Assembly (NCBI GenBank): GCA_025362555.1
Contig: JANYFP010000072.1
Span: forward strand, 1 to 59,519
From: Verrucomicrobiota bacterium
Lineage (GTDB): Bacteria; Verrucomicrobiota; Verrucomicrobiia; Opitutales; Opitutaceae
Direction of reading: 5' to 3'
Length of the DNA stretch: 59,519 nt
Part shown: in pieces, positions 1 to 59,519 of the stretch
Position numbering within the stretch: position 1 is the first letter of the stretch
Layout: the number at the start of each line of letters is the position of its first letter
The notes under the pieces: model-generated
The model's database searches: none
What the model saw: the letters and a program-made list of their open reading frames with translations, nothing else
What the model was told of the DNA's origin: nothing
Made by a program: the position numbers and the translations under genes

Positions 1-16
1 CTAACCCGATACCGAA

Positions 17-1210
17 ATGAAATACCCCCACATCATCCCGCTGTTGCTTATAGTTGGCCAACTCATGTGCACGAACGCACGGGCTGCCCAGATTCCGTCA
101 CCCATCGATACGGCCATGCCGATCGTTTCTGAAGAATTAGCGACTGCCCCCGGGGAAGTCGAACTTCAGCTCACCCTTAATGAGCACGGTTACGTGATCG
201 ACGCTTCGGTGAAGCGATCGACGAATCCGAAGCTCGAGGCCCCCTGCCTCGCCGCGATTCGCCAATGGCGCTACATGGTTCCCGCCGGTTCCGGTATCTC
301 ATTCATCCAGCCTTTCCGTTTTGGCGGCGAAATGATGGATACCGCTTCGCTCGGCGCCACGCGCCCGGAGCCAAAAAACAAAGTCGCGCCAGAACTACCT
401 GATGCGCTCACCGATATTTGCGGCGACGTCACGATCGCCCTGGCGATTGGTGCGAACGGTGAACCGTTCAACGCCACGGTCGCCAAGTCGTCGCACGAGG
501 AGCTCAATGCCGCCTGTCTTGCCGCCGCCAAGCGCTGGACCTTTAAACCCGCCACGGTTCAGGGCCGGCCAATTGCGAGCAACGTGTATCTCCCGTTTCA
601 TTTCGAAGGTTCTCCGATGTCCGTTTTCACCACTTACTCAAAGGCGGAGGTCGTCGATAACGAAAGTCTCGTTCCTGTCCGTCAGGCCAACCCGATCATT
701 CCTTCGGAGCTCGCGGGGATCAATGCCGACGCTTCTCTGGCGCTCACCGTCGATTCCCATGGTTTCGTTGTCAATGCCGTGGTCGAATCATCCACCAACA
801 CCGAGTTGGCCGAACTCGCCCGCCAAGCCGTCCTGCATTGGAAGTTCAAGCCCATCGTGAAAAATGGCCGCGCGATCACCGTTAAGGCGATGCAGCCGAT
901 GAAATTTGGCAAAGGTTCCGTGTCGATTGCCAAGGTGGACAAGATTCCGTCAGTGCGCTATTCGGTTAAACCAAATCTGCCGGAAGAACTCAAGGGAGTC
1001 AGCGGGTTTGCCCGCGCCGTGTTTGATGTGGACGCCGCAGGCAACGTGGTTGACGTGACGATCGCCGATGGTTCGCACGAGGCTTTCAATGACGCCGTCC
1101 TCGAGGTAGCTAAAGAGTGGACGTTTAATCCGGCTCTTCGCGATGGTGTGGCCACGCAGGCCCGGGTGACCGTTCCGTTTATGTTTGGTCCAAAGTTGGC
1201 TGCTAACTAA
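17..1210 (+). CDS. Secreted TonB-family protein with four tandem TonB C-terminal domains
   Basis: Signal peptide (..ARA/AQ). Four repeats of the TonB-CTD pattern G-x-V..G-V....S..L..A....W-F-P...P-F-F, ending at IRQWRY, AKRWTFKP, LHWKFKP and KEWTFNP. Confidence 0.85.
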   Translation: MKYPHIIPLLLIVGQLMCTNARAAQIPSPIDTAMPIVSEELATAPGEVELQLTLNEHGYVIDASVKRSTNPKLEAPCLAAIRQWRYMVPAGSGISFIQPFRFGGEMMDTASLGATRPEPKNKVAPELPDALTDICGDVTIALAIGANGEPFNATVAKSSHEELNAACLAAAKRWTFKPATVQGRPIASNVYLPFHFEGSPMSVFTTYSKAEVVDNESLVPVRQANPIIPSELAGINADASLALTVDSHGFVVNAVVESSTNTELAELARQAVLHWKFKPIVKNGRAITVKAMQPMKFGKGSVSIAKVDKIPSVRYSVKPNLPEELKGVSGFARAVFDVDAAGNVVDVTIADGSHEAFNDAVLEVAKEWTFNPALRDGVATQARVTVPFMFGPKLAAN

Positions 1211-1234
1211 GGTTTCCTTTATTCTTCTTTCTTC

Positions 1235-1263
1235 GGCGCGACCTTTTGGTCGCGCCTTTTTTT
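1235..1263 (+). terminator. Rho-independent terminator
   Basis: GGCGCGACC-TTTT-GGTCGCGCC followed by T7, 25 nt after the stop codon. Confidence 0.9.
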
Positions 1264-1530
1264 GCTCTACTCTCAAGTGATCGGTGCTTACCGGTGCGTG
1301 GGTGTCGATGCTAGGTGACGCACGCGGGAATTCCCGGTGCTCACCGGGTGCATGGTTAGGGTTGTATGCCGGCCAGTCGATGGGTGCTTGCCCCGATTGT
1401 TGGGCCGACTAGTCGCCTGCTAAAATGGAGGGAGCGGGTGCCTCCGTTGGTCGGGGTTTCCCGTCGTTCAATTCTCTTGGTGAGAATTGAAACCACACAA
1501 AATAAATCAAACAAGCTGGAGCAAGTTCCT

Positions 1531-2421
1531 ATGAGCAATCCATCGCAAATACCCGGAATGGGCTGGAGACCTGATCTGCCTGATATCCGTGACCTGACTA
1601 CCGACAGCGAGAAAACCATACCCCACATCGGCCGAGTAAAATCGCTGGTTGCCGCGAAAGCCGCGAAAAGTCCGCCGCAATTGGCCGCCTCGGTTGATCT
1701 CCGCGCTTGGTGCGCCCCCATTGAAAATCAAGGTGCGCTCGGCTCGTGTACGGCCAATGCGGGTATCGGAATGTACGAGTATTTTGAACGACGGGCCTTT
1801 GGTAAACATATTGATGGATCCCGCTTGTTTCTCTACAAAGCGACGCGTGATTTGCTGCACTGGACTGGCGACACCGGGGCTTATCTTCGCACCACGATGA
1901 AGGCACTCGCACTATTTGGGGCGCCGCCGGAAGAGTATTGGCCCTACAATATCGCCAGCTTCGACGTCGAGCCCCCCGCATTCTGTTACGCTTTCGGGCA
2001 GAGTTATCGGGCATTGAGTTACTACCGGCTCGACCCTCCGGGCACGTTGAAGCCGGCTTTGCTCAACCTGATAAAGGCGTATGCGGCCGCTGGATTCCCC
2101 AGCATGTTTGGATTTACGGTGTATTCCTCCTACACGCAGGCGGGGGCGACGGGAAAAATTCCGTTTCCAAAACTGGGTGAAAGTGTCGTGGGCGGCCACG
2201 CCGTGGTCGTGGTGGGCTATGATGACAGTCTCGTGATTCAAAACACCAATCCAGGCGGGCCAGCTACCACGGGAGCGTTCTTGATCCGGAATTCGTGGGG
2301 CACGGGTTGGGGCGCGGCTGGTTACGGCTGGCTTCCTTATCAATACGTGCTCTCCGGACTCGCGGTCGATTGGTGGTCGATGATCAAAGGCGACTGGATT
2401 GATACCAATCTGTTTACGTAG
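1531..2421 (+). CDS. Papain-like C1 family cysteine peptidase
   Basis: QGALGSCTANA (oxyanion Gln and catalytic Cys), GGHAVVVVGY (His), IRNSWG (Asn). GWRPDLPD N-terminus typical of bacterial C1A proteins. Start placed at ATG 1531. Confidence 0.92.
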   Translation: MSNPSQIPGMGWRPDLPDIRDLTTDSEKTIPHIGRVKSLVAAKAAKSPPQLAASVDLRAWCAPIENQGALGSCTANAGIGMYEYFERRAFGKHIDGSRLFLYKATRDLLHWTGDTGAYLRTTMKALALFGAPPEEYWPYNIASFDVEPPAFCYAFGQSYRALSYYRLDPPGTLKPALLNLIKAYAAAGFPSMFGFTVYSSYTQAGATGKIPFPKLGESVVGGHAVVVVGYDDSLVIQNTNPGGPATTGAFLIRNSWGTGWGAAGYGWLPYQYVLSGLAVDWWSMIKGDWIDTNLFT

Positions 2422-2465
2422 CAGCCTCCACGAATCCGACGCAACGGGCGTTTGGCAAACTTACA

Positions 2466-2495
2466 GGACGGGAGCTTCGCGCTCCCGTCTTTTTT
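2466..2495 (+). terminator. Rho-independent terminator
   Basis: GACGGGAGC-TTCGC-GCTCCCGTC followed by a T-tract. Confidence 0.85.
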
Positions 2496-2619
2496 ATCAG
2501 CGGGACAACCACAGTTCTTTTCCTGATGCCTGCGCGCTGTTGGGTTGGTTCCGACAAAATCGGCGTGCGGTATAAAAAGAATCTTGGGCTGGAAGTTGTT
2601 CGGGTCTTACTTTGGTGGC

Positions 2620-3534
2620 GTGGCGACTCATTTCTACAAGATTGGCGTGGATGGCGGGGGCACGAAAACAGAGTTGATTCTGTTGGATTCTTCCGGTGCG
2701 GAACTCGCACGCCACATCGCGGTTGGCTGCAATCCCAGCCAAGTGGGCGCGGAGCAGGCTCGAATTATTCTGGCCGTAGCCTTGCGCGAACTTACTGCTA
2801 AACATCCGGGGCCGATTTCCCATTCGGTGTTGTGCATGGCGGGCAACGGAGCCTTCTGGAAAGAAACCGCCGCGGCTCTCAAAGATTACGGCGCGATCAC
2901 GACGCTGGACGATTCAGTCCCTGTGTTGGAGCTCGCGACGAACGGTGCGCCCGGCCTTGTGCTGCACGCGGGTACCGGATCCTTTGTGGCCGCGCGCAGT
3001 TTAGATGGAGCGGTTCACTATGCCGGCGGACTCGGTTGGAAATTTGGCGATCCGGGTAGCGGTTTCGATCTGGGTCGTCGCGCGATTGGACTGGCTCTGC
3101 TTGAATTGCAGGGTCTGTCGAAGCAGGGAAGCGCGGTTTCACCGTTAGCCGAAGCGTTGCGGACGCATACGGGACTGGCGGATTATTCCGCCATCTCACG
3201 GTTTCTCTACAATGACGCTGGTGCCAACGCTAAAATCGCGTCGTTTGCCCCACAGGTGCTCGCGCTCGCGACCGCCGATTGCGGTCCGGCTCAACAAGTC
3301 GTCGCCGATTCAATCACGGATCTCGCCCGGCAGGTGGACCAGGTGATTCACCGTCATTTTCCGCAGCCCACGACGAAATTCCCTTGTGGCGTGAGCGGCC
3401 GAATTTTGAACAGTGAGCCCGCCGCATTCGCGCTCCGTTCACTCGCCAGCAAACTGCAGTGGCCGGTTGAATTGCATTTCATGGACACGCCGCCGATCGA
3501 GGGTGTGCGGCGATTGTTGGCGAGGATGGGGTAG
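2620..3534 (+). CDS. BadF/BadG/BcrA/BcrD-family ATPase, probable N-acetylglucosamine/N-acetylmuramate kinase
   Basis: IGVDGGGTKT phosphate loop, AGTGS and GGLGWKFGDPGSG motifs. Start uncertain (GTG 2620; the ORF is open from 2545). Confidence 0.85.
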   Translation: MATHFYKIGVDGGGTKTELILLDSSGAELARHIAVGCNPSQVGAEQARIILAVALRELTAKHPGPISHSVLCMAGNGAFWKETAAALKDYGAITTLDDSVPVLELATNGAPGLVLHAGTGSFVAARSLDGAVHYAGGLGWKFGDPGSGFDLGRRAIGLALLELQGLSKQGSAVSPLAEALRTHTGLADYSAISRFLYNDAGANAKIASFAPQVLALATADCGPAQQVVADSITDLARQVDQVIHRHFPQPTTKFPCGVSGRILNSEPAAFALRSLASKLQWPVELHFMDTPPIEGVRRLLARMG

Positions 3535-3594
3535 GCCGATCGCGGTCTTACCAACACGCTTGCCCGGCCGCCGGCACCACTCATCTTGTTTGCC

Positions 3595-4512
3595 ATGGTC
3601 GCTTCTTCCGTCACCGCTGCTTTTCTCGCCGAGCCTGATTGGCTCGCACGTCGGCGCGGGCACGAGGAACGCGTGTTGGTCTGGACCGCGCCGCATCAAG
3701 CCCGGCGTGGTCGTGGCGAGAAGCACCCGGTACACGATTTTCTTTTCGACTACTATCGTTTCCGGCCGAGTTGGCTGCAGCGTTGGCATCCGGGTCCGGA
3801 TGTCGTGTTGCAGGGTGAGCGGGCTCAGGAATATTTGCGCTGGCCGGAGTATCACGCGGTTGAGGGTGGAGTGGCCTTGAATCCCGCGTCGCTTGAGCCA
3901 CGCCGGCACGAGAGTCTGGCCTGGATGGTGAATTTGTTGCGCCTCACCATCGAACGTCCACCGCAGTTCGCGTGCTACGGTCTGCACGAGTGGGCGATGG
4001 TTTACCGGCAGACGCCGGAACAAGTGCGACACAATGCGTGGCCGCTCCGATTCTCGCCCGACGAGTTGGCGCGTGTGGTCGAGGCGCAACCGATTCGCTG
4101 TTCTCATTTTGATGCGTTTCGTTTTTTCACCGAGCCGGCGCGGCCGCTTAATAAATTGCAACCGACGCGGCTCGCAGTCCCGCAGTTTGAGCAGCGCGGC
4201 TGTTTGCACGCCAACATGGATCTGTACAAATGGGCGTTCAAATTTTCGCCATTCACGCCGAGTGAATTGATGGCCGATTGTTTTGCACTGGCCCGCGATA
4301 TTCGTGAGATCGACATGCGCGCGAGCCCGTACGATCTTCGCCAACTCGGTTACGCGCCGATCGCCATCGAGACACCGGATGGCCGCGCTGAATATGAAGT
4401 GCACCAGCGCAGCTTCGCCGAGCGCAGTCAGCCGCTGCGGGCGCGGTTGGTGGCGTGCGGAGAGCGATTGTTGATGCCGGACGCGCCAGCGCGGATCTCG
4501 CAGGCCGATTAG
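3595..4512 (+). CDS. Conserved Cys/His-rich protein of a family usually auto-annotated '3-methyladenine DNA glycosylase'
   Basis: Family motifs KHPVxDFLFxYY, CYGLHEWAMVY, CSHFDAFRFFT, EQxGCLHANMDLYKW and DMRASPYDL. Confidence 0.7.
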   Translation: MVASSVTAAFLAEPDWLARRRGHEERVLVWTAPHQARRGRGEKHPVHDFLFDYYRFRPSWLQRWHPGPDVVLQGERAQEYLRWPEYHAVEGGVALNPASLEPRRHESLAWMVNLLRLTIERPPQFACYGLHEWAMVYRQTPEQVRHNAWPLRFSPDELARVVEAQPIRCSHFDAFRFFTEPARPLNKLQPTRLAVPQFEQRGCLHANMDLYKWAFKFSPFTPSELMADCFALARDIREIDMRASPYDLRQLGYAPIAIETPDGRAEYEVHQRSFAERSQPLRARLVACGERLLMPDAPARISQAD

Positions 4513-4530
4513 TTCCACCGCCACTATTTC

Positions 4531-5628
4531 ATGAGCGCAGATCTACCACGCGTTTTATTCCTCATTTGTCTGATGCCATGGATCGCACATTTATCAGTGC
4601 ACGCCGAAGAACGGGGACGGAACTCACCGGCCGATCAGTTCGGGCAGCGACTTTCGGATTCGTCTTTGACTGAGCAAAGACTGCTCTTGCGTGATTGGTC
4701 TGTGAATGTGGCTTTAACCGACCTGGGGAACGCCGCCAGTCAAGTTGAGCAGAAATTTGCCGGGGTTCGGGCCATGGGCCACACGATCCAGCAGAGTGAT
4801 TTCACTCGGGCCATCGACGTTTCCGCCCTGACCTATCGTAATCCGGATTACTGGCGCGGGGTCATGGAAATGGCTCCTGGAAATTATCTGATCGCCGTAA
4901 TGCCTGCTTTGATGCACCTCGCAAACGGCGAGTGGGATCAGGCGCGGCGACTCTTCACTCTCTTGGGCTCATTTTCTCCCGGCGAGAATCCACCCGCAGT
5001 TTATTTGGCGGATGCCAGCCGGCATTTGGATTTGTGTATCGAGCTCATGAACCGTGAAACCCGTCGGGGGATCGCACTGCATGACCAGGGAAAGTATGAT
5101 GAGGCGATCGCGATCTATCAGCATATTCTTGCGTCGGGGGTGCAGAGTGCGTGGGTGCGCTATGAATTGTTTTTTTCCACGGCCAGCAAGGGAGGTAAAG
5201 AGGGAATGATCGCGGCCATGAATAGTGCCGGCCCGGCCGGTTGGGCGGATGCGGCCAGAGAAATCTACGCCATGGACCCTCTGTACACGACCCAGTTTAG
5301 CGCGAAGCGGGGCAAGGATATGGCCGCGTTCATGGATCGGTTGGCCTTAAGAAGCATGCTCGATAACAAGAAACTACCGGCCAGTGAGAAAGTGGCGATC
5401 TATGCGGACCTCGCCCTCAAGCTTGAGGATTATCCCGTCGCCGCACATCTGTATTGGTATTCTTTGGGGATAAAAGAAGGCGGCCTGTCGACTGATGAGC
5501 GCCTCATGCGTTTTCTTTATTGCCTCGATAAATGTGGGGTTTCCGATTTGCAGAAAAATTTCAAAGGGAATTTCCCAAAGAAATTCAAACAGCTCGACGC
5601 CCAGTTGGCGAAGCACCGCGCCAGTTAA
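4531..5628 (+). CDS. Hypothetical exported helical-repeat (TPR-like) protein
   Basis: Signal-peptide-like N-terminus (..VHA/EE) and TPR-like segment GIALHDQGKYDEAIAIYQHIL. Confidence 0.6.
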   Translation: MSADLPRVLFLICLMPWIAHLSVHAEERGRNSPADQFGQRLSDSSLTEQRLLLRDWSVNVALTDLGNAASQVEQKFAGVRAMGHTIQQSDFTRAIDVSALTYRNPDYWRGVMEMAPGNYLIAVMPALMHLANGEWDQARRLFTLLGSFSPGENPPAVYLADASRHLDLCIELMNRETRRGIALHDQGKYDEAIAIYQHILASGVQSAWVRYELFFSTASKGGKEGMIAAMNSAGPAGWADAAREIYAMDPLYTTQFSAKRGKDMAAFMDRLALRSMLDNKKLPASEKVAIYADLALKLEDYPVAAHLYWYSLGIKEGGLSTDERLMRFLYCLDKCGVSDLQKNFKGNFPKKFKQLDAQLAKHRAS

Positions 5629-5676
5629 GGGCGAGTCGCGCATTGCATCACGCTTGGTCCGGGTTATATTATTTGG

Positions 5677-6777
5677 ATGCAAGAGCCCGTGGATTATACT
5701 CTCAAGCGGACGCAGAAAAAGCCCAGTTATCCGATTGGCGGGCCGCTGCGGGATTATCTAAAAAAATACCGGCGCGAGCGGACGTTGCCCGTTACGTACG
5801 AGCGCCTGTGCCATTATCATGAGGCTTATGCTCTCGCCGATGCGGATGGGCGCCCGACCCTTTGGGATTCCGTTGTCTATCAGTCGGCGGATATTGGGGC
5901 ACTCAATGAAGGATTGAAACGCATCTACGCGCTGTTGCGGGTGGATGGCGATTTCTCGATCATGGAGCATCTCTACATCGACCGAATTGATTTTTGCAGC
6001 TTCGGCAATTCGAAGCCGTTCCGTATCCGCATTGTCAATGCGTACAATGACAACCCCGACTATTTCTACGTCAAAAAGGCCGACGCCTCCCGCGTGTATG
6101 GGTTGGAGCTCGAGCATCTGCTCTCTCCGAACCGGCTGAATTTTATCACCTACGAAAATACCCTCGTCGAGGAACACATCGCAGGCGTCCCGGGCGATGT
6201 GTTTATCGCCGACTGGCTTGAGCGTAAAGAACTCCGGCCCATTCGCATCGCGAAAGAACTCGTGAAATTTAATGAACGTTGCTTCGTCCGCCTCCTTGGC
6301 GATATGCGAAGCTACAATTTCGTGATCGTGCTGACTCCGGATTTCGAAGGCTGGCAGGTGCGCATTCGCGCGATGGACTTCGATCAACAGTCTTACAACG
6401 GCCGGAAGAATTTTTATCTGCCGCAGTTCTTTAAGGAAAACGTGCGGCTCGTGGAATTCTGCAATAAGCATCTCCACCCTCGCACCGCTTACCAATATCA
6501 ACGCGAAGAGCAGACCCTTCTTTTGCAGCGCGCGGAGTTAGCCGCCACCCGCCTTCACGCTCTGTTGCACGCGATGGAGGGTGACCCGATTGCGCCAGAG
6601 GAAAATATTCGCACGTTGCGGGAAGGTCTGGCTCAGCATTTCCAGGTTGATCGTTTCCTGCGTTGCGAGACGATGGGTTCACTGGTGCAAGCCAGCTTGC
6701 AAACCGTGCGGGAACGTATTCAGCAGAACATTTCGCCGACCTCGGCGGAGATGATGCTTTCTTCGGGCCGCGAGTGA
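5677..6777 (+). CDS. Conserved hypothetical protein, possible atypical (HipA/PI3K-like) kinase fold
   Basis: Long ORF in operon context with motifs FGNSKPF, YFYVKK, LLGDMRSYNF and AMDFDQ. Confidence 0.65.
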   Translation: MQEPVDYTLKRTQKKPSYPIGGPLRDYLKKYRRERTLPVTYERLCHYHEAYALADADGRPTLWDSVVYQSADIGALNEGLKRIYALLRVDGDFSIMEHLYIDRIDFCSFGNSKPFRIRIVNAYNDNPDYFYVKKADASRVYGLELEHLLSPNRLNFITYENTLVEEHIAGVPGDVFIADWLERKELRPIRIAKELVKFNERCFVRLLGDMRSYNFVIVLTPDFEGWQVRIRAMDFDQQSYNGRKNFYLPQFFKENVRLVEFCNKHLHPRTAYQYQREEQTLLLQRAELAATRLHALLHAMEGDPIAPEENIRTLREGLAQHFQVDRFLRCETMGSLVQASLQTVRERIQQNISPTSAEMMLSSGRE

Positions 6778-6881
6778 GAGCTGAGTAAATCCGGGTAGGC
6801 CAGTGAGCTTGTTGACTTACGGAAAGAGAAACTGGTAGCTGCCGGGACGCCTCTGTTTCTGGAATTCACGGCGAGTCCGAC

Positions 6882-9434
6882 TTATTGAAATAGCAGCGTG
6901 ATCGTTTCCGGCGGCAACATTTGTTGCAACTGTCGCTGCGCGTTGCTTGCTCCGGTGCGATTGCCCTCGGAGACACAGAGCGTCATTTCGCCGAGTACGC
7001 GGCCGGCATCTGCCGCAGTGGATTCGCGCTCAGGCAATGGCGTCATGCGGGGTCGCGAGCGCTGTGTCACCTGATCCAGCCAGGCCTGCAATCGTCGGCC
7101 GGTGAACAGCGTGCTTTCGCTGCCACCGGTGTGTAGCATCGGTCCGAGCAATTCGATCCAAGGCTGGTCTTCGCGATTCAGGCGGACTTCGCTGGCGGGC
7201 AGATCGGCCAGGGTCAGGTCACCGACGAAGCTCATCCAAAAAGCATCGGTTGAACGCAACTGTGGATTCGTCGCATCCGGCTGCATCGCGGTCAATCGGC
7301 GGCGCACCTGTTCGACATCCAATTTCAAATCGCCGACTCCGCTGATCAACGCGATGGCGGGTTCAGTGGGCGAGAAATCACCTCGCCACACCTGGGCGTG
7401 CGGGAAAACGGTGAGAAAGGTTCGCGTCAGAATATTGACCTCGACCTCCGAGAGCTGGAAGAGCGGCAGCCATTGGCAGAATAATCCGCCTGGGGCCAAG
7501 GCGTCGCGCGCCGCGGTGAATTGTTCCAGGGTGAACAGGGATCCTTCGCCTTGGCGCCACGGCACGACGAGATCACCGACAATCACATCAAAGCGCGCGC
7601 CGGAACCGCGCAGATAATGGCGCGCGTCGTCGGCGACCACGCGGGTGTGCGTATCATCGAGCACGTGATGATTGGCTTCACCGAAATACTCGCGTGCGGC
7701 CGTGACCACCTCAGGCACGAGTTCCATCACCGTCACCTGTTCGATGGGATGAAATAACGCTCCGCCCGCCGTGATGCCGGTGCCCAAGCCAAGAAATGCC
7801 ACGCGCCGCGGCGCCGGATGCAGGAGCAATGGAATGTGCGCTTGCATCCGCTCGTCGCCCGTTGAGGCCGTGCCGCCGAGGCCGTAATGATTGTTGAGTT
7901 TGAGCCGACGCGAGCCGGGACGTTCCGCGACGGCGGTGATGCCATGTGCTCCCTCAGTCAAAGCGATCAAGTGTTCGCCCTGATCAGAGGCGAGACGTAC
8001 ACGGGGCAGTTCCAGTTGAGCGATGGGCCACAGCATCGCGAGCCAGGTGCCCGCGATGACCAAGCCGAATTTTCGCTGCTGCGGCGGATTCTTCCAGCGA
8101 ATCCATTGCCACATTCCCGCGGCCAGCACGAGCGCGCCGAGCCAAAGGATGCTGGTCCACAAGCCGAGCCAGCGCGGCAGCAAAAATCCGGCCGCGAGCG
8201 CACCGCCGACGGAGCCGGTGATATTTGCCACGAGCAATCGCCCGAGCACGCGGGCCGCGCCGTCACCCGAGGTGCGTCCGGCCTGTTCCATAATTGCCGG
8301 CAGGCCGATGCCGAGCAGCGCCATGGGAACCAAGAGCATCGCGGTCGCGAGACCCGAGAGGTGCAGTGCATGCGCGGTCCAGCCGCCATCGACGGAGAGG
8401 TAGCTCAAATTATTTGACAGGTTTAGAAATAGCCAAGGTCCGCTCATGACCGCGAGGCCCGCGAGCATCCACGCGCCGCCCAGTAATCGGAGCGGTGCGA
8501 TCTCCCGGCGCAAACCGAGCCGGGCCAATTGCGCGCCGAGCGCGAGAGCGAAGATGATGACGGCCACGATCACCGAAAACGAATACATGGAGTTCTCATG
8601 GACCTGCGCAAACGCGCGATTCCAGAGCACCTGTAGGGCAAAAGTCACGAGACCGGAGATGAGTGCGAGTAACGCGACGGGCGAAGTGGAGTTAGCGTAA
8701 GGGGGTTGGTTCGGGCGGATTTTATTTTTCAGTTCACGCAGTTCTCCCGCGGGTGCGGTATCATTCGATTCGCCCTGTCGTCGGTCCAGTCGCCACGCGA
8801 CGAAGGCCAACAGGGCGTTGGTTGTGGCGCACAGCCACACCGTTTTGTTGAGTCCTAAATTCGGGAGCAATAGAAAGGGGACGGCGAGTGCGCCGAAGCC
8901 GGCGCCGGCAGTGTTCACGACGTAGAGCCAGCCGGCCGTCAGGCCCAGGTGGCGTTGGCCGCGGTCGACCAAGTGGCCGAGTAACGGCAGCGTACCGCCC
9001 ATGCAAAAAGTTGGAATCAATACCGCGGCAAAGACGACCAGCGTGCGGATTGCCAAAAATAATCCGGCGTGAGCCGATAACGCGTCGAATAGCCACGGAT
9101 AAGCGTGTTCGAAACCATTGAGTAGTGGCGCGACGAGCAGCGCGCCAAGCCCGACACTTAATTCAAGCAGCGCATAGGCGCGCAGCGGACGCTTCCAGCG
9201 AGGGGCGACGCGGCCGACTACGAAAGCGCCTGCGCCCAAGCCGGCGAAGTATCCGGCTAATACCGCCGCAGTGGCTGGAGAGGCGGAGCCAAACAACAGG
9301 GCAAATTGCCGTTGCCAGACAATCTCGTACACGAGGGCCACCGCTCCGGAAACAAACAGCAGCAGCGCCACCGGTCCAAAGTGTGGTGAGGCAACGGGAA
9401 TGCCCGCGCGGATCGATTTCGAGGCAGTCGTCAT
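6882..9434 (-). CDS. Fused multi-pass membrane (MFS-like) / spermidine synthase-like SAM-dependent transferase
   Basis: Two repeated membrane blocks (FVSGAVALVYEIVWQR; ISGLVTFALQVLWNR), then LGLGTGIT, MELVPEV, DDARHYL and FDVIVGD. Start moved to 9434 because the upstream part of the ORF overlaps a terminator. Confidence 0.88.
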   Translation of the reverse strand: MTTASKSIRAGIPVASPHFGPVALLLFVSGAVALVYEIVWQRQFALLFGSASPATAAVLAGYFAGLGAGAFVVGRVAPRWKRPLRAYALLELSVGLGALLVAPLLNGFEHAYPWLFDALSAHAGLFLAIRTLVVFAAVLIPTFCMGGTLPLLGHLVDRGQRHLGLTAGWLYVVNTAGAGFGALAVPFLLLPNLGLNKTVWLCATTNALLAFVAWRLDRRQGESNDTAPAGELRELKNKIRPNQPPYANSTSPVALLALISGLVTFALQVLWNRAFAQVHENSMYSFSVIVAVIIFALALGAQLARLGLRREIAPLRLLGGAWMLAGLAVMSGPWLFLNLSNNLSYLSVDGGWTAHALHLSGLATAMLLVPMALLGIGLPAIMEQAGRTSGDGAARVLGRLLVANITGSVGGALAAGFLLPRWLGLWTSILWLGALVLAAGMWQWIRWKNPPQQRKFGLVIAGTWLAMLWPIAQLELPRVRLASDQGEHLIALTEGAHGITAVAERPGSRRLKLNNHYGLGGTASTGDERMQAHIPLLLHPAPRRVAFLGLGTGITAGGALFHPIEQVTVMELVPEVVTAAREYFGEANHHVLDDTHTRVVADDARHYLRGSGARFDVIVGDLVVPWRQGEGSLFTLEQFTAARDALAPGGLFCQWLPLFQLSEVEVNILTRTFLTVFPHAQVWRGDFSPTEPAIALISGVGDLKLDVEQVRRRLTAMQPDATNPQLRSTDAFWMSFVGDLTLADLPASEVRLNREDQPWIELLGPMLHTGGSESTLFTGRRLQAWLDQVTQRSRPRMTPLPERESTAADAGRVLGEMTLCVSEGNRTGASNAQRQLQQMLPPETITLLFQ

Positions 9435-9475
9435 GGAATGGCGGGAAGCGTGGTGGCTAATCAAAAGGGCGAAAG

Positions 9476-9509
9476 AAAAAAGACGGGGCGAAACAATCGC
9501 CACCGTCTT
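9476..9509 (-). terminator. Terminator of outer-membrane barrel paralog 1
   Basis: Minus strand AAGACGGTGGCGA-TTGTT-TCGCCCCGTCTTTTTT. Confidence 0.8.
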
Positions 9510-9558
9510 GTGCACCTAAAGACCCTGACTGGGCTGGGCGCTAAGAGCGCCGATTGGT

Positions 9559-10671
9559 TCAGAATTTATAATTAAAGCTCCACATGATCAGGTAATTTGC
9601 GAACGCCGCGTCGCCCTGGGCGTATTTGCCGGTGGCCCAGGTCTTCACCTTGTCGGGATAGCTTTGCATGCGATTGCGCTGGATCGCGTATGGCACGTAG
9701 AGTCGTAGCGACCATTTCTTGCGGTCGATGCTGATGCCTGGCTCGACTGCCACCGAATAGCCGGGACGGCGGCTGCCCAAGCTACCGCCAATCAGATCGT
9801 ACACTGCCACGCCCTCGGCGCGGAGGCCGAGGCTAAGGGAGATGCCTGAAGCCCCACCGAAGGCATATTCCACGCCGGTGCGACCGACGTAGGAGTCACC
9901 AATCGAATTTCCGATGCGGTTTTTTTCCTGCGGTGTAACGGTGTAGTTGGCGCTGCCGAAGGCGGTGAAACCGGCGCCGAGCAGACGGTAGCCGTTAAGA
10001 CCGACACTGATGCCATAACCGCCCAAGCCCGGCTGGATCGAGTTATCGACGTATTTCTGCACCGCGAGAACCTTGTCGTTAACAGCGTCGTAGGATTCAA
10101 AGGTGTCCATCACGTCGAACTTGCCGGTGGGAAGCACCACGCCGAAGTTGACCTGAAGATTGCCTTTTTGCGAAGTCGTCGGATTAAAAATCCACGCATT
10201 GCCCGTGATGCTCGCGTCGGAGATACCGGTGGCTTGAGTGTGGTAACGCTCGAACACGGCACCATTTTTCTTCAGCGTTTGGGAGCGATCATGATTCACA
10301 TAAGGAACAACCAGCGAGACGCTGTAGCGCGGCGAGATGGTGTAGTTCAGACCGAAATCGATGAAGCTCGAACGGTTGATCACTTGATCGCCCGCCGCAT
10401 CGCGCTGGGGTTGGTAAGCAGTGCCGACATAGTGGCGGTCAGATTGAAACCAACGGTACGAGACGGAAGCGTCCCAGCGTTGGTCAGGATTGCCTTCGTT
10501 CATTGAGGCGGGCAGGCCGCTGCCGTGGGCGGTAACGCAACCTTGGGCGTGGGCTTGGGCTGCGGAAAAAATAAATGCGACCGTAAGCGTCAAGGCGCGA
10601 ACGTTCTGGGTGGCGAGTCGGAGGAGGGGGCTCATCTGACGGGTACGTGACGGTATTGCGTGGGTTTGCAT
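9559..10671 (-). CDS. Outer-membrane beta-barrel 'transporter' (COG4313/MetA-pathway-like), paralog 1
   Basis: Signal peptide AQAHA/QGCV, amphipathic beta strands, LPTG motif, C-terminal FNYKF beta-signal. Confidence 0.75.
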   Translation of the reverse strand: MQTHAIPSRTRQMSPLLRLATQNVRALTLTVAFIFSAAQAHAQGCVTAHGSGLPASMNEGNPDQRWDASVSYRWFQSDRHYVGTAYQPQRDAAGDQVINRSSFIDFGLNYTISPRYSVSLVVPYVNHDRSQTLKKNGAVFERYHTQATGISDASITGNAWIFNPTTSQKGNLQVNFGVVLPTGKFDVMDTFESYDAVNDKVLAVQKYVDNSIQPGLGGYGISVGLNGYRLLGAGFTAFGSANYTVTPQEKNRIGNSIGDSYVGRTGVEYAFGGASGISLSLGLRAEGVAVYDLIGGSLGSRRPGYSVAVEPGISIDRKKWSLRLYVPYAIQRNRMQSYPDKVKTWATGKYAQGDAAFANYLIMWSFNYKF

Positions 10672-10778
10672 GGTGGGGTGATAACGAACGATCTTTACTG
10701 CACGCCGGCTGCAAAAGTCAGTCGGCGGGTAATCGAGTGCGGAACCGTGATAAAATTTCACCAACAGGAAACACTTAA

Positions 10779-10811
10779 GGGACGAAGAGCGGTTCTGTTG
10801 GGGCGGTCTGC
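10779..10811 (-). promoter_or_regulatory. LytTR-type direct-repeat operator (21-bp period)
   Basis: Sense strand GCAGACCGCCCC-N9-GCTCTTCGTCCC, about 108 bp upstream of the paralog 1 start. Confidence 0.65.
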
Positions 10812-10903
10812 TGAGTGGCCTCCGGATTTTCCTTCGCGCACACCGCGATCGACTGGCCTCTCCGGCGGTTTGAGCTCGCGAAGGACGGGAGATTTGGGGG
10901 CAT

Positions 10904-10938
10904 AAAAAAAGACGGCGGCGAATTTCGCCACCGTCTTT
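10904..10938 (-). terminator. Terminator of outer-membrane barrel paralog 2
   Basis: Minus strand AAAGACGGTGGCGAA-A-TTCGCCGCCGTCTTTTTTT, nearly identical to the paralog 1 terminator. Confidence 0.85.
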
Positions 10939-11020
10939 GCTTTGTAGAATAACGCTGCCGAAGCCCCGCGGGAATCGATTTGGTCTTTCGTCAGTGCCGT
11001 TCTACGGATGAAAACTTAGC

Positions 11021-12157
11021 TCAGAGTTTATAGCTGAAACTCAGCATGATCAGATAATCGGCGAACGCTGCATCGCCTTGGCTGTAGACGCCGGTGGCCC
11101 AGGTCTTTTGCTTGTCTGGAACACTCTGGAGGCGATCACGCTGAATGGCATAGGGCACGTAGAGTCGCGCGGACCAATTTTTCCGGTTGATGCTGATGCC
11201 TGGTTCGATGGCGACCGAATATCCCGGCCGGCGGAAGCCATTGCTGCCTCCGATCAAATCGTACACCGCGACACCTTCGGCGCGCAGGCCGAGGCTTAGC
11301 AATATCCCCGAGGAGCCACCGAAAGCATATTCCACCCCGGTGCGACCCAGGTAGGTATCAGCAATCGACATGATCGTTTCATAGGTGCCGGAACGGAACG
11401 TGGGAACTCCGTTGGTCTCCTGCGGGGTGATCGTGTAGTTGGCTGCGGCGAAAGCAGTGAAGCCGGCGCCCAATTGACGGTAGCCGGAGACGCTCAGGAT
11501 GATCCCATAACCGCCGGTACCCGGCTGAATCGATTGGTCGACGGTTTTCTCGACCGCGAAAACCTGGCCGGAAGCCTTGTCGAATGATTGAAATGTGTCG
11601 CGTACGTCCTTTTTGCCGGTCGGGAGAGACAAGCCCAAACCGAGTTGGATGTTACCTTTGGACGACGTCGCCGGATCGAAGACCCACGCGTTGCCGACAA
11701 CGCTGATGTCGGCGAGGCCGGTTGCTTGGGTGTGATAGCGTTGGAAAACTACGCCGGCTACATTCTTCAGAGTTTGCGAACGATCATGGGAAACAAAGGG
11801 AACCGTGATCGAGACACTGTAACGGGGGGAGATGGTATAGTTCAGGCCGAGATCGGTGAAGCTCGAGCGGTTGATCACCTGATCTCCGGCCGCATCGCGT
11901 TGGGCTTGGTAAGCGACGCCAACATAATGGCGGTCGGATTGAAACCAGCGGTAGGAGACGGAGAGGTCCCAAGCGTGGGCCTGATCGCCCTGCTCGATCG
12001 CGCAATTCATACCGCTGCCGTGAGCGGCAACGCAGCCTTGGGCGTGCGCTTGGGCGGTGGAAAATAGTACCAAGGCACTCAGCGTGAGAGTGCGGACGTG
12101 CTGCTTGGCGAAAGCCAAGAGGGGACGAATGGAACGGGAAGTAACGGAGGTTTGCAT
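11021..12157 (-). CDS. Outer-membrane beta-barrel 'transporter', paralog 2
   Basis: Highly similar to 9559-10671 (shared VSYRWFQSDRHYVG, QRDAAGDQVINRSSF, RRPGYSVAxEPG); ends FSYKL. Confidence 0.78.
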   Translation of the reverse strand: MQTSVTSRSIRPLLAFAKQHVRTLTLSALVLFSTAQAHAQGCVAAHGSGMNCAIEQGDQAHAWDLSVSYRWFQSDRHYVGVAYQAQRDAAGDQVINRSSFTDLGLNYTISPRYSVSITVPFVSHDRSQTLKNVAGVVFQRYHTQATGLADISVVGNAWVFDPATSSKGNIQLGLGLSLPTGKKDVRDTFQSFDKASGQVFAVEKTVDQSIQPGTGGYGIILSVSGYRQLGAGFTAFAAANYTITPQETNGVPTFRSGTYETIMSIADTYLGRTGVEYAFGGSSGILLSLGLRAEGVAVYDLIGGSNGFRRPGYSVAIEPGISINRKNWSARLYVPYAIQRDRLQSVPDKQKTWATGVYSQGDAAFADYLIMLSFSYKL

Positions 12158-12280
12158 GTTGGTGGGTTAGTGTTCTGAGCCCAGAACACTTCGTCGTCAC
12201 CGGGGTCAGTTGGCGGCAACCAGTTCTAGGCTCATTAGCGAAAACGCTACGTAGAATAAGTTGGGGTCGAGAAGCGCTTA

Positions 12281-12313
12281 GGGGCGAGTTGCCTTCAGGG
12301 CGGGACGAGTTGC
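12281..12313 (-). promoter_or_regulatory. LytTR-type direct-repeat operator (21-bp period)
   Basis: Sense strand GCAACTCGTCCC-N9-GCAACTCGCCCC, about 124 bp upstream of paralog 2. Confidence 0.75.
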
Positions 12314-12395
12314 TTTGGGGGCACCTTTTGTGGGCGCGGTGGCGCACCTTGAATGCTCTAACGACGCACCGGCCCGTATAATATCACTGGCTATT

Positions 12396-12474
12396 CTATT
12401 GAAAGTTAGAATTAGGGAGGGGCCAACGACCCTCGGAGTGCGCAGGGCGATTGAGGGGGGCAATCGCCCCTACC
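12396..12474. repeat. REP/REPIN-like element, family E
   Basis: Minus strand GTAG-GGGCGATTG..CAATCGCCC palindrome. Left flank CTATTGAAAGTTAGAATTAGGGAGGGGCC is homologous to 47405-47434. Confidence 0.65.
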
Positions 12475-12583
12475 ACTCCAGTGTCCAGCAAAAGTCTAAA
12501 TCTTAAGAGCCGTTGGTATAACTCCAGGTCTTCGTGGCCGGTCGGGGACGAGTAAGGCGCGAGTGTCCGCAAAAAATTAAAGT

Positions 12584-12609
12584 CGGCAGGCACGGAGGCC
12601 TGCCGCTAC
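12584..12609 (-). repeat. REP element, family A
   Basis: Minus strand GTAG-CGGCAGGC-CTCCGT-GCCTGCCG, with related copies at 34538, 34725 and 43087. Confidence 0.8.
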
Positions 12610-12625
12610 TCGGAATCCACGCGAA

Positions 12626-15600
12626 TTACTTCCGGTCGGTCTTGTGCTCGAAGACCAACACCGGTCCGGCGCATTCGCTGACGATCACGGTGAGATGCCC
12701 GTCTTTCGTCTGACCGACTACAGCGACCGAGCGCGCTTCGCCAGGGACGACCAAGCCGCTGGCCGACGGACTCAGCGCCGTGAAGCCGCCCTTGCCATCC
12801 CCTTTGAGCAACACCCCTAAGCTGCCGTCAAACCGGCCCGTGGTCGCCTCGGGACCGAAATTATTGCCAACGCAAAAGAGGTCGAGTTTGCCGTCGCCAT
12901 CGAAGTCGCGCGCCGCAATCGAGTTGATCGGGGCCAACTGCGCAAGGCGGGGCAAGGGCTGAAATTCAAAGACTCCTTTGCCGCGATTAATGAATACTCC
13001 GCTGGCCAGTTCCGTCGCGGTGAATTTATTTACCTTCGCGAGATGATCGGCTCCGAAGACATCTTCCACCGTCGCCTGGCCGAAGGCTTTGTAGCTGGGG
13101 TATTTTTTCGGCAGCCATGGGAAAGCGTAAGCTAATTTGCTGCGTCCGCGCAGGGGGACGAGCTTGCCGTCTTCGTATTGGGCCTCGATCAACTGGTCTT
13201 TTCCGGTGCCGTCGAAATCGCCGGAGAACAGGACCGTTGGCTGTGTCGCCGATGCGTGATATTTGGTGTTGAGGCCGACATTGCCTGCGATGAGATCAGG
13301 TCGGCCGTCGCCATTGACGTCAGCCACCGTGAGGGCGCTCCACCACCCGGTGATCCCGGCGAGTCCGGCTTTTTCGGTGAGATTTTCGAAACCGTGGCCC
13401 GTGTTGTGCCAATAGGAAATGGGGCCCCATTCGATCGCGACGAGAAGATCAGGGCGCTTGTCGCCATCGACATCGGCCCAGACGGCCGCCGTCACCATGC
13501 CTACTTTGCGCAAGCCGGGGGCGAGTTCATCCGTTACATCGACCAATTTACCACCGACATTGTGGTAAAGGAAACTGCGTGGCGTCTCGGGATATTTGCC
13601 GGGCACCACGCGACCACCGACGAAGACGTCGCTCTTGCCGTCGCCATCGAAGTCAGCGACCGCGACCGCCGCAGTGCTTTCGCCGTCGGCCGGCAGCATG
13701 CCGTCGGGAGCGAGCGTGAATTTTCCGTGACCGTCGTTCAGGTAGAGTCGATCATTCATCAGGGGATCGCCTGCAGCTTTCTGGATGCCACCGGCGATGA
13801 TGAGCAAATCGGGGAATTTGTCGCCGTTGACATCGAGAAACACCGCTCCGACATCGTCGGATTCAATCGCAGCGGACCACGGTTGGTCGGGGGCAGATTT
13901 GAAACTGCCATCAGCTTGGGCGAGGAAGAGTTCGCCGGATTGACCGGCCGTCCCGGTGACGAAAACATCGTCCCGGCCATCGCCATTGACATCCGCCGTG
14001 GCGAGCACCGGGCCGAGGCCGTTGAGCCGGCGCGGGAGGAGGCGCTGCCGGGTGAATTCGTCGAAGGGCCGCAGCGCGTTGCTGTGTTTCAAGCCAAGAT
14101 TGTCAGCCGGTGCAGAGAAGAGCGCGGTGGGTGATGCGGGTGTTTTGAATACCGCAGCGCTTAGCACGGGCTTCGCGCCCTCCACGAGCGCGGGTTCGGT
14201 GATGGTGAGGAGTTGATCGGCGGGGATATTTTCCAGCACCTGTACCTGACCACGCGGCCATTTGATGGTGAGTTTTTTAATCGTGGGGTCAGCGCCGAGC
14301 CCGAAGTGGACGAGCGGGGGTTCGCTGGCGACGATGCCGCGTTCGGTGAAGAGTTGACGCACTTGCACGCCTGAGGCGGTTTCAATGCGCAGTTCGGCAC
14401 CGATGCCATCGAGATTCGGGGCGTGGCCGGATAATTTGATGTTAGTGCGGTGCCCTGTGGTGGTGTCGTTGCGGATGATGGTTGGCGGCGCGTTGTAATT
14501 GGCGAAAACCAGATCGAGGTCGCCGTCGCCATCGAGGTCGGCGAGAGCGCAGCCGAAGCTGACGCCATCATGATCGAGGCCCCATTCTTTCGAGACATCG
14601 GCAAAGTTGAGGTTGCCCAGATTGCGGTAGGCGAGGGTGGTCTCGTGGCGAGGTTGGGCATTTTTCCAGACGGCGGCGCGGGCGCCGAGTGTGGGCGCGG
14701 TGTTTTGTTTATCCACGAGATCGGCATCGATGAAATTGCGGATCATGCCGGCGGTGACAAAGGCATCGAGGCGGCCATCGTTATCGAGGTCACCGAGACG
14801 CGCTGACCAGGTCCAGCCAGTGGCATCCATGCCGGTGAGATGCGCGACTTCGGCGAAGTGATCCGTGCCGGTGTTCAAGTAAACCGCGTTCCACATGTAT
14901 TGCGGAATGAGTTCGTTCACGCGTTCCATTTCCCAGAGACCGCGGCCGATTTCTTCCATGCCGGCGATAAATTCCGGATGATTGCGATCGCGCATGTCGG
15001 TGATGAAAAAGTCCATCAGGCCGTCGTTGTTGATGTCGCCCGCGTCGGCACCCATGGAGAAATAGGTGACGTGCGGCAGGCGTTCGTCGATGACGTCGAC
15101 AAAGGTGCCGTCGCCCTTGTTGAGGTAAAGCCGGTCCGGGGTTTCGAAATCGTTGGCGCAATAAATGTCGGGCCAGCCGTCGTGGTTGATATCCACCCAC
15201 AGTGCGGTGTGGCCTTGGGTCAGGCCCCAGATGCCCGCCGCCTTGGAAACATCGGTGAACGTGCCGTTGCCATTATTGTGAAGAAGATAGGCGCGGCGGC
15301 CTTGGGGTGATTTGGAAAAATCGAGAATGTTGGTGACGAGGTAACAGTCGATGAAACCATCGCGATCATAGTCCGCCCAGACGGCGTGAACGGAGGCATC
15401 CTTGATATCGAGGCCGTAGGCTTTGGCGCTTTCCGTGAAGGTGCCGTCGCGGTTGTTGATGAAGAGCAGATTTGGGGCGTCGTAGCGGCAGAGGTAGATG
15501 TCGGGCCAGCCGTCCTGGTTGATATCGACCACGCTCGCGCCGGTGTTGCTCGTCGGTTCGTTATCGACGGCGACGCCGGCTGCATGGGCGACCTCGGTGA

Positions 15601-15934
15601 ATTTAAAGGGTGCAACCTGCAGATACAACGCGCAGGGGCCATTCCTTGACACGGAAAAAATATCGGGCCGTCCGTCACGGTTGAAGTCGGCGACCACGAT
15701 GCCCGTCTCAACCGCGCCGAGGGTGAGCTCACGGAAACGGTTACCCCACATGCGCGGGTCATTGAAAACATTCGGCACGGCCACGCCGGTGTCGGCCGGG
15801 TCGAGCATTGAAAAGAGTTTGGCTCCCGCCGGGGCGGCGGTCCGCGGATGGAGTGGGGTGGCGGTGTAGTCCGCTGCGAAGGCACCGGTCGTGGCGCCGA
15901 GGAGCGCGGCAAGGAGAAGCGTGGATTTGAACAT
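12626..15934 (-). CDS. Large secreted FG-GAP/VCBS-repeat protein with central ASPIC/UnbV domain (CRTAC1-like)
   Basis: Signal peptide, many DxN/DxDGxxD Ca-binding repeats in two blocks, and an ASPIC/UnbV segment (GIGAELRI..VHFGLG..IKWPRG) between them. Confidence 0.9.
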   Translation of the reverse strand: MFKSTLLLAALLGATTGAFAADYTATPLHPRTAAPAGAKLFSMLDPADTGVAVPNVFNDPRMWGNRFRELTLGAVETGIVVADFNRDGRPDIFSVSRNGPCALYLQVAPFKFTEVAHAAGVAVDNEPTSNTGASVVDINQDGWPDIYLCRYDAPNLLFINNRDGTFTESAKAYGLDIKDASVHAVWADYDRDGFIDCYLVTNILDFSKSPQGRRAYLLHNNGNGTFTDVSKAAGIWGLTQGHTALWVDINHDGWPDIYCANDFETPDRLYLNKGDGTFVDVIDERLPHVTYFSMGADAGDINNDGLMDFFITDMRDRNHPEFIAGMEEIGRGLWEMERVNELIPQYMWNAVYLNTGTDHFAEVAHLTGMDATGWTWSARLGDLDNDGRLDAFVTAGMIRNFIDADLVDKQNTAPTLGARAAVWKNAQPRHETTLAYRNLGNLNFADVSKEWGLDHDGVSFGCALADLDGDGDLDLVFANYNAPPTIIRNDTTTGHRTNIKLSGHAPNLDGIGAELRIETASGVQVRQLFTERGIVASEPPLVHFGLGADPTIKKLTIKWPRGQVQVLENIPADQLLTITEPALVEGAKPVLSAAVFKTPASPTALFSAPADNLGLKHSNALRPFDEFTRQRLLPRRLNGLGPVLATADVNGDGRDDVFVTGTAGQSGELFLAQADGSFKSAPDQPWSAAIESDDVGAVFLDVNGDKFPDLLIIAGGIQKAAGDPLMNDRLYLNDGHGKFTLAPDGMLPADGESTAAVAVADFDGDGKSDVFVGGRVVPGKYPETPRSFLYHNVGGKLVDVTDELAPGLRKVGMVTAAVWADVDGDKRPDLLVAIEWGPISYWHNTGHGFENLTEKAGLAGITGWWSALTVADVNGDGRPDLIAGNVGLNTKYHASATQPTVLFSGDFDGTGKDQLIEAQYEDGKLVPLRGRSKLAYAFPWLPKKYPSYKAFGQATVEDVFGADHLAKVNKFTATELASGVFINRGKGVFEFQPLPRLAQLAPINSIAARDFDGDGKLDLFCVGNNFGPEATTGRFDGSLGVLLKGDGKGGFTALSPSASGLVVPGEARSVAVVGQTKDGHLTVIVSECAGPVLVFEHKTDRK

Positions 15935-15946
15935 GGAAAAACGGGA

Positions 15947-16783
15947 TTAGGCGGCGAGAACTCTCTCTTGAATGACGACGGGGTGGGAGTGAGTGAGGAG
16001 AAGAGCCAGCGCCAGCGGGGCAAAGTAGCTGCCGAAGCGTTCGATCAATTCCCAGATGGGCGAGCCGGAAACAAGAAATAAGGATTCAGTGGAAATTTTC
16101 CAGAGACAGATCGCGAGCAACAGGGTCGGCCGGGGCCGGAAGAGCACAAGTCCGGCGAGCAGAAACTCGAAAACCCCGACCCAGGGTACGACTGCGGCCG
16201 GGTTTGTGAGATGCAGGGCCGCATAGTGGCGGGCGAGACCGGCCTTGTGCGCGAAAAGACCGAGACCGGCATGGCCGGCGAGCAACGTGAACGTGGTGAG
16301 CCGCAGGATCCACGTGAGCCGGGCTTGGTGGGAAAGAGTATTCCACAGCGAAGGCAGGCGGCTAAACCAAGGTCCGCTTACGCCGATCACCGTGAGAATG
16401 GCCACTGGCACCCCAAAATTACCCGCGCGCTCGAAGAATTCCCAAACCGGTTCACCGGAAAGAGGCCGCAGTAACGCAGTCCAAACAGTCCACACTGCGG
16501 CCCACATAAACAGCGCGCGACTGGGCCGCAACAGGGCAAGAATCCCGATCGTGATATCCATCCACCCGATCCAAGGCATCAGGCGCCAGGCCCACGCTTC
16601 GCCGACGCCGCCGACTGCGAAATACGGGACCCACGCCGCTTTGGTGATGACGCCAAAAGCACCATGGCCGATGAAACAGCCGGCCATTCCGATTCGCAGG
16701 ATCCACGGAATTGCGCCGGCGGTGGCAGCATCGGCCGATGCTAAGTTCCCGTCTGACGGCAGACTGGCATTGGAGTACATCAT
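15947..16783 (-). CDS. Integral membrane protein with two internal DoxX-like repeats
   Basis: Repeat 1 LRIGMAGCFIGHG..WEFFERAGNFGVP; repeat 2 LRLTTFTLLAGHA..WELIERFGSYFAP; about 8 hydrophobic segments. Confidence 0.7.
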   Translation of the reverse strand: MMYSNASLPSDGNLASADAATAGAIPWILRIGMAGCFIGHGAFGVITKAAWVPYFAVGGVGEAWAWRLMPWIGWMDITIGILALLRPSRALFMWAAVWTVWTALLRPLSGEPVWEFFERAGNFGVPVAILTVIGVSGPWFSRLPSLWNTLSHQARLTWILRLTTFTLLAGHAGLGLFAHKAGLARHYAALHLTNPAAVVPWVGVFEFLLAGLVLFRPRPTLLLAICLWKISTESLFLVSGSPIWELIERFGSYFAPLALALLLTHSHPVVIQERVLAA

Positions 16784-16882
16784 CGAAGCGTGAGGGAGGC
16801 CGAGGTCCTGCGTTGATTTAAATTTTCACTGACAGGAATCGGGCGCGATGAAAGCCAGCGAGCCCTCGGTACAGAAGGAAAA

Positions 16883-18157
16883 TCAGGGCTTTATTCCGTC
16901 CTTAACCGGCTGGAGCGAGTGTTCGAAAACCCAATCGGCTATCTTGATGCCGGCTTTCTGGCCTTCGAGGTTGGCGGACATGGTATGAATGCCGCCATAG
17001 ATGCGGCTCATGCCGATTTCGCGGCGTGCATCCGATAATTTCTTGAAGGTGCGGACCGCGCCAGGCAGTCCGTCGGAGGTGATCGTGAATTCGATGTCGT
17101 CGCTGCCAAACCAGAGCTCGAGCAACCGCGAGGCTGCACCGGAGAATGTACTGTGGCCCGAGGTGTAGTCCGGGTGCGCTGGCGACGTCATGTTGGGAAT
17201 GAAATCGGGGTTGATGATAATCAAGGGATTGCTCTTCCGATCGCTTTCCCGGATGGCGGTTTCGGGCCGCCATGTGCTGTAGAAAAATTTTGAATCCCAG
17301 CATGAGATACCTGCATCAGCGCAGGCGAAATTCAGCATAGCGAACAGGCGGGCGCACTCTGCGGTGCCGAGATTGTTACGCTTGGCTAGGTCCTGGGCGA
17401 TAACGCACCAGTGTCCGGCGGGAGTAGCCGTGCCAAGATCGTCGGCCCAGAACGGCGTGGACAGAGTCTGGTATTCTGTGCGGTCAGCGCCGTCGCGCGG
17501 CCCCACTTTGGTGACAAAGGCGATTTCTTCGGCGTATTCCTTGGAGTCGATGCGCTGTGGTGGTGGGGCGCGGAACTGACTGGGCGAGGTCATGACGAAC
17601 GGGGTGGTGGTGGCAACCTGTGGCACAACCGGCGGACGGAAGCCTGGAGCGGTTTCGCGCCATTTTCCCTGATCTTTGCTGCTGAAAGTGCCTTCAGCGG
17701 GCTTGTTCCAGCCGCTTTTTGCGCGTTCTGCGAGGACGAGTTCAGCGACGTGTTTGCCCCACGCGATGCCATTGGTTTTTTCCGGACCATCGGCAATGGC
17801 CGAGAGGGCTTTGTCATAGGCGAGCTGGAAGTTGCGGGGATTGGAGGATTGGCCCCAAAGCGCGTTGAGCACGGTGAATCCGGCTCTGGCGATGGCGGCG
17901 TCCAGATTGCTGTCGGCCGGCGCGCGTTCATTGATTAGCCAGCCCTGATGATCGTGCGTGATGCCGTTAACAGCATCGTAGATCGCGGCGTGGAAAGTCG
18001 CGATGTGCAACGATGCGATCGGCGGTGGATTGCGTGAAAGCCGGGTGGCGTCGAGCACTTGGTCGTTCCAAAAGAGAACGGCGTTTTCGCCGAAGGCGAA
18101 TGGGCTGCTGAGTGAAATGGCGGCGAGCGCCATCACGATGATGCGGGGGAGTTTCAT
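16883..18157 (-). CDS. Secreted vanadium-dependent haloperoxidase (PAP2 superfamily)
   Basis: Vanadate-binding motifs DSKFFYSTWRP, HPDYTSGHS and SRIYGGIH. Signal peptide from ATG 18157 and N-terminal NAVLFWN helix typical of bacterial VHPOs. Confidence 0.88.
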   Translation of the reverse strand: MKLPRIIVMALAAISLSSPFAFGENAVLFWNDQVLDATRLSRNPPPIASLHIATFHAAIYDAVNGITHDHQGWLINERAPADSNLDAAIARAGFTVLNALWGQSSNPRNFQLAYDKALSAIADGPEKTNGIAWGKHVAELVLAERAKSGWNKPAEGTFSSKDQGKWRETAPGFRPPVVPQVATTTPFVMTSPSQFRAPPPQRIDSKEYAEEIAFVTKVGPRDGADRTEYQTLSTPFWADDLGTATPAGHWCVIAQDLAKRNNLGTAECARLFAMLNFACADAGISCWDSKFFYSTWRPETAIRESDRKSNPLIIINPDFIPNMTSPAHPDYTSGHSTFSGAASRLLELWFGSDDIEFTITSDGLPGAVRTFKKLSDARREIGMSRIYGGIHTMSANLEGQKAGIKIADWVFEHSLQPVKDGIKP

Positions 18158-18254
18158 GCTTGAAGGGGTACGTTGCGGGGTTGGATCACCAGCGTGGAAG
18201 CGAAAATGAATCAGGGGGAAATTGCGCGAAAATTCCAAGGGGATAAATCCCGGA

Positions 18255-18287
18255 GGGGCGAGTTGCCGCCGCAGTGGGATGAAATGA
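18255..18287 (-). promoter_or_regulatory. LytTR-type direct-repeat operator (21-bp period)
   Basis: Sense strand TCATTTCATCCC-N9-GCAACTCGCCCC, about 98 bp upstream of the haloperoxidase. The proximal box with flanks (AGGGGCGAGTTGCC) is identical to 12280-12293. Confidence 0.65.
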
Positions 18288-18306
18288 AAGCGGTGGCGAC
18301 ACCCGC

Positions 18307-18346
18307 CAAAAACACAGCCCCGGGAGTGACTTCACTCATCCGGGGC
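18307..18346 (-). terminator. Rho-independent terminator
   Basis: Minus strand GCCCCGG-AT-GAGTGA-AG-TCACTC-CCGGGGC followed by TGTGTTTTT. Confidence 0.7.
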
Positions 18347-18411
18347 GTATACCCAGTGAACCCTAACGGAGGTGAAGGTATGATTCACTTGCCCGCGTAG
18401 TAAATTCAACT

Positions 18412-18444
18412 GTGGCCAGTAGCTAGCAGGGAGGGACGAATGGC
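18412..18444 (-). promoter_or_regulatory. LytTR-type direct-repeat operator with no adjacent protein gene
   Basis: Sense strand GCCATTCGTCCC-N9-GCTACTGGCCAC, followed 4 nt later by a TTGAAT (-35-like) hexamer. Confidence 0.5.
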
Positions 18445-18592
18445 TGGATTTCCCGCGATTTGGACACGAATTTCCATGCTCGCCCTAGAATTACTCTGTA
18501 ACGAATCGCTCTCCAATTCCGCCCACAGGGAGGCAAGAGGACGATCTTAGGTCCAGTTTGCGGAGGCCTGGGCTTGCACTGTTAACCGTGGA

Positions 18593-19366
18593 TCACGGCG
18601 TTGATTCCGCCGTGATTACTTCGTGAAGGGTTAAGAAAAACACCAAGGGTGTGCCTCGATCCACGCCTTCGGGCCATGGTTTTTCGCCGAATGAAAGCGC
18701 GGGGATCAGCACGAAGATCGCTTTGCTTTCGACCGTCATCATTTGCAGTCCCTCCATGATTCCGGGGAGCAAGCCGTCGAGTTTTACTCTCACGCGTTCA
18801 CTGCTTAGTTGCGGCAACGGCGTGGTGCCGTCCGCAGCGGTCACGCCACAACTCACCACCACCGTATCACCGGGCCGGGGTCGATTGCCAAAGCGGCCGG
18901 GTTCGATGCGGTAGGCCAGGCCGCTGTCGGTCTGCTGCAGTCGGAAACGTTTGCGCATTTCTTTGACGTATTGTTCGAGATAGCCCGGTTGGGTGAACGC
19001 TTCGACGGCCTGTCGTTTCTGTCGCGCGAGGATTTCCTGCACGCGCCGGCGCATCTCGGTGCTGACGGACTCCGCCGCAGAATCGTAGGGAGTGGGCTTG
19101 CCTAGCAGCGCACCGCGCACCCCATCAAGAAATGCCGACACCTGTTCCTCGCTCCAGCCGAGCTCGTGGAGGTGGCTGCTCTGCGCGAACGAAGATCCAA
19201 TCGCGGTAAACGCGGTGAGCGGAAACGGGCGGGCCGCGGTTGCCGGCGGATGGGCCGTGGCGGGGGCAATGTTTTCGGTCGAGATCGTCGTCTGCCCAAC
19301 GGCGCTGACTATGAGCGAGCAGAACAAAATGACGGGTGCCTTCAGGCTGAAGCGAAGTGAGACCAT
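18593..19366 (-). CDS. Exported FkpA/Mip-like FKBP-domain protein (degenerate active site)
   Basis: Signal peptide, FKBP_N-like helix (FLDGVRGAL), TDSGLAYRI, PxPGDTVVV, PGIMEGLQMM, IPALSFG and GTPLVFFLTL. Confidence 0.8.
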   Translation of the reverse strand: MVSLRFSLKAPVILFCSLIVSAVGQTTISTENIAPATAHPPATAARPFPLTAFTAIGSSFAQSSHLHELGWSEEQVSAFLDGVRGALLGKPTPYDSAAESVSTEMRRRVQEILARQKRQAVEAFTQPGYLEQYVKEMRKRFRLQQTDSGLAYRIEPGRFGNRPRPGDTVVVSCGVTAADGTTPLPQLSSERVRVKLDGLLPGIMEGLQMMTVESKAIFVLIPALSFGEKPWPEGVDRGTPLVFFLTLHEVITAESTP

Positions 19367-19395
19367 GATCGGGAGAAGTTAACGGGGAGAATGAT

Positions 19396-21807
19396 TCAGG
19401 GTGATTTTGCTGAAGCCTCGGGGCTCGCCGTGAGGCTTTGCTGGACCGGATGAATCTCGACGGAGGGCCAAGGGAAACTTTTCAGTTCAAGCAGCCTCGG
19501 GGCCGCCACGCCCTCGCGGATTTCGTAGAGGTGGTTGATTTCCAATCCGGTGACCACTTGCGTGACGCCGGTTACCGGCCAGAAAATCTCGACGCGCTTG
19601 ATCGTTGGCGCGCGGCCCACGCCGATTTCCTGCCGGAACGGTGCCGCGCCAAAACTGGCGCCGCTGCCCACGGTCCGATAAATCGAGCGCTCGCCTTCGG
19701 CGTTCTGCACGACGACCTTGATCCGGGCTCCGATGGCGGCGCGGTTGGTTTTCACGCCCTCGAGTTTCAGTTTGATCCAGTTGTTGCCGTGACCGGGATT
19801 TGCAAAAAGCTGGCTGTGCGCCGTGTCCGCCTCCGCCGCGCCGCCCATCTTAGAGAAGATATCCTGCTCGCCGTCGTTGTTAATATCGGCAAACGCGATG
19901 CCGTGGCCTTTCTGCAAATTCCCAAAACCGCCGGACGTGGTCACATCCTGAAAACGTTTGCCGCCGTCGTTGCGAAACATCCGGTTGGGAATGAGCGTGG
20001 CAAAATCCGGATTGCCCGTGCCCACATAAAAATCGAGCCAGCCGTCGTTATCAAGATCACCGAAGTTGGCGCCCATCGCGTGCAGTAATTTGTTTACGCC
20101 AGCCTCCCGGCTGACATCGGTGAAGGTGCCGTCGCCGTTGTTGTGATAAAGTTTCGCCCGCTGGGCCGCATGCGGCAAGCCGAGGTAATCCGCAGCGATA
20201 TCGCCGGCGTCCTGAATCGCGTAGCCTGTGACCATGATGTCCGGCCAACCGTCGTTATCGTAGTCAAAAAACCAGCACGGAAAACTCGAGGGCGGATCGG
20301 TCACTCCGGCCTCTTCTGCGACATCCGTGAAATGCCACGGGGCGCGCGCCGATTTGTCCGCGCCGGCCGGGCCATCGTTGCGCACCAGCATTTTTGACCG
20401 GTCTTGCGCCGAGAGGAACAGATCGGGGCGGCCGTCGTTATTGTAGTCGGCGCTCGCGACTCCTTTGAAAAATCCCACAAAGTCCACGCCATTTTCGGCG
20501 GCGCATTCGGTGAAGGTGCCGTCGCCGTTGTTGCGAAAAAGTTCGCAGGGACTCGTATCGCGGCCGGTCGATTCGTTGGCGAGATAGAGATCAAGCCAGC
20601 CGTCGCCGTTGTAGTCGAGCCACACCGCGGCTTGCGTCGGATGGAGGCGCAGGAGTCCGGCGGCTTCGGTCACATCGGTGAAGGTGCCGTCACCATTGTT
20701 GCGCAGGAGCGAAACCGGGTAATGGCCTTCGGTGTGGAGCCAGGCACCGCGCAACACCAGCACGTCGGCCCAGCCGTCATTGTTGTAGTCGCATTGGATC
20801 AGATTGAGTCCGCCGACCTCACCGATGAGCCAGGCCTGCTCGGTGCGCTCGGTGAACGTGCCGTCGCCGTTGTTGTGGAAGAGGCGCAGTTGGTCGTTCA
20901 GGCCCCAACCGGATATCATGATATCGAGAAATCCATCGCGATCGAAGTCCTCCACGATCACGCCGCCCGCGAGGCTTTCACTATCGAGGCCCACTTCGCT
21001 CGCGACATCGGGGAAGCGTTTGATATCGTAGTCCGAGGCGAAAACCTTCGGATCGATCAACCGCTTCGGCGGTACTTTGCCGGGATATTCGCCGAGGGTC
21101 ATGTACGCGATGTTCAGCAGCCAGCGGGCGCGCAGATCGCCGGGAAATTTATCCAGCAACTGGTTCAGCACGGTCACGGCACCGCGTGAACCGCGCTGCA
21201 ACTGATGCACGCCGCCGCCCGCAATCGGGAAGAGACATGAATCGGCGTTGTGATTGAGCAGGCAGTTTTCCTGCTCTCCCATGCGGAGGTAGCACAGTGC
21301 CCGCACATTCAGCAGATCGGGCAAAATGTGGACATCCTCCACGGGAATATTATTCTGGCGCATCAGCCGTTCGACGGTCTCATTTTCCCAAAGCGCTTCT
21401 TCGGAGTGGCCCATGTTGAGCAATTGCTGGGCGAGTTGGATGTGGAGGAAGATGATTTTTTCCGGATCGGTCGCGCGGGTGATGTTCGCGCGTAGCAACG
21501 CCACCTGTTCCGTGGAACGGAATGGATTTCGCATCGGGTACGCGTCCCGGATGATTTGCTGGAGGAGCGCCGCCATGCGCCGCGTGCTCTCAGGTTCCTT
21601 GAGCAGGGCGGCGGCGATTCTTGCGGCCTGTTCGGGGGTCGAGGTCGTCACTCCGGGCATGCAGAATTCCGGGTTTTGTGGCGCAGCGGCTGACCAGTGC
21701 ACGGTCCAGGCGAGGCCTGCGATCAGCGCAATTGCAACCCGCAGAATTGAGCGCGCGCCGGTTGGGCTCAGCAGGGCGGGGAACTGAAAACGAGCGTGGA
21801 TCGTCAT
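19396..21807 (-). CDS. Secreted helical-repeat + FG-GAP + ASPIC/UnbV (CRTAC1-family) protein
   Basis: YLRMGEQENC..HNADSCLFP and RWLLNIAYMTLGEYP N-domain, repeated DYNNDGxxD/NNGDGTF, C-terminal NRAAIGARI..EIGVG..IFWP. Confidence 0.88.
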   Translation of the reverse strand: MTIHARFQFPALLSPTGARSILRVAIALIAGLAWTVHWSAAAPQNPEFCMPGVTTSTPEQAARIAAALLKEPESTRRMAALLQQIIRDAYPMRNPFRSTEQVALLRANITRATDPEKIIFLHIQLAQQLLNMGHSEEALWENETVERLMRQNNIPVEDVHILPDLLNVRALCYLRMGEQENCLLNHNADSCLFPIAGGGVHQLQRGSRGAVTVLNQLLDKFPGDLRARWLLNIAYMTLGEYPGKVPPKRLIDPKVFASDYDIKRFPDVASEVGLDSESLAGGVIVEDFDRDGFLDIMISGWGLNDQLRLFHNNGDGTFTERTEQAWLIGEVGGLNLIQCDYNNDGWADVLVLRGAWLHTEGHYPVSLLRNNGDGTFTDVTEAAGLLRLHPTQAAVWLDYNGDGWLDLYLANESTGRDTSPCELFRNNGDGTFTECAAENGVDFVGFFKGVASADYNNDGRPDLFLSAQDRSKMLVRNDGPAGADKSARAPWHFTDVAEEAGVTDPPSSFPCWFFDYDNDGWPDIMVTGYAIQDAGDIAADYLGLPHAAQRAKLYHNNGDGTFTDVSREAGVNKLLHAMGANFGDLDNDGWLDFYVGTGNPDFATLIPNRMFRNDGGKRFQDVTTSGGFGNLQKGHGIAFADINNDGEQDIFSKMGGAAEADTAHSQLFANPGHGNNWIKLKLEGVKTNRAAIGARIKVVVQNAEGERSIYRTVGSGASFGAAPFRQEIGVGRAPTIKRVEIFWPVTGVTQVVTGLEINHLYEIREGVAAPRLLELKSFPWPSVEIHPVQQSLTASPEASAKSP

Positions 21808-22277
21808 CGAGCCGGAGAACTATGAAGGGTGGGCGCATTTGAAATAGTTATGGGGTCAAACGCCGCATCGCCGTGGCTATTCGCTAATTTTCCGGGGTGA
21901 AGGCACGGAGCCTTTTTCACGGTTTCATTTCTCGGATCCCGTTTTGGAGTGATTCAGTTTGGTTGGCGGTGGAGGGCTTGCTTGTCCGATCGAAGCCCTT
22001 GGCCAAGGGGGGGGAAACCCCGATGGTTCGGGGCAAGGTCGTTGTTGGCTGCTGCCGGCAACGGCAGTTCTGGCCGTCGCCAAAGCAAATCGCGGCATGA
22101 AGTCGCTCCCTCCTCGACGCGTGGTGCGTGCCATCTGCTGTTGTGAAATGAGTCCGCGCTTGGCGGATTTTACCTCGCCAGCCGAGGCCTTTTCGCCTAT
22201 CAAGCTCTTGTTTCCCGCTGAGCTGATCTCTTCTTGTTCCGCCCTCTCCACGCTTTCTGTTTTTGATTACTCCTCTC

Positions 22278-24419
22278 ATGCGACTGCATTGCCTGAATCG
22301 GAATGGATTTTGGTTGGTCGCGCTCTTTTTTGCGACTGCCGCATACGCCACTGACGTGGAGCCGAAACGTTCCTTGTTCGATTTGAGTTTGGAGGAATTG
22401 GTGCAGGTTCAGGTGGTGACGGCGGCCTCCGGCTACGCGCAAAATCTATTAGACGCACCGGCCAGTGTTTCGATCATCGAGGCGGAGGAATGGGAGGCTA
22501 ATGGTGCACGGACGCTGAACGACGCGATCCGGGCTTTGCCGGGCGTCCAAATTACCAAAGTGCAGACGGGTGCGACGAAGGACAAAATTTCCCTGCGCGG
22601 GCTTTCCGGTACTTTCGGCCAACAGGTCCTTATGCTCGTGGATGGATTGCCCATTAACCGGTTGTATGATGGCGGGGTTAACTTTGGTAATCGGATTCCC
22701 TTGATCGGATTCAAACGGATCGAAGTGGTCAAAGGTCCGGGCTCGGCGGTTTATGGGGCCGATGCGTTTGGCGGGGTTATTAATCTCGTCAGCTACGAAC
22801 CTGGAGAAATGCCTTCCAAGTTAGTGTTTCGCCACGGTGGCTTCGATACTTGGGAGGCGGGCTTTTCCCATGCACTTAAAATTGGCGATGGTGCCTTACA
22901 GTTAGCGTATGAATATCAGCGCAGCGCGGATGACAGCGGGAAAACCGTCAACACGGATCTCCAAAGTACGTTTGACCGGATCTTCGGAACCACCGCTTCG
23001 CATGCTCCCGGGAAGTTCGATGAACATTACACGATCTCCAGTCTTCGCGCCAGGTGGAAGTGGCACGCGCTGTCTTTCGACGTCAATGACTGGCGCAATC
23101 TCGGCGCGGGTCTGGGTGCGGGCGTGGCCCAGGCGCTTGATCCGCGGGGTTATTCGAAGGAGGCGACCGCCAATTACAAATTGGGTCTGGATCTTTCAGC
23201 TTTCGCGCCCGGGCAACTGGATTTTCATTTGAGCTATCGCCGTGAAGTGACGAGCACCTTGTTTAATATTTTCCCGCCCGGTGCTCGCTTGCCAATCGGA
23301 AGTGATGGCAATCTTAACTTCGTGGTGCCGGTCAATCTCGTCACTTTTCCGGACGGTTACATCGGCTTTCCGCGTCTCAACAATCGGGCCTACAGTGCGG
23401 ATTTGATTCATGTATTGGAGGTGGGCGAGGCGCACCGGGTGCGCTGGGAATTCGGTTACGATCAGATTCAGCTCCACGCGCAGGAGACGAAGAATTTTGG
23501 TCCCGGCGTGATCGACGGTTCGAAGCTGGTCGTCGGCGGGACGCTCGCGGATGTCACGGGAACCCCGTATGTTTTTATGCGGAACCAAAGCCGCGATGTC
23601 TGGCATCTTTCGCTGCAGGATGAATGGAAGATTACTGAGGAGCTTCGCGCCACTCTGGGTGTGCGGCAGGATCACTATGCGAATTTTGGCGCGACCACCA
23701 ATCCGCGTCTCGGAGCCAGCTATCGGCTTTCCAAAGATGTCGCCTTTAAGGTGTCTGCCGGCTCCGCGTTTCGGGCTCCGTCTTTTGTTGATCTCTATGT
23801 TTCAAATAATCCAGCCGGCGTCGGCAATCCTGTGTTGCAACCGGAAACGATTCGCACGGTCGATGCAGGATTTTCCGCGATCATGCCGTTTGCCGAGCAG
23901 CTGCAGATTGACGTGAGCATTTTCCGCTACGACGCGAAGCGACTCATCGAATTTGTCGCGGTGCCGGTGACCGGGGTGCAGGTCGCTCAAAACGTCGGCA
24001 CGCGCAACGGCCAGGGCTTTGAGTTTAGCGGCCGGTGGCAGGTCGCCAAAGGGCTTTCCACCGATTTTAACTACAGTTTTGTCGACGAGGAAAATGAATG
24101 GGGCCGACCCCAGCCGGAGGTGGCGCGGCAGACCGCTTACCTCGGCGGCCATTGGCAGCCCAACGATAAATATCACGCGTACGTGGGCGTGAAGTGGGTG
24201 GCGGACCGGCAGCGCGCGGCCGGCGATTTACGTCCGTCGATTGCTGATTATTATTTGGGTTCGGCCAAACTCGAACGTCGCTTTGATCACCTCGCGATTA
24301 GTTTATCGGTGGAGAATCTGTTTAACGCTGCTGCGCGGGAGCCGAGCAATGGTTCAATCGCCGATGATTATCCGCTGGCCGGCCGGCAGTGGATGCTGGA
24401 GACGAGCTGGACGTTTTAG
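22278..24419 (+). CDS. TonB-dependent receptor (YfiR-associated subtype)
   Basis: LFDLSLEEL N-terminal box, plug motif RIEVVKGPGSAVYGADAFGGVINL, NPVLQPE, VENLFN and C-terminal WTF. Confidence 0.92.
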   Translation: MRLHCLNRNGFWLVALFFATAAYATDVEPKRSLFDLSLEELVQVQVVTAASGYAQNLLDAPASVSIIEAEEWEANGARTLNDAIRALPGVQITKVQTGATKDKISLRGLSGTFGQQVLMLVDGLPINRLYDGGVNFGNRIPLIGFKRIEVVKGPGSAVYGADAFGGVINLVSYEPGEMPSKLVFRHGGFDTWEAGFSHALKIGDGALQLAYEYQRSADDSGKTVNTDLQSTFDRIFGTTASHAPGKFDEHYTISSLRARWKWHALSFDVNDWRNLGAGLGAGVAQALDPRGYSKEATANYKLGLDLSAFAPGQLDFHLSYRREVTSTLFNIFPPGARLPIGSDGNLNFVVPVNLVTFPDGYIGFPRLNNRAYSADLIHVLEVGEAHRVRWEFGYDQIQLHAQETKNFGPGVIDGSKLVVGGTLADVTGTPYVFMRNQSRDVWHLSLQDEWKITEELRATLGVRQDHYANFGATTNPRLGASYRLSKDVAFKVSAGSAFRAPSFVDLYVSNNPAGVGNPVLQPETIRTVDAGFSAIMPFAEQLQIDVSIFRYDAKRLIEFVAVPVTGVQVAQNVGTRNGQGFEFSGRWQVAKGLSTDFNYSFVDEENEWGRPQPEVARQTAYLGGHWQPNDKYHAYVGVKWVADRQRAAGDLRPSIADYYLGSAKLERRFDHLAISLSVENLFNAAAREPSNGSIADDYPLAGRQWMLETSWTF

Positions 24420-24462
24420 GCGGAACGCGGGGAGTGAGTGAAGCGTGTGCTTCAGCGGTAAA

Positions 24463-24540
24463 TGTGGGCGGGGTGCCCTCACCCCGCAGGTTTGGGAATT
24501 CGATGGGCACGCCTCGCGGGGTGAGGACATCCCGCCCACA
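24463..24540. repeat. REPIN, family C (inverted pair)
   Basis: TGTGGGCGGGGTGCCCTCACCCCGC ... GCGGGGTGAGGACATCCCGCCCACA. Confidence 0.8.
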
Positions 24541-24547
24541 ACTGGAG

Positions 24548-24615
24548 GTAGGTGGCGCGCTTGCCGCGCCACGGTCCGATCAGTTCGATCGTTCGGCGGC
24601 GAGCGCACTCACTAC
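24548..24615. repeat. REPIN, family B (inverted pair)
   Basis: GTAGGTGGCGCGCTTGCCGCGCCAC ... GCGGCGAGCGCACTCACTAC, homologous to 34600-34714. Confidence 0.75.
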
Positions 24616-24655
24616 GGGATTAATCCTGCCGCCGCGCGGCACCACGGCGCGCGCC

Positions 24656-27361
24656 TCACGCCCGGCGCTCGAGTGCGTTCGCGACGGCGTCGAGTAAGGA
24701 TTCGCTCGTGAAAGGTTTTTGCAGCGGGCCAAACAGTCCGGCTTCCTGGATGGCGCGGGAGTCCAGATTGCCGCCAAAGCCGGTCGCGAGAATAATTGGA
24801 ATACCAGGCCTGACCCCTCTGATCTCAGCCGCCAGTTTGGTGCCTTTGATGTGCGGCATCGTGAGGTCGGTGATGACCAGATCGAAAATCGCGGGGTTTT
24901 CATGAAAGACCTTCAACGCCAGCACCGGATCGTTGAAAGGTTTCACCCGATAACCGGCCCGGCGCAGCACGTTATCGATGACGAATAGCACCAGCTCTTC
25001 ATCATCCACGACCATGACGCACCGGTCTGCGCCAACTTGCGGCAAGGGAGAGAGCGAGGAGGGGGTTGGCGGTGTCGCCGCGCCCTCGATCGCATCCTTG
25101 CCGTTGATGGGGAAATAAATTTGGAAGGACGTGCCTTTGCCGGGCACACTGTAAACCACGATCGCTCCGCCGTGCTGCTGCACAATGCCGTGGACCACCG
25201 CGAGGCCCAAGCCGGTGCCCTTGCCCGTATCTTTGGTGGTAAAGAAGGGTTCGAAAATCCGGCACAAGGTTTGCTCGCTCATGCCTGAGCCCGTATCGGT
25301 CACCCATAAGCGGAGAAACCGACCGGGTTGGAGCTGCGGTTTCTGCTTCATCATTTCACGGTCAACCCAGACTTCGTCGAGAATGAATTCCAGGCGTCCG
25401 CCCTGTTCTTCCATCGCATGGGCGGCGTTGGTGGCGAGATTGACGACGATCTGGTGGAGCTGGGTGACATCGGCGGAAATTTTTGGCAGGTGGTCGGGTA
25501 ACTGGGTGCGAATCTCAATCGAGGTGGGCAGGACCGAGCGCAGCAGTTTGATCGAGTCCCGCACCACGGGCGCGAGATCGGTGGGCTCGAGCTTCTGCTC
25601 TGAGCGGCGGCTGAAGGTGAGGATTTGTTTGACCAGATCCTTGGCGCGATGCGATGCGACCAGGGTTTGCCCCAGTAATGACCGCGCGGGGTGTTGCGCC
25701 GGGAGTTCCATCTCGGCGAGCTGCGCGTTGCCGATAATTGCTGTGAGAAGATTGTTGAAATCGTGCGCGACGCCCCCCGCCAGATTGCCGACGGCTTCCA
25801 TTTTCTGTGACTGGCGGAGCTGCGATTCGAGCCCCGCATGGGCTTCCTCCGCCTTTTTTTGCTCGGTGATGTCCTGCATCGAACCGTACAACCGCACGGG
25901 CTGTCCCGCTTGGTTGAACTCGACCGCACCAGTGACCAGCACCCAGCGGAAGGATCCGTTGGGGCGGACAATGCGGTATTCGCTGGACGGATATTCATCG
26001 CTGTTCTTGGCGGCCGCGATGCGTTGCTCGACGGCGGCGCGGTCGGAGGGAAAAATCTGGCGGAAGAAATTCTCCAACGTGGTGTCGATGCTGCGTGGCT
26101 CCTGGCCGAGGATGCGGAAAATCTCGTCGGACCCGCTGACCGCGCGCGTTATCAGGTCGATTTCCCAACTGCCGATGTGTGCGATGCGCTGGGAGTCGTT
26201 GAGCAGCGCACGATTCTGGCGCAGGGCCTCATCGGCCGCTTTGCGCTCGACCAGACTGTTCGCCAGTCCGCAATAGCCGGTGATTTTCCCTTCGGAATCG
26301 CGCAGGGCGGAGACGATGAGATAAACCGGGATGCGTTGGCCGTTTTTATGGATGAGAGTCCATTCGCGGGCCTCGGGCAGCCGGCGCTGCGGCTTCGCGG
26401 TGAAGACGGCAAAACCGGGTGCAATCGTGGTGTTGAATTCACGTGAAAGGGCCGCCGCGTAGAGGGCAATTTCGTCGGCGTCGTGCCACAGCAAGAGCGC
26501 CTTTTGGCCGACAATCTCGGCGGAGGAATAACCGAGCAGTTGTTCCGCCGCCGGATTAAAGGTCGCGATGGTTCCGTCGAGTGTGGTGGCGATAACGAGC
26601 ACTTCCGTGGCATCGAGGATCGCGCGCTGAAAGGCGGCGGATTTGGCGATATGTTGGTCGCGGGTGGCGATGCTCGCCAGCATTTCGTTGAAGGTGGTCG
26701 CGAGTTCGCCGACTTCGTCCGTTCCGGTAACGGGCGTTCGGAGACTGTAATCGCTGGTGAGGTGGACCTGGGCAGCGGTTTCGGCGAGTTGCACGATCGG
26801 ACGCGTGACGGTCCGTTGCAGCAGACGGCTCAGAAAAATACTGCCCAGGGTGAGCACCACCAGCACTACGCCGAGGATGGTCAGTGATTCGCGCAGGCCG
26901 CGACGATACGCGCTGACATCGGTTTCCAAGAGGAGCCGGCCGATCAGCCGGTTTTCGTTGCGGAGTTCGTAGACGAGCAGCGCACGATCGGCGGCGCGGT
27001 AGAACCCCACGGGGTGCAGTTCCTGGCGGAAGTGCAAGGTCGTGCCGGTGCGGGTATAGCTGGCGAAGGGTTGTTCCGTGCCGTCGGGCTCCGTCCGGAA
27101 AACGGCGGCGCCAAGAATCGTACGACTCGGTTCCAGGCGGGCGAGATTTTGACTGGCGACGTCCGGTTGATCGAAATCGAGCGCGGCGACGAGGCTGAAC
27201 GCGAGTGAATCCGCGAGAGCTTCGAGGGTGCTCCGCGCGCGGGTTTCGGAAGAGCGGTATTCGAAGAGGGAGAGGGTTACGGCCGCAGTTACCAGCGCCA
27301 GCGCGAAGGCGCCGAACAGCGTCAGCGTCACTTTGCGGCGAATGGAAAGGGCGGCTTTCAT
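24656..27361 (-). CDS. Hybrid sensor histidine kinase (periplasmic CHASE8-like sensor, HAMP, two PAS, HisKA/HATPase, receiver)
   Basis: Two TM helices, HAMP (DEVGELATTFNEML), PAS domains, H-box VAHDFNNLL, G-boxes DTGSG/GTGLGL, receiver DLVITDLTMP. Confidence 0.93.
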   Translation of the reverse strand: MKAALSIRRKVTLTLFGAFALALVTAAVTLSLFEYRSSETRARSTLEALADSLAFSLVAALDFDQPDVASQNLARLEPSRTILGAAVFRTEPDGTEQPFASYTRTGTTLHFRQELHPVGFYRAADRALLVYELRNENRLIGRLLLETDVSAYRRGLRESLTILGVVLVVLTLGSIFLSRLLQRTVTRPIVQLAETAAQVHLTSDYSLRTPVTGTDEVGELATTFNEMLASIATRDQHIAKSAAFQRAILDATEVLVIATTLDGTIATFNPAAEQLLGYSSAEIVGQKALLLWHDADEIALYAAALSREFNTTIAPGFAVFTAKPQRRLPEAREWTLIHKNGQRIPVYLIVSALRDSEGKITGYCGLANSLVERKAADEALRQNRALLNDSQRIAHIGSWEIDLITRAVSGSDEIFRILGQEPRSIDTTLENFFRQIFPSDRAAVEQRIAAAKNSDEYPSSEYRIVRPNGSFRWVLVTGAVEFNQAGQPVRLYGSMQDITEQKKAEEAHAGLESQLRQSQKMEAVGNLAGGVAHDFNNLLTAIIGNAQLAEMELPAQHPARSLLGQTLVASHRAKDLVKQILTFSRRSEQKLEPTDLAPVVRDSIKLLRSVLPTSIEIRTQLPDHLPKISADVTQLHQIVVNLATNAAHAMEEQGGRLEFILDEVWVDREMMKQKPQLQPGRFLRLWVTDTGSGMSEQTLCRIFEPFFTTKDTGKGTGLGLAVVHGIVQQHGGAIVVYSVPGKGTSFQIYFPINGKDAIEGAATPPTPSSLSPLPQVGADRCVMVVDDEELVLFVIDNVLRRAGYRVKPFNDPVLALKVFHENPAIFDLVITDLTMPHIKGTKLAAEIRGVRPGIPIILATGFGGNLDSRAIQEAGLFGPLQKPFTSESLLDAVANALERRA

Positions 27362-28083
27362 AGTGATCGCGCCGGCCGCGGCGTGGTCAGGGGTAAGGAA
27401 TTTTCAAGCAGACCGGGGGTGGCCTTCAGGCCTTGGGCCGTGAGCAAACCGGGGTTGAGGCGGTAGCGAATGCTTTGATTTTGCAACAACAGCTCAATTG
27501 CGGCGGCGACCGCAGTTGAGCCCTTCTCGTGGTAGAAAACGGTGAGCACCGGGCGATCGACAAAGATTTTTGCGGCGGCGGCGGCGCTCGCTCCGGAGGA
27601 GGGCAGCAGGACGATTTGGCAACCGCTCAAATCGTCGGCGTCGGTCGCGTGGACGATGACGATCAGCCGGCCTCGGATGAACATTCCTTTGACGATGGGA
27701 TCAAGTGAGTCCCGAACGCGCTCATTGTTCAGCACACCGATCCGCCACGGTTCGCCGGGTGGCGGGACCGCTTCGGGCCATTCGATATACTTAACAAAGT
27801 TGAGGAGGTAGGCGGCGATGAGGGATTCGGGATCGCTTTTCGCGGGCAGCGTGCGCTTCGTCGGAGTGTCGGCGGTGTCGGCGGCCCGGGCGGCAGTTGG
27901 CGCGGAAATTATCAGGGCCAAAATAAACAGCAGCTGGCCGCAATGCGGGAGAGAGGCCTGGCGACGCGAAACAATTGGCACCGTTATCGTGGTCCGGCTG
28001 GAGGGGAAAGCGGGCTGTGAATGGAAGCGCATCAACGGTGGCTCCATCGTTGGTGGAAGTGAGACGGACGGGCAAGCTCGCAT
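27358..28083 (-). CDS. yfiR: YfiR/HmsC (DUF4154) family periplasmic protein
   Basis: AAYLLNFVKYIEWP signature, CQIVL, and C-terminal IRYRLN..GL. Stop overlaps the kinase start (ATGA). Start uncertain. Confidence 0.8.
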   Translation of the reverse strand: MRACPSVSLPPTMEPPLMRFHSQPAFPSSRTTITVPIVSRRQASLPHCGQLLFILALIISAPTAARAADTADTPTKRTLPAKSDPESLIAAYLLNFVKYIEWPEAVPPPGEPWRIGVLNNERVRDSLDPIVKGMFIRGRLIVIVHATDADDLSGCQIVLLPSSGASAAAAAKIFVDRPVLTVFYHEKGSTAVAAAIELLLQNQSIRYRLNPGLLTAQGLKATPGLLENSLPLTTPRPARSL

Positions 28084-28192
28084 CTGTGAGATTCAGGGCT
28101 TCGTTCAGCCTCGAATGGGGCGGCTGCGGCGTTCGCGTGGTGGCGAAAACGGCCCGACCGATCATGAAGCGAAATTAACGGTGGCGCGGGAA

Positions 28193-30352
28193 TCATTGTT
28201 TCCAGCTTATCCGCAGTTCGACGCGTCGGGGAATTTCAACCGATGGTCCAGCCAGGCCCGGCCGATTTTCCAGATGTTGTGGGTCGAACAGGTTTCGGCC
28301 GACCAGTGCCAGCTCCCAAGCCGGTTGCGGTCGCCATGCCAGTTGCGCCGAGGCTTCAGTGTAGTGTGCAATCTGTAAACTCGGCACGTCGTCGATCCAA
28401 CGGATCGCCGCCGTCAATTCCCAGTGGGCTCCGAGCTGCAGCACTGAACCGATCATGGCCGTCCAGTGCGGGATGTTGCGGAGTGAATTCACAAACTTGA
28501 TGGGATCGGGCGTTGTTACCTGGGTCTCCGGGTTTACTTCGGCGAGGCTCAAATTAAGCCGCCACGTCGGGAGCGTCTGCCAGGTGACGGCGAGTTCTCC
28601 GCCAGTGGATCGCAGCGACATTCCGTTGTCCTCGGGCAGCGGAATAATCAGGGCCGGTACGGAGGCGGATTGGCTGATGGGGGGCGCGTTGGTGACTTTG
28701 ATGAGTTGTTCGTAACGGTTGAGAAACACACTCGCGCTCACCGTCCAGGTGGGTTGTGGCGCCCAGCGCCAACCGGCATCGAGGGCGTTGAGGGTTTCAG
28801 CGTCGAGGGCTGGATTCCCGAGCCCGCGCAGCGCAGTGGGCAGGAGTGGGTCGCGCACGCCGGGGGGCAACACGACGGCGTCGGTGATATTTGAGTTCTC
28901 CGTTATCGCCGGTATCCGCACGGCGCGCGACCAGCCGGCCCACAAGGTGTGTTGGCGGGTGGGGAACCACGCTAACTTTACACTCGGTTGGGGCTCGAAG
29001 CCGGTGAAGTTGTTGTGCTCAAGTTTGATTCCGGCGGTCAGCTTGAGCTGGTTCGGGATGAGGGTAAATTCGTCCTGCGCAAATCCGCTCCACTGCGCGA
29101 CGTGGTGCTGGTCGTGGTCAAAGGCGATCCAGCGATTGCGCGTGTGAACTTCAGCGTAACGCGCGCTGGCACCCCAGTCGATGGCGTGCCGGGTGCCGAG
29201 TGTGAGGGATTCCTGCAGGTCAACCTGCGCCCGGTTCGAAACGAAATCAAAGATGGCGCCGTGCCGTGCGTCCGTATCGAACCATGCGTCAAGGCGCAAC
29301 GTGCTCTCTGCCCCGATTGCCCCGTCCCAGCGCGCGAGCAGATTGCCTCCTTGCACCTGTTCGCCACTCCGGTCGGTCACCTGGTAAGCGGGCGGAGCGG
29401 TCAGGGTGGGGAGCGTGACCGTCAGGTCGTTGTCTCCCCGGTAAGCTTCACCGGAGAAAGTCCAGTTGGTCGCGGCACTGTCTTCATGATCAAAACGGAA
29501 ACCAATCCGGCCGATTCTGACGGCATCTTCGGCGGAGCCGCCGGTCGGCAGGCGGGTGCCGTCGTCCGCAGTGAATTTGGCGTAAACGCGCCCGGCCGTC
29601 TGCTCATTGAGCAGCCAGCCGTGTCGCAACTCGGTGTTTTCTTCGCCATGGCCGATGGTCACGCTAACGCGGTCGCCGAGCGTTTCGTGGGCGGAGCGAG
29701 TCAGGATGTTGACGACGCCATTGACGGCATTCGCGCCCCAAATTGAACCGCCGGGACCCAGGACCACTTCGATGTGGTCGAGATCGGCCAGCAGATAATC
29801 CTGGACGTCCCAAAACACGCCGCCGAACACCGGGGTGTAAACCGATCGCCCGTCAATCATGACGAGCAGCTTGCTGGCGAACTGACTCCGGGAACCGCGG
29901 GCACCGATGCCCCAGGTGGAGGCATTGATCTGTCCGACGTTGATCCCCGGGATCCAGCGCAGTGCCTCGGGAATCGTGTCTGCACCCGTGCGCACTGCAT
30001 CCTCACCGGAGAGGACAAAGACAGCGGAAGGAGCGCGCCACGCCAACTCAGGGCGATTGGAAACGCTCACGACCTTGACCTGCGATAATTGGCCAAGATC
30101 AAGCGCACTGAAATCAACCGGTGGAGTCAGGTTTTGTGCTACGAGCGGGAGGGCGCCGCAAACGACGAGTGCGAGCCCGGCCAATGCGCGCGATCGGATG
30201 CGGTGGAACGCGGTCTTCGGACGCGTTGGAGCAATGCGTCCACGAAAAAATAGGTCCAGCGGCCGGGCTTCAGCTTGAGTGGGATCGAGGCAGATTGGGC
30301 GGGCGCGGCTTATCATCGGAAATGTTTGGTCAGTTTCGCGTAGACGCCGCAC
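28193..30352 (-). CDS. TonB-dependent receptor (YfiR-associated subtype)
   Basis: DFSALDLGQL box, plug IEVVLGPGGSIWGANAVNGVVNI, GNPALDAE and GRNLFD. True start probably downstream of 30352. Confidence 0.9.
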   Translation of the reverse strand: MRRLRETDQTFPMISRARPICLDPTQAEARPLDLFFRGRIAPTRPKTAFHRIRSRALAGLALVVCGALPLVAQNLTPPVDFSALDLGQLSQVKVVSVSNRPELAWRAPSAVFVLSGEDAVRTGADTIPEALRWIPGINVGQINASTWGIGARGSRSQFASKLLVMIDGRSVYTPVFGGVFWDVQDYLLADLDHIEVVLGPGGSIWGANAVNGVVNILTRSAHETLGDRVSVTIGHGEENTELRHGWLLNEQTAGRVYAKFTADDGTRLPTGGSAEDAVRIGRIGFRFDHEDSAATNWTFSGEAYRGDNDLTVTLPTLTAPPAYQVTDRSGEQVQGGNLLARWDGAIGAESTLRLDAWFDTDARHGAIFDFVSNRAQVDLQESLTLGTRHAIDWGASARYAEVHTRNRWIAFDHDQHHVAQWSGFAQDEFTLIPNQLKLTAGIKLEHNNFTGFEPQPSVKLAWFPTRQHTLWAGWSRAVRIPAITENSNITDAVVLPPGVRDPLLPTALRGLGNPALDAETLNALDAGWRWAPQPTWTVSASVFLNRYEQLIKVTNAPPISQSASVPALIIPLPEDNGMSLRSTGGELAVTWQTLPTWRLNLSLAEVNPETQVTTPDPIKFVNSLRNIPHWTAMIGSVLQLGAHWELTAAIRWIDDVPSLQIAHYTEASAQLAWRPQPAWELALVGRNLFDPQHLENRPGLAGPSVEIPRRVELRISWKQ

Positions 30353-30753
30353 GGCAGATCGTAACGGGGCTCGATGCTTTGCGGCCCGAATTCGTTGTGT
30401 TGCTCGTGGATCAAATTCTGCCCGATGACGCCGCTCTCGAGTCCCGGTTTGATTTCCCGCGCGAACCGGCCCTTGGTTTCAAAATAGACCCCGAACGCAT
30501 CAGCCGGGACTGCGCGAAGCCAGCGTGTAAGTAAACGACAAGAAGACTCTATCGGATAGTTTGGAACGGGAGTAACCATTGAGTGAATGGCAATGGTCAC
30601 CGCCATGGCACCAGCCGGCCGGCTCCACGCGTGGAGCCTTGCGCACAGGGCGTCACGAAATTCGCCATGAGAGTCATGAAGCTCACTCTAATCGGTCTAC
30701 GCAACCGCAAGTTTAGCGGTGTTTTACGGTCACCCGCCTAGGGGGAAAATCCC

Positions 30754-31530
30754 TCAGGTGCCGGTCGCGAACTTCCCGAGTTGACTGCGCAGACTGCGGC
30801 TGAGCGGCAGCTTCGTGCCTTCGCGCAACAACACGGTGTAGTCACTGTGCAGCGCCGGCTGGATCTCTTTGATCTGATCGAGATGTACAATCGCAGACCG
30901 GTTGACGCGCACAAAACTGGTGGTTCCCAAACGTGCCTCGATCGCACTCATCGTCTCACGCAACATCAAGCGTCCGGTTGTCAGATGCAGCACCACGTAG
31001 TTGTCGGCTGCTTCCACCCAAACGATTTCATCCGCTTTCAAAAACACGAGACGGCCGTCGGCTTTCACCGTCAGGCGTTCATTTTTCAATGCGGGTGTTG
31101 GCGACGGGGTTTCCGCGATTTCTGCTTCCGTTTTTTGGGTGGACTCGACCGGGACCGGGCGGCGCAGGCGGTGATATTCCTGCGCGCGACGGAGGGCGGT
31201 TTGCAAGCGCTCGCGATCAAAGGGCTTCAGGAGATAATCGATCGCCTGCACTTCAAACGCATCGAGTGCGAACCGCTCGTGAGCAGTCGCAAAAATAATC
31301 CCCGGCCGGTTTTCCTCCGGGATTCCCGCGAGGACCTGCATCCCGTTGCACCCCGGCATTTGCATATCGAGAAACACCAGATCCAGCGGCGTGTTTTTGA
31401 TGGTGGTGACCGCGTCGAGGCCGTTGCCGCATTCGCCGACAACTTCGATGGCGGTTTCCGTGCGTAACATGCCCAGCAACCGTTCGCGGGCGAGCGGTTC
31501 ATCGTCAACAATCAGAGCGCGGAGTTTCAT
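30754..31530 (-). CDS. LytTR-family DNA-binding response regulator
   Basis: LIVDDEPLAR, FLDMQMP, DYLLKPF; LytTR domain WVEAADNYV..FVRVNRSAIV..LPLSRS. Confidence 0.95.
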   Translation of the reverse strand: MKLRALIVDDEPLARERLLGMLRTETAIEVVGECGNGLDAVTTIKNTPLDLVFLDMQMPGCNGMQVLAGIPEENRPGIIFATAHERFALDAFEVQAIDYLLKPFDRERLQTALRRAQEYHRLRRPVPVESTQKTEAEIAETPSPTPALKNERLTVKADGRLVFLKADEIVWVEAADNYVVLHLTTGRLMLRETMSAIEARLGTTSFVRVNRSAIVHLDQIKEIQPALHSDYTVLLREGTKLPLSRSLRSQLGKFATGT

Positions 31531-31568
31531 GAGGGAAAAGTTGAGAAGTGAGTTTGAACGATCTGAAC

Positions 31569-31598
31569 TGTGGGCGGGGGTGCCCCCCCCCCGCCCAC
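31569..31598. repeat. Collapsed family C REP palindrome
   Basis: TGTGGGCGGGGGTGC(C-run)GCCCAC shares both ends with the 24463-24540 element. Confidence 0.55.
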
Positions 31599-31625
31599 CA
31601 AGAATGATAGTGACCATCAATTGAT

Positions 31626-32708
31626 TCATACTGGCAAGGTCAGCTTGATTTCCAAACCACCCTTGGCGTGGTTGGCCAGCTCGAAGCGGTGTCGGTCCCC
31701 GTAAAGTTCGCGCAGGCGGGCGCGGGTGTTGCCTAGTCCAATCCCTTCACGCGTGAAACCGCCGGCTGGCTGGCCCGCACCGTTGTCCCGCACGATCAGG
31801 ACCAGGCCCGCTGGCTCACGTTTCACGATTATCTCAATGTGCCCCGGCCGCGCGTGCGGCTCGAGGCCATGCCGAATGGAGTTTTCCACCAACGGCTGAA
31901 GAATGAGACTCGGCACGTCCGTTTCCAAAGCGGCGGGATCAACGTCGATCGCCACCGTGAGCCGATCGCGAAACCGGATGCGCTCGATCTCCAGGTATTT
32001 TTCAATGAACGCGATTTCCTCCCGGAGCTTAGTGAGCGGTTGCCCAGGATGATGCATCGTGAGTCGCAGGAGTTCGCTCAGCCGCACGAGCATCCGGTCG
32101 GCGGCATCGACATCGCTGTGCATGAGTGACGCGATGCCGTTGAGCGTGTTGAAAAGGAAATGGGGCTTCAGTTGGCGGAGCAACGCTTGCAAGCGCGCCT
32201 CCGTGAGATGTTTTTCCAATTCCAGATTGTGCACGGTGCGCTCGTGGTATTTGCGATAATAATCAATCGCGTGACTGGCCGAAATAATGACCCCGTAAAT
32301 GAGGAGATTGAAGGGAAAGGTTTTAACCAACAGTGGCTGGAAGACTTCGAGAAACGTCACTGACTCATCGATCAGCGCACTATGAATCTGGCCGACCAGT
32401 GCGCGGAGCGTGACGTAAATCAGCGAAAAAAACAGCGCAGCAATCAAATGAATGCCGGCCGTGCGCCAGCGTGCGCCACTCTCGGGCGGGAATCGCCGCG
32501 CGAATACCAAAATCGGCACCGAGAGCACCGCCCACACATACCAATCCGCCAATGAAAGACTGATCGCCTGCCCCCACGTGACCGACCGACCCAGCAGTGT
32601 ACTCGACAGATAAAACTGACTCGCGAACGCCAGTCCAACCAGCGTCCAAAAAATGACGACGCCCGCCAGGCGGGAAAGGGAACGAAAAAGCGGGCGGGCG
32701 GCAGACAT
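31626..32708 (-). CDS. LytS/YehU-type sensor histidine kinase
   Basis: About 4 TM segments, QLKPHFLFNTLN H-box, LQPLVENSIRHG, DNGAG and GIGLGNTRARL. Confidence 0.93.
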   Translation of the reverse strand: MSAARPLFRSLSRLAGVVIFWTLVGLAFASQFYLSSTLLGRSVTWGQAISLSLADWYVWAVLSVPILVFARRFPPESGARWRTAGIHLIAALFFSLIYVTLRALVGQIHSALIDESVTFLEVFQPLLVKTFPFNLLIYGVIISASHAIDYYRKYHERTVHNLELEKHLTEARLQALLRQLKPHFLFNTLNGIASLMHSDVDAADRMLVRLSELLRLTMHHPGQPLTKLREEIAFIEKYLEIERIRFRDRLTVAIDVDPAALETDVPSLILQPLVENSIRHGLEPHARPGHIEIIVKREPAGLVLIVRDNGAGQPAGGFTREGIGLGNTRARLRELYGDRHRFELANHAKGGLEIKLTLPV

Positions 32709-32853
32709 CGCGTAAAATGGTTTGCGGTCGATCAAGGAGTGACAAGCAATACCTGTCCATGCCCTTTCGGGCTTATTTCCGGTGAGCCGCCTCCTTTCTC
32801 CTCCCAGTATTCCTGCCATCCCGCCTGCGGCCGGGACCCCGCAACATGGAGCC

Positions 32854-34521
32854 ATGCCACCGTTGTTGCCCGTGGTGCTGACTCTCGTGGTCGCGGCGAT
32901 TGTGTTGAGCGTCGTCTTCGCACTCTTCTTTCCCGTCACCGGTCCGACTCAACCGCTGTCTGCTGCGCGCTTCACAAATGTGACCGAAGCGTCCGGCATT
33001 CGGTTTGTTCAACACGCGGGTGCGCAGGAATCCCCCACCACGCTCGGTGGCGCGGTCGTCGTGCTCGATTACGACAACGATGGGCACCCGGATCTTTTTT
33101 TCGTCAATGGCACCGCGTGGCCTTGGGAGGACCTCGGCGCTTGGACCCACGCCTCGGCGTGTACGCTTTATCATAACGACGGCACCGGGCATTTCACCGA
33201 CGTCTCGCAGGCGGCGGGCGTTGATCTCGTCATGCAGGGGATGGGTGCGGCGGTGGGTGATTTCGATAACGATGGGTTTCCGGATATTTTCATCACTGGC
33301 GTCGGACAGAATCATCTCCTGCACAATAAGGGCGATGGCACGTTTGAAGATGTCTCCCTCGCGGCCGACGTGGCGGGCGATGATCACACGTGGAGCACGG
33401 GTGCGACGTGGATCGATTATGATGGCGATGGATTGCTGGACCTCGTCGTCGCGCATTACGCCCGGTGGCCGCAGGAAGTGCCGCTCGCGATGGCGTTCAC
33501 GATCGCGGACCTTGGGCGCTCTTACGGTGCGCCCACCGGATTTGTCAGTGCGGTTCCGTCGGTGTACCACAATCTGGGTCATGGAAAATTTGCGCTCGTG
33601 CCTGGCAGCGCCGGTTTGCGCAACCTCGACCCGCAAACCGGCATGCCGGTGGCCAAGACCCTGGCCGTCGTGCCGGTCGATGCCAACGGCGATGGCAAAC
33701 TCGATTTGCTTTTCACCTATCACACGAGTGAAAACGCCCTCTTCCTCAATCAAGGTGACGGGACGTTCAAGAAATGGACCGGCGGGGCCGAGAAACGCAA
33801 TGAAGGCGCGGCTGCAGGCTTGGCGTCGGCAAACATTCTGCCCTTTGCGAACGCTTCGGCGACGGATGAACGTCTGGCCGCCTTTCAATCTGCCGGGGCA
33901 CTCGACGCAGTCAATTCGGGTGAGCCGCAGCTTCACTTGCTTGGCAAAGTGGGCGCGGCGTTGCTCGATTACGAGTTCGACGGTCACCTCGTGCTGTTTT
34001 CCGGCAACGGTCACGCGGAACCGGACCTGAATAAATTTGAGCAAGGCCGTAATTTTTCCGCGCCGCCGCAATTGTTCTTGTCCCGCAACAACCGCTGGTT
34101 GCCCGCGCCCGTGGCGGAAGGTGGCACTTGGGCGCGCCCCCTTGTCGCCCGCGGGATCGCCGTGGCGGATCTCGACGGCGATGGCGATGCGGATGTGATC
34201 ATCGTGCAGAATGACGGCCCCGCGCTCATTCTGCGCAATGACCAGCGCAGCGGCCTGCCGTGGTTGCGCCTGCGGCTCATCGCGACGCGGAGCCAGCCTG
34301 ATGCGGGTGGTGCGCGCGTGGAAGTGCACACGCCGCGCCGCATTCTCACGCGCACCGTTGCGCCCGCGATGGGTTTTATGGCTCAGTCAGAAACCACGCT
34401 GACTTTTGGGCTGGGCGACGATGCGCGGGTCCGGAAAATTGTCATCCAATGGCCCTCTGGCCAGCGCCAGGAACTCCGCCAATCCACCGTCAACCAGACC
34501 GTCACGATCCGCGAGCCGTGA
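32854..34521 (+). CDS. Membrane-anchored FG-GAP + ASPIC/UnbV (CRTAC1-family) protein
   Basis: N-terminal hydrophobic anchor, DYDNDGxPD repeats, C-terminal DAGGARVEV..TFGLG..IQWPSG. Start uncertain (32782 or 32854). Confidence 0.88.
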   Translation: MPPLLPVVLTLVVAAIVLSVVFALFFPVTGPTQPLSAARFTNVTEASGIRFVQHAGAQESPTTLGGAVVVLDYDNDGHPDLFFVNGTAWPWEDLGAWTHASACTLYHNDGTGHFTDVSQAAGVDLVMQGMGAAVGDFDNDGFPDIFITGVGQNHLLHNKGDGTFEDVSLAADVAGDDHTWSTGATWIDYDGDGLLDLVVAHYARWPQEVPLAMAFTIADLGRSYGAPTGFVSAVPSVYHNLGHGKFALVPGSAGLRNLDPQTGMPVAKTLAVVPVDANGDGKLDLLFTYHTSENALFLNQGDGTFKKWTGGAEKRNEGAAAGLASANILPFANASATDERLAAFQSAGALDAVNSGEPQLHLLGKVGAALLDYEFDGHLVLFSGNGHAEPDLNKFEQGRNFSAPPQLFLSRNNRWLPAPVAEGGTWARPLVARGIAVADLDGDGDADVIIVQNDGPALILRNDQRSGLPWLRLRLIATRSQPDAGGARVEVHTPRRILTRTVAPAMGFMAQSETTLTFGLGDDARVRKIVIQWPSGQRQELRQSTVNQTVTIREP

Positions 34522-34537
34522 GGGCGGTTACTCTACC

Positions 34538-34751
34538 GTAGCCACAGGCCTCCGGCCGGTGGGATTGGGTCGAGGTGAAATTGTGGTGTGTGTCGTGGGG
34601 TAGGTGGCGCGCTTGTCGCGCCACACCGTTGTTTGCTTGCTGCAAACCCGGTGTTGGTCCGCACCAGCCGTGCGGCAAACGGTTCGATCATTATGCGGCG
34701 AGCGCGCAACCCACGGGAGCCAAGCCGGCAGGCACGGAGGCCTGCCACTAC
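34538..34751. repeat. Nested REPIN: family A pair enclosing a family B pair
   Basis: Family A at 34538-34563 (GTAGCCACAGGCCTCCGGCCGGTGGG) and inverted at 34725-34751; family B at 34600-34624 and inverted at 34695-34714. Confidence 0.8.
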
Positions 34752-34895
34752 ACGCCACGTTATTTCGCAGACACCGCCTAGCGGTTAACCTTCCAGGGTT
34801 CTCTGGCTCTATTTGAGCGGGCTCGGCTCAGTCGCGCAGGCGGCATCACGCAGTGCGTTCGTTTTCGCCCTCTGGGCCCACTCATTCCCCGAAAA

Positions 34896-34928
34896 GCAGT
34901 TCGCCCCTGAAATCCAGCAGCTCGCCCC
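34896..34928 (+). promoter_or_regulatory. LytTR-type direct-repeat operator (21-bp period)
   Basis: GCAGTTCGCCCC-N9-GCAGCTCGCCCC, about 117 bp upstream of the porin gene and oriented with the + strand gene. Confidence 0.75.
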
Positions 34929-35044
34929 CGGTGCCTTGTGCCACGAGGGATTGGCCGTCTTACTAGACCGAGCTTCTTTCAGGCGTCCACGACCGCCAGA
35001 TCGGGGTCGGTTGTCTGTGGCTAGGGCGTGGACTTTTTCACCCC

Positions 35045-36286
35045 ATGACCTCAAGCATCGCTGTTTTGTCTTTCACATCCGCTCGCCCCGCGCGTCATCT
35101 GCTCGGCTGCGCCGCAGTACTGGCCGTTTTTAGTTTCGTGTTTTCCATTGGCCACGCGGAAACAATCCCCACGCCGGCTCCGATTTCAGCTCCGACTCCC
35201 GCCCCAGTTGCCGCATCCGCTTCGGCGCCCGCTGCGCCAAGTTCCGACCTGAGTTTCTATGGCGATTTTCGGGTGCGTTACGAATGGGATTGGGATTCAC
35301 AGAATGCCGCCGGCGTCGCACGGACGGATCGCGACCGCGCTCGCCTGCGGGTTCGGTTGGGTGCGAACTACAAATTGTCCAGTGACTGGTCGCTCAGCGC
35401 CCGCGTGCGCACGGGCAACAAACTGAGCCAGCAATCGCCCCACCTGACCTTTTCGTCCAACGACGGGTTGACGGATGATTTTGCCATTCAACTTGACCGC
35501 TACTACGTGCAATTCAAGCAATCGGCTTTTTCCGCGTGGGGCGGGCGCAACGTTTCACCGTTCTGGCAGCAAAACGAATTTCTGGTGGATGACGATGTCA
35601 CGCTCACGGGGGTCGCCGGCACGTATGAGACGAAATTGGATCACGGCACGGTTGCGACCACGGTCGGCGCTTTTTATCTGCCCGATGGCATGAACGATCT
35701 CAATGGCACGCTGGTCGGCGGACAAATTAAATACGCTCTGTCGGTCAAGCCGTCACAATTCGTTTTCGCGGCCGGGCTCTACCAATTCGACGGCAAGAAT
35801 GGCGCCAAGAATCTGCGCAACCGGAATGGCGCGCGCGATTATCTGATCGGGGTGCTGAATGCACAGTGGATTGAGCCGTTGTCCAACGGTCTGCCACTCA
35901 CGCTGGGGGCCGACTTCTTTAATAATTTCGAAAATTACAGCGCGGCCGATGCGGCACCGTTCGCTCCGAGTCACGCGGGTCAAACCACCGGCTACGTCCT
36001 GTCGGTTCAGGTGGGTCAGCTCAAAAAACCGCACGATTGGCAAGTCGGGTATTACTATGCGCACATCGGAACTTTCGCCGTTAACGCCTCCTATTCGGAA
36101 GACGACTGGGCCCGCTTCGGCAATGCCGCGCAATCCGATCTTACGGATATCAAGGGCCACGAATTTCGCGCCAGTTATGTGATCATGAAGAACCTCAACA
36201 TTACGAGCCGCGTCTTTTTTGTCGAAGCCATCACCAGTCAGCAAGACGGCAAACGTTGCCGGATTGATCTTAACTGGAAGTTCTGA
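35045..36286 (+). CDS. Putative porin (Porin_5-like outer-membrane beta-barrel)
   Basis: Signal peptide, Pro/Ala linker, GDFRVRYE, RDRARLRVRLG, LDRYY and C-terminal DLNWKF. Confidence 0.82.
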   Translation: MTSSIAVLSFTSARPARHLLGCAAVLAVFSFVFSIGHAETIPTPAPISAPTPAPVAASASAPAAPSSDLSFYGDFRVRYEWDWDSQNAAGVARTDRDRARLRVRLGANYKLSSDWSLSARVRTGNKLSQQSPHLTFSSNDGLTDDFAIQLDRYYVQFKQSAFSAWGGRNVSPFWQQNEFLVDDDVTLTGVAGTYETKLDHGTVATTVGAFYLPDGMNDLNGTLVGGQIKYALSVKPSQFVFAAGLYQFDGKNGAKNLRNRNGARDYLIGVLNAQWIEPLSNGLPLTLGADFFNNFENYSAADAAPFAPSHAGQTTGYVLSVQVGQLKKPHDWQVGYYYAHIGTFAVNASYSEDDWARFGNAAQSDLTDIKGHEFRASYVIMKNLNITSRVFFVEAITSQQDGKRCRIDLNWKF

Positions 36287-36326
36287 GTCCATTCTCCCCG
36301 CCTCCATCGTTTCATTCTCCACGCTT

Positions 36327-37409
36327 ATGAAAGTCCCTTCCACGCTTCTGATTCTCGCGACCCTTAGCCTCTTTTCCCATTTAACCGCCGCGACGGTCGC
36401 TCCCGTCACCACGACCTATCACGTCGAACAAAACGTGACTCTTTCTGAAATTCCCCTCGGCACAAAATCCGTCAAATGGTGGATCTCCATTCCGAATGAC
36501 GACCGGTATCAGGAGGTGCTCGATTTCAATGTCGTCTCAGCCCCGGGCACATGGAGCACCGTGCGGGAGTTGGATCACGGCAACCGGTTCATGCTCGTTG
36601 AAGTAACTTCGCCCCAGTGGAATTCGCTTACGACCAAGGTGGAGTTCACGCTTCGTCGCCGCTCGGTTTTCACGGAGATCGATCCGGCGAAAGCAGGTGC
36701 GATCACCGACTCTCACCGGCTGCTGTTTGTTGACGCGCTGCGCAAAGACGCCCCGCACATGGAGGCATCGGCCAAGATTGTTGAATTCGCGAACAAGACT
36801 TGCGGCACTGAAACGAACGTCGCGACGCAGGCGAATCTTCTGCTCAACGCGGTTGCCGACTACGCCGACCACTATTCGAAAGATCCCAGCAAGCCGAAGT
36901 GCAGCGTCGGTGACGCCGGTGATTGCATGACGAACGCCGGCGGTTGCTGCACCGACATGCATTCGATGTTCATCGCTCTGGCCCGGGCCCGGGGCATTCC
37001 GGCCCGTTTGCAAATGGGCTATCGCCTCAAGGAAGCCAACGAGGGCAAGGAAGTTGATCCCGGTTATCGCTGCTGGGTGGAATATTTTGTCCCGAACTAC
37101 GGTTGGATCTCTGCCGATATCGTCGAAGCTGACGCGTCCAACGGCCTCGGTCGCACCCGCTGGTTCAGCGGTCTCACGGAGCGCCGTCTCTGGTTGAACG
37201 AAGGTCGTGAATTTAATCTCAATGGTCGCGCCGTGACGGACCACCGCGTCAACACGATGGTCATCGGCTACGCCGAGATTGACGGGGTCGAAGCGCGCGT
37301 GTTGGCCAACGAGAGCGCCAAGCAACTCGCTCAAATTTCCCGCACCGTGCGTTACACCGAAATCAAGCCGGCCGCGGAGCAGGTCAATGTCGCAGCGGCC
37401 AAGCCGTAA
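36327..37409 (+). CDS. Exported transglutaminase-like domain protein
   Basis: GCCTDMHSMFIALARARGIPARL core, GYRCWVEYF and GWISAD; signal peptide from ATG 36327. Confidence 0.85.
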   Translation: MKVPSTLLILATLSLFSHLTAATVAPVTTTYHVEQNVTLSEIPLGTKSVKWWISIPNDDRYQEVLDFNVVSAPGTWSTVRELDHGNRFMLVEVTSPQWNSLTTKVEFTLRRRSVFTEIDPAKAGAITDSHRLLFVDALRKDAPHMEASAKIVEFANKTCGTETNVATQANLLLNAVADYADHYSKDPSKPKCSVGDAGDCMTNAGGCCTDMHSMFIALARARGIPARLQMGYRLKEANEGKEVDPGYRCWVEYFVPNYGWISADIVEADASNGLGRTRWFSGLTERRLWLNEGREFNLNGRAVTDHRVNTMVIGYAEIDGVEARVLANESAKQLAQISRTVRYTEIKPAAEQVNVAAAKP

Positions 37410-37450
37410 TTCAACAACGTTGGGCCAAGGCGCGTCTCATCGAAAATCCG

Positions 37451-39040
37451 TCATTTGCTTTTCCGTCCATTCCAAAGCGCAAGCGCGTCCGGCGACCCCT
37501 GCGCGCGCACTCCGTTATCGGAGAGAATCTCATCGGTCACCGCCGCGATGTCCTTCCGGGGAAAAGCAAACGTCTCCACGCCGCGCCCGTAGAATTCGAA
37601 GGTGACAAAGTCCCCTTCCGCGCTGCCCAGTACTTCAACCAGGTGCGGCAGATTTTTGATCAACGTACCGTTGACCGATTTCACCACCCAGCCGACCGGG
37701 GGCCAGTAGCCTTGGGAAAGCTTGTGGGGAAAGAGCGGGGCCGCGACCGCGACGAGCTGCTCGCCCTCAAACGTCGGCGCATCGCCGCGCCGGGCGATGA
37801 GCGGGTTGCCCGCAAAGGCAACCCCGGCGACCGACGCCTGGTTGATGCTGTTGACCATCTGCGCCGTCGCCGGAGAAAACACCACCGGCCCATAGACAAA
37901 ATAAGACGGATAGGCTCCTTCCAGATCGGGAATCAGCATCGGCCGGCTCGGCGTCACGGGCAGTTGGATGTTTTTTGTTTTCCCCTCGCGAATCACCGTC
38001 AACCCCACCTTCCCGTCCATCACGGTTTTTTGCACCATGTATTCAAAACGCACGCGCAGGCCGTCGCCCAGCTTGACCATGCCCTCATCGTCCACCGGCG
38101 TGCCGCCGATCTGGGTAATCACGTCCCACTTTTTCAGAGGATAAGCCGGCGACTCGTCGTAAGGCGCGCGGACAATCACCCCGGTCTCGTTCTTTCCCAT
38201 CTTCATGAACGCACGCAGCGAGGAATTTTGCATCTTCTGGGTTTCATCGAACATGGCGGGCTTGCCGCGATAGCGGCCCTGCGCGATGTCGGAAACGAAT
38301 AATTCTATCTCTTCGTTCGGGATGATGTAACCGATATTCTGCGCCCCGCCCAGGACACTGAACGCGAGCCCGATCATCTTCTCTCCGGCGATCGCAGGGC
38401 CGCCGCTGTTGCCCGGGTTGATCGCCGCATCGATCTGGATCCTCAGTCCGGAAACGGGAAAATTATAGGGCGTGAATTCGATGCGAGAGACGATGCCTTT
38501 CGTAATGGACAGGCTGGTGCCGCCGGTCGGAAAACCGTAGGCGAGCACCGCGTCTTTGATCTCCGGCAGAATGCTGGCCCGCGGCACCGGAGCGTGGGTT
38601 TCGAAAAAGGTTTCGTCGTCCAACTTCAGCACTGCGAGATCGATGCCTGGCGCGATCGCTTCGACCGTCGCCGAAATCCGATCACCTGATTGATTGGCCT
38701 GCACCTGGACCTGGCTCGCATACAATACAACATGCGCGTTGGTCAAAATGCGCCTCCCTTCGATGACGACCCCCGTTCCCGTCACCTCCTGCGGCGGCTG
38801 TTTCGTCCAGGGCCGGAACGGCTCCGGGTAGCGCATCATCGAGAAAACCTTCACTACCGAATTCTCGATCGCCGGCAGTTTTGGAAGTGGCGCCGGAGCG
38901 GCGGCCGGGCTCTCCGCCGGTGGAATGGTTGACGGTGGAGTTGACGTACTGGTGGCCGAAGTCCCGATCACTGACGCCAGAAAAATACCCGCGACAACGC
39001 CCGACCAACGCTTGAATGAATCCATTCCGTCATCATGCAA
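37451..39040 (-). CDS. HtrA/Deg-type serine protease with PDZ domains (Deg2-like)
   Basis: ILTNAHVV (His), DLAVL (Asp) and AAINPGNSGGP (Ser), followed by PDZ-like regions. Confidence 0.92.
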   Translation of the reverse strand: MHDDGMDSFKRWSGVVAGIFLASVIGTSATSTSTPPSTIPPAESPAAAPAPLPKLPAIENSVVKVFSMMRYPEPFRPWTKQPPQEVTGTGVVIEGRRILTNAHVVLYASQVQVQANQSGDRISATVEAIAPGIDLAVLKLDDETFFETHAPVPRASILPEIKDAVLAYGFPTGGTSLSITKGIVSRIEFTPYNFPVSGLRIQIDAAINPGNSGGPAIAGEKMIGLAFSVLGGAQNIGYIIPNEEIELFVSDIAQGRYRGKPAMFDETQKMQNSSLRAFMKMGKNETGVIVRAPYDESPAYPLKKWDVITQIGGTPVDDEGMVKLGDGLRVRFEYMVQKTVMDGKVGLTVIREGKTKNIQLPVTPSRPMLIPDLEGAYPSYFVYGPVVFSPATAQMVNSINQASVAGVAFAGNPLIARRGDAPTFEGEQLVAVAAPLFPHKLSQGYWPPVGWVVKSVNGTLIKNLPHLVEVLGSAEGDFVTFEFYGRGVETFAFPRKDIAAVTDEILSDNGVRAQGSPDALALWNGRKSK

Positions 39041-39308
39041 CCGCCAGAACCATCGAGGCGACTAATATTTACCGGAGCACGGCGTCCAGAAACGCGAAAG
39101 GACTGTCTCGAGATAATGCAGAAACGGGAAACGGAGCGATCGAACCCGACACCCGCAGCGAGCCAGCACGCCGGGAAATGCCCCGAATCACCCATGCCGC
39201 CGGAGGCTTCCCGGTGAGCCGGCAAAAATTCAACGGGGTGAGTCCGCTACATGCTACTTCTTGGGCTGGCTTATGTGCGCCCTCCCGGCTTTCGACTGGT
39301 ATTATGCT

Positions 39309-40079
39309 TTAGGCTTTGCCTTGGATCGGCATTTTGCGGCCAGCCCGCTTACCTGGTTTTTCCGTTGTCGAATTTGCCAATTCCCGCAGCGCATCCGTCG
39401 CAATCCAACGCGCGGATCGGGTGTCGAGCGTGAGGATTTTTTTCGCCTCGGTGATGGCCACGCGGCGCAAGCCAGGACTGCGTTTCCCGATTTGACGCAG
39501 CGCCCAATTGATCGCTTTGCGCACAAAATTTCGTTCGTCGTTGGCCTCCCGCGTCAAGATCGGCAACCAATCCGCGAATACGCGATCGGGCAGATCTTTT
39601 CGCCGCACCGCCATGCGCGCCATCATCACGAAACCGGCGCGCTTCACGAATTCCTCGGGACTTTTTGTCCAGCGCAGCGTGCGTTCTTGTGCGAATGGGG
39701 TGTAGACAAACAGCTCGCCGCACACTTGGTCGCACACATCCCACGAATCAAAATCACGGCACCACGCGTTCATTTGTTGGCGCGTCACGCGAGTGGGATC
39801 GCCGATCAGCGCTGCGAGAATTCGCGCTTCATGAATTCCGCTCGACCAGAGCGCCAGCGCGAGGGCGTGGTCGCGGCGGTGCCGGCGCGCCAGCTGACGC
39901 AACCGGCCCATTCTGGTGCCAAGGTGTTCCGTTTTCGGGGTGATGCCGAATCGTCGTTGCCCCTCGATATCTTTCGGGGAACGGAGCGAACGCAAGTGGG
40001 CGATCAGTTTTTCCGCCGCAGCGGGCGCCATGACAGCAGATGAAGTGATTTTTGCCGCTGATTTTGAGCTTCGTTCCAT
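39309..40079 (-). CDS. AlkD-like DNA alkylation repair (HEAT-repeat) protein
   Basis: HEARILA, FDSWDVCD, EEFVKRAG, DERNFVRKAINWALRQIGKR. Confidence 0.88.
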   Translation of the reverse strand: MERSSKSAAKITSSAVMAPAAAEKLIAHLRSLRSPKDIEGQRRFGITPKTEHLGTRMGRLRQLARRHRRDHALALALWSSGIHEARILAALIGDPTRVTRQQMNAWCRDFDSWDVCDQVCGELFVYTPFAQERTLRWTKSPEEFVKRAGFVMMARMAVRRKDLPDRVFADWLPILTREANDERNFVRKAINWALRQIGKRSPGLRRVAITEAKKILTLDTRSARWIATDALRELANSTTEKPGKRAGRKMPIQGKA

Positions 40080-40278
40080 TATGAATCCTTCGCGCCGATC
40101 TCGTCACAGAGCCCACAGGGTCAGGAAGGAGTGCACTGAGAAATGCCTGCGATGCGATGATCTGCGAATTTAAACTTTCCCGCTGGGTGATGGCGCCTTT
40201 GGGTAATTTTCTGAGGAATTCCTCCGTGGCCTCTGGGTGTCCTCAGTGCGGTGTGTGTCCAACGGCATTTTCCTGATT

Positions 40279-40872
40279 TCATTGTGCGAGCGACTCGAGC
40301 GTTTCATTCCAGCGGACGATCACGGGCTTCGCCGGGTCGCCCAACGCATAACCAAGCACGCTCACCGACGCGGGGTCGAGCGGGAGTTTTTTTCCATCTT
40401 CGAGCGGCGCGCCGATCCACCGTGTCGCCAGGACCCGGCCAAAATGGCCGTGGGAAAAAACGGCGACGATTCCGTCCCTCGCCCGCAATTTCGCGATGAG
40501 CCGGTCGACACGAACAGCCATTTCATTGGGGGATTCGCCGTTGGGACAACCGTTGCGATAAATATTCCAACCGGGAAAACTCTCCAGGATTTCCGTGGAA
40601 CGCAGTCCTTCGTAATCGCCGTAATCCCACTCGGTGAGATCCGGCTCGATGATACAGCGGTGGCCGAATCCAGCGAGTTCACAGGTTTGGCGCGCGCGCA
40701 GGCGCGGACTTGTGAACACCTCGTTGAAGTTAACCCCACTCAGCCGCGTCGCTAATTGCCGAGCATCAGCTTCGCCTTTGGGCGTGAGGGCGACCTCGGT
40801 GCTACTGGTGTGTCGGCCGATGAGCGACCAGGGCGTTTCTCCGTGACGGATTAGATAGAGCTGTGAAAGCAT
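40279..40872 (-). CDS. Histidine phosphatase (phosphoglycerate mutase family)
   Basis: LIRHGET, SPRLRARQT, EWDYGDYEG, FSHGH. Confidence 0.93.
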   Translation of the reverse strand: MLSQLYLIRHGETPWSLIGRHTSSTEVALTPKGEADARQLATRLSGVNFNEVFTSPRLRARQTCELAGFGHRCIIEPDLTEWDYGDYEGLRSTEILESFPGWNIYRNGCPNGESPNEMAVRVDRLIAKLRARDGIVAVFSHGHFGRVLATRWIGAPLEDGKKLPLDPASVSVLGYALGDPAKPVIVRWNETLESLAQ

Positions 40873-40888
40873 GGGTGAGTGCCAGTGG

Positions 40889-41584
40889 TTAGGAAATCCA
40901 GCGCGCGATGCCGAACGCCGCCGCCGCCGCGAGCCCGCCGATAATACTGGTTTGCAGGGCGCTGCGCATCACGGGCACACCGGTAAAGCGGCCTTTGACT
41001 CCGCCAAAAACCGCGAGCGCGATCAGGGTTACGCCGACCGACAGGCGCAGCGCACTCGCGGAATCGCTGTAGAAAAAATACGCGCTGAGTGGGATGACGC
41101 CACCAACGACGTAGGCGAGGGCGATGGTCAGTGCGCTCTTCCAGGCGCGACTGGGATCTGGTTTTTCCAAACCAAGCTCGAAACGCATCATGAAGGAAAC
41201 CCAATCCTTGGGGCGCTTTCGCAGTGAATCGACCACGGTGGCGCATTCCTCCGCCGAGAGGCCGTAGGTTAAAAATATATCGCGCACTTCCTGCGCTTCG
41301 GCTTCGGGAATGCGAACGATCTCCTCTTCCTCACGCACCAGCTCGTGCGCGTAATGCTCGGCATCACCGCGCGCGGCGAGAAAACCGCCCAGTCCCATGG
41401 CAATCGATCCCGCCGCGATTTCGGCGAATCCAGCGGTCACGATGAGGTTCGTTTGGGAAATCGCGCCGGTCAGTCCCGCCGCCAAGGCGAACGGGACGGT
41501 GAGTCCATCGGACATGCCGATGACGATATCGCGGACGACGTCGCCCGCCGTAAAATGCTGCTCAACATGAAGGGAAAGTGGCAT
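40889..41584 (-). CDS. VIT1/CCC1 family iron/manganese transporter
   Basis: RDIVIGMSDGLTVPFALAAG, AGSIAMGLGG, MMRFELGLE. Confidence 0.93.
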   Translation of the reverse strand: MPLSLHVEQHFTAGDVVRDIVIGMSDGLTVPFALAAGLTGAISQTNLIVTAGFAEIAAGSIAMGLGGFLAARGDAEHYAHELVREEEEIVRIPEAEAQEVRDIFLTYGLSAEECATVVDSLRKRPKDWVSFMMRFELGLEKPDPSRAWKSALTIALAYVVGGVIPLSAYFFYSDSASALRLSVGVTLIALAVFGGVKGRFTGVPVMRSALQTSIIGGLAAAAAFGIARWIS

Positions 41585-41703
41585 GATTTAACTTAGCGGG
41601 CGCTCAGTAATCAGGCAAGCGGCTTGACCGCGTCGTATGACGGGATGGAAAACCGGTGCTTGCTTGAGTCGGCGGACGGCTTTTGCATCCTCCGTTCCAT
41701 TCT

Positions 41704-43062
41704 ATGAAACTTACTGATCTCAATCGTCAGGGCGGCATTGGCGCCAATTCACTCCTTTTGCAGATCGGCGATCTGAATATCTTGGTCGACTGCGGTCTTA
41801 ACCCGAAGACGCCCGGTCTCGGCGCCTTGCCGGACCTCAAGCTGCTGCGCGATATCGAGCTCGATCTCATCATTATCACGCATTGCCATTTGGACCACAT
41901 CGGCGGTTTACCCGTCGTGATGCGCCAGCATCCGAAAACCCCGGTGCTGCTCACCCAGTCGAGCCGGATGTTGATCGACAAGATGCTGCACAATTCAGCA
42001 AACGTGATGCAGAAACAGAAGGAAGAGGATGATATCTCCGGTTACCCGCTCTTCACGCACAAGGAAATCGAGGGCTTGGTGAATCGGTTTCACGGTCTGG
42101 CGTTCAAGAAGATCAAAAAAATCAAAGGCAAGCGCACCGAAATCGAGCTCATGTTTCACCCGTCGGGCCACGTGGCTGGCGCGACGGCGGTGGAAATCCA
42201 CCACGGAATGCGCAAGATTTTCCTCACGGGCGATGTGTTGTTTGAGCACCTGCGCACGCTGAAAGGCGCGCATTTTCCCATCGGCCATTTCGATACGCTC
42301 ATCATCGAGACAACCCGCGGCATGACCGAGCGGGCGTATGGCAAGGAGCGCGTCCACGAAATCGCGCGGCTCATCGATTCGATCAACGACACCATTGCGA
42401 AAGGCGGTTCGTTTCTTCTCCCGGTATTTGCACTGGGGCGCATGCAGGAATTGCTCGCGGTCTTTCACGATGCGCGGCGTTTCGGCCGCTTGATCGAGTG
42501 TCCGATCTACGCGGGTGGACTCGGTATCGGGCTCTCCGAACTTTTCGACGAAGTCTCGCGCAAAACCAAGGACGTGCAATTTGACCTGCGGATTTTGAAG
42601 GATCTTAACCTGAGAAAACTTCCGCGTAAAATCACGCCCGGTGAAGAACCGGTGCAGAAGGGGCTCTACATCGTCAGTTCCGGCATGCTCGTCGAACGCA
42701 CGCCGAGCTACGCGCTCGCTTCGGGGTTGCTTGGACACGCGCGCAACACGATTGGGTTTGTCGGCTATTGCGATCCGGATACTCCCGGCGGCAAATTATT
42801 GGCGACGAAACCGGGAGCGAATTTCCTGTTTTCCACGCTCGATGTGAAGACGAAGGTGAAGGCCCGCGTCGAACGATTTGAGCTCAGCGGCCATGCGGAG
42901 CGCGGCGAGTTATTGGAGTTCGCGGTGCAGACGAAAGCGCGCTGCATCGTGCTCACGCACGGCGATCCGGATGCACGCGGCTGGTTCGAAGCACAACTCG
43001 GCGAGCAACTGCCGAAAGCCAAGATCGTCGATCCGATTCCACTCAAGACGTACGAGATTTAA
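41704..43062 (+). CDS. Metallo-beta-lactamase / beta-CASP RNA-processing nuclease
   Basis: VDCG, THCHLDHIG, SGHVAG, TGD, PVFALGRMQE, SGHA, THG. Confidence 0.92.
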   Translation: MKLTDLNRQGGIGANSLLLQIGDLNILVDCGLNPKTPGLGALPDLKLLRDIELDLIIITHCHLDHIGGLPVVMRQHPKTPVLLTQSSRMLIDKMLHNSANVMQKQKEEDDISGYPLFTHKEIEGLVNRFHGLAFKKIKKIKGKRTEIELMFHPSGHVAGATAVEIHHGMRKIFLTGDVLFEHLRTLKGAHFPIGHFDTLIIETTRGMTERAYGKERVHEIARLIDSINDTIAKGGSFLLPVFALGRMQELLAVFHDARRFGRLIECPIYAGGLGIGLSELFDEVSRKTKDVQFDLRILKDLNLRKLPRKITPGEEPVQKGLYIVSSGMLVERTPSYALASGLLGHARNTIGFVGYCDPDTPGGKLLATKPGANFLFSTLDVKTKVKARVERFELSGHAERGELLEFAVQTKARCIVLTHGDPDARGWFEAQLGEQLPKAKIVDPIPLKTYEI

Positions 43063-43086
43063 GGGCGGGGCTGAGTATTATTCCGT

Positions 43087-43113
43087 GTAGGCACAGGCCT
43101 CCGTGCCTGTGGG
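43087..43113 (+). repeat. REP element, family A
   Basis: GTAGGCACAGGCCTCCGTGCCTGTGGG. Confidence 0.8.
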
Positions 43114-43144
43114 GCGGGGATCGTCGCGGGGATCAAATTCTAAC

Positions 43145-43204
43145 GTAGGTCGGGGTTTATCCCCGACAGCTTGCGCGATGTGTCGGGCATAAAGCCCGAC
43201 CTAC
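43145..43204. repeat. REPIN, family D (inverted pair)
   Basis: GTAGGTCGGGGTTTATCCCCGACA ... TGTCGGGCATAAAGCCCGACCTAC. Confidence 0.85.
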
Positions 43205-43228
43205 AACCGGAGAGAGCCGTGTTTGCCC

Positions 43229-44215
43229 TTACGTCTTCTCTCTCGGATTGAATTTGGAAACGCTCGCCAATTTTTCCCAGAGGACGCGCTCCTCGGACGA
43301 AACGGTGGGTGGATTCTTAATGCGAACGAGTGCGTAGAGATCGCCGCGGGTACCGTCTTCGCGCGGCAGGCCTAATTGGCGCACGCGAAGCTGGGTGCCT
43401 TCCACCGTGTCGGGCGCGATCCGAAGAATAGTGGCGCCGTCCAGGATGGGAATTTTCACTTTCACGCCGAGCACCGCTTCCCACGGTGCGAGATCGAGGT
43501 CGTAGTGCAGATCGTCACCGCGCAGTGTGAAGTCAGGATGCCGCGCGAGCCGGACCCGCAAATAGAGATCTCCGGCTTCGCCACCGGCATGTCCCGGGCC
43601 ACCTTGACCGGCCAAGCGGATGCGCTGACCTTCGCGCATGCCGGCCGGAATACGCACCTGATAGGTGTTGTTGCGTCCAGGTTCGCCGTCCATCTCGGGA
43701 CGGCGCAAAGTAACTTTGCGCTGCGAACCGCGCAGCACTTCTTCCAGCGTGACGAGGAGATCGGCTTCGATATCCCGGCCGGCTTGGGCAAACGTATCTT
43801 CATCGGATTCACTGAACGGCGCGGCGGTGCGGGAAGACGCGCGATGGCCGCTGCGGCGGTCACTAAAAAATGATTCGAAGAAATCGCTGAAGCCCGTGCC
43901 GCCGAATTCAAAATCCGGTTCGTGTGCAGAGCCGGGTCGGCGACTGCGCGGACCGTGCGGCGGGCGGGACATACCGGCTCCGGCCTCCTGCCAATTGGGT
44001 CCCATCTCGTCGTAGCGCCGCCGTTTCTCCGGATCGCCCAGCACCTCGTAGGCTTCATTGATCTCTTTGAATTTTTCTTCCGCCGTGGCTTTGTTTTTCG
44101 CCACGTCCGGATGGTGCAGTCGGGCCAGTTTTCGAAACGCTTGTTTGATTTCGTCGGCCGAGGCGATTCGCGCAACGCCCAGGGTTTGATAGTAATCTTT
44201 AAATTTCACGGCCAT
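43229..44215 (-). CDS. cbpA: DnaJ-class co-chaperone lacking zinc finger (CbpA-like)
   Basis: J-domain with HPD, FSDFFESFF, DnaJ_C domain; no CxxCxGxG repeats. Confidence 0.85.
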   Translation of the reverse strand: MAVKFKDYYQTLGVARIASADEIKQAFRKLARLHHPDVAKNKATAEEKFKEINEAYEVLGDPEKRRRYDEMGPNWQEAGAGMSRPPHGPRSRRPGSAHEPDFEFGGTGFSDFFESFFSDRRSGHRASSRTAAPFSESDEDTFAQAGRDIEADLLVTLEEVLRGSQRKVTLRRPEMDGEPGRNNTYQVRIPAGMREGQRIRLAGQGGPGHAGGEAGDLYLRVRLARHPDFTLRGDDLHYDLDLAPWEAVLGVKVKIPILDGATILRIAPDTVEGTQLRVRQLGLPREDGTRGDLYALVRIKNPPTVSSEERVLWEKLASVSKFNPREKT

Positions 44216-44323
44216 GAGCGGGTCATTCTCGGAGTTATCTCTGCTGAAATCAAGCGCGGCATAGTGGGGCGAAACCCGACCGCGGGAGCCGTTGGCTGGG
44301 TTAGTTTTTGGTGGCGCGTTTCC

Positions 44324-45640
44324 TTATCGCACGCGCGGCCAGGAAAATTTCTTGTCTGCCGGTGCCGGGGGAGCGGCGTCGCGATTCGGCCGGTGCGCCG
44401 CTCCAGGTTGCAGGCCAGCGGCAGCGGCGCGCAACTTGTCTTTCTTATTGGGCCGCTTGCCCTTGATGCCGCCGGTGGGATCGGGGACATCCACGGCGGT
44501 TTCAACCGGTTCGAAGCCTTCGATTTGCTCACGCTCCAGATTGAGGTGATGGCGTTTCTCGATGAGAACAAAATGGGCGTGTGTGCTGGCGCTGATGAAA
44601 TTGATTGCGATACCGCTCTCGCCGGCTCGACCGGTGCGGCCGATGCGATGCGTGTAATCCACGGCCGAGCGCGGCAGATCAAAATTCACCACGACCGGTA
44701 GTTGCACGATATCCAAACCGCGGGCGGCCACATCCGTGGCGAGGAGGACCTGTACTTTCGAGGCCTTGAAATCCGCCAGCGCCTGCGTGCGCGCGCCCTG
44801 GCTGAGTTCACCATGGAGCGCGGTGGCGGCGATGCCGGCTTTGCGCAATTTTTCTGCGACGTGTTCCGTGGCGTATTTGGTCGCGACAAACACTAGCACG
44901 CGCGGCCAGGCATGGGTCTCAATCAAATGACGCAGCAGTTGCGTGCGGCGAGGGGGATCGACCTCGATGGCGCGTTGGAGAATGTCGGGCTTCGTGGTGG
45001 TTTCGGCGGGTACGTCGAGGCGGACAGGATCGCGCAGAACCTTTTCCGCGAGCGCCTGCACTGCGGTCGGAAACGTCGCGGAAAACAGCAAGGTTTGGCG
45101 ACGAGGCGGGAGCAGGGCGATGATGCGATTGAGTTCTTCGGTGAAGCCGAGCGAGAAAAGTTGATCGGCTTCATCGAGGACCAGCGTGGCGACGGCGGAG
45201 AGCGAGACAGCGTTGTGGTCAATCAGGTCGAGCAAGCGGCCGGGCGTAGCGACGATGACATCCGCGCCGCCACCGAGGGCCATCATTTGTGGATTGATGG
45301 AGACGCCGCCGTAGACGACCAGCGTTTTGATTGGTTCAGGCAGATAGCGGGCGTAATTGCGGAAGGATTCGCCGATCTGGGCGGCGAGTTCGCGGGTCGG
45401 AACGAGAATGAGCGCGCGGACAAAACGACCGCGCTCCCGGGGACTCGTGGCGAGCAATTGTAGAATAGGAAGAGCGAAGGCGGCGGTCTTTCCCGAGCCG
45501 GTTTGCGCCGAGGCTTGCACATCGCTGCCCCGCAGCACGGCGGGAATTGCCATGGCCTGGATTGGCGTGGGCGCAGCGTAGTCGCGTTCCGCGACGACTC
45601 GAAGGAGAGGCGCAGAAAGACCGAGGGAGGAAAAAGGCAT
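44324..45640 (-). CDS. DEAD-box RNA helicase (RhlE-like)
   Basis: PTPIQ, AQTGSGKT, PTRELA, TPGRL, DEAD, SAT, ARGLD, HRIGRTGR. Confidence 0.95.
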   Translation of the reverse strand: MPFSSLGLSAPLLRVVAERDYAAPTPIQAMAIPAVLRGSDVQASAQTGSGKTAAFALPILQLLATSPRERGRFVRALILVPTRELAAQIGESFRNYARYLPEPIKTLVVYGGVSINPQMMALGGGADVIVATPGRLLDLIDHNAVSLSAVATLVLDEADQLFSLGFTEELNRIIALLPPRRQTLLFSATFPTAVQALAEKVLRDPVRLDVPAETTTKPDILQRAIEVDPPRRTQLLRHLIETHAWPRVLVFVATKYATEHVAEKLRKAGIAATALHGELSQGARTQALADFKASKVQVLLATDVAARGLDIVQLPVVVNFDLPRSAVDYTHRIGRTGRAGESGIAINFISASTHAHFVLIEKRHHLNLEREQIEGFEPVETAVDVPDPTGGIKGKRPNKKDKLRAAAAGLQPGAAHRPNRDAAPPAPADKKFSWPRVR

Positions 45641-45976
45641 ACCAGAATCGATGGCGGGGAAGGGGCGCCATTGGAACATTAAAGCATGGGTACGGAAATG
45701 GGCGGTTGAGCTGCCGTTTCATCTGCAGGGCAACCTGCTTTAACTAATTTTCTCGCCGCTGAGATTCACGTAATACCAATCACCTCAAGCTTCTGCATTT
45801 TACTCCAAGGTCGCCAAGACCGCTAAGTACGATTCTTCGACGACTGGGAGCTCTGCGTGCTTTGCGCACCTTGGGGTAAAAGCATGGGACGTTTGGTATA
45901 AGGCCGCAGCTCGGCAAGAATTACGTGCGGTTAGCGACGGCTCGACGCCGGGAGTGAGTTTCGTTTTAGTCCAGTC

Positions 45977-47395
45977 GTGAAATTGTCCTCCACTCCACGG
46001 CCTCTCACTGTCGGCTCTCCTGTGGCTCGACGGGCAACGCTGCGTCGCAGTATGCATGGGAGCACGTTTGAGGGCATCTTTGCCATGCCGCTGGTCTATC
46101 TGAATCTACCGGCGAATCTCGTGGTGGTGGCGTTATTGAGCGAGGGGCTGCGACTGCCACCGGATGTTTATGGGCTGCTCGTTTCGCTGCCGTTTTGGTG
46201 CAATCTTCTGCAACTCTTCATCGCTCCGGCGATGTTCGGGCGATTTCGTGCGCGCGACATTTTTCTCACAGCGCTTTGGTTGAATATTGTCGTCTGGACC
46301 GCGTTTGCCGGGGTGCTCGGTTTGATGCCGAACTCGGTGCGCACGCACGCCACCATCGCAGCGGGTGGATTCATTTTTTTTGCCGGTCTGACCACGGCGA
46401 TCATGTCGGTGGCGTGGACCACTTACACGCAATCGTGGGTGCCGGATCGGATTCGCGCGGTGTATTTTTCCCAACGTAATCGGTGGTGTCAGTTTTCGAA
46501 TTTGGCGTTTCTATTGCTGGCCGGCTTTGCCTTAGCTCGGCCTTCGTTGGAGATGTTTGGCGCGGTGATCGCGGTCAGTTGCGTTTTGCGAATTATCTCG
46601 GCGGTTTATGCGCAGTTGACGCCGGCGGAGGGCGACCCTGTGCCCACCATTGGAGCAAGTTGGTCGGAGCAATGGGCGCGGTTGCGCGGGCAGACCATGT
46701 TTTGGCGCATGGTTTTTTTCGGCATGGCGTGGGGCGCGGTGTTGAATGGCTTCGGCGCGTTTCAACCGGTGTTCATGCTGAGTTCGCTGACGGAATCGGC
46801 TCAGCAGGCGAGTCTGCCGCTCGCGCTGGCGTTGCTGTTCGGCGCGCTTGCCTTGCCGGCGTGGGGTCGGTTGATCGAGCGATTCGGGGCGCGGCCAGTG
46901 TTGCTGGTCGCGGTGCCATTGTGGGCGTTGGCGAGTCTGCCGTGGATTTTTATCACCCGAGAAACGCAATGGTTGCTCTATCTCGTGTGGGCGCTCACGG
47001 GCGCAATCAACGCTGGCATCGTGCTCGCCCAATTAAATTTGCTGATGAAATTGATGCCGGCGGGAGCGAAGGGATTTGCCGTGGGTTGCAACATCGCGGC
47101 GGCCGCGCTCGGCACGGCGCTCGCGCCGATCGCCGGTGGCCAGTTGCTCTCGTGGGCTCTCGGCGGAGGCTGGGCGGTTGATACGGTGTATCATGTATTT
47201 TTCGCGTGTATGCCGGTGTGCGCCGGACTTTCGCTCCTGCTGTTGCGCCGGGTCCGGGAGCCTCGGTCCGCGCCCGTGGAGCACGTCGTCGGTGCGTTGC
47301 GGAATGTCCGGATGCTCGCGGGTACGCTCGGACTCGGCTTTCTTGCCCAGGCGCTTTTTACGCCGCGCGGCAAGGGGCAGAAGAGCGAGTACTGA
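45977..47395 (+). CDS. MFS transporter
   Basis: About 12 hydrophobic segments and motif A WGRLIERFGARPVL. Confidence 0.85.
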   Translation: MKLSSTPRPLTVGSPVARRATLRRSMHGSTFEGIFAMPLVYLNLPANLVVVALLSEGLRLPPDVYGLLVSLPFWCNLLQLFIAPAMFGRFRARDIFLTALWLNIVVWTAFAGVLGLMPNSVRTHATIAAGGFIFFAGLTTAIMSVAWTTYTQSWVPDRIRAVYFSQRNRWCQFSNLAFLLLAGFALARPSLEMFGAVIAVSCVLRIISAVYAQLTPAEGDPVPTIGASWSEQWARLRGQTMFWRMVFFGMAWGAVLNGFGAFQPVFMLSSLTESAQQASLPLALALLFGALALPAWGRLIERFGARPVLLVAVPLWALASLPWIFITRETQWLLYLVWALTGAINAGIVLAQLNLLMKLMPAGAKGFAVGCNIAAAALGTALAPIAGGQLLSWALGGGWAVDTVYHVFFACMPVCAGLSLLLLRRVREPRSAPVEHVVGALRNVRMLAGTLGLGFLAQALFTPRGKGQKSEY

Positions 47396-47404
47396 TACCA
47401 CGGG

Positions 47405-47480
47405 CTATTGAACGTTAGACTTTAGGTAGGGGCCGTTGTCCTACCAACGGCCCTCGGGGTGCTTGCCCTCAATCGCCTTG
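47405..47480. repeat. REP-like element, family E
   Basis: GTAG-GGGCCGTTG-TCCTAC-CAACGGCCC with flanks homologous to 12396-12462. Confidence 0.65.
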
Positions 47481-47509
47481 CAGCGGTCCCGACCTGCATC
47501 GCGCCCGAC

Positions 47510-48394
47510 TCAGCTCGCGGCACCGCGGGCGACGGGGCGGGAACGATCGGCGACCCACTCGCTCCAGGAGCCGGCGTAGAGCTTCGAGCCCGCCAAGCCG
47601 GCGTATTCCATGGCAAAAATATTTGCGCAGGCGGTGATGCCTGAACCGCATTGGTGCACCACGTTTTTCGGCGCCCTATTTTTGATCAGTGCGGAGAATT
47701 CTGTTTTCAATTCAGCGGCGGGGCGAAACGTGAGATCCGGTTGCAGATTGTTTTTATAAAAACGATTGAGCGCGCCCGGAATATGGCCTGCGACCGGATC
47801 CATGGGCTCAACGTCGCCGCGAAAACGCTCGGCGGCGCGCGCATCGATAATCGCAATGGTGGGGTCGGGCAAATGGCTGAGGACTTGTTTGGTGCTCCAC
47901 ACCATGCCCGACTCGGCGTGAGGTCGGACGATCGCGGGCTCAGGCGCGCGCACTTCAGTCGTGATTGCGCCGCCGTCGGCCACCCAGCGAGGAAGACCGC
48001 CATCGAGCAACATGACTGATTCGAGGCCGATCCATCGCGCCAGCCACCACAGGCGCGCGGCATAGAGTCCCCCGCAATCGTCATAGGCGACGATGGTCGA
48101 TAACGCGGAAACCCCGTGCGCCGCGAGGAATACGGCGAACGTATTCGGCGTGGGCAGCGGGTGACGGCCGTTGGTCCCGTCTTTTGTTCCCGAAAGCGCG
48201 GTTTCGACGGGCGCGAAATGGGCGCCGGGGATGTGGCCTTCCTGGTATTGCCGCGCGCCCTTCGCGTGATCGAGCAGGTCGTGTCGGCAATCAAAAATCA
48301 CCCACGTGGGATCCTGTAAATGTTCCTTGAGTTGAGTGGAATTGACGAGCATCGCAGCGGAAATTTGCGGTTCGCGGTCGAGTGCGTCGCTCAC
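47510..48394 (-). CDS. sseA: Two-domain rhodanese, 3-mercaptopyruvate sulfurtransferase-like
   Basis: GHIPGA twice, GRHPLP, LDGG, active site CGSGITAC, YAGSWSEW. Confidence 0.9.
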   Translation of the reverse strand: MSDALDREPQISAAMLVNSTQLKEHLQDPTWVIFDCRHDLLDHAKGARQYQEGHIPGAHFAPVETALSGTKDGTNGRHPLPTPNTFAVFLAAHGVSALSTIVAYDDCGGLYAARLWWLARWIGLESVMLLDGGLPRWVADGGAITTEVRAPEPAIVRPHAESGMVWSTKQVLSHLPDPTIAIIDARAAERFRGDVEPMDPVAGHIPGALNRFYKNNLQPDLTFRPAAELKTEFSALIKNRAPKNVVHQCGSGITACANIFAMEYAGLAGSKLYAGSWSEWVADRSRPVARGAAS

Positions 48395-48642
48395 GCCAGC
48401 TTCACGATGATCGTGTGGCCGTCGACTTTCACGACGTCACCAGCCACGAGCTTTTTACCCTTCTGGGTTTCGACGTTGCCATTGAGCAGGACGCGGCCTT
48501 CGCCGACCAATTGCTTGGCTTCGCCACCGGTGTCACTCAGACCGCCGAACTTAATGAATTGGCAGAGTTCGATGGGGACTTCGCGGACTACGACATTTCG
48601 CGGTGAGGAGGAGTTGGTGGCTTGGGTGGGAGGCTTCTTCAT
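48391..48642 (-). CDS. ybcJ: S4-domain ribosome-associated RNA-binding protein (YbcJ/YaaA-like)
   Basis: IELCQFIK..GGEAK..V.LNG.VET.KGKKL.GDVV. Confidence 0.85.
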   Translation of the reverse strand: MKKPPTQATNSSSPRNVVVREVPIELCQFIKFGGLSDTGGEAKQLVGEGRVLLNGNVETQKGKKLVAGDVVKVDGHTIIVKLA

Positions 48643-48851
48643 GACGGTTATTTTGATTGAGTTTAAACCACAAAGTTCCCGGCGGACAAAGCACAATCCC
48701 CGTGGATTTGTTGTCTGCTTGATGAGTCTGCCCGCGAATGGTGCAAATTTACGCGAATTTCAGGGAGCCTCAGGTGGATTTGTGAGGGTCTTTTCTTTGC
48801 CTGATGCGCGTGATTCGCGGGGGCAACTGCATCCTCCTGAGTCAATGCGCG

Positions 48852-49706
48852 CTATCGTTTCTGCTCTGGCTTTATCAGGCGGATGCCATCCGGATCGATG
48901 AAGATGCGTTGTTCGCGAAACAGGACTCCGATTGCCTGCTTAAAGGCCTTTTTGCTTACGCCAAAATAGTTCCGGATGTTTTCCGGCGGGCTGTTGTCGT
49001 GGAACGGGAGACGACCGCCTTTGGCGTTAAGGGCCTCGACAATTTGTTCGGTGAGCGGCGCGATGCGCCGATAGCCAGCTTTGCCGGCCGCCAGATCGAG
49101 TTTGCCGTCGGGACGGATTGAGCGGACGTAGCCTTCGACGAGCTGGCCGATTGCAAGGGGCCCCGGAACGTCGTTGTGATAAAGCAGGCCGCGATGGGCG
49201 TCGTTCACAATCATGTTATAGCCCAGCGGACTCTCGCTCATCACCATTAACTTGACCGCATCGCCGGCGTGATAGGTGTCGAGCGGCGTGAGTTCCAGGC
49301 GCCGGCTGACCCGCGCGCTGGCGATGAGCCGGTCAGTGCGTTCGTCGAGGGCGACTTGGATTAATGCCATGTCGCCCAGATTCAAAGGGCCGGCCATTTC
49401 GCGGATCGGAAGAAGCAGATCTTTGTCCAAGCCCCAGTTCAGAAAGACCCCGATGCGCGGACTGATACTTACCACTTGGAGCAGTACGATTTGGCCCAAC
49501 ATCGCCAAAGGGGTTTGCGTCGTCGCGACCAGTCGGTCTTCGGAATCACGGTAAACAAACACGTCAATTTTACCGCCGGGCGTGGCCCCGGGTGGGATAA
49601 AGCGGCCGGGCAGCAAAATTTCACCGTGGGTGCCACCGTCCAGATAGAATCCGGGAGGAGCGCCGCGGACGATCGTGAGGAGGTTACGTTTGCCGAGAAG
49701 TGCCAT
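48852..49706 (-). CDS. cvfB: CvfB/YitL multi-S1 RNA-binding protein
   Basis: VFVYRDSEDRLVATT, FLNWGLDKDLLLP, IRPDGKLDL, FGVSKKAFKQAIG. Confidence 0.9.
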   Translation of the reverse strand: MALLGKRNLLTIVRGAPPGFYLDGGTHGEILLPGRFIPPGATPGGKIDVFVYRDSEDRLVATTQTPLAMLGQIVLLQVVSISPRIGVFLNWGLDKDLLLPIREMAGPLNLGDMALIQVALDERTDRLIASARVSRRLELTPLDTYHAGDAVKLMVMSESPLGYNMIVNDAHRGLLYHNDVPGPLAIGQLVEGYVRSIRPDGKLDLAAGKAGYRRIAPLTEQIVEALNAKGGRLPFHDNSPPENIRNYFGVSKKAFKQAIGVLFREQRIFIDPDGIRLIKPEQKR

Positions 49707-49814
49707 GCGAGAGGCAACGTGCACGGAACTGCGGGGATTGGGGAGTTAATTATTTTATGGTCGGAGGAGGTGACGCCAATGGGGTTCACCACTAAGAGAA
49801 ACTTTAGGATACCC

Positions 49815-49928
49815 CTTCGACTTATCGTCTTCGGCGTGGATTCCTGGGAGTCGGCTGATCCCAGACTGGTTGTGCCGCCAGCGATCAGCGGGCCCCAGGA
49901 ATCAATTCGAGTAGACGATCAGTCGAAG
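49815..49928. ncRNA. Candidate structured ncRNA: 114-nt rod-like imperfect hairpin
   Basis: Stacked helices CTTCGACT/AGTCGAAG, ATCGTCT/AGACGAT, GATTCCTGGG/CCCAGGAATC, GCTGATC/GATCAGC and CTGG/CCAG in an intergenic region. Confidence 0.45.
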
Positions 49929-50131
49929 CTGCACGTTTAAGGATTCATCACTTGATGAATCTTATTAGCGGTAAACCCCTCTTGGCTTTGGATCTGATTG
50001 CGCGTTCATCAATAGACGTACCGAGGAATGAGATATACTACGCCCTGCGTCCGGGTGGCTGTGAGAAACATTCTGTTTCAGTTTGTATTCCGCGGTTTGA
50101 CCTCAGGGGGATTGGCGCCTTGTTTCGATGC

Positions 50132-50947
50132 TTGTCCTCCGAACTCACTCTGCGCCCGATCGGCTTCATCCGCACCCACAAGCAGGTGAAGTTTCAGGCG
50201 CGTCATCAACCGTTGGAAATCGAACCTGAGCAAAACGTGCTCGAGCTGTTGCCGGGCAGTAATTACGAGCAGGCGCTGCACGATCTCACCGGTTTTTCCC
50301 GGGTGTGGCTCGTGTGGTGGTTTCATCGTAACACCGGCTGGCGGCCGCACGTGATGCCGCCGCGCGGCCCGGCGAAACGCCGCGGGGTTTTTGCGACGCG
50401 CTCGCCGCACCGGCCGAATCCTCTCGGCCTGACTCCGGTGCAGCTGATTAAAATTGAGGGCCGGCGGATGATTTTAGGCGCGTGCGATCTGGTGGATGGG
50501 ACTCCGGTGTTCGATATCAAGCCGTACATTCCCGCCTATGATGCGTTTCCCGACGCGAGCGCGGGTTGGATTGATGAGGTCGACGCGGCGCTGGCGGTGC
50601 CGCCGCAATTCACGGTGGAATTTTCGCCGCTCGCCGTCGCCCAGGCCGAGTGGCTTCTCGCCGATTGGCAAATTGATTTTCGTCCGCGGTTGATTGAGAT
50701 TCTCGCGCGCGATCCGAGTCCGCATCGGACGCGTCGGATCACAAGTCGGCGGGGCAAGGCGGAATTTATTATTGGCTGTGGCGCGTGGCGTGCGGTGTTT
50801 ACGGTTGGACCGCAAGTGGTGAGTGTGCAGGCGATGGAGCCGGGTTATCCGTCGCGTTTTCTCAATGATCCCAAGCGCGCCGACGGTTTGCCGGATCGTG
50901 CCGCGCAATGGGCCTTTTTAGCGCGGTGGCCGGAGCGAGAGGCTTAG
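50132..50947 (+). CDS. trmO: tRNA (m6t6A37) methyltransferase TrmO/TsaA
   Basis: PIGFIRT, GFSRVWLVWWFH, GVFATRSPHRPNPLGLT, DLVDGTPVFDIKPY. Start estimated at TTG 50132. Confidence 0.92.
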   Translation: MSSELTLRPIGFIRTHKQVKFQARHQPLEIEPEQNVLELLPGSNYEQALHDLTGFSRVWLVWWFHRNTGWRPHVMPPRGPAKRRGVFATRSPHRPNPLGLTPVQLIKIEGRRMILGACDLVDGTPVFDIKPYIPAYDAFPDASAGWIDEVDAALAVPPQFTVEFSPLAVAQAEWLLADWQIDFRPRLIEILARDPSPHRTRRITSRRGKAEFIIGCGAWRAVFTVGPQVVSVQAMEPGYPSRFLNDPKRADGLPDRAAQWAFLARWPEREA

Positions 50948-51169
50948 CCGCCGAAGCCGATGCCGAGGTCCCGCGCGGTGCGGATGATGTCTCCATTGAG
51001 CGGCACAGTGCGCCGTTGGCCGATGGCTTCCGTGATGAGAGTTGCGGAAGGTATCGGGCGAGCGATGCGCGACCCTGTAGCCGTATTTCTCTTCGGTGAT
51101 CAATCGGACGGCACTCGCGCCAAATCGCGTGCAGAGCAGGTGATCGAAAGTCGTGGGTGCACTGCGCTG
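50944..51169 (-). pseudogene. pfkA: Frameshifted 3' remnant of a 6-phosphofructokinase gene
   Basis: One frame reads QRSAPTTFDHLLCTRFGASAVRLITEEKYGYRVAHRSPDT; after a shift near 51045 another reads ITEAIGQRRTVPLNGDIIRTARDLGIGFGG*. Both match the PfkA C-terminus pattern QRGGxPxxxDRxL..RFG..A ... A..LG.xFG. No N-terminal part present. Confidence 0.8.
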
Positions 51170-51342
51170 GAATTTTTGTCTGAATGGTGGAGCTTGTTTA
51201 CAAGCGATTCGGTGGAATTTCGTCTGGCAGGCGTTCTGGATCATTTGCAAGCAAGCTCTTTCATCCGGGCCGGAGCGCGGAAAATGCGACCGTAGCAATT
51301 TACCGATTCTCTTCGTCGCTCGTTTGTGTTCGTTCCTTTCTG

Positions 51343-52110
51343 ATGAGAGAAATGTGCTACCGCTGCTTCTGGCCCAAACCCCTTTGTTGGTGTCCGTCGT
51401 TGCTGCCCATGCCGACGCAGACGCGGTTTATTTTTCTGCTTCACCCGAAGGAATTTAAGGAGGAGAAAGCTGGGACGGGTCGGCTGACGCAGTTGTGTCT
51501 GCCAAATAGCGAACTGCACATGGGGACGGCGTTTGATGAACACGCGCCCGTGCAAGCGTTGCTGAAGGACCCACAGAATTTTTGTGTGCTCGTTTATCCG
51601 GGAGAGCAGGCGCTGAATCTTTCGGAGGACGGGAGGGCCGCCAGTCTCCAGACGCAGCTCCAACAGAAACGCCTGGTGGTTATTTTGCTTGATGCGACGT
51701 GGAGTGGCGCGCGGAAAATGTTGCGGTTGAGTCCGAGTTTGCAGCGGCTGCCGCGTATCATGTTCACGCCATCGGCGCCGAGCCGGTACGTGATCAAGCA
51801 GCAGCCGCAGGAAGGATGTTTGTCGACGCTGGAGGCCGTGCACGAATTGCTTCTGGTGTTGGAGCGAACGGGGCTCGATCACTATCCGCGACCCGAGCTG
51901 TTGCTTGAAATTTTCCAGCGCATGCAGGATTTCCAACTGAAGTGCGCGGCTGATCCGAATCGCCCGGGATATCGCCGGCGGGCTTACAGTGATCCCGCAG
52001 ATCGCGGTCGGCCGACGGGTGAGCGCGGATCGCGACGCGATAATTTCATGCGCAAGCCAAGCACAATCGGGCCGACGGATAATCCACCCTCCGTTGCAGG
52101 AGAGGAGTAA
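51343..52110 (+). CDS. tapT: DTW-domain tRNA-uridine aminocarboxypropyltransferase
   Basis: CYRC..CWC, LLHPKE, TGRL, LDATW, CLSTLEA. Confidence 0.88.
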   Translation: MREMCYRCFWPKPLCWCPSLLPMPTQTRFIFLLHPKEFKEEKAGTGRLTQLCLPNSELHMGTAFDEHAPVQALLKDPQNFCVLVYPGEQALNLSEDGRAASLQTQLQQKRLVVILLDATWSGARKMLRLSPSLQRLPRIMFTPSAPSRYVIKQQPQEGCLSTLEAVHELLLVLERTGLDHYPRPELLLEIFQRMQDFQLKCAADPNRPGYRRRAYSDPADRGRPTGERGSRRDNFMRKPSTIGPTDNPPSVAGEE

Positions 52111-52234
52111 GCTCCTGCTCCGTGCGGGCAGGATGACGGAGCTGGAAAGCTGGCGTCGGGTGGTTTAAAGACCTCGGGGCTTGCCCCGCTCCGGGAATTT
52201 CTTTCACGTTCATTTCGTTCCATCGGTCACGTCT

Positions 52235-52735
52235 ATGAAAATCCATCCTTTCGCAGTTCTCTTGTATTGCTTGCTTCCCGTTTTGCTCTCCGCCGCGGCC
52301 CCCACTCAGATTACTATTCCGGCTGAAGCCAAATCACCCATCGGCGCGGGAGTCGCTTTGCCCGCCAATCGCGCGCTTTTCTGGACCAGCGGCACTGTGC
52401 CAGCTCCACTTAACAAGGAGGGCAAAACAGTTCATGAACGGTTCGGCGATACTTACACGCAGGGTGTCAGTGCGTTGAAAAATATCAGCCAGGTACTCGC
52501 GGAGCAGGGCCTCACGATGAAGGATGTGGTCTACCTCCGGGTCTACGTGGCGGCCGACGCGGAGAAGGACGGCAAGCCCGACTTCGCCGGCTGGTTTAAG
52601 GCTTACGGGGAAGTGTTTAACAATGCCAAGAATCCGACCAAGACCGCCCGCTCCACCGTGGGCGTCGCGGCGCTGGTGAGCCCCGACTGGCTGATTGAAA
52701 TCGAAGCGTTTGCAGCTTATCCGGCGGATCGATAA
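52235..52735 (+). CDS. Exported RidA/YjgF/UK114-family protein
   Basis: Signal peptide, WTSG, DVVYLRVY, TARSTVGVAALVSPDWLIEIEAFA. Confidence 0.88.
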   Translation: MKIHPFAVLLYCLLPVLLSAAAPTQITIPAEAKSPIGAGVALPANRALFWTSGTVPAPLNKEGKTVHERFGDTYTQGVSALKNISQVLAEQGLTMKDVVYLRVYVAADAEKDGKPDFAGWFKAYGEVFNNAKNPTKTARSTVGVAALVSPDWLIEIEAFAAYPADR

Positions 52736-52839
52736 GGTAGATCGCAGGTTGTGACGTTTTTCGGGTTAGCCCCACGGCGCTCACCCCATTTGACGGCACT
52801 AAAAACGTGGCGTAGGGTCTATATACCTTACTCTCATTT

Positions 52840-53448
52840 ATGAAAACGCATTCAATTTTTTCGACCCTTGTTTTTGTTGGCGGATTGATGGCGGGCACGA
52901 CGATTCACGCGGCGGAAAACCCGCAACCGGACCAAGCCTCGGTTGTTTCTCCCGGCACTGAGCAGAGCTCGGTGGCTGAACCGGTGGTCATCGACCACGT
53001 GGTTTACCTCGCCAAGCTGCCGTCGCCCGACGAGCTGCTCCGAGGAGCTGAACTTAAGGCCACGCCAATCATCCGGATGGATCAAACCTCTGACCGGATT
53101 GTGGTGGTTTATCAGTATGCGGGTGGCCGTACCGTTACATTTGCTTTCAGCTTGTTGTCTTCGGCCAGCGCCTCGCACGTTTCCGTGAGCCAGCCCGCGT
53201 CCAGTGCGAATTATACCGTGGTTACACCTACGCCGGCACCGCCAGTTACTTCGACCGTGGTGTATGTTCAATCGGAACCGGTTTATTATGCTCCACGGGT
53301 AAGATATTATGATTCCGCGTGGGATTTCTGGGCTCCGTTCGCGGTGGGGGTCGGCTTCGGCTGGGTCGGTGGACACAATTATGGTCACGGCGGTTATGGC
53401 TACGGCCATGGTGGCTATGGGCACGGTGGGGGACATGGGCATCGCTAA
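52840..53448 (+). CDS. Exported hypothetical protein with Gly/His/Tyr-rich tail
   Basis: Signal peptide (IHA/AE), late hydrophobic segment, tail GHGGYGYGHGGYGHGGGHGHR. Confidence 0.7.
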   Translation: MKTHSIFSTLVFVGGLMAGTTIHAAENPQPDQASVVSPGTEQSSVAEPVVIDHVVYLAKLPSPDELLRGAELKATPIIRMDQTSDRIVVVYQYAGGRTVTFAFSLLSSASASHVSVSQPASSANYTVVTPTPAPPVTSTVVYVQSEPVYYAPRVRYYDSAWDFWAPFAVGVGFGWVGGHNYGHGGYGYGHGGYGHGGGHGHR

Positions 53449-53520
53449 TCCGTTTGTGTAATCCAACTCGCCACGCCGCATCAGGCGCGCGGCTTGGGGC
53501 ACTCGGTCAGCACTCAGCGC

Positions 53521-54318
53521 ATGCAAGGTCAGCCGATCATCATCAAGGGCAGGATTAAGCTGAAGAATTTCGATCCCGGCTATTGCGCGGGAATGGAAAA
53601 GTCGGCCACGAAAGAACTCACCAGCCGGCTTGGTCACCGCATTGGCGAATTGCAGCAATTGCTTTACGCCAATTCGAATCACGCAATTCTCCTGCTGTTC
53701 CAAGGCATGGATGCCAGCGGAAAAGATGGCTCGGTGCGCACCGTCCTGCAGTACGTGAACCCAGCCGGCGTGGAAGTAGCCAATTTCAAAGTGCCGTCCG
53801 ACGAGGAACGCGCCCATGATTTTTTGTGGCGCATCCACCACGCGGTGCCGCGCTTCGGCAATATCGGGGTCTTCAATCGTTCGCAGTATGAAGCCGTGCT
53901 GGCAGAACGCGTGCTGAAGATCGTCCCGCGCAAAATCTGGCGACAGCGTTACGGCCAGATTGTGGATTTCGAACGCATGCTCGTGGCCAACCGCGTATTG
54001 CTCCTGAAATTTCATCTGCACATCAGTCGCGACGAACAGGCTGAGCGCTTTAAAGAGCGCCTCGCCAATCCGGAAAAGAATTGGAAGTTTTCCCACGCCG
54101 ATCTCACGACTCGCCAGCATTGGGATGATTATATTGAGGCCTATGAAGACATGTTGAATGCCACGAGCCACGCTGCGGCGCGCTGGCATGTCGTTCCCGC
54201 CGATCGCAATTGGTATCGCGACTATGTAGTCGCCGCGGCCGTGGTGAAAGCGCTCGAGGGCTTGCGGTTGAAATGGCCGAAGTCCTCGGAGGATCTTTCG
54301 AAGATTAAGTTCAAGTGA
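53521..54318 (+). CDS. ppk2: Polyphosphate kinase 2 (class III-like)
   Basis: FQGMDASGKDG Walker A, FKVPS, HDFLWR, FNRSQYE, KNWKF. Confidence 0.92.
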   Translation: MQGQPIIIKGRIKLKNFDPGYCAGMEKSATKELTSRLGHRIGELQQLLYANSNHAILLLFQGMDASGKDGSVRTVLQYVNPAGVEVANFKVPSDEERAHDFLWRIHHAVPRFGNIGVFNRSQYEAVLAERVLKIVPRKIWRQRYGQIVDFERMLVANRVLLLKFHLHISRDEQAERFKERLANPEKNWKFSHADLTTRQHWDDYIEAYEDMLNATSHAAARWHVVPADRNWYRDYVVAAAVVKALEGLRLKWPKSSEDLSKIKFK

Positions 54319-54456
54319 CGCCGCTGGCCGTGTTCCGTTTTACCGCGCCCGCAGCTGGTGCATGAGCTAAATCGGGTAGAGTTCACCTGATGGCGCGCTT
54401 TATTTTCACCTTCGCGTCGCGGGATCTTTGTGGTTCAAAGAACCTGATCCATTCGT

Positions 54457-55317
54457 ATGTCACTTTTCATTAATTTTTCCGCCTATAAGTTTACTCCGCT
54501 TGAAAACCTGCCCGATCTGAAAGAGCGGCTGCTTGCGGTGACCAAGTCGCGCGGATTGCGGGGCACGATTTTGCTCAGTCCTGAGGGGATTAATTTCTTT
54601 GTCGCCGGTCCCCGCAAGGAAATGGATGAACTTCTCGTTGAGCTGCACTCGGTGCCGGGTTTGGAAAGTCTGCAGCCCAAGGAAAGCGTTAGCGAAGAGC
54701 AGCCGTTCAATCGGATGTTGGTGAAGATCAAAAAGGAAATCATCGCTTTTGGCGTCGAGGGGATCGATCCGGCCCGGCGGCCATCGGCCAAACTGTCGGC
54801 GCGCGTGCTCAAACAATGGCTCGATGAAGGTCGTCCGCTGACGATGCTCGATACGCGCAACGATTATGAAGTGCACATGGGCACCTTCCACGGTGCGGTC
54901 CCGGCAGGCATTGATAATTTCCGCGATTTCCCCGCCGCCGTCGCCAAACTCCCTTCAGAAATGAAGGAGCAGCCGCTCGTGATGTTTTGCACTGGTGGGA
55001 TTCGCTGCGAGAAGGCCGGACCTTTCATGGAGCAGGCCGGGTTTAAGCATGTTTTTCAGCTCGATGGCGGCATCCTCAAGTATTTTGAGGAATGCGGTGG
55101 CGCGCATTACGATGGCGAGTGTTTTGTTTTTGATCGCCGGGTCGGGGTCGACCCGCAGCTGCAGGAAACCAATTCGGTGATGTGCTTCAATTGTCAGATG
55201 CCTTTGCTCGAAGCGGAGCAGCGTCATCCGCATTACGTGCCGGATAAATCCTGTCCGCATTGTTTCGACGGCAAGAGCCAGCAGCCCGCCAGCCGTCAAT
55301 ACGTGGGCGAAGGTTAG
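54457..55317 (+). CDS. trhO: Rhodanese-domain tRNA uridine(34) hydroxylase TrhO/YceA
   Basis: [52 protein letters not shown]. Confidence 0.9.
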
Positions 55318-55385
55318 CCACCTGTCGGTTGGGTTCGCGGCAGCAGTTTCGTTTCGTCAGCGAGTTTGAGTTGCCCCAGCAAAAC

Positions 55386-56324
55386 TCAAAGCGCTGATTT
55401 GCCGCGTTTGAGGATCGGTTTTTCTCGCGGAGCCATTTTTTGCATCAGCGCGATGAAGTTGGCCGTGAGTTGCGAAGTCTGGCCGTCGCGCCACAACGCG
55501 TGTAATTCCAAAAACAGATCGGCTCCGCTGTCCTTGAGTGGTTTGAAAACGAGATCGGCGCTCCGCGAGAGACTCCCGATTTCCGCGATGAGCGACACGC
55601 CCATGCCGCTTTCGAGCGTGGCGCGAAATGCCTCCGCACCCTCGATTTGCCGGATCGGTCCGGGCTTCAAACCGCGCGCCGCAAATCCCTGCCGCATAAT
55701 TTCTCCGTGCACGGAACCACTGCCCTTTTTCGGGGTGAGACACAGCAATGGCTCGTTTACCAAATCAGCCAAGGCCACTCGCGACACGCGCGCCAAACGA
55801 TGTTCGCGGCCCACCACTGCGCGAATCGGCGAGCGCGCCACTTCAACGTGTTTCAAATCCGGCGGGATCGGCGTGCTCCCTTTGATGGCAAACCCGATTT
55901 GGATCGCTCCGGATTCCAGTGCGGCAATCTGGTCGCCGAGCGGCAGCTCGCGCAAGGTCACTTCCACATCGGGGAAAGAGTCGTGAAAAGCCTTCAAGCT
56001 CGCCGGCATGAAGCCCATCAACAGTGGCGCATAATACGCAATCGTCAGTCGTCCGCGCCGGCCCTTCGCCGCTTCCCGCGCCACCGTAATCGCCTGCTGC
56101 GCGTGTGCTAAAATAAGGCGCGCTTCCTCGAGAAACGCCGCGCCCGCATCATTGAGTCGCACGCCTCCGGTATCGCGATCCAGCAAGGTCACGCCCAATT
56201 CATATTCCAAATCCTTGATCTGGCTGCTGAGTGAAGGCTGCGCGACACGCAGCCGCTCGGACGCCTTGCGGTAATTCAGCGCTTCGGCGACCGCCACGAA
56301 ATAGCGAAGATGTCTCAGCTCCAT
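55386..56324 (-). CDS. LysR-family transcriptional regulator (AlsR/HcaR/CatR-like)
   Basis: MELRHLRYFVAVAE..AQPSLSSQIKDLE HTH; divergent from the efflux genes. Confidence 0.95.
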   Translation of the reverse strand: MELRHLRYFVAVAEALNYRKASERLRVAQPSLSSQIKDLEYELGVTLLDRDTGGVRLNDAGAAFLEEARLILAHAQQAITVAREAAKGRRGRLTIAYYAPLLMGFMPASLKAFHDSFPDVEVTLRELPLGDQIAALESGAIQIGFAIKGSTPIPPDLKHVEVARSPIRAVVGREHRLARVSRVALADLVNEPLLCLTPKKGSGSVHGEIMRQGFAARGLKPGPIRQIEGAEAFRATLESGMGVSLIAEIGSLSRSADLVFKPLKDSGADLFLELHALWRDGQTSQLTANFIALMQKMAPREKPILKRGKSAL

Positions 56325-56336
56325 GCGCGTTCACTG

Positions 56337-56351
56337 ATAGGAAAAAACGAT
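56337..56351. promoter_or_regulatory. Probable LysR recognition box (T-N11-A)
   Basis: ATAG-N7-CGAT immediately upstream of the lysR start, resembling the ATAC-N7-GTAT class. Confidence 0.45.
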
Positions 56352-56467
56352 TAGTGTGGGAAGAACAAAGTCATTCCGAGCTGCGCTGGGCGGTGGTATT
56401 CTTTGCGCAGCCCGGCCGGACTTTCGCCCGGGCAAAATTAGAAACCGACTACGCCAATTTCTGCGCC

Positions 56468-57592
56468 ATGACCGCACTCACCGCCACCGCTCCCACCCAT
56501 GCCGAATATACGGCCCGTGCCCCGGCAGTTCCCGTACTCGCGAGAGAATCCGCGCAGCGCCGCCTGCCGTGGGGAAAAATCGCAGCCGGCTCCGCGATCC
56601 TCGCCCTTTTGGTCACAGGGGCCAGTATCTATTTTTATCATGCCGCTGGTTTTGCGACGACGGACGACGCCTTCCTCGACGCCAACGTTCACCCGGTCAG
56701 TTCCCGGTTAAACGGCACGGTTACACGCGTGCTGGTCGCGGACAACGCCCACGTCCAGGCGGGCGATCCGCTCGTGGAAATTGATCCCGCCGATTTAAAC
56801 CTCGCCGTGCAAGGCGCGGAAGCCGACGTCGCTCAGGCGAGCGCGAATGCCATTCAAGTGAATGCCCAAATCGTGCGGGCACACGCGGACGTTGACGCCG
56901 CAACGGCCCGGATCGCACAGAATACGGCGCAGCTCAATCGCGTGCAGCGCGACTTTCACCGCATGGAGACGCTGGTGAGCGACCAGATCGGCGCTATCTC
57001 CCGTCAGGAATTCGACAACGCTCAGGCCCAATTCGATACCGCTCAAGCCACCCAACAATCACTGGTGTCAGAACGTTCCTCCGCCGAGGCCACGCTCGCC
57101 GCCACTGAAGCGCTGCGGGCCGTTTCCCAAGCACAGATTCAAAAGGCGCAAGCTGTACTCGCCGCCGCGAAATTACAAACGGACTACACCCTCATCCGCG
57201 CTCCGAGTGCCGGCCGCATCGCTCGCAAGAACGTTGAAGTCGGTCAACGCCTGCAGCCCGGCCAACCGGTGATGGCGGTGGTCAGCGACCAGATCTGGGT
57301 CGTGGCCAATTTCAAGGAGAGTCAGCTGACTGATTTGCGTGCGGGGCAAAAAGTATCGGTGAAGGTGGACGCGATTGACGGCCGTGTATTTCAGGGGGTG
57401 GTGGAAAGTTTTTCACCCGGTACCGGGGCGAAGTTTTCCCTCCTGCCGCCGGACAATTCGACGGGAAACTTCACGAAGGTTGTCCAACGCGTGCCAGTGA
57501 AAATTCTGTTCACGCCCGATTCACTGGGTGGTGCCGCGCCGCAGTTGGTTCCAGGTTTGTCGGCCTTCGTGAAGGTCAGCATCCGCGAGTAA
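56468..57592 (+). CDS. emrA: EmrA/HlyD-family membrane fusion protein
   Basis: TTDDAF, IRAPSAG, WVVANFKESQL, FSLLPPDNSTGNFTKVVQRVPVKI. Confidence 0.92.
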   Translation: MTALTATAPTHAEYTARAPAVPVLARESAQRRLPWGKIAAGSAILALLVTGASIYFYHAAGFATTDDAFLDANVHPVSSRLNGTVTRVLVADNAHVQAGDPLVEIDPADLNLAVQGAEADVAQASANAIQVNAQIVRAHADVDAATARIAQNTAQLNRVQRDFHRMETLVSDQIGAISRQEFDNAQAQFDTAQATQQSLVSERSSAEATLAATEALRAVSQAQIQKAQAVLAAAKLQTDYTLIRAPSAGRIARKNVEVGQRLQPGQPVMAVVSDQIWVVANFKESQLTDLRAGQKVSVKVDAIDGRVFQGVVESFSPGTGAKFSLLPPDNSTGNFTKVVQRVPVKILFTPDSLGGAAPQLVPGLSAFVKVSIRE

Positions 57593-57628
57593 CTGAGCGC
57601 GCCGGGAAATATTACCAGCGCAACAACC

Positions 57629-59215
57629 ATGATTTTTTCTATCACAGAGCCAACGCCAGCTCTACCGCCGCCCACGAATGCATCGACTCGCGCGTGGATC
57701 GGTACGCTGGGCGGCATGCTCGGTGCCTTCATGGCCGTGTTGGATATTCAGATCACGAATTCTTCGCTTCGCGATATTTCCGGAGCCATCGGTGCGAGCG
57801 TGGATGAAAGCTCTTGGATCTCCATTGCCTACCTCGTTCCTGAAATTATCGTCATTCCTCTGACCGCGTGGATCGCGTCGATTCTTGGATTGCGGCGTTA
57901 TCTGATGATCACGTCGGCGCTCTTTCTTTTGTTCTCGGTGTTGTGTGGTCAGGCGTGGAGCCTGGGCAGCATGATTGTTTTTCGCGCAGGGCAGGGATTT
58001 TTTGGCGGCGCGCTGATTCCCCTCGGGTTCACGGCGGTGCTCCTGATGTTGCCGCCGGCGAAGCACGCGATTGGCTTCGCGTTATTCGGCCTCACCGCGA
58101 TGTTCGCGCCCTCGATTGGTCCGAGCATTGGCGGCTGGCTGACTGATCACTGGGGCTGGCAATGGAATTTTTATCTCAACCTCCTGCTCGGCCCCTTTTT
58201 GCTCGGCGCGATTTGGTACGGGTTTCCGGCGACTGCGCCGCGATGGGAGAAATTGCGCGAAGTCGATGGCTGGGGAATTTTGCTGATGGCGCTCGGGTTG
58301 GGTGCGCTGACGACCTTGCTCGAGGAAGGCACGAGACATGATTGGTTCGGCTCCGATTATATTGTTCGTCTGGCACTGATCGCGGCGGTGGCTCTGCCGC
58401 TTTTTATCGTCTGGCAATTGCGCGCCAAGCGACCGGTCACAGACCTGCGCCTCTTTGCCGACCGCAACTTCGGCTTGGGTGCGATCATCAACGTGGTGTT
58501 GGGCGGCGCGATGTATGGTTCGATTTATTTGCTGCCGCTTTATCTTGGCAGCATCCAAGGCTACGGCGCCTCGGACATCGGCCGCACGCTTATCTGGGGC
58601 GGCATTCCCCAACTCTTCATCATGCCGCTGCTGCCGTGGTTCATGAAACGCGTCGACGCCCGGTGGTTGATTTCCTTCGGTCTGCTTATGTTCGGGGCGA
58701 GCTGCATGCTCAACACGTCGATGTCCGCCGACTTTGCCCATGATCAATTGCGCTGGACGCTCCTCGTGCGCGCGCTGGGTCAACCGTTTATTCTGGTACC
58801 CGTTTCCGCCGTGGCGACCGCCGGGCTCGCGGTGGCGAGGACGGCCGGTGCGTCCGGACTTTTCAACATGACGCGTAATCTCGGTGGTTCCATCGGTATC
58901 GCATTGCTGTCGGCATTGCTCACCGTGCGCGAACGGTTTCACTCGAACCGGCTCGGTGAATCGATCAGCGAATATAATCCGCTGACCCAAGAACGCCTGG
59001 CTGCGCTCACGCAAAAATTCACGCTCGCCGGAAGCGACGCCTACACCGCCGGACGACAGGCCATCGCGGCGCTCGACGCCACCGTGCGACGTGAGGCCAC
59101 CCTGATGGCTTTTAACGACTGTTTCCACGTCCTCGGGCTCGTGCTTTTCGGCGCGGTCATAGCCGCTTTGCTTTGTCGTCCGACTAAAGGCGGCGCCGCA
59201 GCGGGTGCACATTAA
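57629..59215 (+). CDS. emrB: DHA2 (EmrB/QacA) MFS efflux permease
   Basis: FMAVLDIQITN, APSIGPSIGGWLTD, WQWNFYLN, FNMTRNLGGSIG. Confidence 0.93.
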   Translation: MIFSITEPTPALPPPTNASTRAWIGTLGGMLGAFMAVLDIQITNSSLRDISGAIGASVDESSWISIAYLVPEIIVIPLTAWIASILGLRRYLMITSALFLLFSVLCGQAWSLGSMIVFRAGQGFFGGALIPLGFTAVLLMLPPAKHAIGFALFGLTAMFAPSIGPSIGGWLTDHWGWQWNFYLNLLLGPFLLGAIWYGFPATAPRWEKLREVDGWGILLMALGLGALTTLLEEGTRHDWFGSDYIVRLALIAAVALPLFIVWQLRAKRPVTDLRLFADRNFGLGAIINVVLGGAMYGSIYLLPLYLGSIQGYGASDIGRTLIWGGIPQLFIMPLLPWFMKRVDARWLISFGLLMFGASCMLNTSMSADFAHDQLRWTLLVRALGQPFILVPVSAVATAGLAVARTAGASGLFNMTRNLGGSIGIALLSALLTVRERFHSNRLGESISEYNPLTQERLAALTQKFTLAGSDAYTAGRQAIAALDATVRREATLMAFNDCFHVLGLVLFGAVIAALLCRPTKGGAAAGAH

Positions 59216-59412
59216 ATGAAATCTTCCTTTCTCAATTTACCATGATTGCTGTCACTATTGTTTTGGTGGGGCTTGTGCTCGTGACGTCCTGGGATAGCGA
59301 CGAAACGTGATACTTTAGTCGGTGGAAAAAGGATGCTCCCGCCGCGAGCAGACGGCGCAAGGCGACGACCTTGTCGGACTCAAGCGGCATGGAGTGGTTT
59401 GCGCGGACCAGT

Positions 59413-59519
59413 TCATCTTTTGCCGCAACCGATCACGCCGACGAAGACACCTTGAATGGTGAGACTTTCGAGGGGAATGAGGTCGCGGTAACGCTCGTTT
59501 TCCGCGCGGAGGAAAAGTT
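59413..59519 (-). CDS. lexA: 3' end of a LexA/S24 peptidase-family gene (runs off the window)
   Basis: Translated minus-strand end LFLRAENERYRDLIPLESLTIQGVFVGVIGCGKR* matches the LexA C-terminal L-x-A-E-N..I..QG...G pattern. Confidence 0.7.
   Translation of the reverse strand, partial: LFLRAENERYRDLIPLESLTIQGVFVGVIGCGKR

Follow-up and report, generated by a model that had tools for sequence, protein, structure and literature searches.

Which of the envelope genes clustered between positions 6882 and 37409 of the window (the whole analysed stretch of 59,519 nucleotides) belong together, and what may they do? The host is a Verrucomicrobia bacterium of the Opitutaceae, and the envelope genes have a common control sequence. 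An initial annotation took them for a single machine around a vanadium haloperoxidase (VHPO), and all the genes that it named are indeed present at the coordinates it claimed. The conserved core is however smaller than claimed, comprising the VHPO and a propeller protein of 1102 aa, usually together with CRTAC579, LytS and LytTR, and accessory status is all that the barrels, transferase, porin and FKBP have.

Layout of the locus

16883..18157, minus strand: exported VHPO-like protein, 424 aa from ATG; core (4CIT, E 4e-28)
15947..16783, minus strand: duplicated DoxX-like membrane protein; accessory, in 29/59 loci (Atlas DoxX clusters)
12626..15934, minus strand: secreted 1102-aa protein, two FG-GAP propellers and, in the centre, an ASPIC/UnbV domain; core partner (Pfam)
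22263-30352: TonB receptor, PAS kinase, YfiR-like protein, TonB receptor; inside the claimed span
30754..31629, minus strand: LytTR response regulator, in 36/59 loci (Pfam)
31626..32708, minus strand: LytS-type kinase, roughly four TM segments, in 34/59 loci
32782..34521, plus strand: CRTAC579, membrane-anchored FG-GAP/ASPIC protein of 579 aa, encoded divergently to LytS, with one N-terminal hydrophobic segment

The designation of the cluster as an island has no compositional basis, since GC is even across the region (0.56-0.63). The genes at 22263-30352 were rejected as part of the system, since a genome scan finds no operator there and they are neither among the recurring VHPO neighbours nor were they seen beside VHPO in relatives; the 22.3-30.4 kb stretch is an unrelated insert. 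The combination of SusC/SusD and glycan enzymes that defines a polysaccharide utilisation locus is found only in homologous loci of Bacteroidota, and no gene of 6882-37409 matches a SusD or glycosidase family. The locus likewise differs from an enediyne cassette, where a PKS and a thioesterase stand beside the UnbV protein, and no PKS domain was found among the 47 window proteins scanned. A sigma-70 promoter scan gave 6 hits against 4.7 expected.

The haloperoxidase-like enzyme

The best solved-structure match of the enzyme is ZgVIPO1 (4CIT, E 4e-28), and its closest solved relatives all bear haloperoxidase names. Residues K290, R297, S333, G334, H335, R385 and H391 align to the vanadate-binding residues of 4CIT and are, together with W287, invariant in all 74 homologues compared (57 linked to a propeller and 17 unlinked), while position 328 is His in 10 and Phe in 47 of the linked ones. 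The model (pLDDT 93) has the large two-bundle helical architecture of VHPOs, and the N-terminal domain matches PF17897 at E 1.2e-5, under the cut-off of that family, and PF22778 in a precomputed match. We take W287 and D240 to correspond to W350 and D292 of CiVCPO. The enzyme weakly matches the NapH1/alkyl-quinolone (AQ) type (3W35, and 9PTR at E 3e-7), site-selective VHPOs marked by a Ser427-type residue and a haloamine Lys; it keeps His335, which would presumably differ from the Ser type. The K-X6-RP, SGH and SR-X5-H residues are however a phosphatase signature too, and the same VHPO residues satisfy the three PAP2 motifs (K-X6-RP, PSGH, SR-X5-H), with PF01569 scoring 27.1 bits against a cut-off of 27.2. 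Being identical in both, they cannot separate haloperoxidase from phosphatase. A cultured carrier exists, since P0031, 74% identical, bears at NCBI the name of Lacunisphaera limnophila as its source.

The propeller and its complex with the enzyme

Among 59 VHPO loci in Opitutia, 55 were usable for the downstream propeller and 55 for the upstream operator. The propeller adjoins the VHPO in 53 of the 55 with enough downstream DNA and in none of 17 more distant VHPO loci. The pair recurs at 33-38% identity within SusC/TonB loci of Hymenobacter and Chondrinema (Bacteroidota) and Gemmatirosa (Gemmatimonadota), as well as in 4/5 metagenome loci; no propeller adjoins the VHPO of a Phaeobacter plasmid. 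In genome G019 both are joined in a natural FG-GAP-ASPIC-Ig-VHPO fusion, which is rare, since the six viewed matches of its VHPO subfamily (found in 5/301 phylum genomes) include no ASPIC fusion and one adjacent ASPIC gene. The propeller family can also do without VHPO, since the genome holds at least 14 ASPIC/UnbV propellers, at least 11 of them other paralogues of 1100-1230 aa lacking a VHPO. Human CRTAC1 (9ETN) matches the 1102-aa protein at E 4e-17. In the titles and abstract openings searched, with subscription journals thinly covered, we found neither a VHPO-ASPIC pair nor an Opitutia haloperoxidase.

The suggestion that a CRTAC propeller holds the enzyme is borne out by prediction. A complex model of the VHPO with the N-terminal half of the propeller scored 0.73, compared with 0.00 for the best of three controls, none of which was a paralogue; the score mark is reached by 116/157 solved pairs and 2/215 mismatched pairs, and no fewer than 75% of contacts are common to the runs, with partner pLDDT of at least 92. 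The VHPO is thus predicted to bind the N-terminal half of the propeller, and in the model the interface probably rings the active-site mouth. Invariant W236 is part of it, and the linked propeller has invariant aromatic and Met residues close by. Of the VHPO positions conserved to 90% or more across the 57 linked homologues, 13 are at the interface, where the residue is kept in 11% of the 17 unlinked ones as opposed to 76% at 123 others, and on the propeller side it is kept in 36% of 11 own-genome paralogues at 17 interface positions and in 70% at 225 others, a contrast that overstates the case since the linked loci belong to a single clade and surface residues would diverge in any event. Near-obligate adjacency, the fusion and an interface that is both confident and conserved argue for a specific partnership.

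Accessory genes

6882..9515, minus strand: fused MFS/spermidine-synthase-like protein, about 11 TM segments and a SAM-type fold (NF037959)
9559..10764, minus strand: outer-membrane barrel 1, COG4313/Phenol_MetA_deg-like, N-terminal QGC motif, 68.5% identical to barrel 2
10908..10938, minus strand: intrinsic-terminator-like hairpin after barrel 2, 14-pair stem and T run (consensus match only)
11021..12157, minus strand: outer-membrane barrel 2, predicted 12-strand COG4313-like channel (model pLDDT 85)
18593..19366, minus strand: degenerate FkpA-like protein accompanying CRTAC803, in 10/59 loci
19396..21807, minus strand: CRTAC803, 803-aa secreted protein with helical N-terminal part and FG-GAP/ASPIC, in 8/59 loci
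35045..36286, plus strand: putative porin (Porin_5), in 2/59 loci within 10 kb
36219..37409, plus strand: secreted transglutaminase (TGase)-fold protein, Cys kept, Arg for catalytic His

Co-occurrence across Opitutia upholds the pair, usually with CRTAC579, LytS and LytTR, out of the proposed assembly: within 10 kb the transferase is found in 1/59 loci and the porin and TGase-like genes in 2/59, and the barrels are present in 7/59, so that one machine of all parts is unsupported. The model of barrel 2 has the 12-strand COG4313/SphA fold (predicted; Z 23.8, rmsd 2.7 and 258 aligned residues to 4RL8, Z 20.9 to FapF), PF13557 is found on 11-15% of members of the Atlas clusters nearest to the barrels, and a barrel profile matched no PDB sequence. 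Since this fold resembles a channel for hydrophobic molecules, the proposed transport of halide or vanadate finds no support. Alginate-export barrels, found in 15 loci, were likewise discounted as core because their close copy in the present genome lies in a nitrate-transport locus.

The transferase belongs to NF037959 (106 bits, curated cut-off 40) and falls under the SpeE cut-offs, including TIGR00417; compared with 1INL, GGGDG has become GLGTG and DSTDP DLVVP, the acidic residues with which SpeE binds the dcSAM amine and putrescine being lost, and judged by its sequence it is likely not a putrescine aminopropyltransferase. In the FkpA-like protein the aromatic pocket (Tyr, Phe-Asp, Trp and Tyr in FkpA) is replaced throughout, and the Cys-His-Asp triad of the TGase-like protein is broken by His to Arg in the window and in all four relatives found.

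The DoxX-like protein, whose halves are 30% identical (E 1.6e-14), had been cast as redox supplier. This finds no support, since 43 of 55 long representatives are fused to phosphatases (41 to an exported His-phosphatase domain, 2 to a membrane PAP2 domain) and the protein is present in only 29/59 loci. As a cytochrome or redox donor it was rejected: Foldseek gave no match at E<=0.001, and the structural similarities (best row Z 8.2, NACHO/TMEM35A Z 7.9) are within the range that common helical bundles give.

Control by a common operator

10779..10811, minus strand: operator 1, upstream of barrel 1 and the transferase; the weakest copy among the four (rank 7 with a relatives-trained matrix)
12281..12313, minus strand: operator 2, before barrel 2 (motif scan)
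18255..18287, minus strand: operator 3, before VHPO-DoxX-propeller (motif scan)
18412..18444, minus strand: weaker second site upstream of the VHPO, score 18.9
21852-21884: weak site near CRTAC803, score 14.9, the sole site for that unit
34896..34928, plus strand: operator 4, before the porin and TGase-like gene (conserved in relatives L051, L064, L163 and L175)

LytTR proteins recognise a pair of direct repeats that are spaced by roughly two helical turns and lie shortly before a gene. In the operator found here, GCA(A/G)(C/T)TCG(C/T)CCC-N9-repeat, 12 bp are directly repeated at a period of 21 bp, and the notion that four transcription units share it holds true: in hold-one-out ranking over all positions of the 5.19 Mb genome, the sites starting at 12313 (minus) and 34896 (plus) each come 2nd, that at 18287 (minus) 4th and that at 10811 (minus) 12th. 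It lies upstream of 36/55 orthologous VHPO genes, on the coding strand and with period 21, other periods giving at most 3. Tandem sites recur in relatives L040, L063 and L092, and the orthologous CRTAC803 unit has clearer sites in L148 and L162. Since C-rich repeats and a reversed control also matched often, the exact pattern (74 of 251 genomes) was used only for picking regions. The operator also tracks its presumptive regulator, being present in 13/16 genomes with a LytS orthologue elsewhere and in 3/10 without one, these genomes being related and incomplete, and 8/33 LytS-bearing loci have no operator at threshold. LytTR-type co-regulation as initially suggested thus stands, and the regulator itself presumably binds the operator. 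CRTAC579 accompanies LytS in 33/34 LytS loci and is likely an accessory sensor.

The genome's fourth-ranked operator site stands on contig C344 before a second propeller and di-haem proteins. The partner there resembles 5C2V B and C in combining a propeller and a di-haem domain, and scores far too low for the NCBIfam hydrazine synthase models (210/1250, 165/560 and 78/625 bits). Such di-haem proteins occur together with VHPO in 18/21 genomes carrying them, compared with VHPO in 59/251 overall, and stand beside LytS/LytTR in G540; only 4/11 close relatives have the operator immediately ahead of the di-haem gene, one of these sites being weak. The same operator before a propeller and MauG/hydrazine-synthase-like di-haem proteins favours peroxide chemistry.

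Possible function

The reading that we hold to have close to an even chance is that the VHPO and the 1102-aa propeller form an inducible two-subunit extracytoplasmic oxidase or halogenase driven by peroxide and switched by LytS/LytTR through the common operator. CRTAC579 would bind a related ligand and signal to LytS, the LytS/LytTR pair would likely switch the unit on, and the VHPO would dock on the N-terminal propeller half to form a heterocomplex. The propeller may cap the active-site mouth and hold substrate there, so that HOX or a peroxo-vanadate oxidant would act locally. The COG4313 barrels may admit small hydrophobic substrates or products, and the propeller paralogue with its di-haem unit could constitute a parallel peroxide-using branch. 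No member of the regulon was identified as a peroxide source or as a vanadate importer. To judge from the SusC/SusD and glycosidase genes that adjoin the pair in other phyla, our best guess at the substrate is glycan- or plant-polymer-derived compounds.

The enzyme might instead be a secreted PAP2-fold phosphatase within a scavenging regulon, the propeller presenting a phosphorylated polymer or metabolite and the DoxX-like protein handling product or phosphate. The ambiguous motifs, the phosphatase fusions of the DoxX-like family and the nutrient-uptake setting of the Bacteroidota pair agree with this, and yet the full-length two-bundle architecture with its CiVCPO-like W287 and D240, the haloperoxidase names of the nearest solved relatives, the absence of DoxX from about half of the loci and the di-haem peroxidase-family members of the regulon do not, and we consider it rather unlikely. 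MauG docks on a partner enzyme and acts on its residues to build a protein-derived cofactor, and the propeller could similarly be a client whose residues are oxidised or halogenated into a cofactor by the VHPO, while proteins of FKBP, thioredoxin and TGase fold would help in maturation. The interface, with its invariant W236 and the invariant aromatic and Met propeller residues nearby, the second operator-controlled propeller paired with MauG-family proteins and the degenerate companions (FKBP, TGase, and DUF255 thioredoxins lacking CxxC in 14/14 examined) are in line with this idea, which however appears improbable given that most propeller paralogues of the genome have no oxidant neighbour and that the degenerate helpers are rare among loci; we know of no modified ASPIC/UnbV protein.

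Finally, the genes could be a co-regulated module for envelope stress or peroxide removal, in which halogenation is incidental and a substrate-directed complex unneeded. It would fit that a single LytTR operator governs two branches of peroxidase fold as well as chaperone-like proteins, and that accessory genes shuffle freely, but the near-obligate adjacency, the fusion and the conserved interface make this explanation very doubtful.

In a bolder form of the two-subunit oxidase, bacterial FG-GAP/ASPIC-UnbV (CRTAC1-like) propellers may in general be the substrate-holding subunits of unrecognised two-part extracytoplasmic oxidases, with VHPO or MauG-like di-haem proteins as interchangeable peroxide-driven oxidants that either act on glycans or aromatics, by attack or halogenation, or build a propeller cofactor, and both branches would in Opitutia be run by a single LytS/LytTR pair whose receptor is a membrane-anchored propeller. 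This is speculative and more probably wrong than right; if true, a family that extends from Bacteroidota glycan loci and enediyne cassettes to human CRTAC1 would acquire a function, and we know of no earlier heteromeric VHPO. Should the propeller direct the oxidant, selective biohalogenation would come within reach, and oxidative chemistry would be indicated within loci for glycan uptake. The questions of propeller function and VHPO partner are directly testable, as the predicted interface has named residues, the operator is defined and one carrier is in culture.

Comparison with known systems

Bacterial ASPIC/UnbV propellers are, to our knowledge, abundant and without assigned function. Enediyne UnbV/E4 and human CRTAC1 (9ETN) combine an FG-GAP propeller and an ASPIC/UnbV domain like the 1102-aa protein, which differs by a second propeller and by the lack of an enediyne PKS in the window. 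E4, presumably an ASPIC protein, is taken to act in iodination. Enediyne pathways employ an iodinated intermediate (PMC11350584). Homologous 1100-aa propellers (33-36%) occur in Bacteroidota SusC/SusD loci with VCBS proteins (Hymenobacter NZ_CP095063, Chondrinema NZ_CP111061); a VHPO lies downstream in two of four annotated loci viewed and is not in view in the other two, and the present cluster differs in having no SusD or glycosidase and in its LytS/LytTR control. The main text of a North Sea PUL paper does not mention haloperoxidase, ASPIC, FG-GAP or VCBS (PMC6298971).

The barrels resemble the COG4313 channel Pput2725 (4RL8) and FapF (5O65) in predicted fold (Z 23.8 and 20.9), at 11-15% identity and with an invariant N-terminal QGC motif of their own. 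The C344 partner shares propeller and di-haem domains with hydrazine synthase beta/gamma and the MauG/CCP family, unlike hydrazine synthase being far under the cut-offs, carrying extra N-terminal c-type haems and residing in a non-anammox host.

The characterised VHPOs known to us act without a partner subunit. ZgVIPO1 of Zobellia galactanivorans (4CIT/4USZ), which we take to be a vanadium iodoperoxidase, and the Curvularia VCPO (1IDQ) are of similar size with aligned vanadate-binding residues; the present enzyme is a distant match with His or Phe at 328, a dedicated propeller partner and a LytTR operator, and we found neither of the last two described for any VHPO. Secreted bacterial VHPOs brominating alkyl quinolones stand outside biosynthetic clusters in variable, non-conserved gene neighbourhoods and act on outside substrates (PMC11312541). 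They are exported like the present enzyme, whose clade differs in having a fixed partner, and as a precedent for outside substrates they support the two-subunit oxidase.

A conserved pair of haloperoxidase-like enzyme and propeller

The contig, C304, which the window covers in full, belongs to a 5.19-Mb genome that is 94% complete, and its GC content is flat over the whole region, in which the following features are of concern here:

16883..18157, minus strand: exported vanadium-haloperoxidase-like protein (VHPO)
15947..16783, minus strand: DoxX-like protein
12626..15934, minus strand: 1102-aa FG-GAP/ASPIC protein (the propeller)
19396..21807, minus strand: 803-aa FG-GAP/ASPIC protein (CRTAC803)
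32782..34521, plus strand: 579-aa FG-GAP/ASPIC protein (CRTAC579)
30754..31629 and 31626..32708, minus strand: LytTR and LytS

The gene list of the initial annotation was borne out by Pfam and NCBIfam. The VHPO, 424 aa counted from the ATG at 18157 and hydrophobic at its N-terminus, aligns with ZgVIPO1 (4CIT) at an E-value of 4e-28, Curvularia VCPO aligns as well, and residues K290, R297, S333-G334-H335, R385, H391 and W287 are all in place and invariant across 57 clade members and 17 outliers. Judged by these residues the enzyme has the sequence features of a VHPO, features that are common to phosphatases too. Its closest relatives in the relatives search are Opitutaceae and other Opitutia records, which makes an Opitutaceae host likely, and it is present in 59 of 251 family genomes. 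Among 76 loci fetched from the best 80 of 588 matches, with the clade taken as the 59 at 45% identity or more, the propeller comes after the VHPO in 53 of the 55 clade loci with at least 1.5 kb of downstream DNA, and it was not found in any of the 17 outlier loci. Within 10 kb, many of the 59 loci being incomplete, LytTR occurs in 36, LytS and CRTAC579 in 34 each, DoxX in 29, FKBP in 10, CRTAC803 in 8, a barrel in 7, the porin and transglutaminase (TGase) in 2 and the transferase in 1; among the genes proposed for survey in the initial annotation, the propeller and LytTR recur with the VHPO across Opitutia, and barrels and transferase are accessory. CRTAC579 accompanies LytS in 33 of 34 cases. 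In 19 loci the gene after the propeller encodes a DUF255 thioredoxin-like protein, CxxC being absent from all 14 such proteins examined. The same parts, shuffled, recur in 13 broader gene neighbourhoods taken from the initial search for relatives, which possibly overlap the 76 loci and were not summed with them. We conclude that the VHPO-propeller system is real, conserved and, within the literature searched, undescribed; no paper on the pair was found there, and the supplement of PMC6298971 may list such genes.

Outside Opitutia, the Chondrinema VHPO as query gave five loci, four with the propeller upstream and a fifth that is too short, and the Gemmatirosa gene order is propeller-VHPO-propeller. 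Bacteroidota propeller loci follow SusC/SusD with glycosidases in 4/4 viewed, with a VHPO downstream in 2/4, and full-length propeller homologues lie on annotated plasmids in six of eight records. In a same-genus genome a single 1385-aa protein joins FG-GAP, ASPIC and Ig domains to a distant VHPO-type domain and a C-terminal anchor; this natural FG-GAP-ASPIC-Ig-VHPO-Ig fusion, at L115:1187-5344 (contig G019:C32), ends in a Gly-rich, TM and basic tail, which we take to resemble a surface-sorting signal. At least 11 unlinked propeller paralogues exist in the present genome, often adjoining TonB receptors, glycosidases and LacI regulators, which suggests an independent ligand-binding role for the propeller. 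A unit of TonB receptor, 800-920-aa protein (no Pfam match) and 1100-1230-aa FG-GAP/ASPIC proteins recurs on contigs C270, C262, C128, C354, C338, C580 and C66 and looks like an Opitutaceae counterpart of SusC/SusD loci. A second copy of CRTAC803 with a receiver-domain gene (69%) and one of the degenerate FKBP (40%) are found on contigs C385 and C366, in both cases next to a large propeller paralogue. Molybdopterin-synthesis- and molybdate-ABC-like genes, read by eye from N-termini, are found on the downstream side of the cluster, within about 15 kb, in G009 and G017 (L020, L024); this may be synteny only, and could bear on vanadate uptake.

A predicted complex

The complex modelling proposed earlier gave a positive outcome for VHPO 23-418 and propeller 21-590, with a score of 0.73 (runs 0.72, 0.73 and 0.77) versus 0.00 in three controls; the score mark is reached by 116 of 157 solved versus 2 of 215 mismatched pairs, counts that are only rough for the alignments used here. 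The runs share at least 75% of contacts with partner pLDDT of at least 92, and PDB sequence searches with either chain gave no comparable complex. The predicted interface comprises VHPO residues 40, 42, 102-112, 168-175, 241, 303-304 and 317-320 and propeller residues 68, 206-211, 236-238, 264-266, 279-284 and 407-419. VHPO interface positions at least 90% conserved in linked enzymes (n=13) retain their residue in 11% of unlinked ones, versus 76% for 123 other conserved positions, and in 11 propeller paralogues interface conservation is 36% versus 70% elsewhere, a contrast that a specific interface predicts and that clade history and surface exposure inflate. By alignment the VHPO interface segments neighbour Curvularia P47, P213, D292 and F393-F397, which line the substrate funnel, and the propeller therefore likely caps the funnel mouth.

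Operator and regulon

A 12-bp direct repeat with a period of 21 bp precedes barrel 1, barrel 2, the VHPO and the porin (10779..10811, 12281..12313 and 18255..18287, minus strand; 34896..34928, plus strand), as was claimed from the initial reading, and such repeats are bound by LytTR proteins. Held out singly, these sites rank 12th, 2nd, 4th and 2nd genome-wide, respectively. With the window-trained matrix, 36 of the 55 regions upstream of orthologous VHPO genes score above 18 on the coding strand at period 21, versus at most 3 at control periods of 16-27 and 2 on the opposite strand. A second matrix was built on 55 relatives' sites picked by the first and so lacks full independence; it places the window sites at ranks 1, 2, 3 and 7. 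The operator is found in 25 of 33 loci that contain LytS; where LytS is out of view (32 genomes searched, the incomplete L087 excluded and five outlier loci uncounted) it is found in 13 of the 16 that encode a LytS orthologue elsewhere in the genome (64-81% identity) and in 3 of the 10 that encode none. A strong terminator-like hairpin separates the two barrel units. The fifth-ranked operator-like site (21.9; C262 8468, L137) precedes a TonB-dependent receptor gene that is transcribed divergently to a propeller paralogue, with a similar case in L173. Two to three VHPO paralogues per locus, frequently each with its own operator, occur in L064, L065, L078, L083, L086 and L091, some pairing with DoxX and others with a propeller.

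The barrels are 68.5% identical to each other, keep the invariant QGC and are modelled as a COG4313-type channel (4RL8, Z 23.8, rmsd 2.7, 258 aligned). The transferase lacks the SpeE acidic residues, the FKBP lacks the FkpA aromatics and the TGase has Arg in place of His, and from their sequences all three look like catalytically altered companions. A separate signalling unit, 22263-30352, is an insertion that splits the regulon in two and consists of a TonB receptor, a CHASE8/PAS hybrid kinase, a YfiR-like protein and a TOL_0244-like TonB receptor. The window also holds an unusual multi-domain TonB with four TonB_C matches (17-1210), a 366-aa protein (5677-6777) that gave no Pfam or NCBIfam match and is likewise cluster-near in L063, L069 and L109, and REP-element-like intergenic palindromic repeats, GGTAGGTGGCGCGCTTG... 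and GGCAGGCACGGAGGCCTGCC, twice each (24420-24655 and 34522-35044; 12595-12612).

Peroxidase or phosphatase

The VHPO might instead be a secreted phosphatase of PAP2 fold. The DoxX-like protein, an internal duplication, speaks for this, since among the best 150 representatives of its homologues the 55 of at least 345 aa carry a His-phosphatase domain in 41 cases, mostly behind a signal-like segment, and PAP2 in two, and the redox role initially assigned to it thereby loses its support. In this family (P0362-P0482) the fusion partner of the duplicated DoxX-like membrane domains is an exported histidine phosphatase or, in a few members, a PAP2, DUF3500 or protease domain. In favour of a peroxidase is the fourth-ranked operator, C344:+10125 (score 27.5), which opens the following unit elsewhere in the genome:

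C344 10125-19803 (L136): operator, 46% propeller paralogue, 857-aa protein, 1052-aa propeller with two CxxCH motifs

The 857-aa protein has four CxxCH motifs and resembles hydrazine synthase beta/gamma and CCP/MauG. The unit is conserved in 11 close relatives, in four of which, one weakly, the operator immediately precedes the di-haem gene; in G009, and likewise in G517, G281 and G460, a nearby operator instead faces a divergent DUF255-propeller unit. In G540 the di-haem gene adjoins CRTAC579-LytS-LytTR. Of the family genomes that encode the 857-aa protein, 18 of 21 also have the VHPO, as do 12 of 12 with close orthologues, kin that are not independent. On balance we favour peroxide chemistry, which we hold to be fairly probable, over the phosphatase, which seems rather unlikely.

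Proposed mechanism and known systems

In the proposed mechanism, anchored CRTAC579 would likely bind a ligand and so activate LytS, whereupon LytTR would likely induce the four window units and the one on C344. The exported VHPO and propeller would then likely assemble into the predicted complex, the propeller holding a putative substrate at the funnel, with a localised oxidant likely arising there from vanadate, H2O2 and halide. By membership the cluster is neither a polysaccharide utilisation locus nor an enediyne cassette. The two C344 propeller/di-haem proteins resemble hydrazine synthase beta/gamma, and the host is non-anammox.

Follow-up and report, generated by a model that had tools for sequence, protein, structure and literature searches.

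AgrA, a regulator of the LytTR type, is the known case of LytTR control over a regulatory RNA, RNAIII. In published LytTR promoters, 9-bp repeats separated by a 12-bp spacer lie 4-11 bp ahead of the -35 element. According to the promoter descriptions in PMC6193735, this geometry, a period of 21, holds for the streptococcal systems HdrRM and BrsRM and for operators of the AgrA/ComE type, and it recurs at the locus described here. In E. coli, YpdA/YpdB likewise combines a LytS-type kinase with a receiver-LytTR regulator. The P. aeruginosa kinase AlgZ, as characterized in PMC4064291, resembles the kinase of our locus in its length of ~360 aa, four N-terminal helices and PHFLFN H-box. A published description of a LytTR direct-repeat system in Verrucomicrobia was not found in the literature searched, most subscription papers lying outside its scope.

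The window, the whole 59,519-nt stretch of Opitutaceae DNA that we analysed, contains a PF06580 kinase adjoining a receiver + LytTR regulator. The phospho-acceptor of the regulator, Asp55, is invariant among eight aligned homologues. The best NCBIfam matches of the regulator were BtsR and LytR, both under the curated cut-off (161 vs 246 bits and 151 vs 375 bits). Hydropathy predicts four membrane helices and no large periplasmic domain for the kinase, and a Pfam search found neither GAF nor 5TM-LYT domains in it. A first-pass annotation had listed five pairs of 12-bp boxes. All five are real, four of them minus-strand and the fifth plus-strand, but a sixth, at 21852-21884, was overlooked. Four of the five precede a gene as claimed, ending 107, 123, 97, and 116 nt ahead of same-strand start codons, while the pair at 18412-18444 precedes a short non-coding unit. 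The sixth pair ends only 44 nt from its ATG, which implies a near-leaderless mRNA for the FG-GAP/ASPIC and FKBP operon. Of 11 sites ahead of the 800-aa FG-GAP gene, 10 have a possible start codon 43-44 nt away, ATG in six.

Table 1. Features of the window, in order of position; functions and promoter elements are predicted
Feature	Position	Strand	Remarks
MFS/spermidine-synthase fusion gene	6882-9434		also under promoter of box pair 10779-10811
Tandem paralogue of 11021-12157 barrel	9559-10671	minus	
-35-like TTTCCT	10771-10766	minus	belongs to box pair 10779-10811
LytTR-type box pair	10779-10811	minus	promoter of 2nd FapF/COG4313-like barrel gene (9559-10671)
Outer-membrane barrel, FapF/COG4313 fold	11021-12157	minus	invariant Gln-Gly-Cys at predicted mature N-terminus
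-35-like TTCTCG	12273-12268	minus	belongs to box pair 12281-12313
LytTR-type box pair	12281-12313	minus	promoter of 1st FapF/COG4313-like barrel gene
FG-GAP repeat / ASPIC-UnbV protein, 1102 aa	12626-15934	minus	
DoxX-like membrane protein	15947-16780	minus	weak PF13781 match, E 0.002, under cut-off
Exported vanadium-haloperoxidase/PAP2-family protein	16883-18157	minus	PF17897 + PF01569, both under cut-off; main conserved target
-35-like TTTATC	18247-18242	minus	belongs to box pair 18255-18287
LytTR-type box pair	18255-18287	minus	promoter of haloperoxidase-family + DoxX-like + FG-GAP operon
Predicted small RNA, ~60 nt	18308-18370	minus	downstream of box pair 18412-18444
Small RNA parts	18367-18359; 18346-18317; 18312-18308	minus	seed GUUAGGGUU; GC hairpin; U-run
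-35-like TTTACT; -10-like CATACCTT	18404-18399; 18382-18375	minus	belong to box pair 18412-18444
LytTR-type box pair	18412-18444	minus	promoter of predicted small RNA
FKBP-type protein	18593-19366	minus	follows 19396-21807
FG-GAP / ASPIC-UnbV protein, 803 aa	19396-21807	minus	
Sixth box pair	21852-21884	minus	FG-GAP/ASPIC + FKBP operon; ATG at 21807
Receiver + LytTR response regulator, BtsR/LytR-like	30754-31530	minus	PF00072 + PF04397; probable cognate activator
LytS/AlgZ-type histidine kinase	31626-32708	minus	PF06580 + PF02518; H-box PHFLFNTL
FG-GAP/ASPIC protein	32854-34521	plus	divergent from kinase; constant neighbour of two-component pair; no upstream box pair found
LytTR-type box pair	34896-34928	plus	promoter of porin + transglutaminase-like operon
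-35-like TTGTGC	34936-34941	plus	belongs to box pair 34896-34928
Porin_5 porin + transglutaminase-like protein	35045-37409	plus	

To assess the repeat statistically, a matrix was trained on the five listed window sites only, and periods 13 to 44 were compared at a threshold of 17 bits. Duplicate loci L019 and L029 were removed before the locus counts, the 84-site model and the target-gene counts. In 67 loci around regulator orthologues (1.03 Mb), 86 matches occur at period 21 vs 0-8 at each other period, confirming the exact 21-bp period noted at first pass; 27 loci from other phyla yielded a single match. A Gibbs search run without a prior on 32 relatives' haloperoxidase upstream regions also preferred period 21 among the 11 tried (9.4 bits vs at most 7.9). 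At 15 bits or more this model matched 29 of those 32 regions vs 1/47 kinase and 1/71 regulator upstream regions; it is register-shifted and unspecific, giving 79 genome matches, and just two of its 16 best are window sites. A model built from 84 relatives' sites placed the window's five sites at ranks 1 to 5 in the 5.19-Mb genome, a ranking that is partly circular because the training sites were chosen with the window matrix. In the genome, of which 75% was called as coding, all eight matches reaching 18 bits lie between genes. With the threshold at 14 bits, there is no excess of period 21 (42 matches vs 11-43 at other periods). The regulon is small genome-wide, consisting of at least six envelope-gene promoters plus the predicted RNA. 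Three genome matches were excluded from it, C489:5229 and C539:12574, which sit within reading frames, and C262:8468, which has no -35-like element.

Within the 84 sites the boxes are conserved and the spacers and flanks are not, and box position 10 is an almost invariant C. A -35-like TTTNC starts 7 nt past box 2 in most of them, and T at +41/+42, beyond the trained boxes, is present in 71 and 70. The spacer is N9 in 39 of 41 regulator-positive genomes; the N10 pattern is found in 2/41. Direct repeats at period 21 that end just upstream of a -35-like element, with start sites inferred, have the layout of a LytTR-type tandem operator. The pattern also follows the regulator. In a family draw of Opitutaceae it is present in 29 of 31 genomes with a regulator orthologue (two of the 31 had no match) vs 23/129 without, and within the genus in 10/10 vs 4/14; the reversed-pattern control matched 14/160 genomes. 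Some regulator-negative matches are accounted for: G114 has a split regulator gene, and G013 and G020 are fragmented assemblies carrying true target genes. Sites accompany target genes to distant loci; in G061, G108, and G167, for example, 0.4-3 Mb separates the regulator from the haloperoxidase genes and their sites. Spacing, position relative to the -35 element and co-occurrence, counted over genomes that are kin and not independent, support the LytTR regulon proposed at first pass, with the 30754-31530 product as its probable cognate regulator. By analogy with described LytTR systems, this regulator very probably binds and activates at the boxes.

It is very unlikely that a different protein occupies them, whether one of the other four LytTR proteins, the full-length neighbouring paralogue of relatives or a non-LytTR factor. 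In favour of such a protein, the genome has five LytTR domains, the locus of many relatives holds a second regulator (45-63% identical), G059 and G139 have box sites with only a 41%-identical regulator, and no box pair precedes the kinase-regulator operon itself. However, G010, G012, and G024, with three to five LytTR regulators from other clades only, have no sites, the neighbouring paralogue in the window's genome has lost its DNA-binding domain, and synteny links sites, targets and the kinase-regulator pair. Chance matches or promoter-duplication remnants are scarcely credible as a source of the repeats. The two barrel genes are indeed tandem duplicates and low-score matches lack period specificity genome-wide, but the held-out period scan, the N10 comparison and the no-prior Gibbs search all contradict this explanation, as do the conservation of boxes over spacers and flanks, the strict period and the placement of sites ahead of unrelated gene families.

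Among these targets, the 16883-18157 product has 4cit as its best PDB match (E 3.6e-28), and the K-x6-RP, SGH, and SR-x5-H motifs align. The vanadium-dependent haloperoxidase 4cit/4usz, which we take to be the Zobellia iodoperoxidase, appears to be its nearest solved relative, a likeness of family and aligned motifs. Vanadium-haloperoxidase motifs are also found in PAP2 phosphatases.

The unit behind the pair at 18412-18444 has what is expected of a trans-acting small RNA: its own predicted promoter, an unstructured 5' seed and a hairpin, the last not called by a strict terminator scan. A consensus sigma-70 scan found no promoter there, as expected if the promoter is activator-dependent. Rfam gave no family over the unit in the window or in nine related loci, OmrA/OmrB included. 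The RNA is single copy in the genome, which rules out a REP-like repeat as the identity of the hairpin. Its outer stem shows two-sided changes at 5/9 pairs, with a covariation score reached by none of 500 shuffles. This RNA family is absent from most regulator-positive genomes, the RNA model having matched only 14 of 80 genomes; four weak matches have no box pair. Most base-pairing small RNAs of this kind need Hfq or ProQ, and neither was found in any of the five genomes searched, three of them single-contig. A look-up of RNA sequencing runs for 15900-19400 listed none, which speaks neither for nor against transcription. From its conservation, the small RNA is probably made.

The predicted target is one large TonB-dependent receptor (G000:C323:2572, plus strand). 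Across 19 genomes the seed covaries with the receptor start-codon region, cognate pairs being 2.8 kcal/mol better than expected (permutation p 1e-4); the genomes are kin, so that the covariation p-values overstate and the independent changes are few, perhaps 5-6. No covariation was seen with 11 control gene families (p 0.28-0.97), with five other windows of the receptor mRNA (p 0.16-0.67) or with the regulon's own start regions (haloperoxidase, FG-GAP, barrel, porin, kinase, regulator). Of nine predictions fixed in advance, six were testable, and the cognate start region ranked 1, 1, 1, 1, 2, and 4 of 19, with exact 10-mer pairing in G206. The other three were left out because the search in G202, G203, and G205 gave no orthologous receptor at a cut-off of E 1e-92. 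Pairing is weak in G007, G013, G077, and G143, where 25-137 of 200 shuffles are equally good. A second, different RNA lies behind like boxes; in 5/5 genomes another TonB receptor has the complement of this RNA at its start, and in four of these it is the best among that genome's receptor loci. The predicted duplex spans about -20 to +4 around the receptor start codon, where pairing normally blocks ribosomes, as stated in the portion of PMC12692685 concerned with such sites. We consider it fairly likely, from complementarity and covariation, that the small RNA pairs over the receptor mRNA start region and lowers its translation.

A real LytTR regulon that lacks a small RNA is possible but unlikely. 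In that reading the hairpin (18317-18346) would simply terminate transcription of the upstream operon or attenuate a second haloperoxidase promoter, and the receptor complementarity would be G/U-rich sequence meeting C/A-rich starts. In its favour, the window and nine others of the 19 analysed copies have an upstream gene on the same strand, and covariation is expected of any terminator. Start regions in the host are pyrimidine-rich and G-poor, with no Shine-Dalgarno signal, and AACCC, present at 33/59 receptor starts, is common even in five genomes without the system (11/30); the seed complement AACCCTAA itself is found at 4/59 vs 0/30 starts, which is not significant (p 0.19). The receptor ranks a modest 74th of 3619 start regions by duplex energy in the window's genome, where it is one of two with a 9-nt perfect match, and 329-857 for six relatives' RNAs. 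Plain ranking of this kind is uninformative, its top matches being long imperfect duplexes. Against a terminator, nine of the 19 copies lie back-to-back with a divergent gene and so have no upstream gene needing one, and in G001 the neighbour is convergent. In G076 a match outside the training set and off the locus (G076:C75) is preceded at 40 nt by a box pair of 28 bits, the RNA unit having relocated together with its boxes. Restriction of the covariation to one mRNA window and the success of the advance predictions also argue for a functional RNA. That the RNA exists and acts otherwise, on several receptor and non-receptor targets, by titrating an RNA-binding protein or by activating the receptor, is distinctly unlikely. 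In the window's genome the seed complement is also found at the starts of two further receptors and at two other genes, G013 has a longer match on a paralogous receptor, UAGG is present in the loop of several copies, and the negative Hfq and ProQ searches would suit such a role. However, the position of the duplex is normally a ribosome-blocking one, and clade-specific compensatory changes between the small RNA and the receptor group favour direct pairing.

Taken together, we favour, with a probability of roughly 0.65, the reading that the box pairs bind the neighbouring LytTR regulator in tandem and that this regulator switches on envelope genes and a predicted receptor-silencing small RNA. 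The four-helix kinase would phosphorylate the regulator; our guess for the signal is an envelope cue that is perceived inside the membrane. A head-to-tail pair of regulator molecules would occupy the 12-bp boxes, which are spaced by two helical turns and lie at roughly -77 to -45 relative to the start site, and would recruit RNA polymerase to weak promoters (-35 TTTNCN, -10 CANNNT). A small set of cell-envelope genes and the predicted RNA would be turned on, and the RNA would cover the receptor start region, blocking translation of the TonB-dependent receptor. We also guess that the system thereby replaces one receptor for uptake with channels of its own and an exported enzyme of the haloperoxidase family. 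More broadly, we lean slightly towards an Hfq-/ProQ-independent RNA arm of the LytTR regulon in Opitutaceae, in which at least two unrelated RNAs of ~60-80 nt, in different genera, came independently behind one operator and each co-evolved with a TonB-receptor start.

The operator adds one more example to a class that is already well known, yet it brings into a single regulon genes that had no known control or function, namely the haloperoxidase-family enzyme, FG-GAP/ASPIC proteins and FapF-like barrels, and a constitutively active regulator would show the role of the gene cluster. The small RNA is of greater importance than the operator. For the PVC group as a whole, a 2022 survey tabulates only eight families of small RNA (PMC9029176, table). 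Because the RNA has a promoter, a regulator, a specific predicted target and natural compensatory variants, it is directly testable. If true, it would represent seed pairing at pyrimidine-rich starts free of Shine-Dalgarno sequences without recognisable Hfq or ProQ, and it could serve as bait for the missing RNA chaperone. It would be the first base-pairing RNA circuit for Opitutaceae, in bacteria without Shine-Dalgarno mRNAs, and would give the first means of approaching the haloperoxidase / FG-GAP-ASPIC gene cluster through its regulation.

The comparison with AlgR made at first pass holds in part. The AlgR core site CCGTTCGTC fits variants of the Opitutaceae box, but as presented in PMC4064291 AlgR sites are often not phased direct repeats, and the AlgR targets are unrelated to those here. 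The nearest site in the published material consulted is that of E. coli YpdB at the yhjX promoter, GGCATTTCAT (PMC4847170, Table 1). Read by eye, it has the same period of 21 and 2/24 mismatches to the Opitutaceae pattern, both at box position 10. YpdB has a single target, a transporter, whereas the regulator here would serve at least six envelope-gene promoters and the predicted RNA. Autoregulated Agr, Com, and LRS systems place a repeat pair before their own operon; in contrast, no box pair was found upstream of the kinase-regulator operon in the window, and in relatives one was found in 1/47 kinase upstream regions. No peptide pheromone gene was identified here, unlike in the Agr/Com-type systems, and unlike LRS regulators the Opitutaceae regulator retains its receiver domain and has a kinase. 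For the RNA arm, the counterpart is OmrA/OmrB of Enterobacterales. Those RNAs are under OmpR and need Hfq, while the Opitutaceae RNA, probably under the LytTR regulator, is shorter at ~60 nt, without an Rfam match, and belongs to a host without a Shine-Dalgarno signal and to a system for which the genomes searched yielded no Hfq or ProQ. Consistent with the circuit predicted here, OmrA/OmrB are described in PMC12692685 as two-component-activated RNAs whose 5' seed represses the TonB-receptor mRNAs cirA, fecA, fepA, and btuB.

The box-pair sequences reported by the first-pass annotation (two 12-bp direct repeats with an N9 spacer) are exact, and its proposal of a direct-repeat motif is borne out in relatives. 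Once two duplicate loci had been removed, 67 loci surrounding regulator orthologues were scanned with a matrix built solely from the five window sites. At 17 bits or more, period 21 gave 86 matches and every other period from 13 to 44 gave 0-8; 27 loci from other phyla gave one match. A prior-free Gibbs search of 32 haloperoxidase upstream regions also chose period 21, among 11 tried. At 15 bits or more, its model matched 29/32 of these regions, against 1/47 for the kinase, 1/71 for the regulator, 1/32 for the large FG-GAP gene, 3/21 for DoxX and 3/7 for FG-GAP-800, and lacked specificity across the genome as a whole (79 matches). With a model from 84 relatives' sites, the five window sites took the first to fifth places genome-wide; this ranking is partly circular because the relatives' sites were chosen with the window matrix. 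Next ranked were C344:10125, a sixth window site, missed in the first pass, and C385:6454.

Features of the locus and of related positions elsewhere in the genome (contig given where outside the window)
Feature	Position	Strand
Box pairs noted first	10779-10811, 12281-12313, 18255-18287, 18412-18444, 34896-34928	
Sixth box pair	21852-21884	
Tandem duplicate barrel genes (9559-12157), one box pair each	9559-10671, 11021-12157	
Large FG-GAP gene, 1102 aa	12626-15934	
Haloperoxidase/PAP2-family gene	16883-18157	
Predicted small RNA, ~60 nt	18308-18370	minus
FG-GAP-800 gene, FG-GAP/ASPIC, 803 aa	19396-21807	
Two TonB receptors, YfiR-like protein, hybrid kinase	22263-30352	
Receiver-LytTR regulator	30754-31530	
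PF06580 kinase, four hydrophobic segments	31626-32708	
Intergenic REP-like repeats, 91% identical	12580-12612, 34722-34754	
Intergenic REP-like repeats, 96% identical	24547-24572, 34599-34624	
TonB-dependent receptor gene	C323:2572	plus
Box pair before FG-GAP/ASPIC gene (L226)	C344:10125	
Receiver-only regulator paralogue (L225)	C385:1652-2044	minus
Triple box of FG-GAP operon	C385:6475/6454/6433	

The genome (5.19 Mb, 588 contigs, 94% complete) contains five LytTR domains. The first-pass annotation had named the LytTR protein of the window as the cognate regulator, and this is very probably right. In an even sample of 160 genomes of the family, with 16 candidates scored per genome and orthology set at E 1e-65 or better, 31 carry an orthologue; the pattern, allowing up to two mismatches, occurs in 29/31 of these and in 23/129 others, while a reversed-pattern control occurs in 14/160. 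Within the genus the figures are 10/10 and 4/14. Two of those four regulator-negative genomes (G013, G020) are fragmented assemblies with sites before the usual targets; G002 has two matches, neither before a usual target, and G019 has one before an FG-GAP gene. Another LytTR protein is an unlikely reader of the boxes: G010, G012 and G024 each encode 3-5 other LytTR regulators and have no site. Among 41 regulator-positive genomes, the pattern matches in 39 with an N9 spacer and in 2 with N10. Although kin genomes are not independent, this co-occurrence points to the adjacent regulator as the probable reader of the boxes. Its nearest relatives are in Opitutaceae, Oleiharenicola, Lacunisphaera and Opitutus records. 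In two genomes (G059, G139) sites occur with only a 41%-identical regulator, and recognition of these boxes may therefore extend to related clades.

Most relatives have a box pair directly after the regulator gene; in this genome two TonB receptors, a YfiR-like protein and a hybrid kinase intervene before the first target operon. One orthologue (G114:C29:274099-274947) is in two pieces, with box pairs still before its targets. A paralogue consisting of a receiver without a LytTR domain (56% identical over 124 aa) sits in the FG-GAP operon with the triple box, and could provide negative feedback as a phosphate sink. In many relatives its place is taken by a second regulator of full length. The motif may also reach outside Verrucomicrobiota: loci labelled Acidobacteriota (L068:8701 +, L074:8778 +, L076:8812 -) have similar box pairs next to LytS/LytTR pairs that are more distantly related, and two of these box pairs precede the kinase gene.

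A defined Opitutaceae regulon is part of what is added to the first-pass annotation. In the genome-wide motif scan, matches of at least 18 bits are all intergenic (8/8); period 21 is not enriched at low thresholds, and the regulon is therefore small, about eight promoters. Besides the regulator and kinase, the locus encodes three FG-GAP/ASPIC proteins, one haloperoxidase/PAP2-family protein, one porin and two barrels. When the reading frames following 157 sites of at least 18 bits were sorted by automatic clustering, they comprised haloperoxidase (59, paired sites counted twice), barrels (14), porin (12), large FG-GAP (12, some shadow frames), FG-GAP-800 (11), TPR/FG-GAP (5), second regulator (5) and DoxX-like (4), the remainder being small clusters or unassigned. 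Sites accompany target genes on other contigs or as far as 3 Mb off. The best solved relative of the main target is PDB 4cit, with active-site motifs aligned, suggesting a haloperoxidase or phosphatase. The barrels have no Pfam match; their predicted structure (pLDDT 88.5) resembles FapF and a COG4313 channel, in agreement with Atlas clusters in which 11-15% of members bear PF13557. Their predicted mature protein begins with an invariant Gln-Gly-Cys, which might serve metal binding or modification. Behind the C344 box pair, the FG-GAP/ASPIC gene precedes two genes of cytochrome c / beta-propeller / peroxidase-like type.

The box-pair consensus is GCRNTTCRYCCC-N9-GCRNYTSRYCCC. Outside the trained boxes, T occurs at +41 in 71/84 sites and at +42 in 70/84, C at +45 in 67/84, and a weak CANNNT signal lies at about +64 to +69. 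We read these as putative degenerate -35 and -10 elements, 7 nt past box 2. Of the 11 sites before FG-GAP-800, 10 have a candidate start codon at a distance of 43-44 nt from box 2 (ATG in 6), which fits a near-leaderless mRNA with boxes at about -77 to -45. Across ~3500 called genes, start regions are rich in pyrimidines and poor in G, and C is the base at -1 and -2. A Shine-Dalgarno signal is absent, as GGAGG shows no enrichment (41 vs 42).

A further addition is a predicted small RNA, together with a receptor as its covarying predicted target. Downstream of site 18412-18444 lie a -35-like TTTACT, a -10-like CATACCTT, then GUUAGGGUU, a GC hairpin and a U-run, all ahead of the next box pair. 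The fold z-score is -2.6; a strict terminator scan did not call the hairpin, and Rfam gave no match over the RNA. The same layout is found behind one box pair in many relatives; in the window's genome the hairpin is single copy. Across 15 aligned copies both sides of the outer stem change in 5/9 pairs (0/500 shuffles reach the score), covariation that would equally arise for any terminator. In 9/19 analysed copies the boxes and a divergent gene are arranged back-to-back, which leaves a transcript from the box-pair promoter as the only one that the hairpin can end. A covariance model matches in 14/80 genomes. Among sequences not used for training, its one strong match is G076:C75, which has an unrelated neighbourhood and a 28-bit box pair 40 nt upstream; none of four weak matches has a box pair. 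Related short RNAs in three genomes (L158, L159, L160, L161; G066, G111, G146), mostly with a CAGCAGUAGGGGUUCGG 5' end and a terminator, lack a LytTR box pair and are possibly a wider Opitutaceae family under other control.

The complement of the RNA's seed, AACCCTAA, occurs in start regions of 3/37 TonB-receptor genes and 2/3539 others, and the C323 receptor was chosen after seeing these counts. Orthologue starts of the form AACCCTAACGACC-ATG go with RNA GUC(G/A)AUAGGGUU, and AACCCAAAATATGACC-ATG starts with variants of UCAUA-UUUUGGG. Nine predictions were set down beforehand; in the six that were testable the cognate start region ranked 1, 1, 1, 1, 2 and 4 of 19. The predicted CCCTAACACC is present exactly at the G206 receptor start, and GACTATG at that of G207 matches CAUAGUC of its RNA. 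Cognate pairs in 19 genomes are 2.8 kcal/mol better than expected (p 1e-4; p 5e-5 for 14 representatives), against p 0.28-0.97 for 11 control gene families and p 0.16-0.67 for five other windows of the receptor mRNA. Counting against this target are its rank of 74/3619 in the window's genome, the one scanned whole, the frequency of AACCC at receptor starts regardless, and weak pairing in four genomes. A tree of 65 receptor fragments puts 18/19 chosen receptors together with 7 paralogues in a single group of 25 rows (support 96/65, not starred); the G143 receptor is a long branch just outside. Perhaps 5-6 independent changes underlie the covariation.

In five genomes (L057, L059, L063, L101, L152) the same boxes precede an unrelated ~80-nt RNA with a terminator. 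In 5/5 its GGUUGGU and GCAU stretches are complementary to the start of a different TonB receptor, which in 4/5 is the best among the 5-7 receptor loci of its own genome; this expectation was not set down in advance.

The literature searched for a LytTR direct-repeat system in Verrucomicrobia contained no account of this one. Every testable feature places the operator, judged from sequence, in the LytTR tandem-repeat class, and binding is predicted. In published LytTR promoters (PMC6193735), repeats of 9 bp are separated by 12 bp and stop 4-11 bp short of the -35 element. An identical period is seen at the YpdB site of E. coli (PMC4847170), which by eye differs from the pattern found here at 2/24 positions. 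The AlgR likeness noted in the first pass holds in part: the core fits some boxes, but AlgR sites are often unphased (PMC4064291). Agr, Com and LRS systems are autoregulated, whereas the kinase-regulator operon has no box pair of its own. The small RNA is not an OmrA/OmrB member: Rfam gave no match to it, its regulator belongs to another family, and Hfq, like ProQ, was found in 0/5 genomes searched. In its predicted mode of action it would nevertheless resemble OmrA/OmrB, a two-component-induced RNA against TonB receptor mRNAs (PMC12692685).
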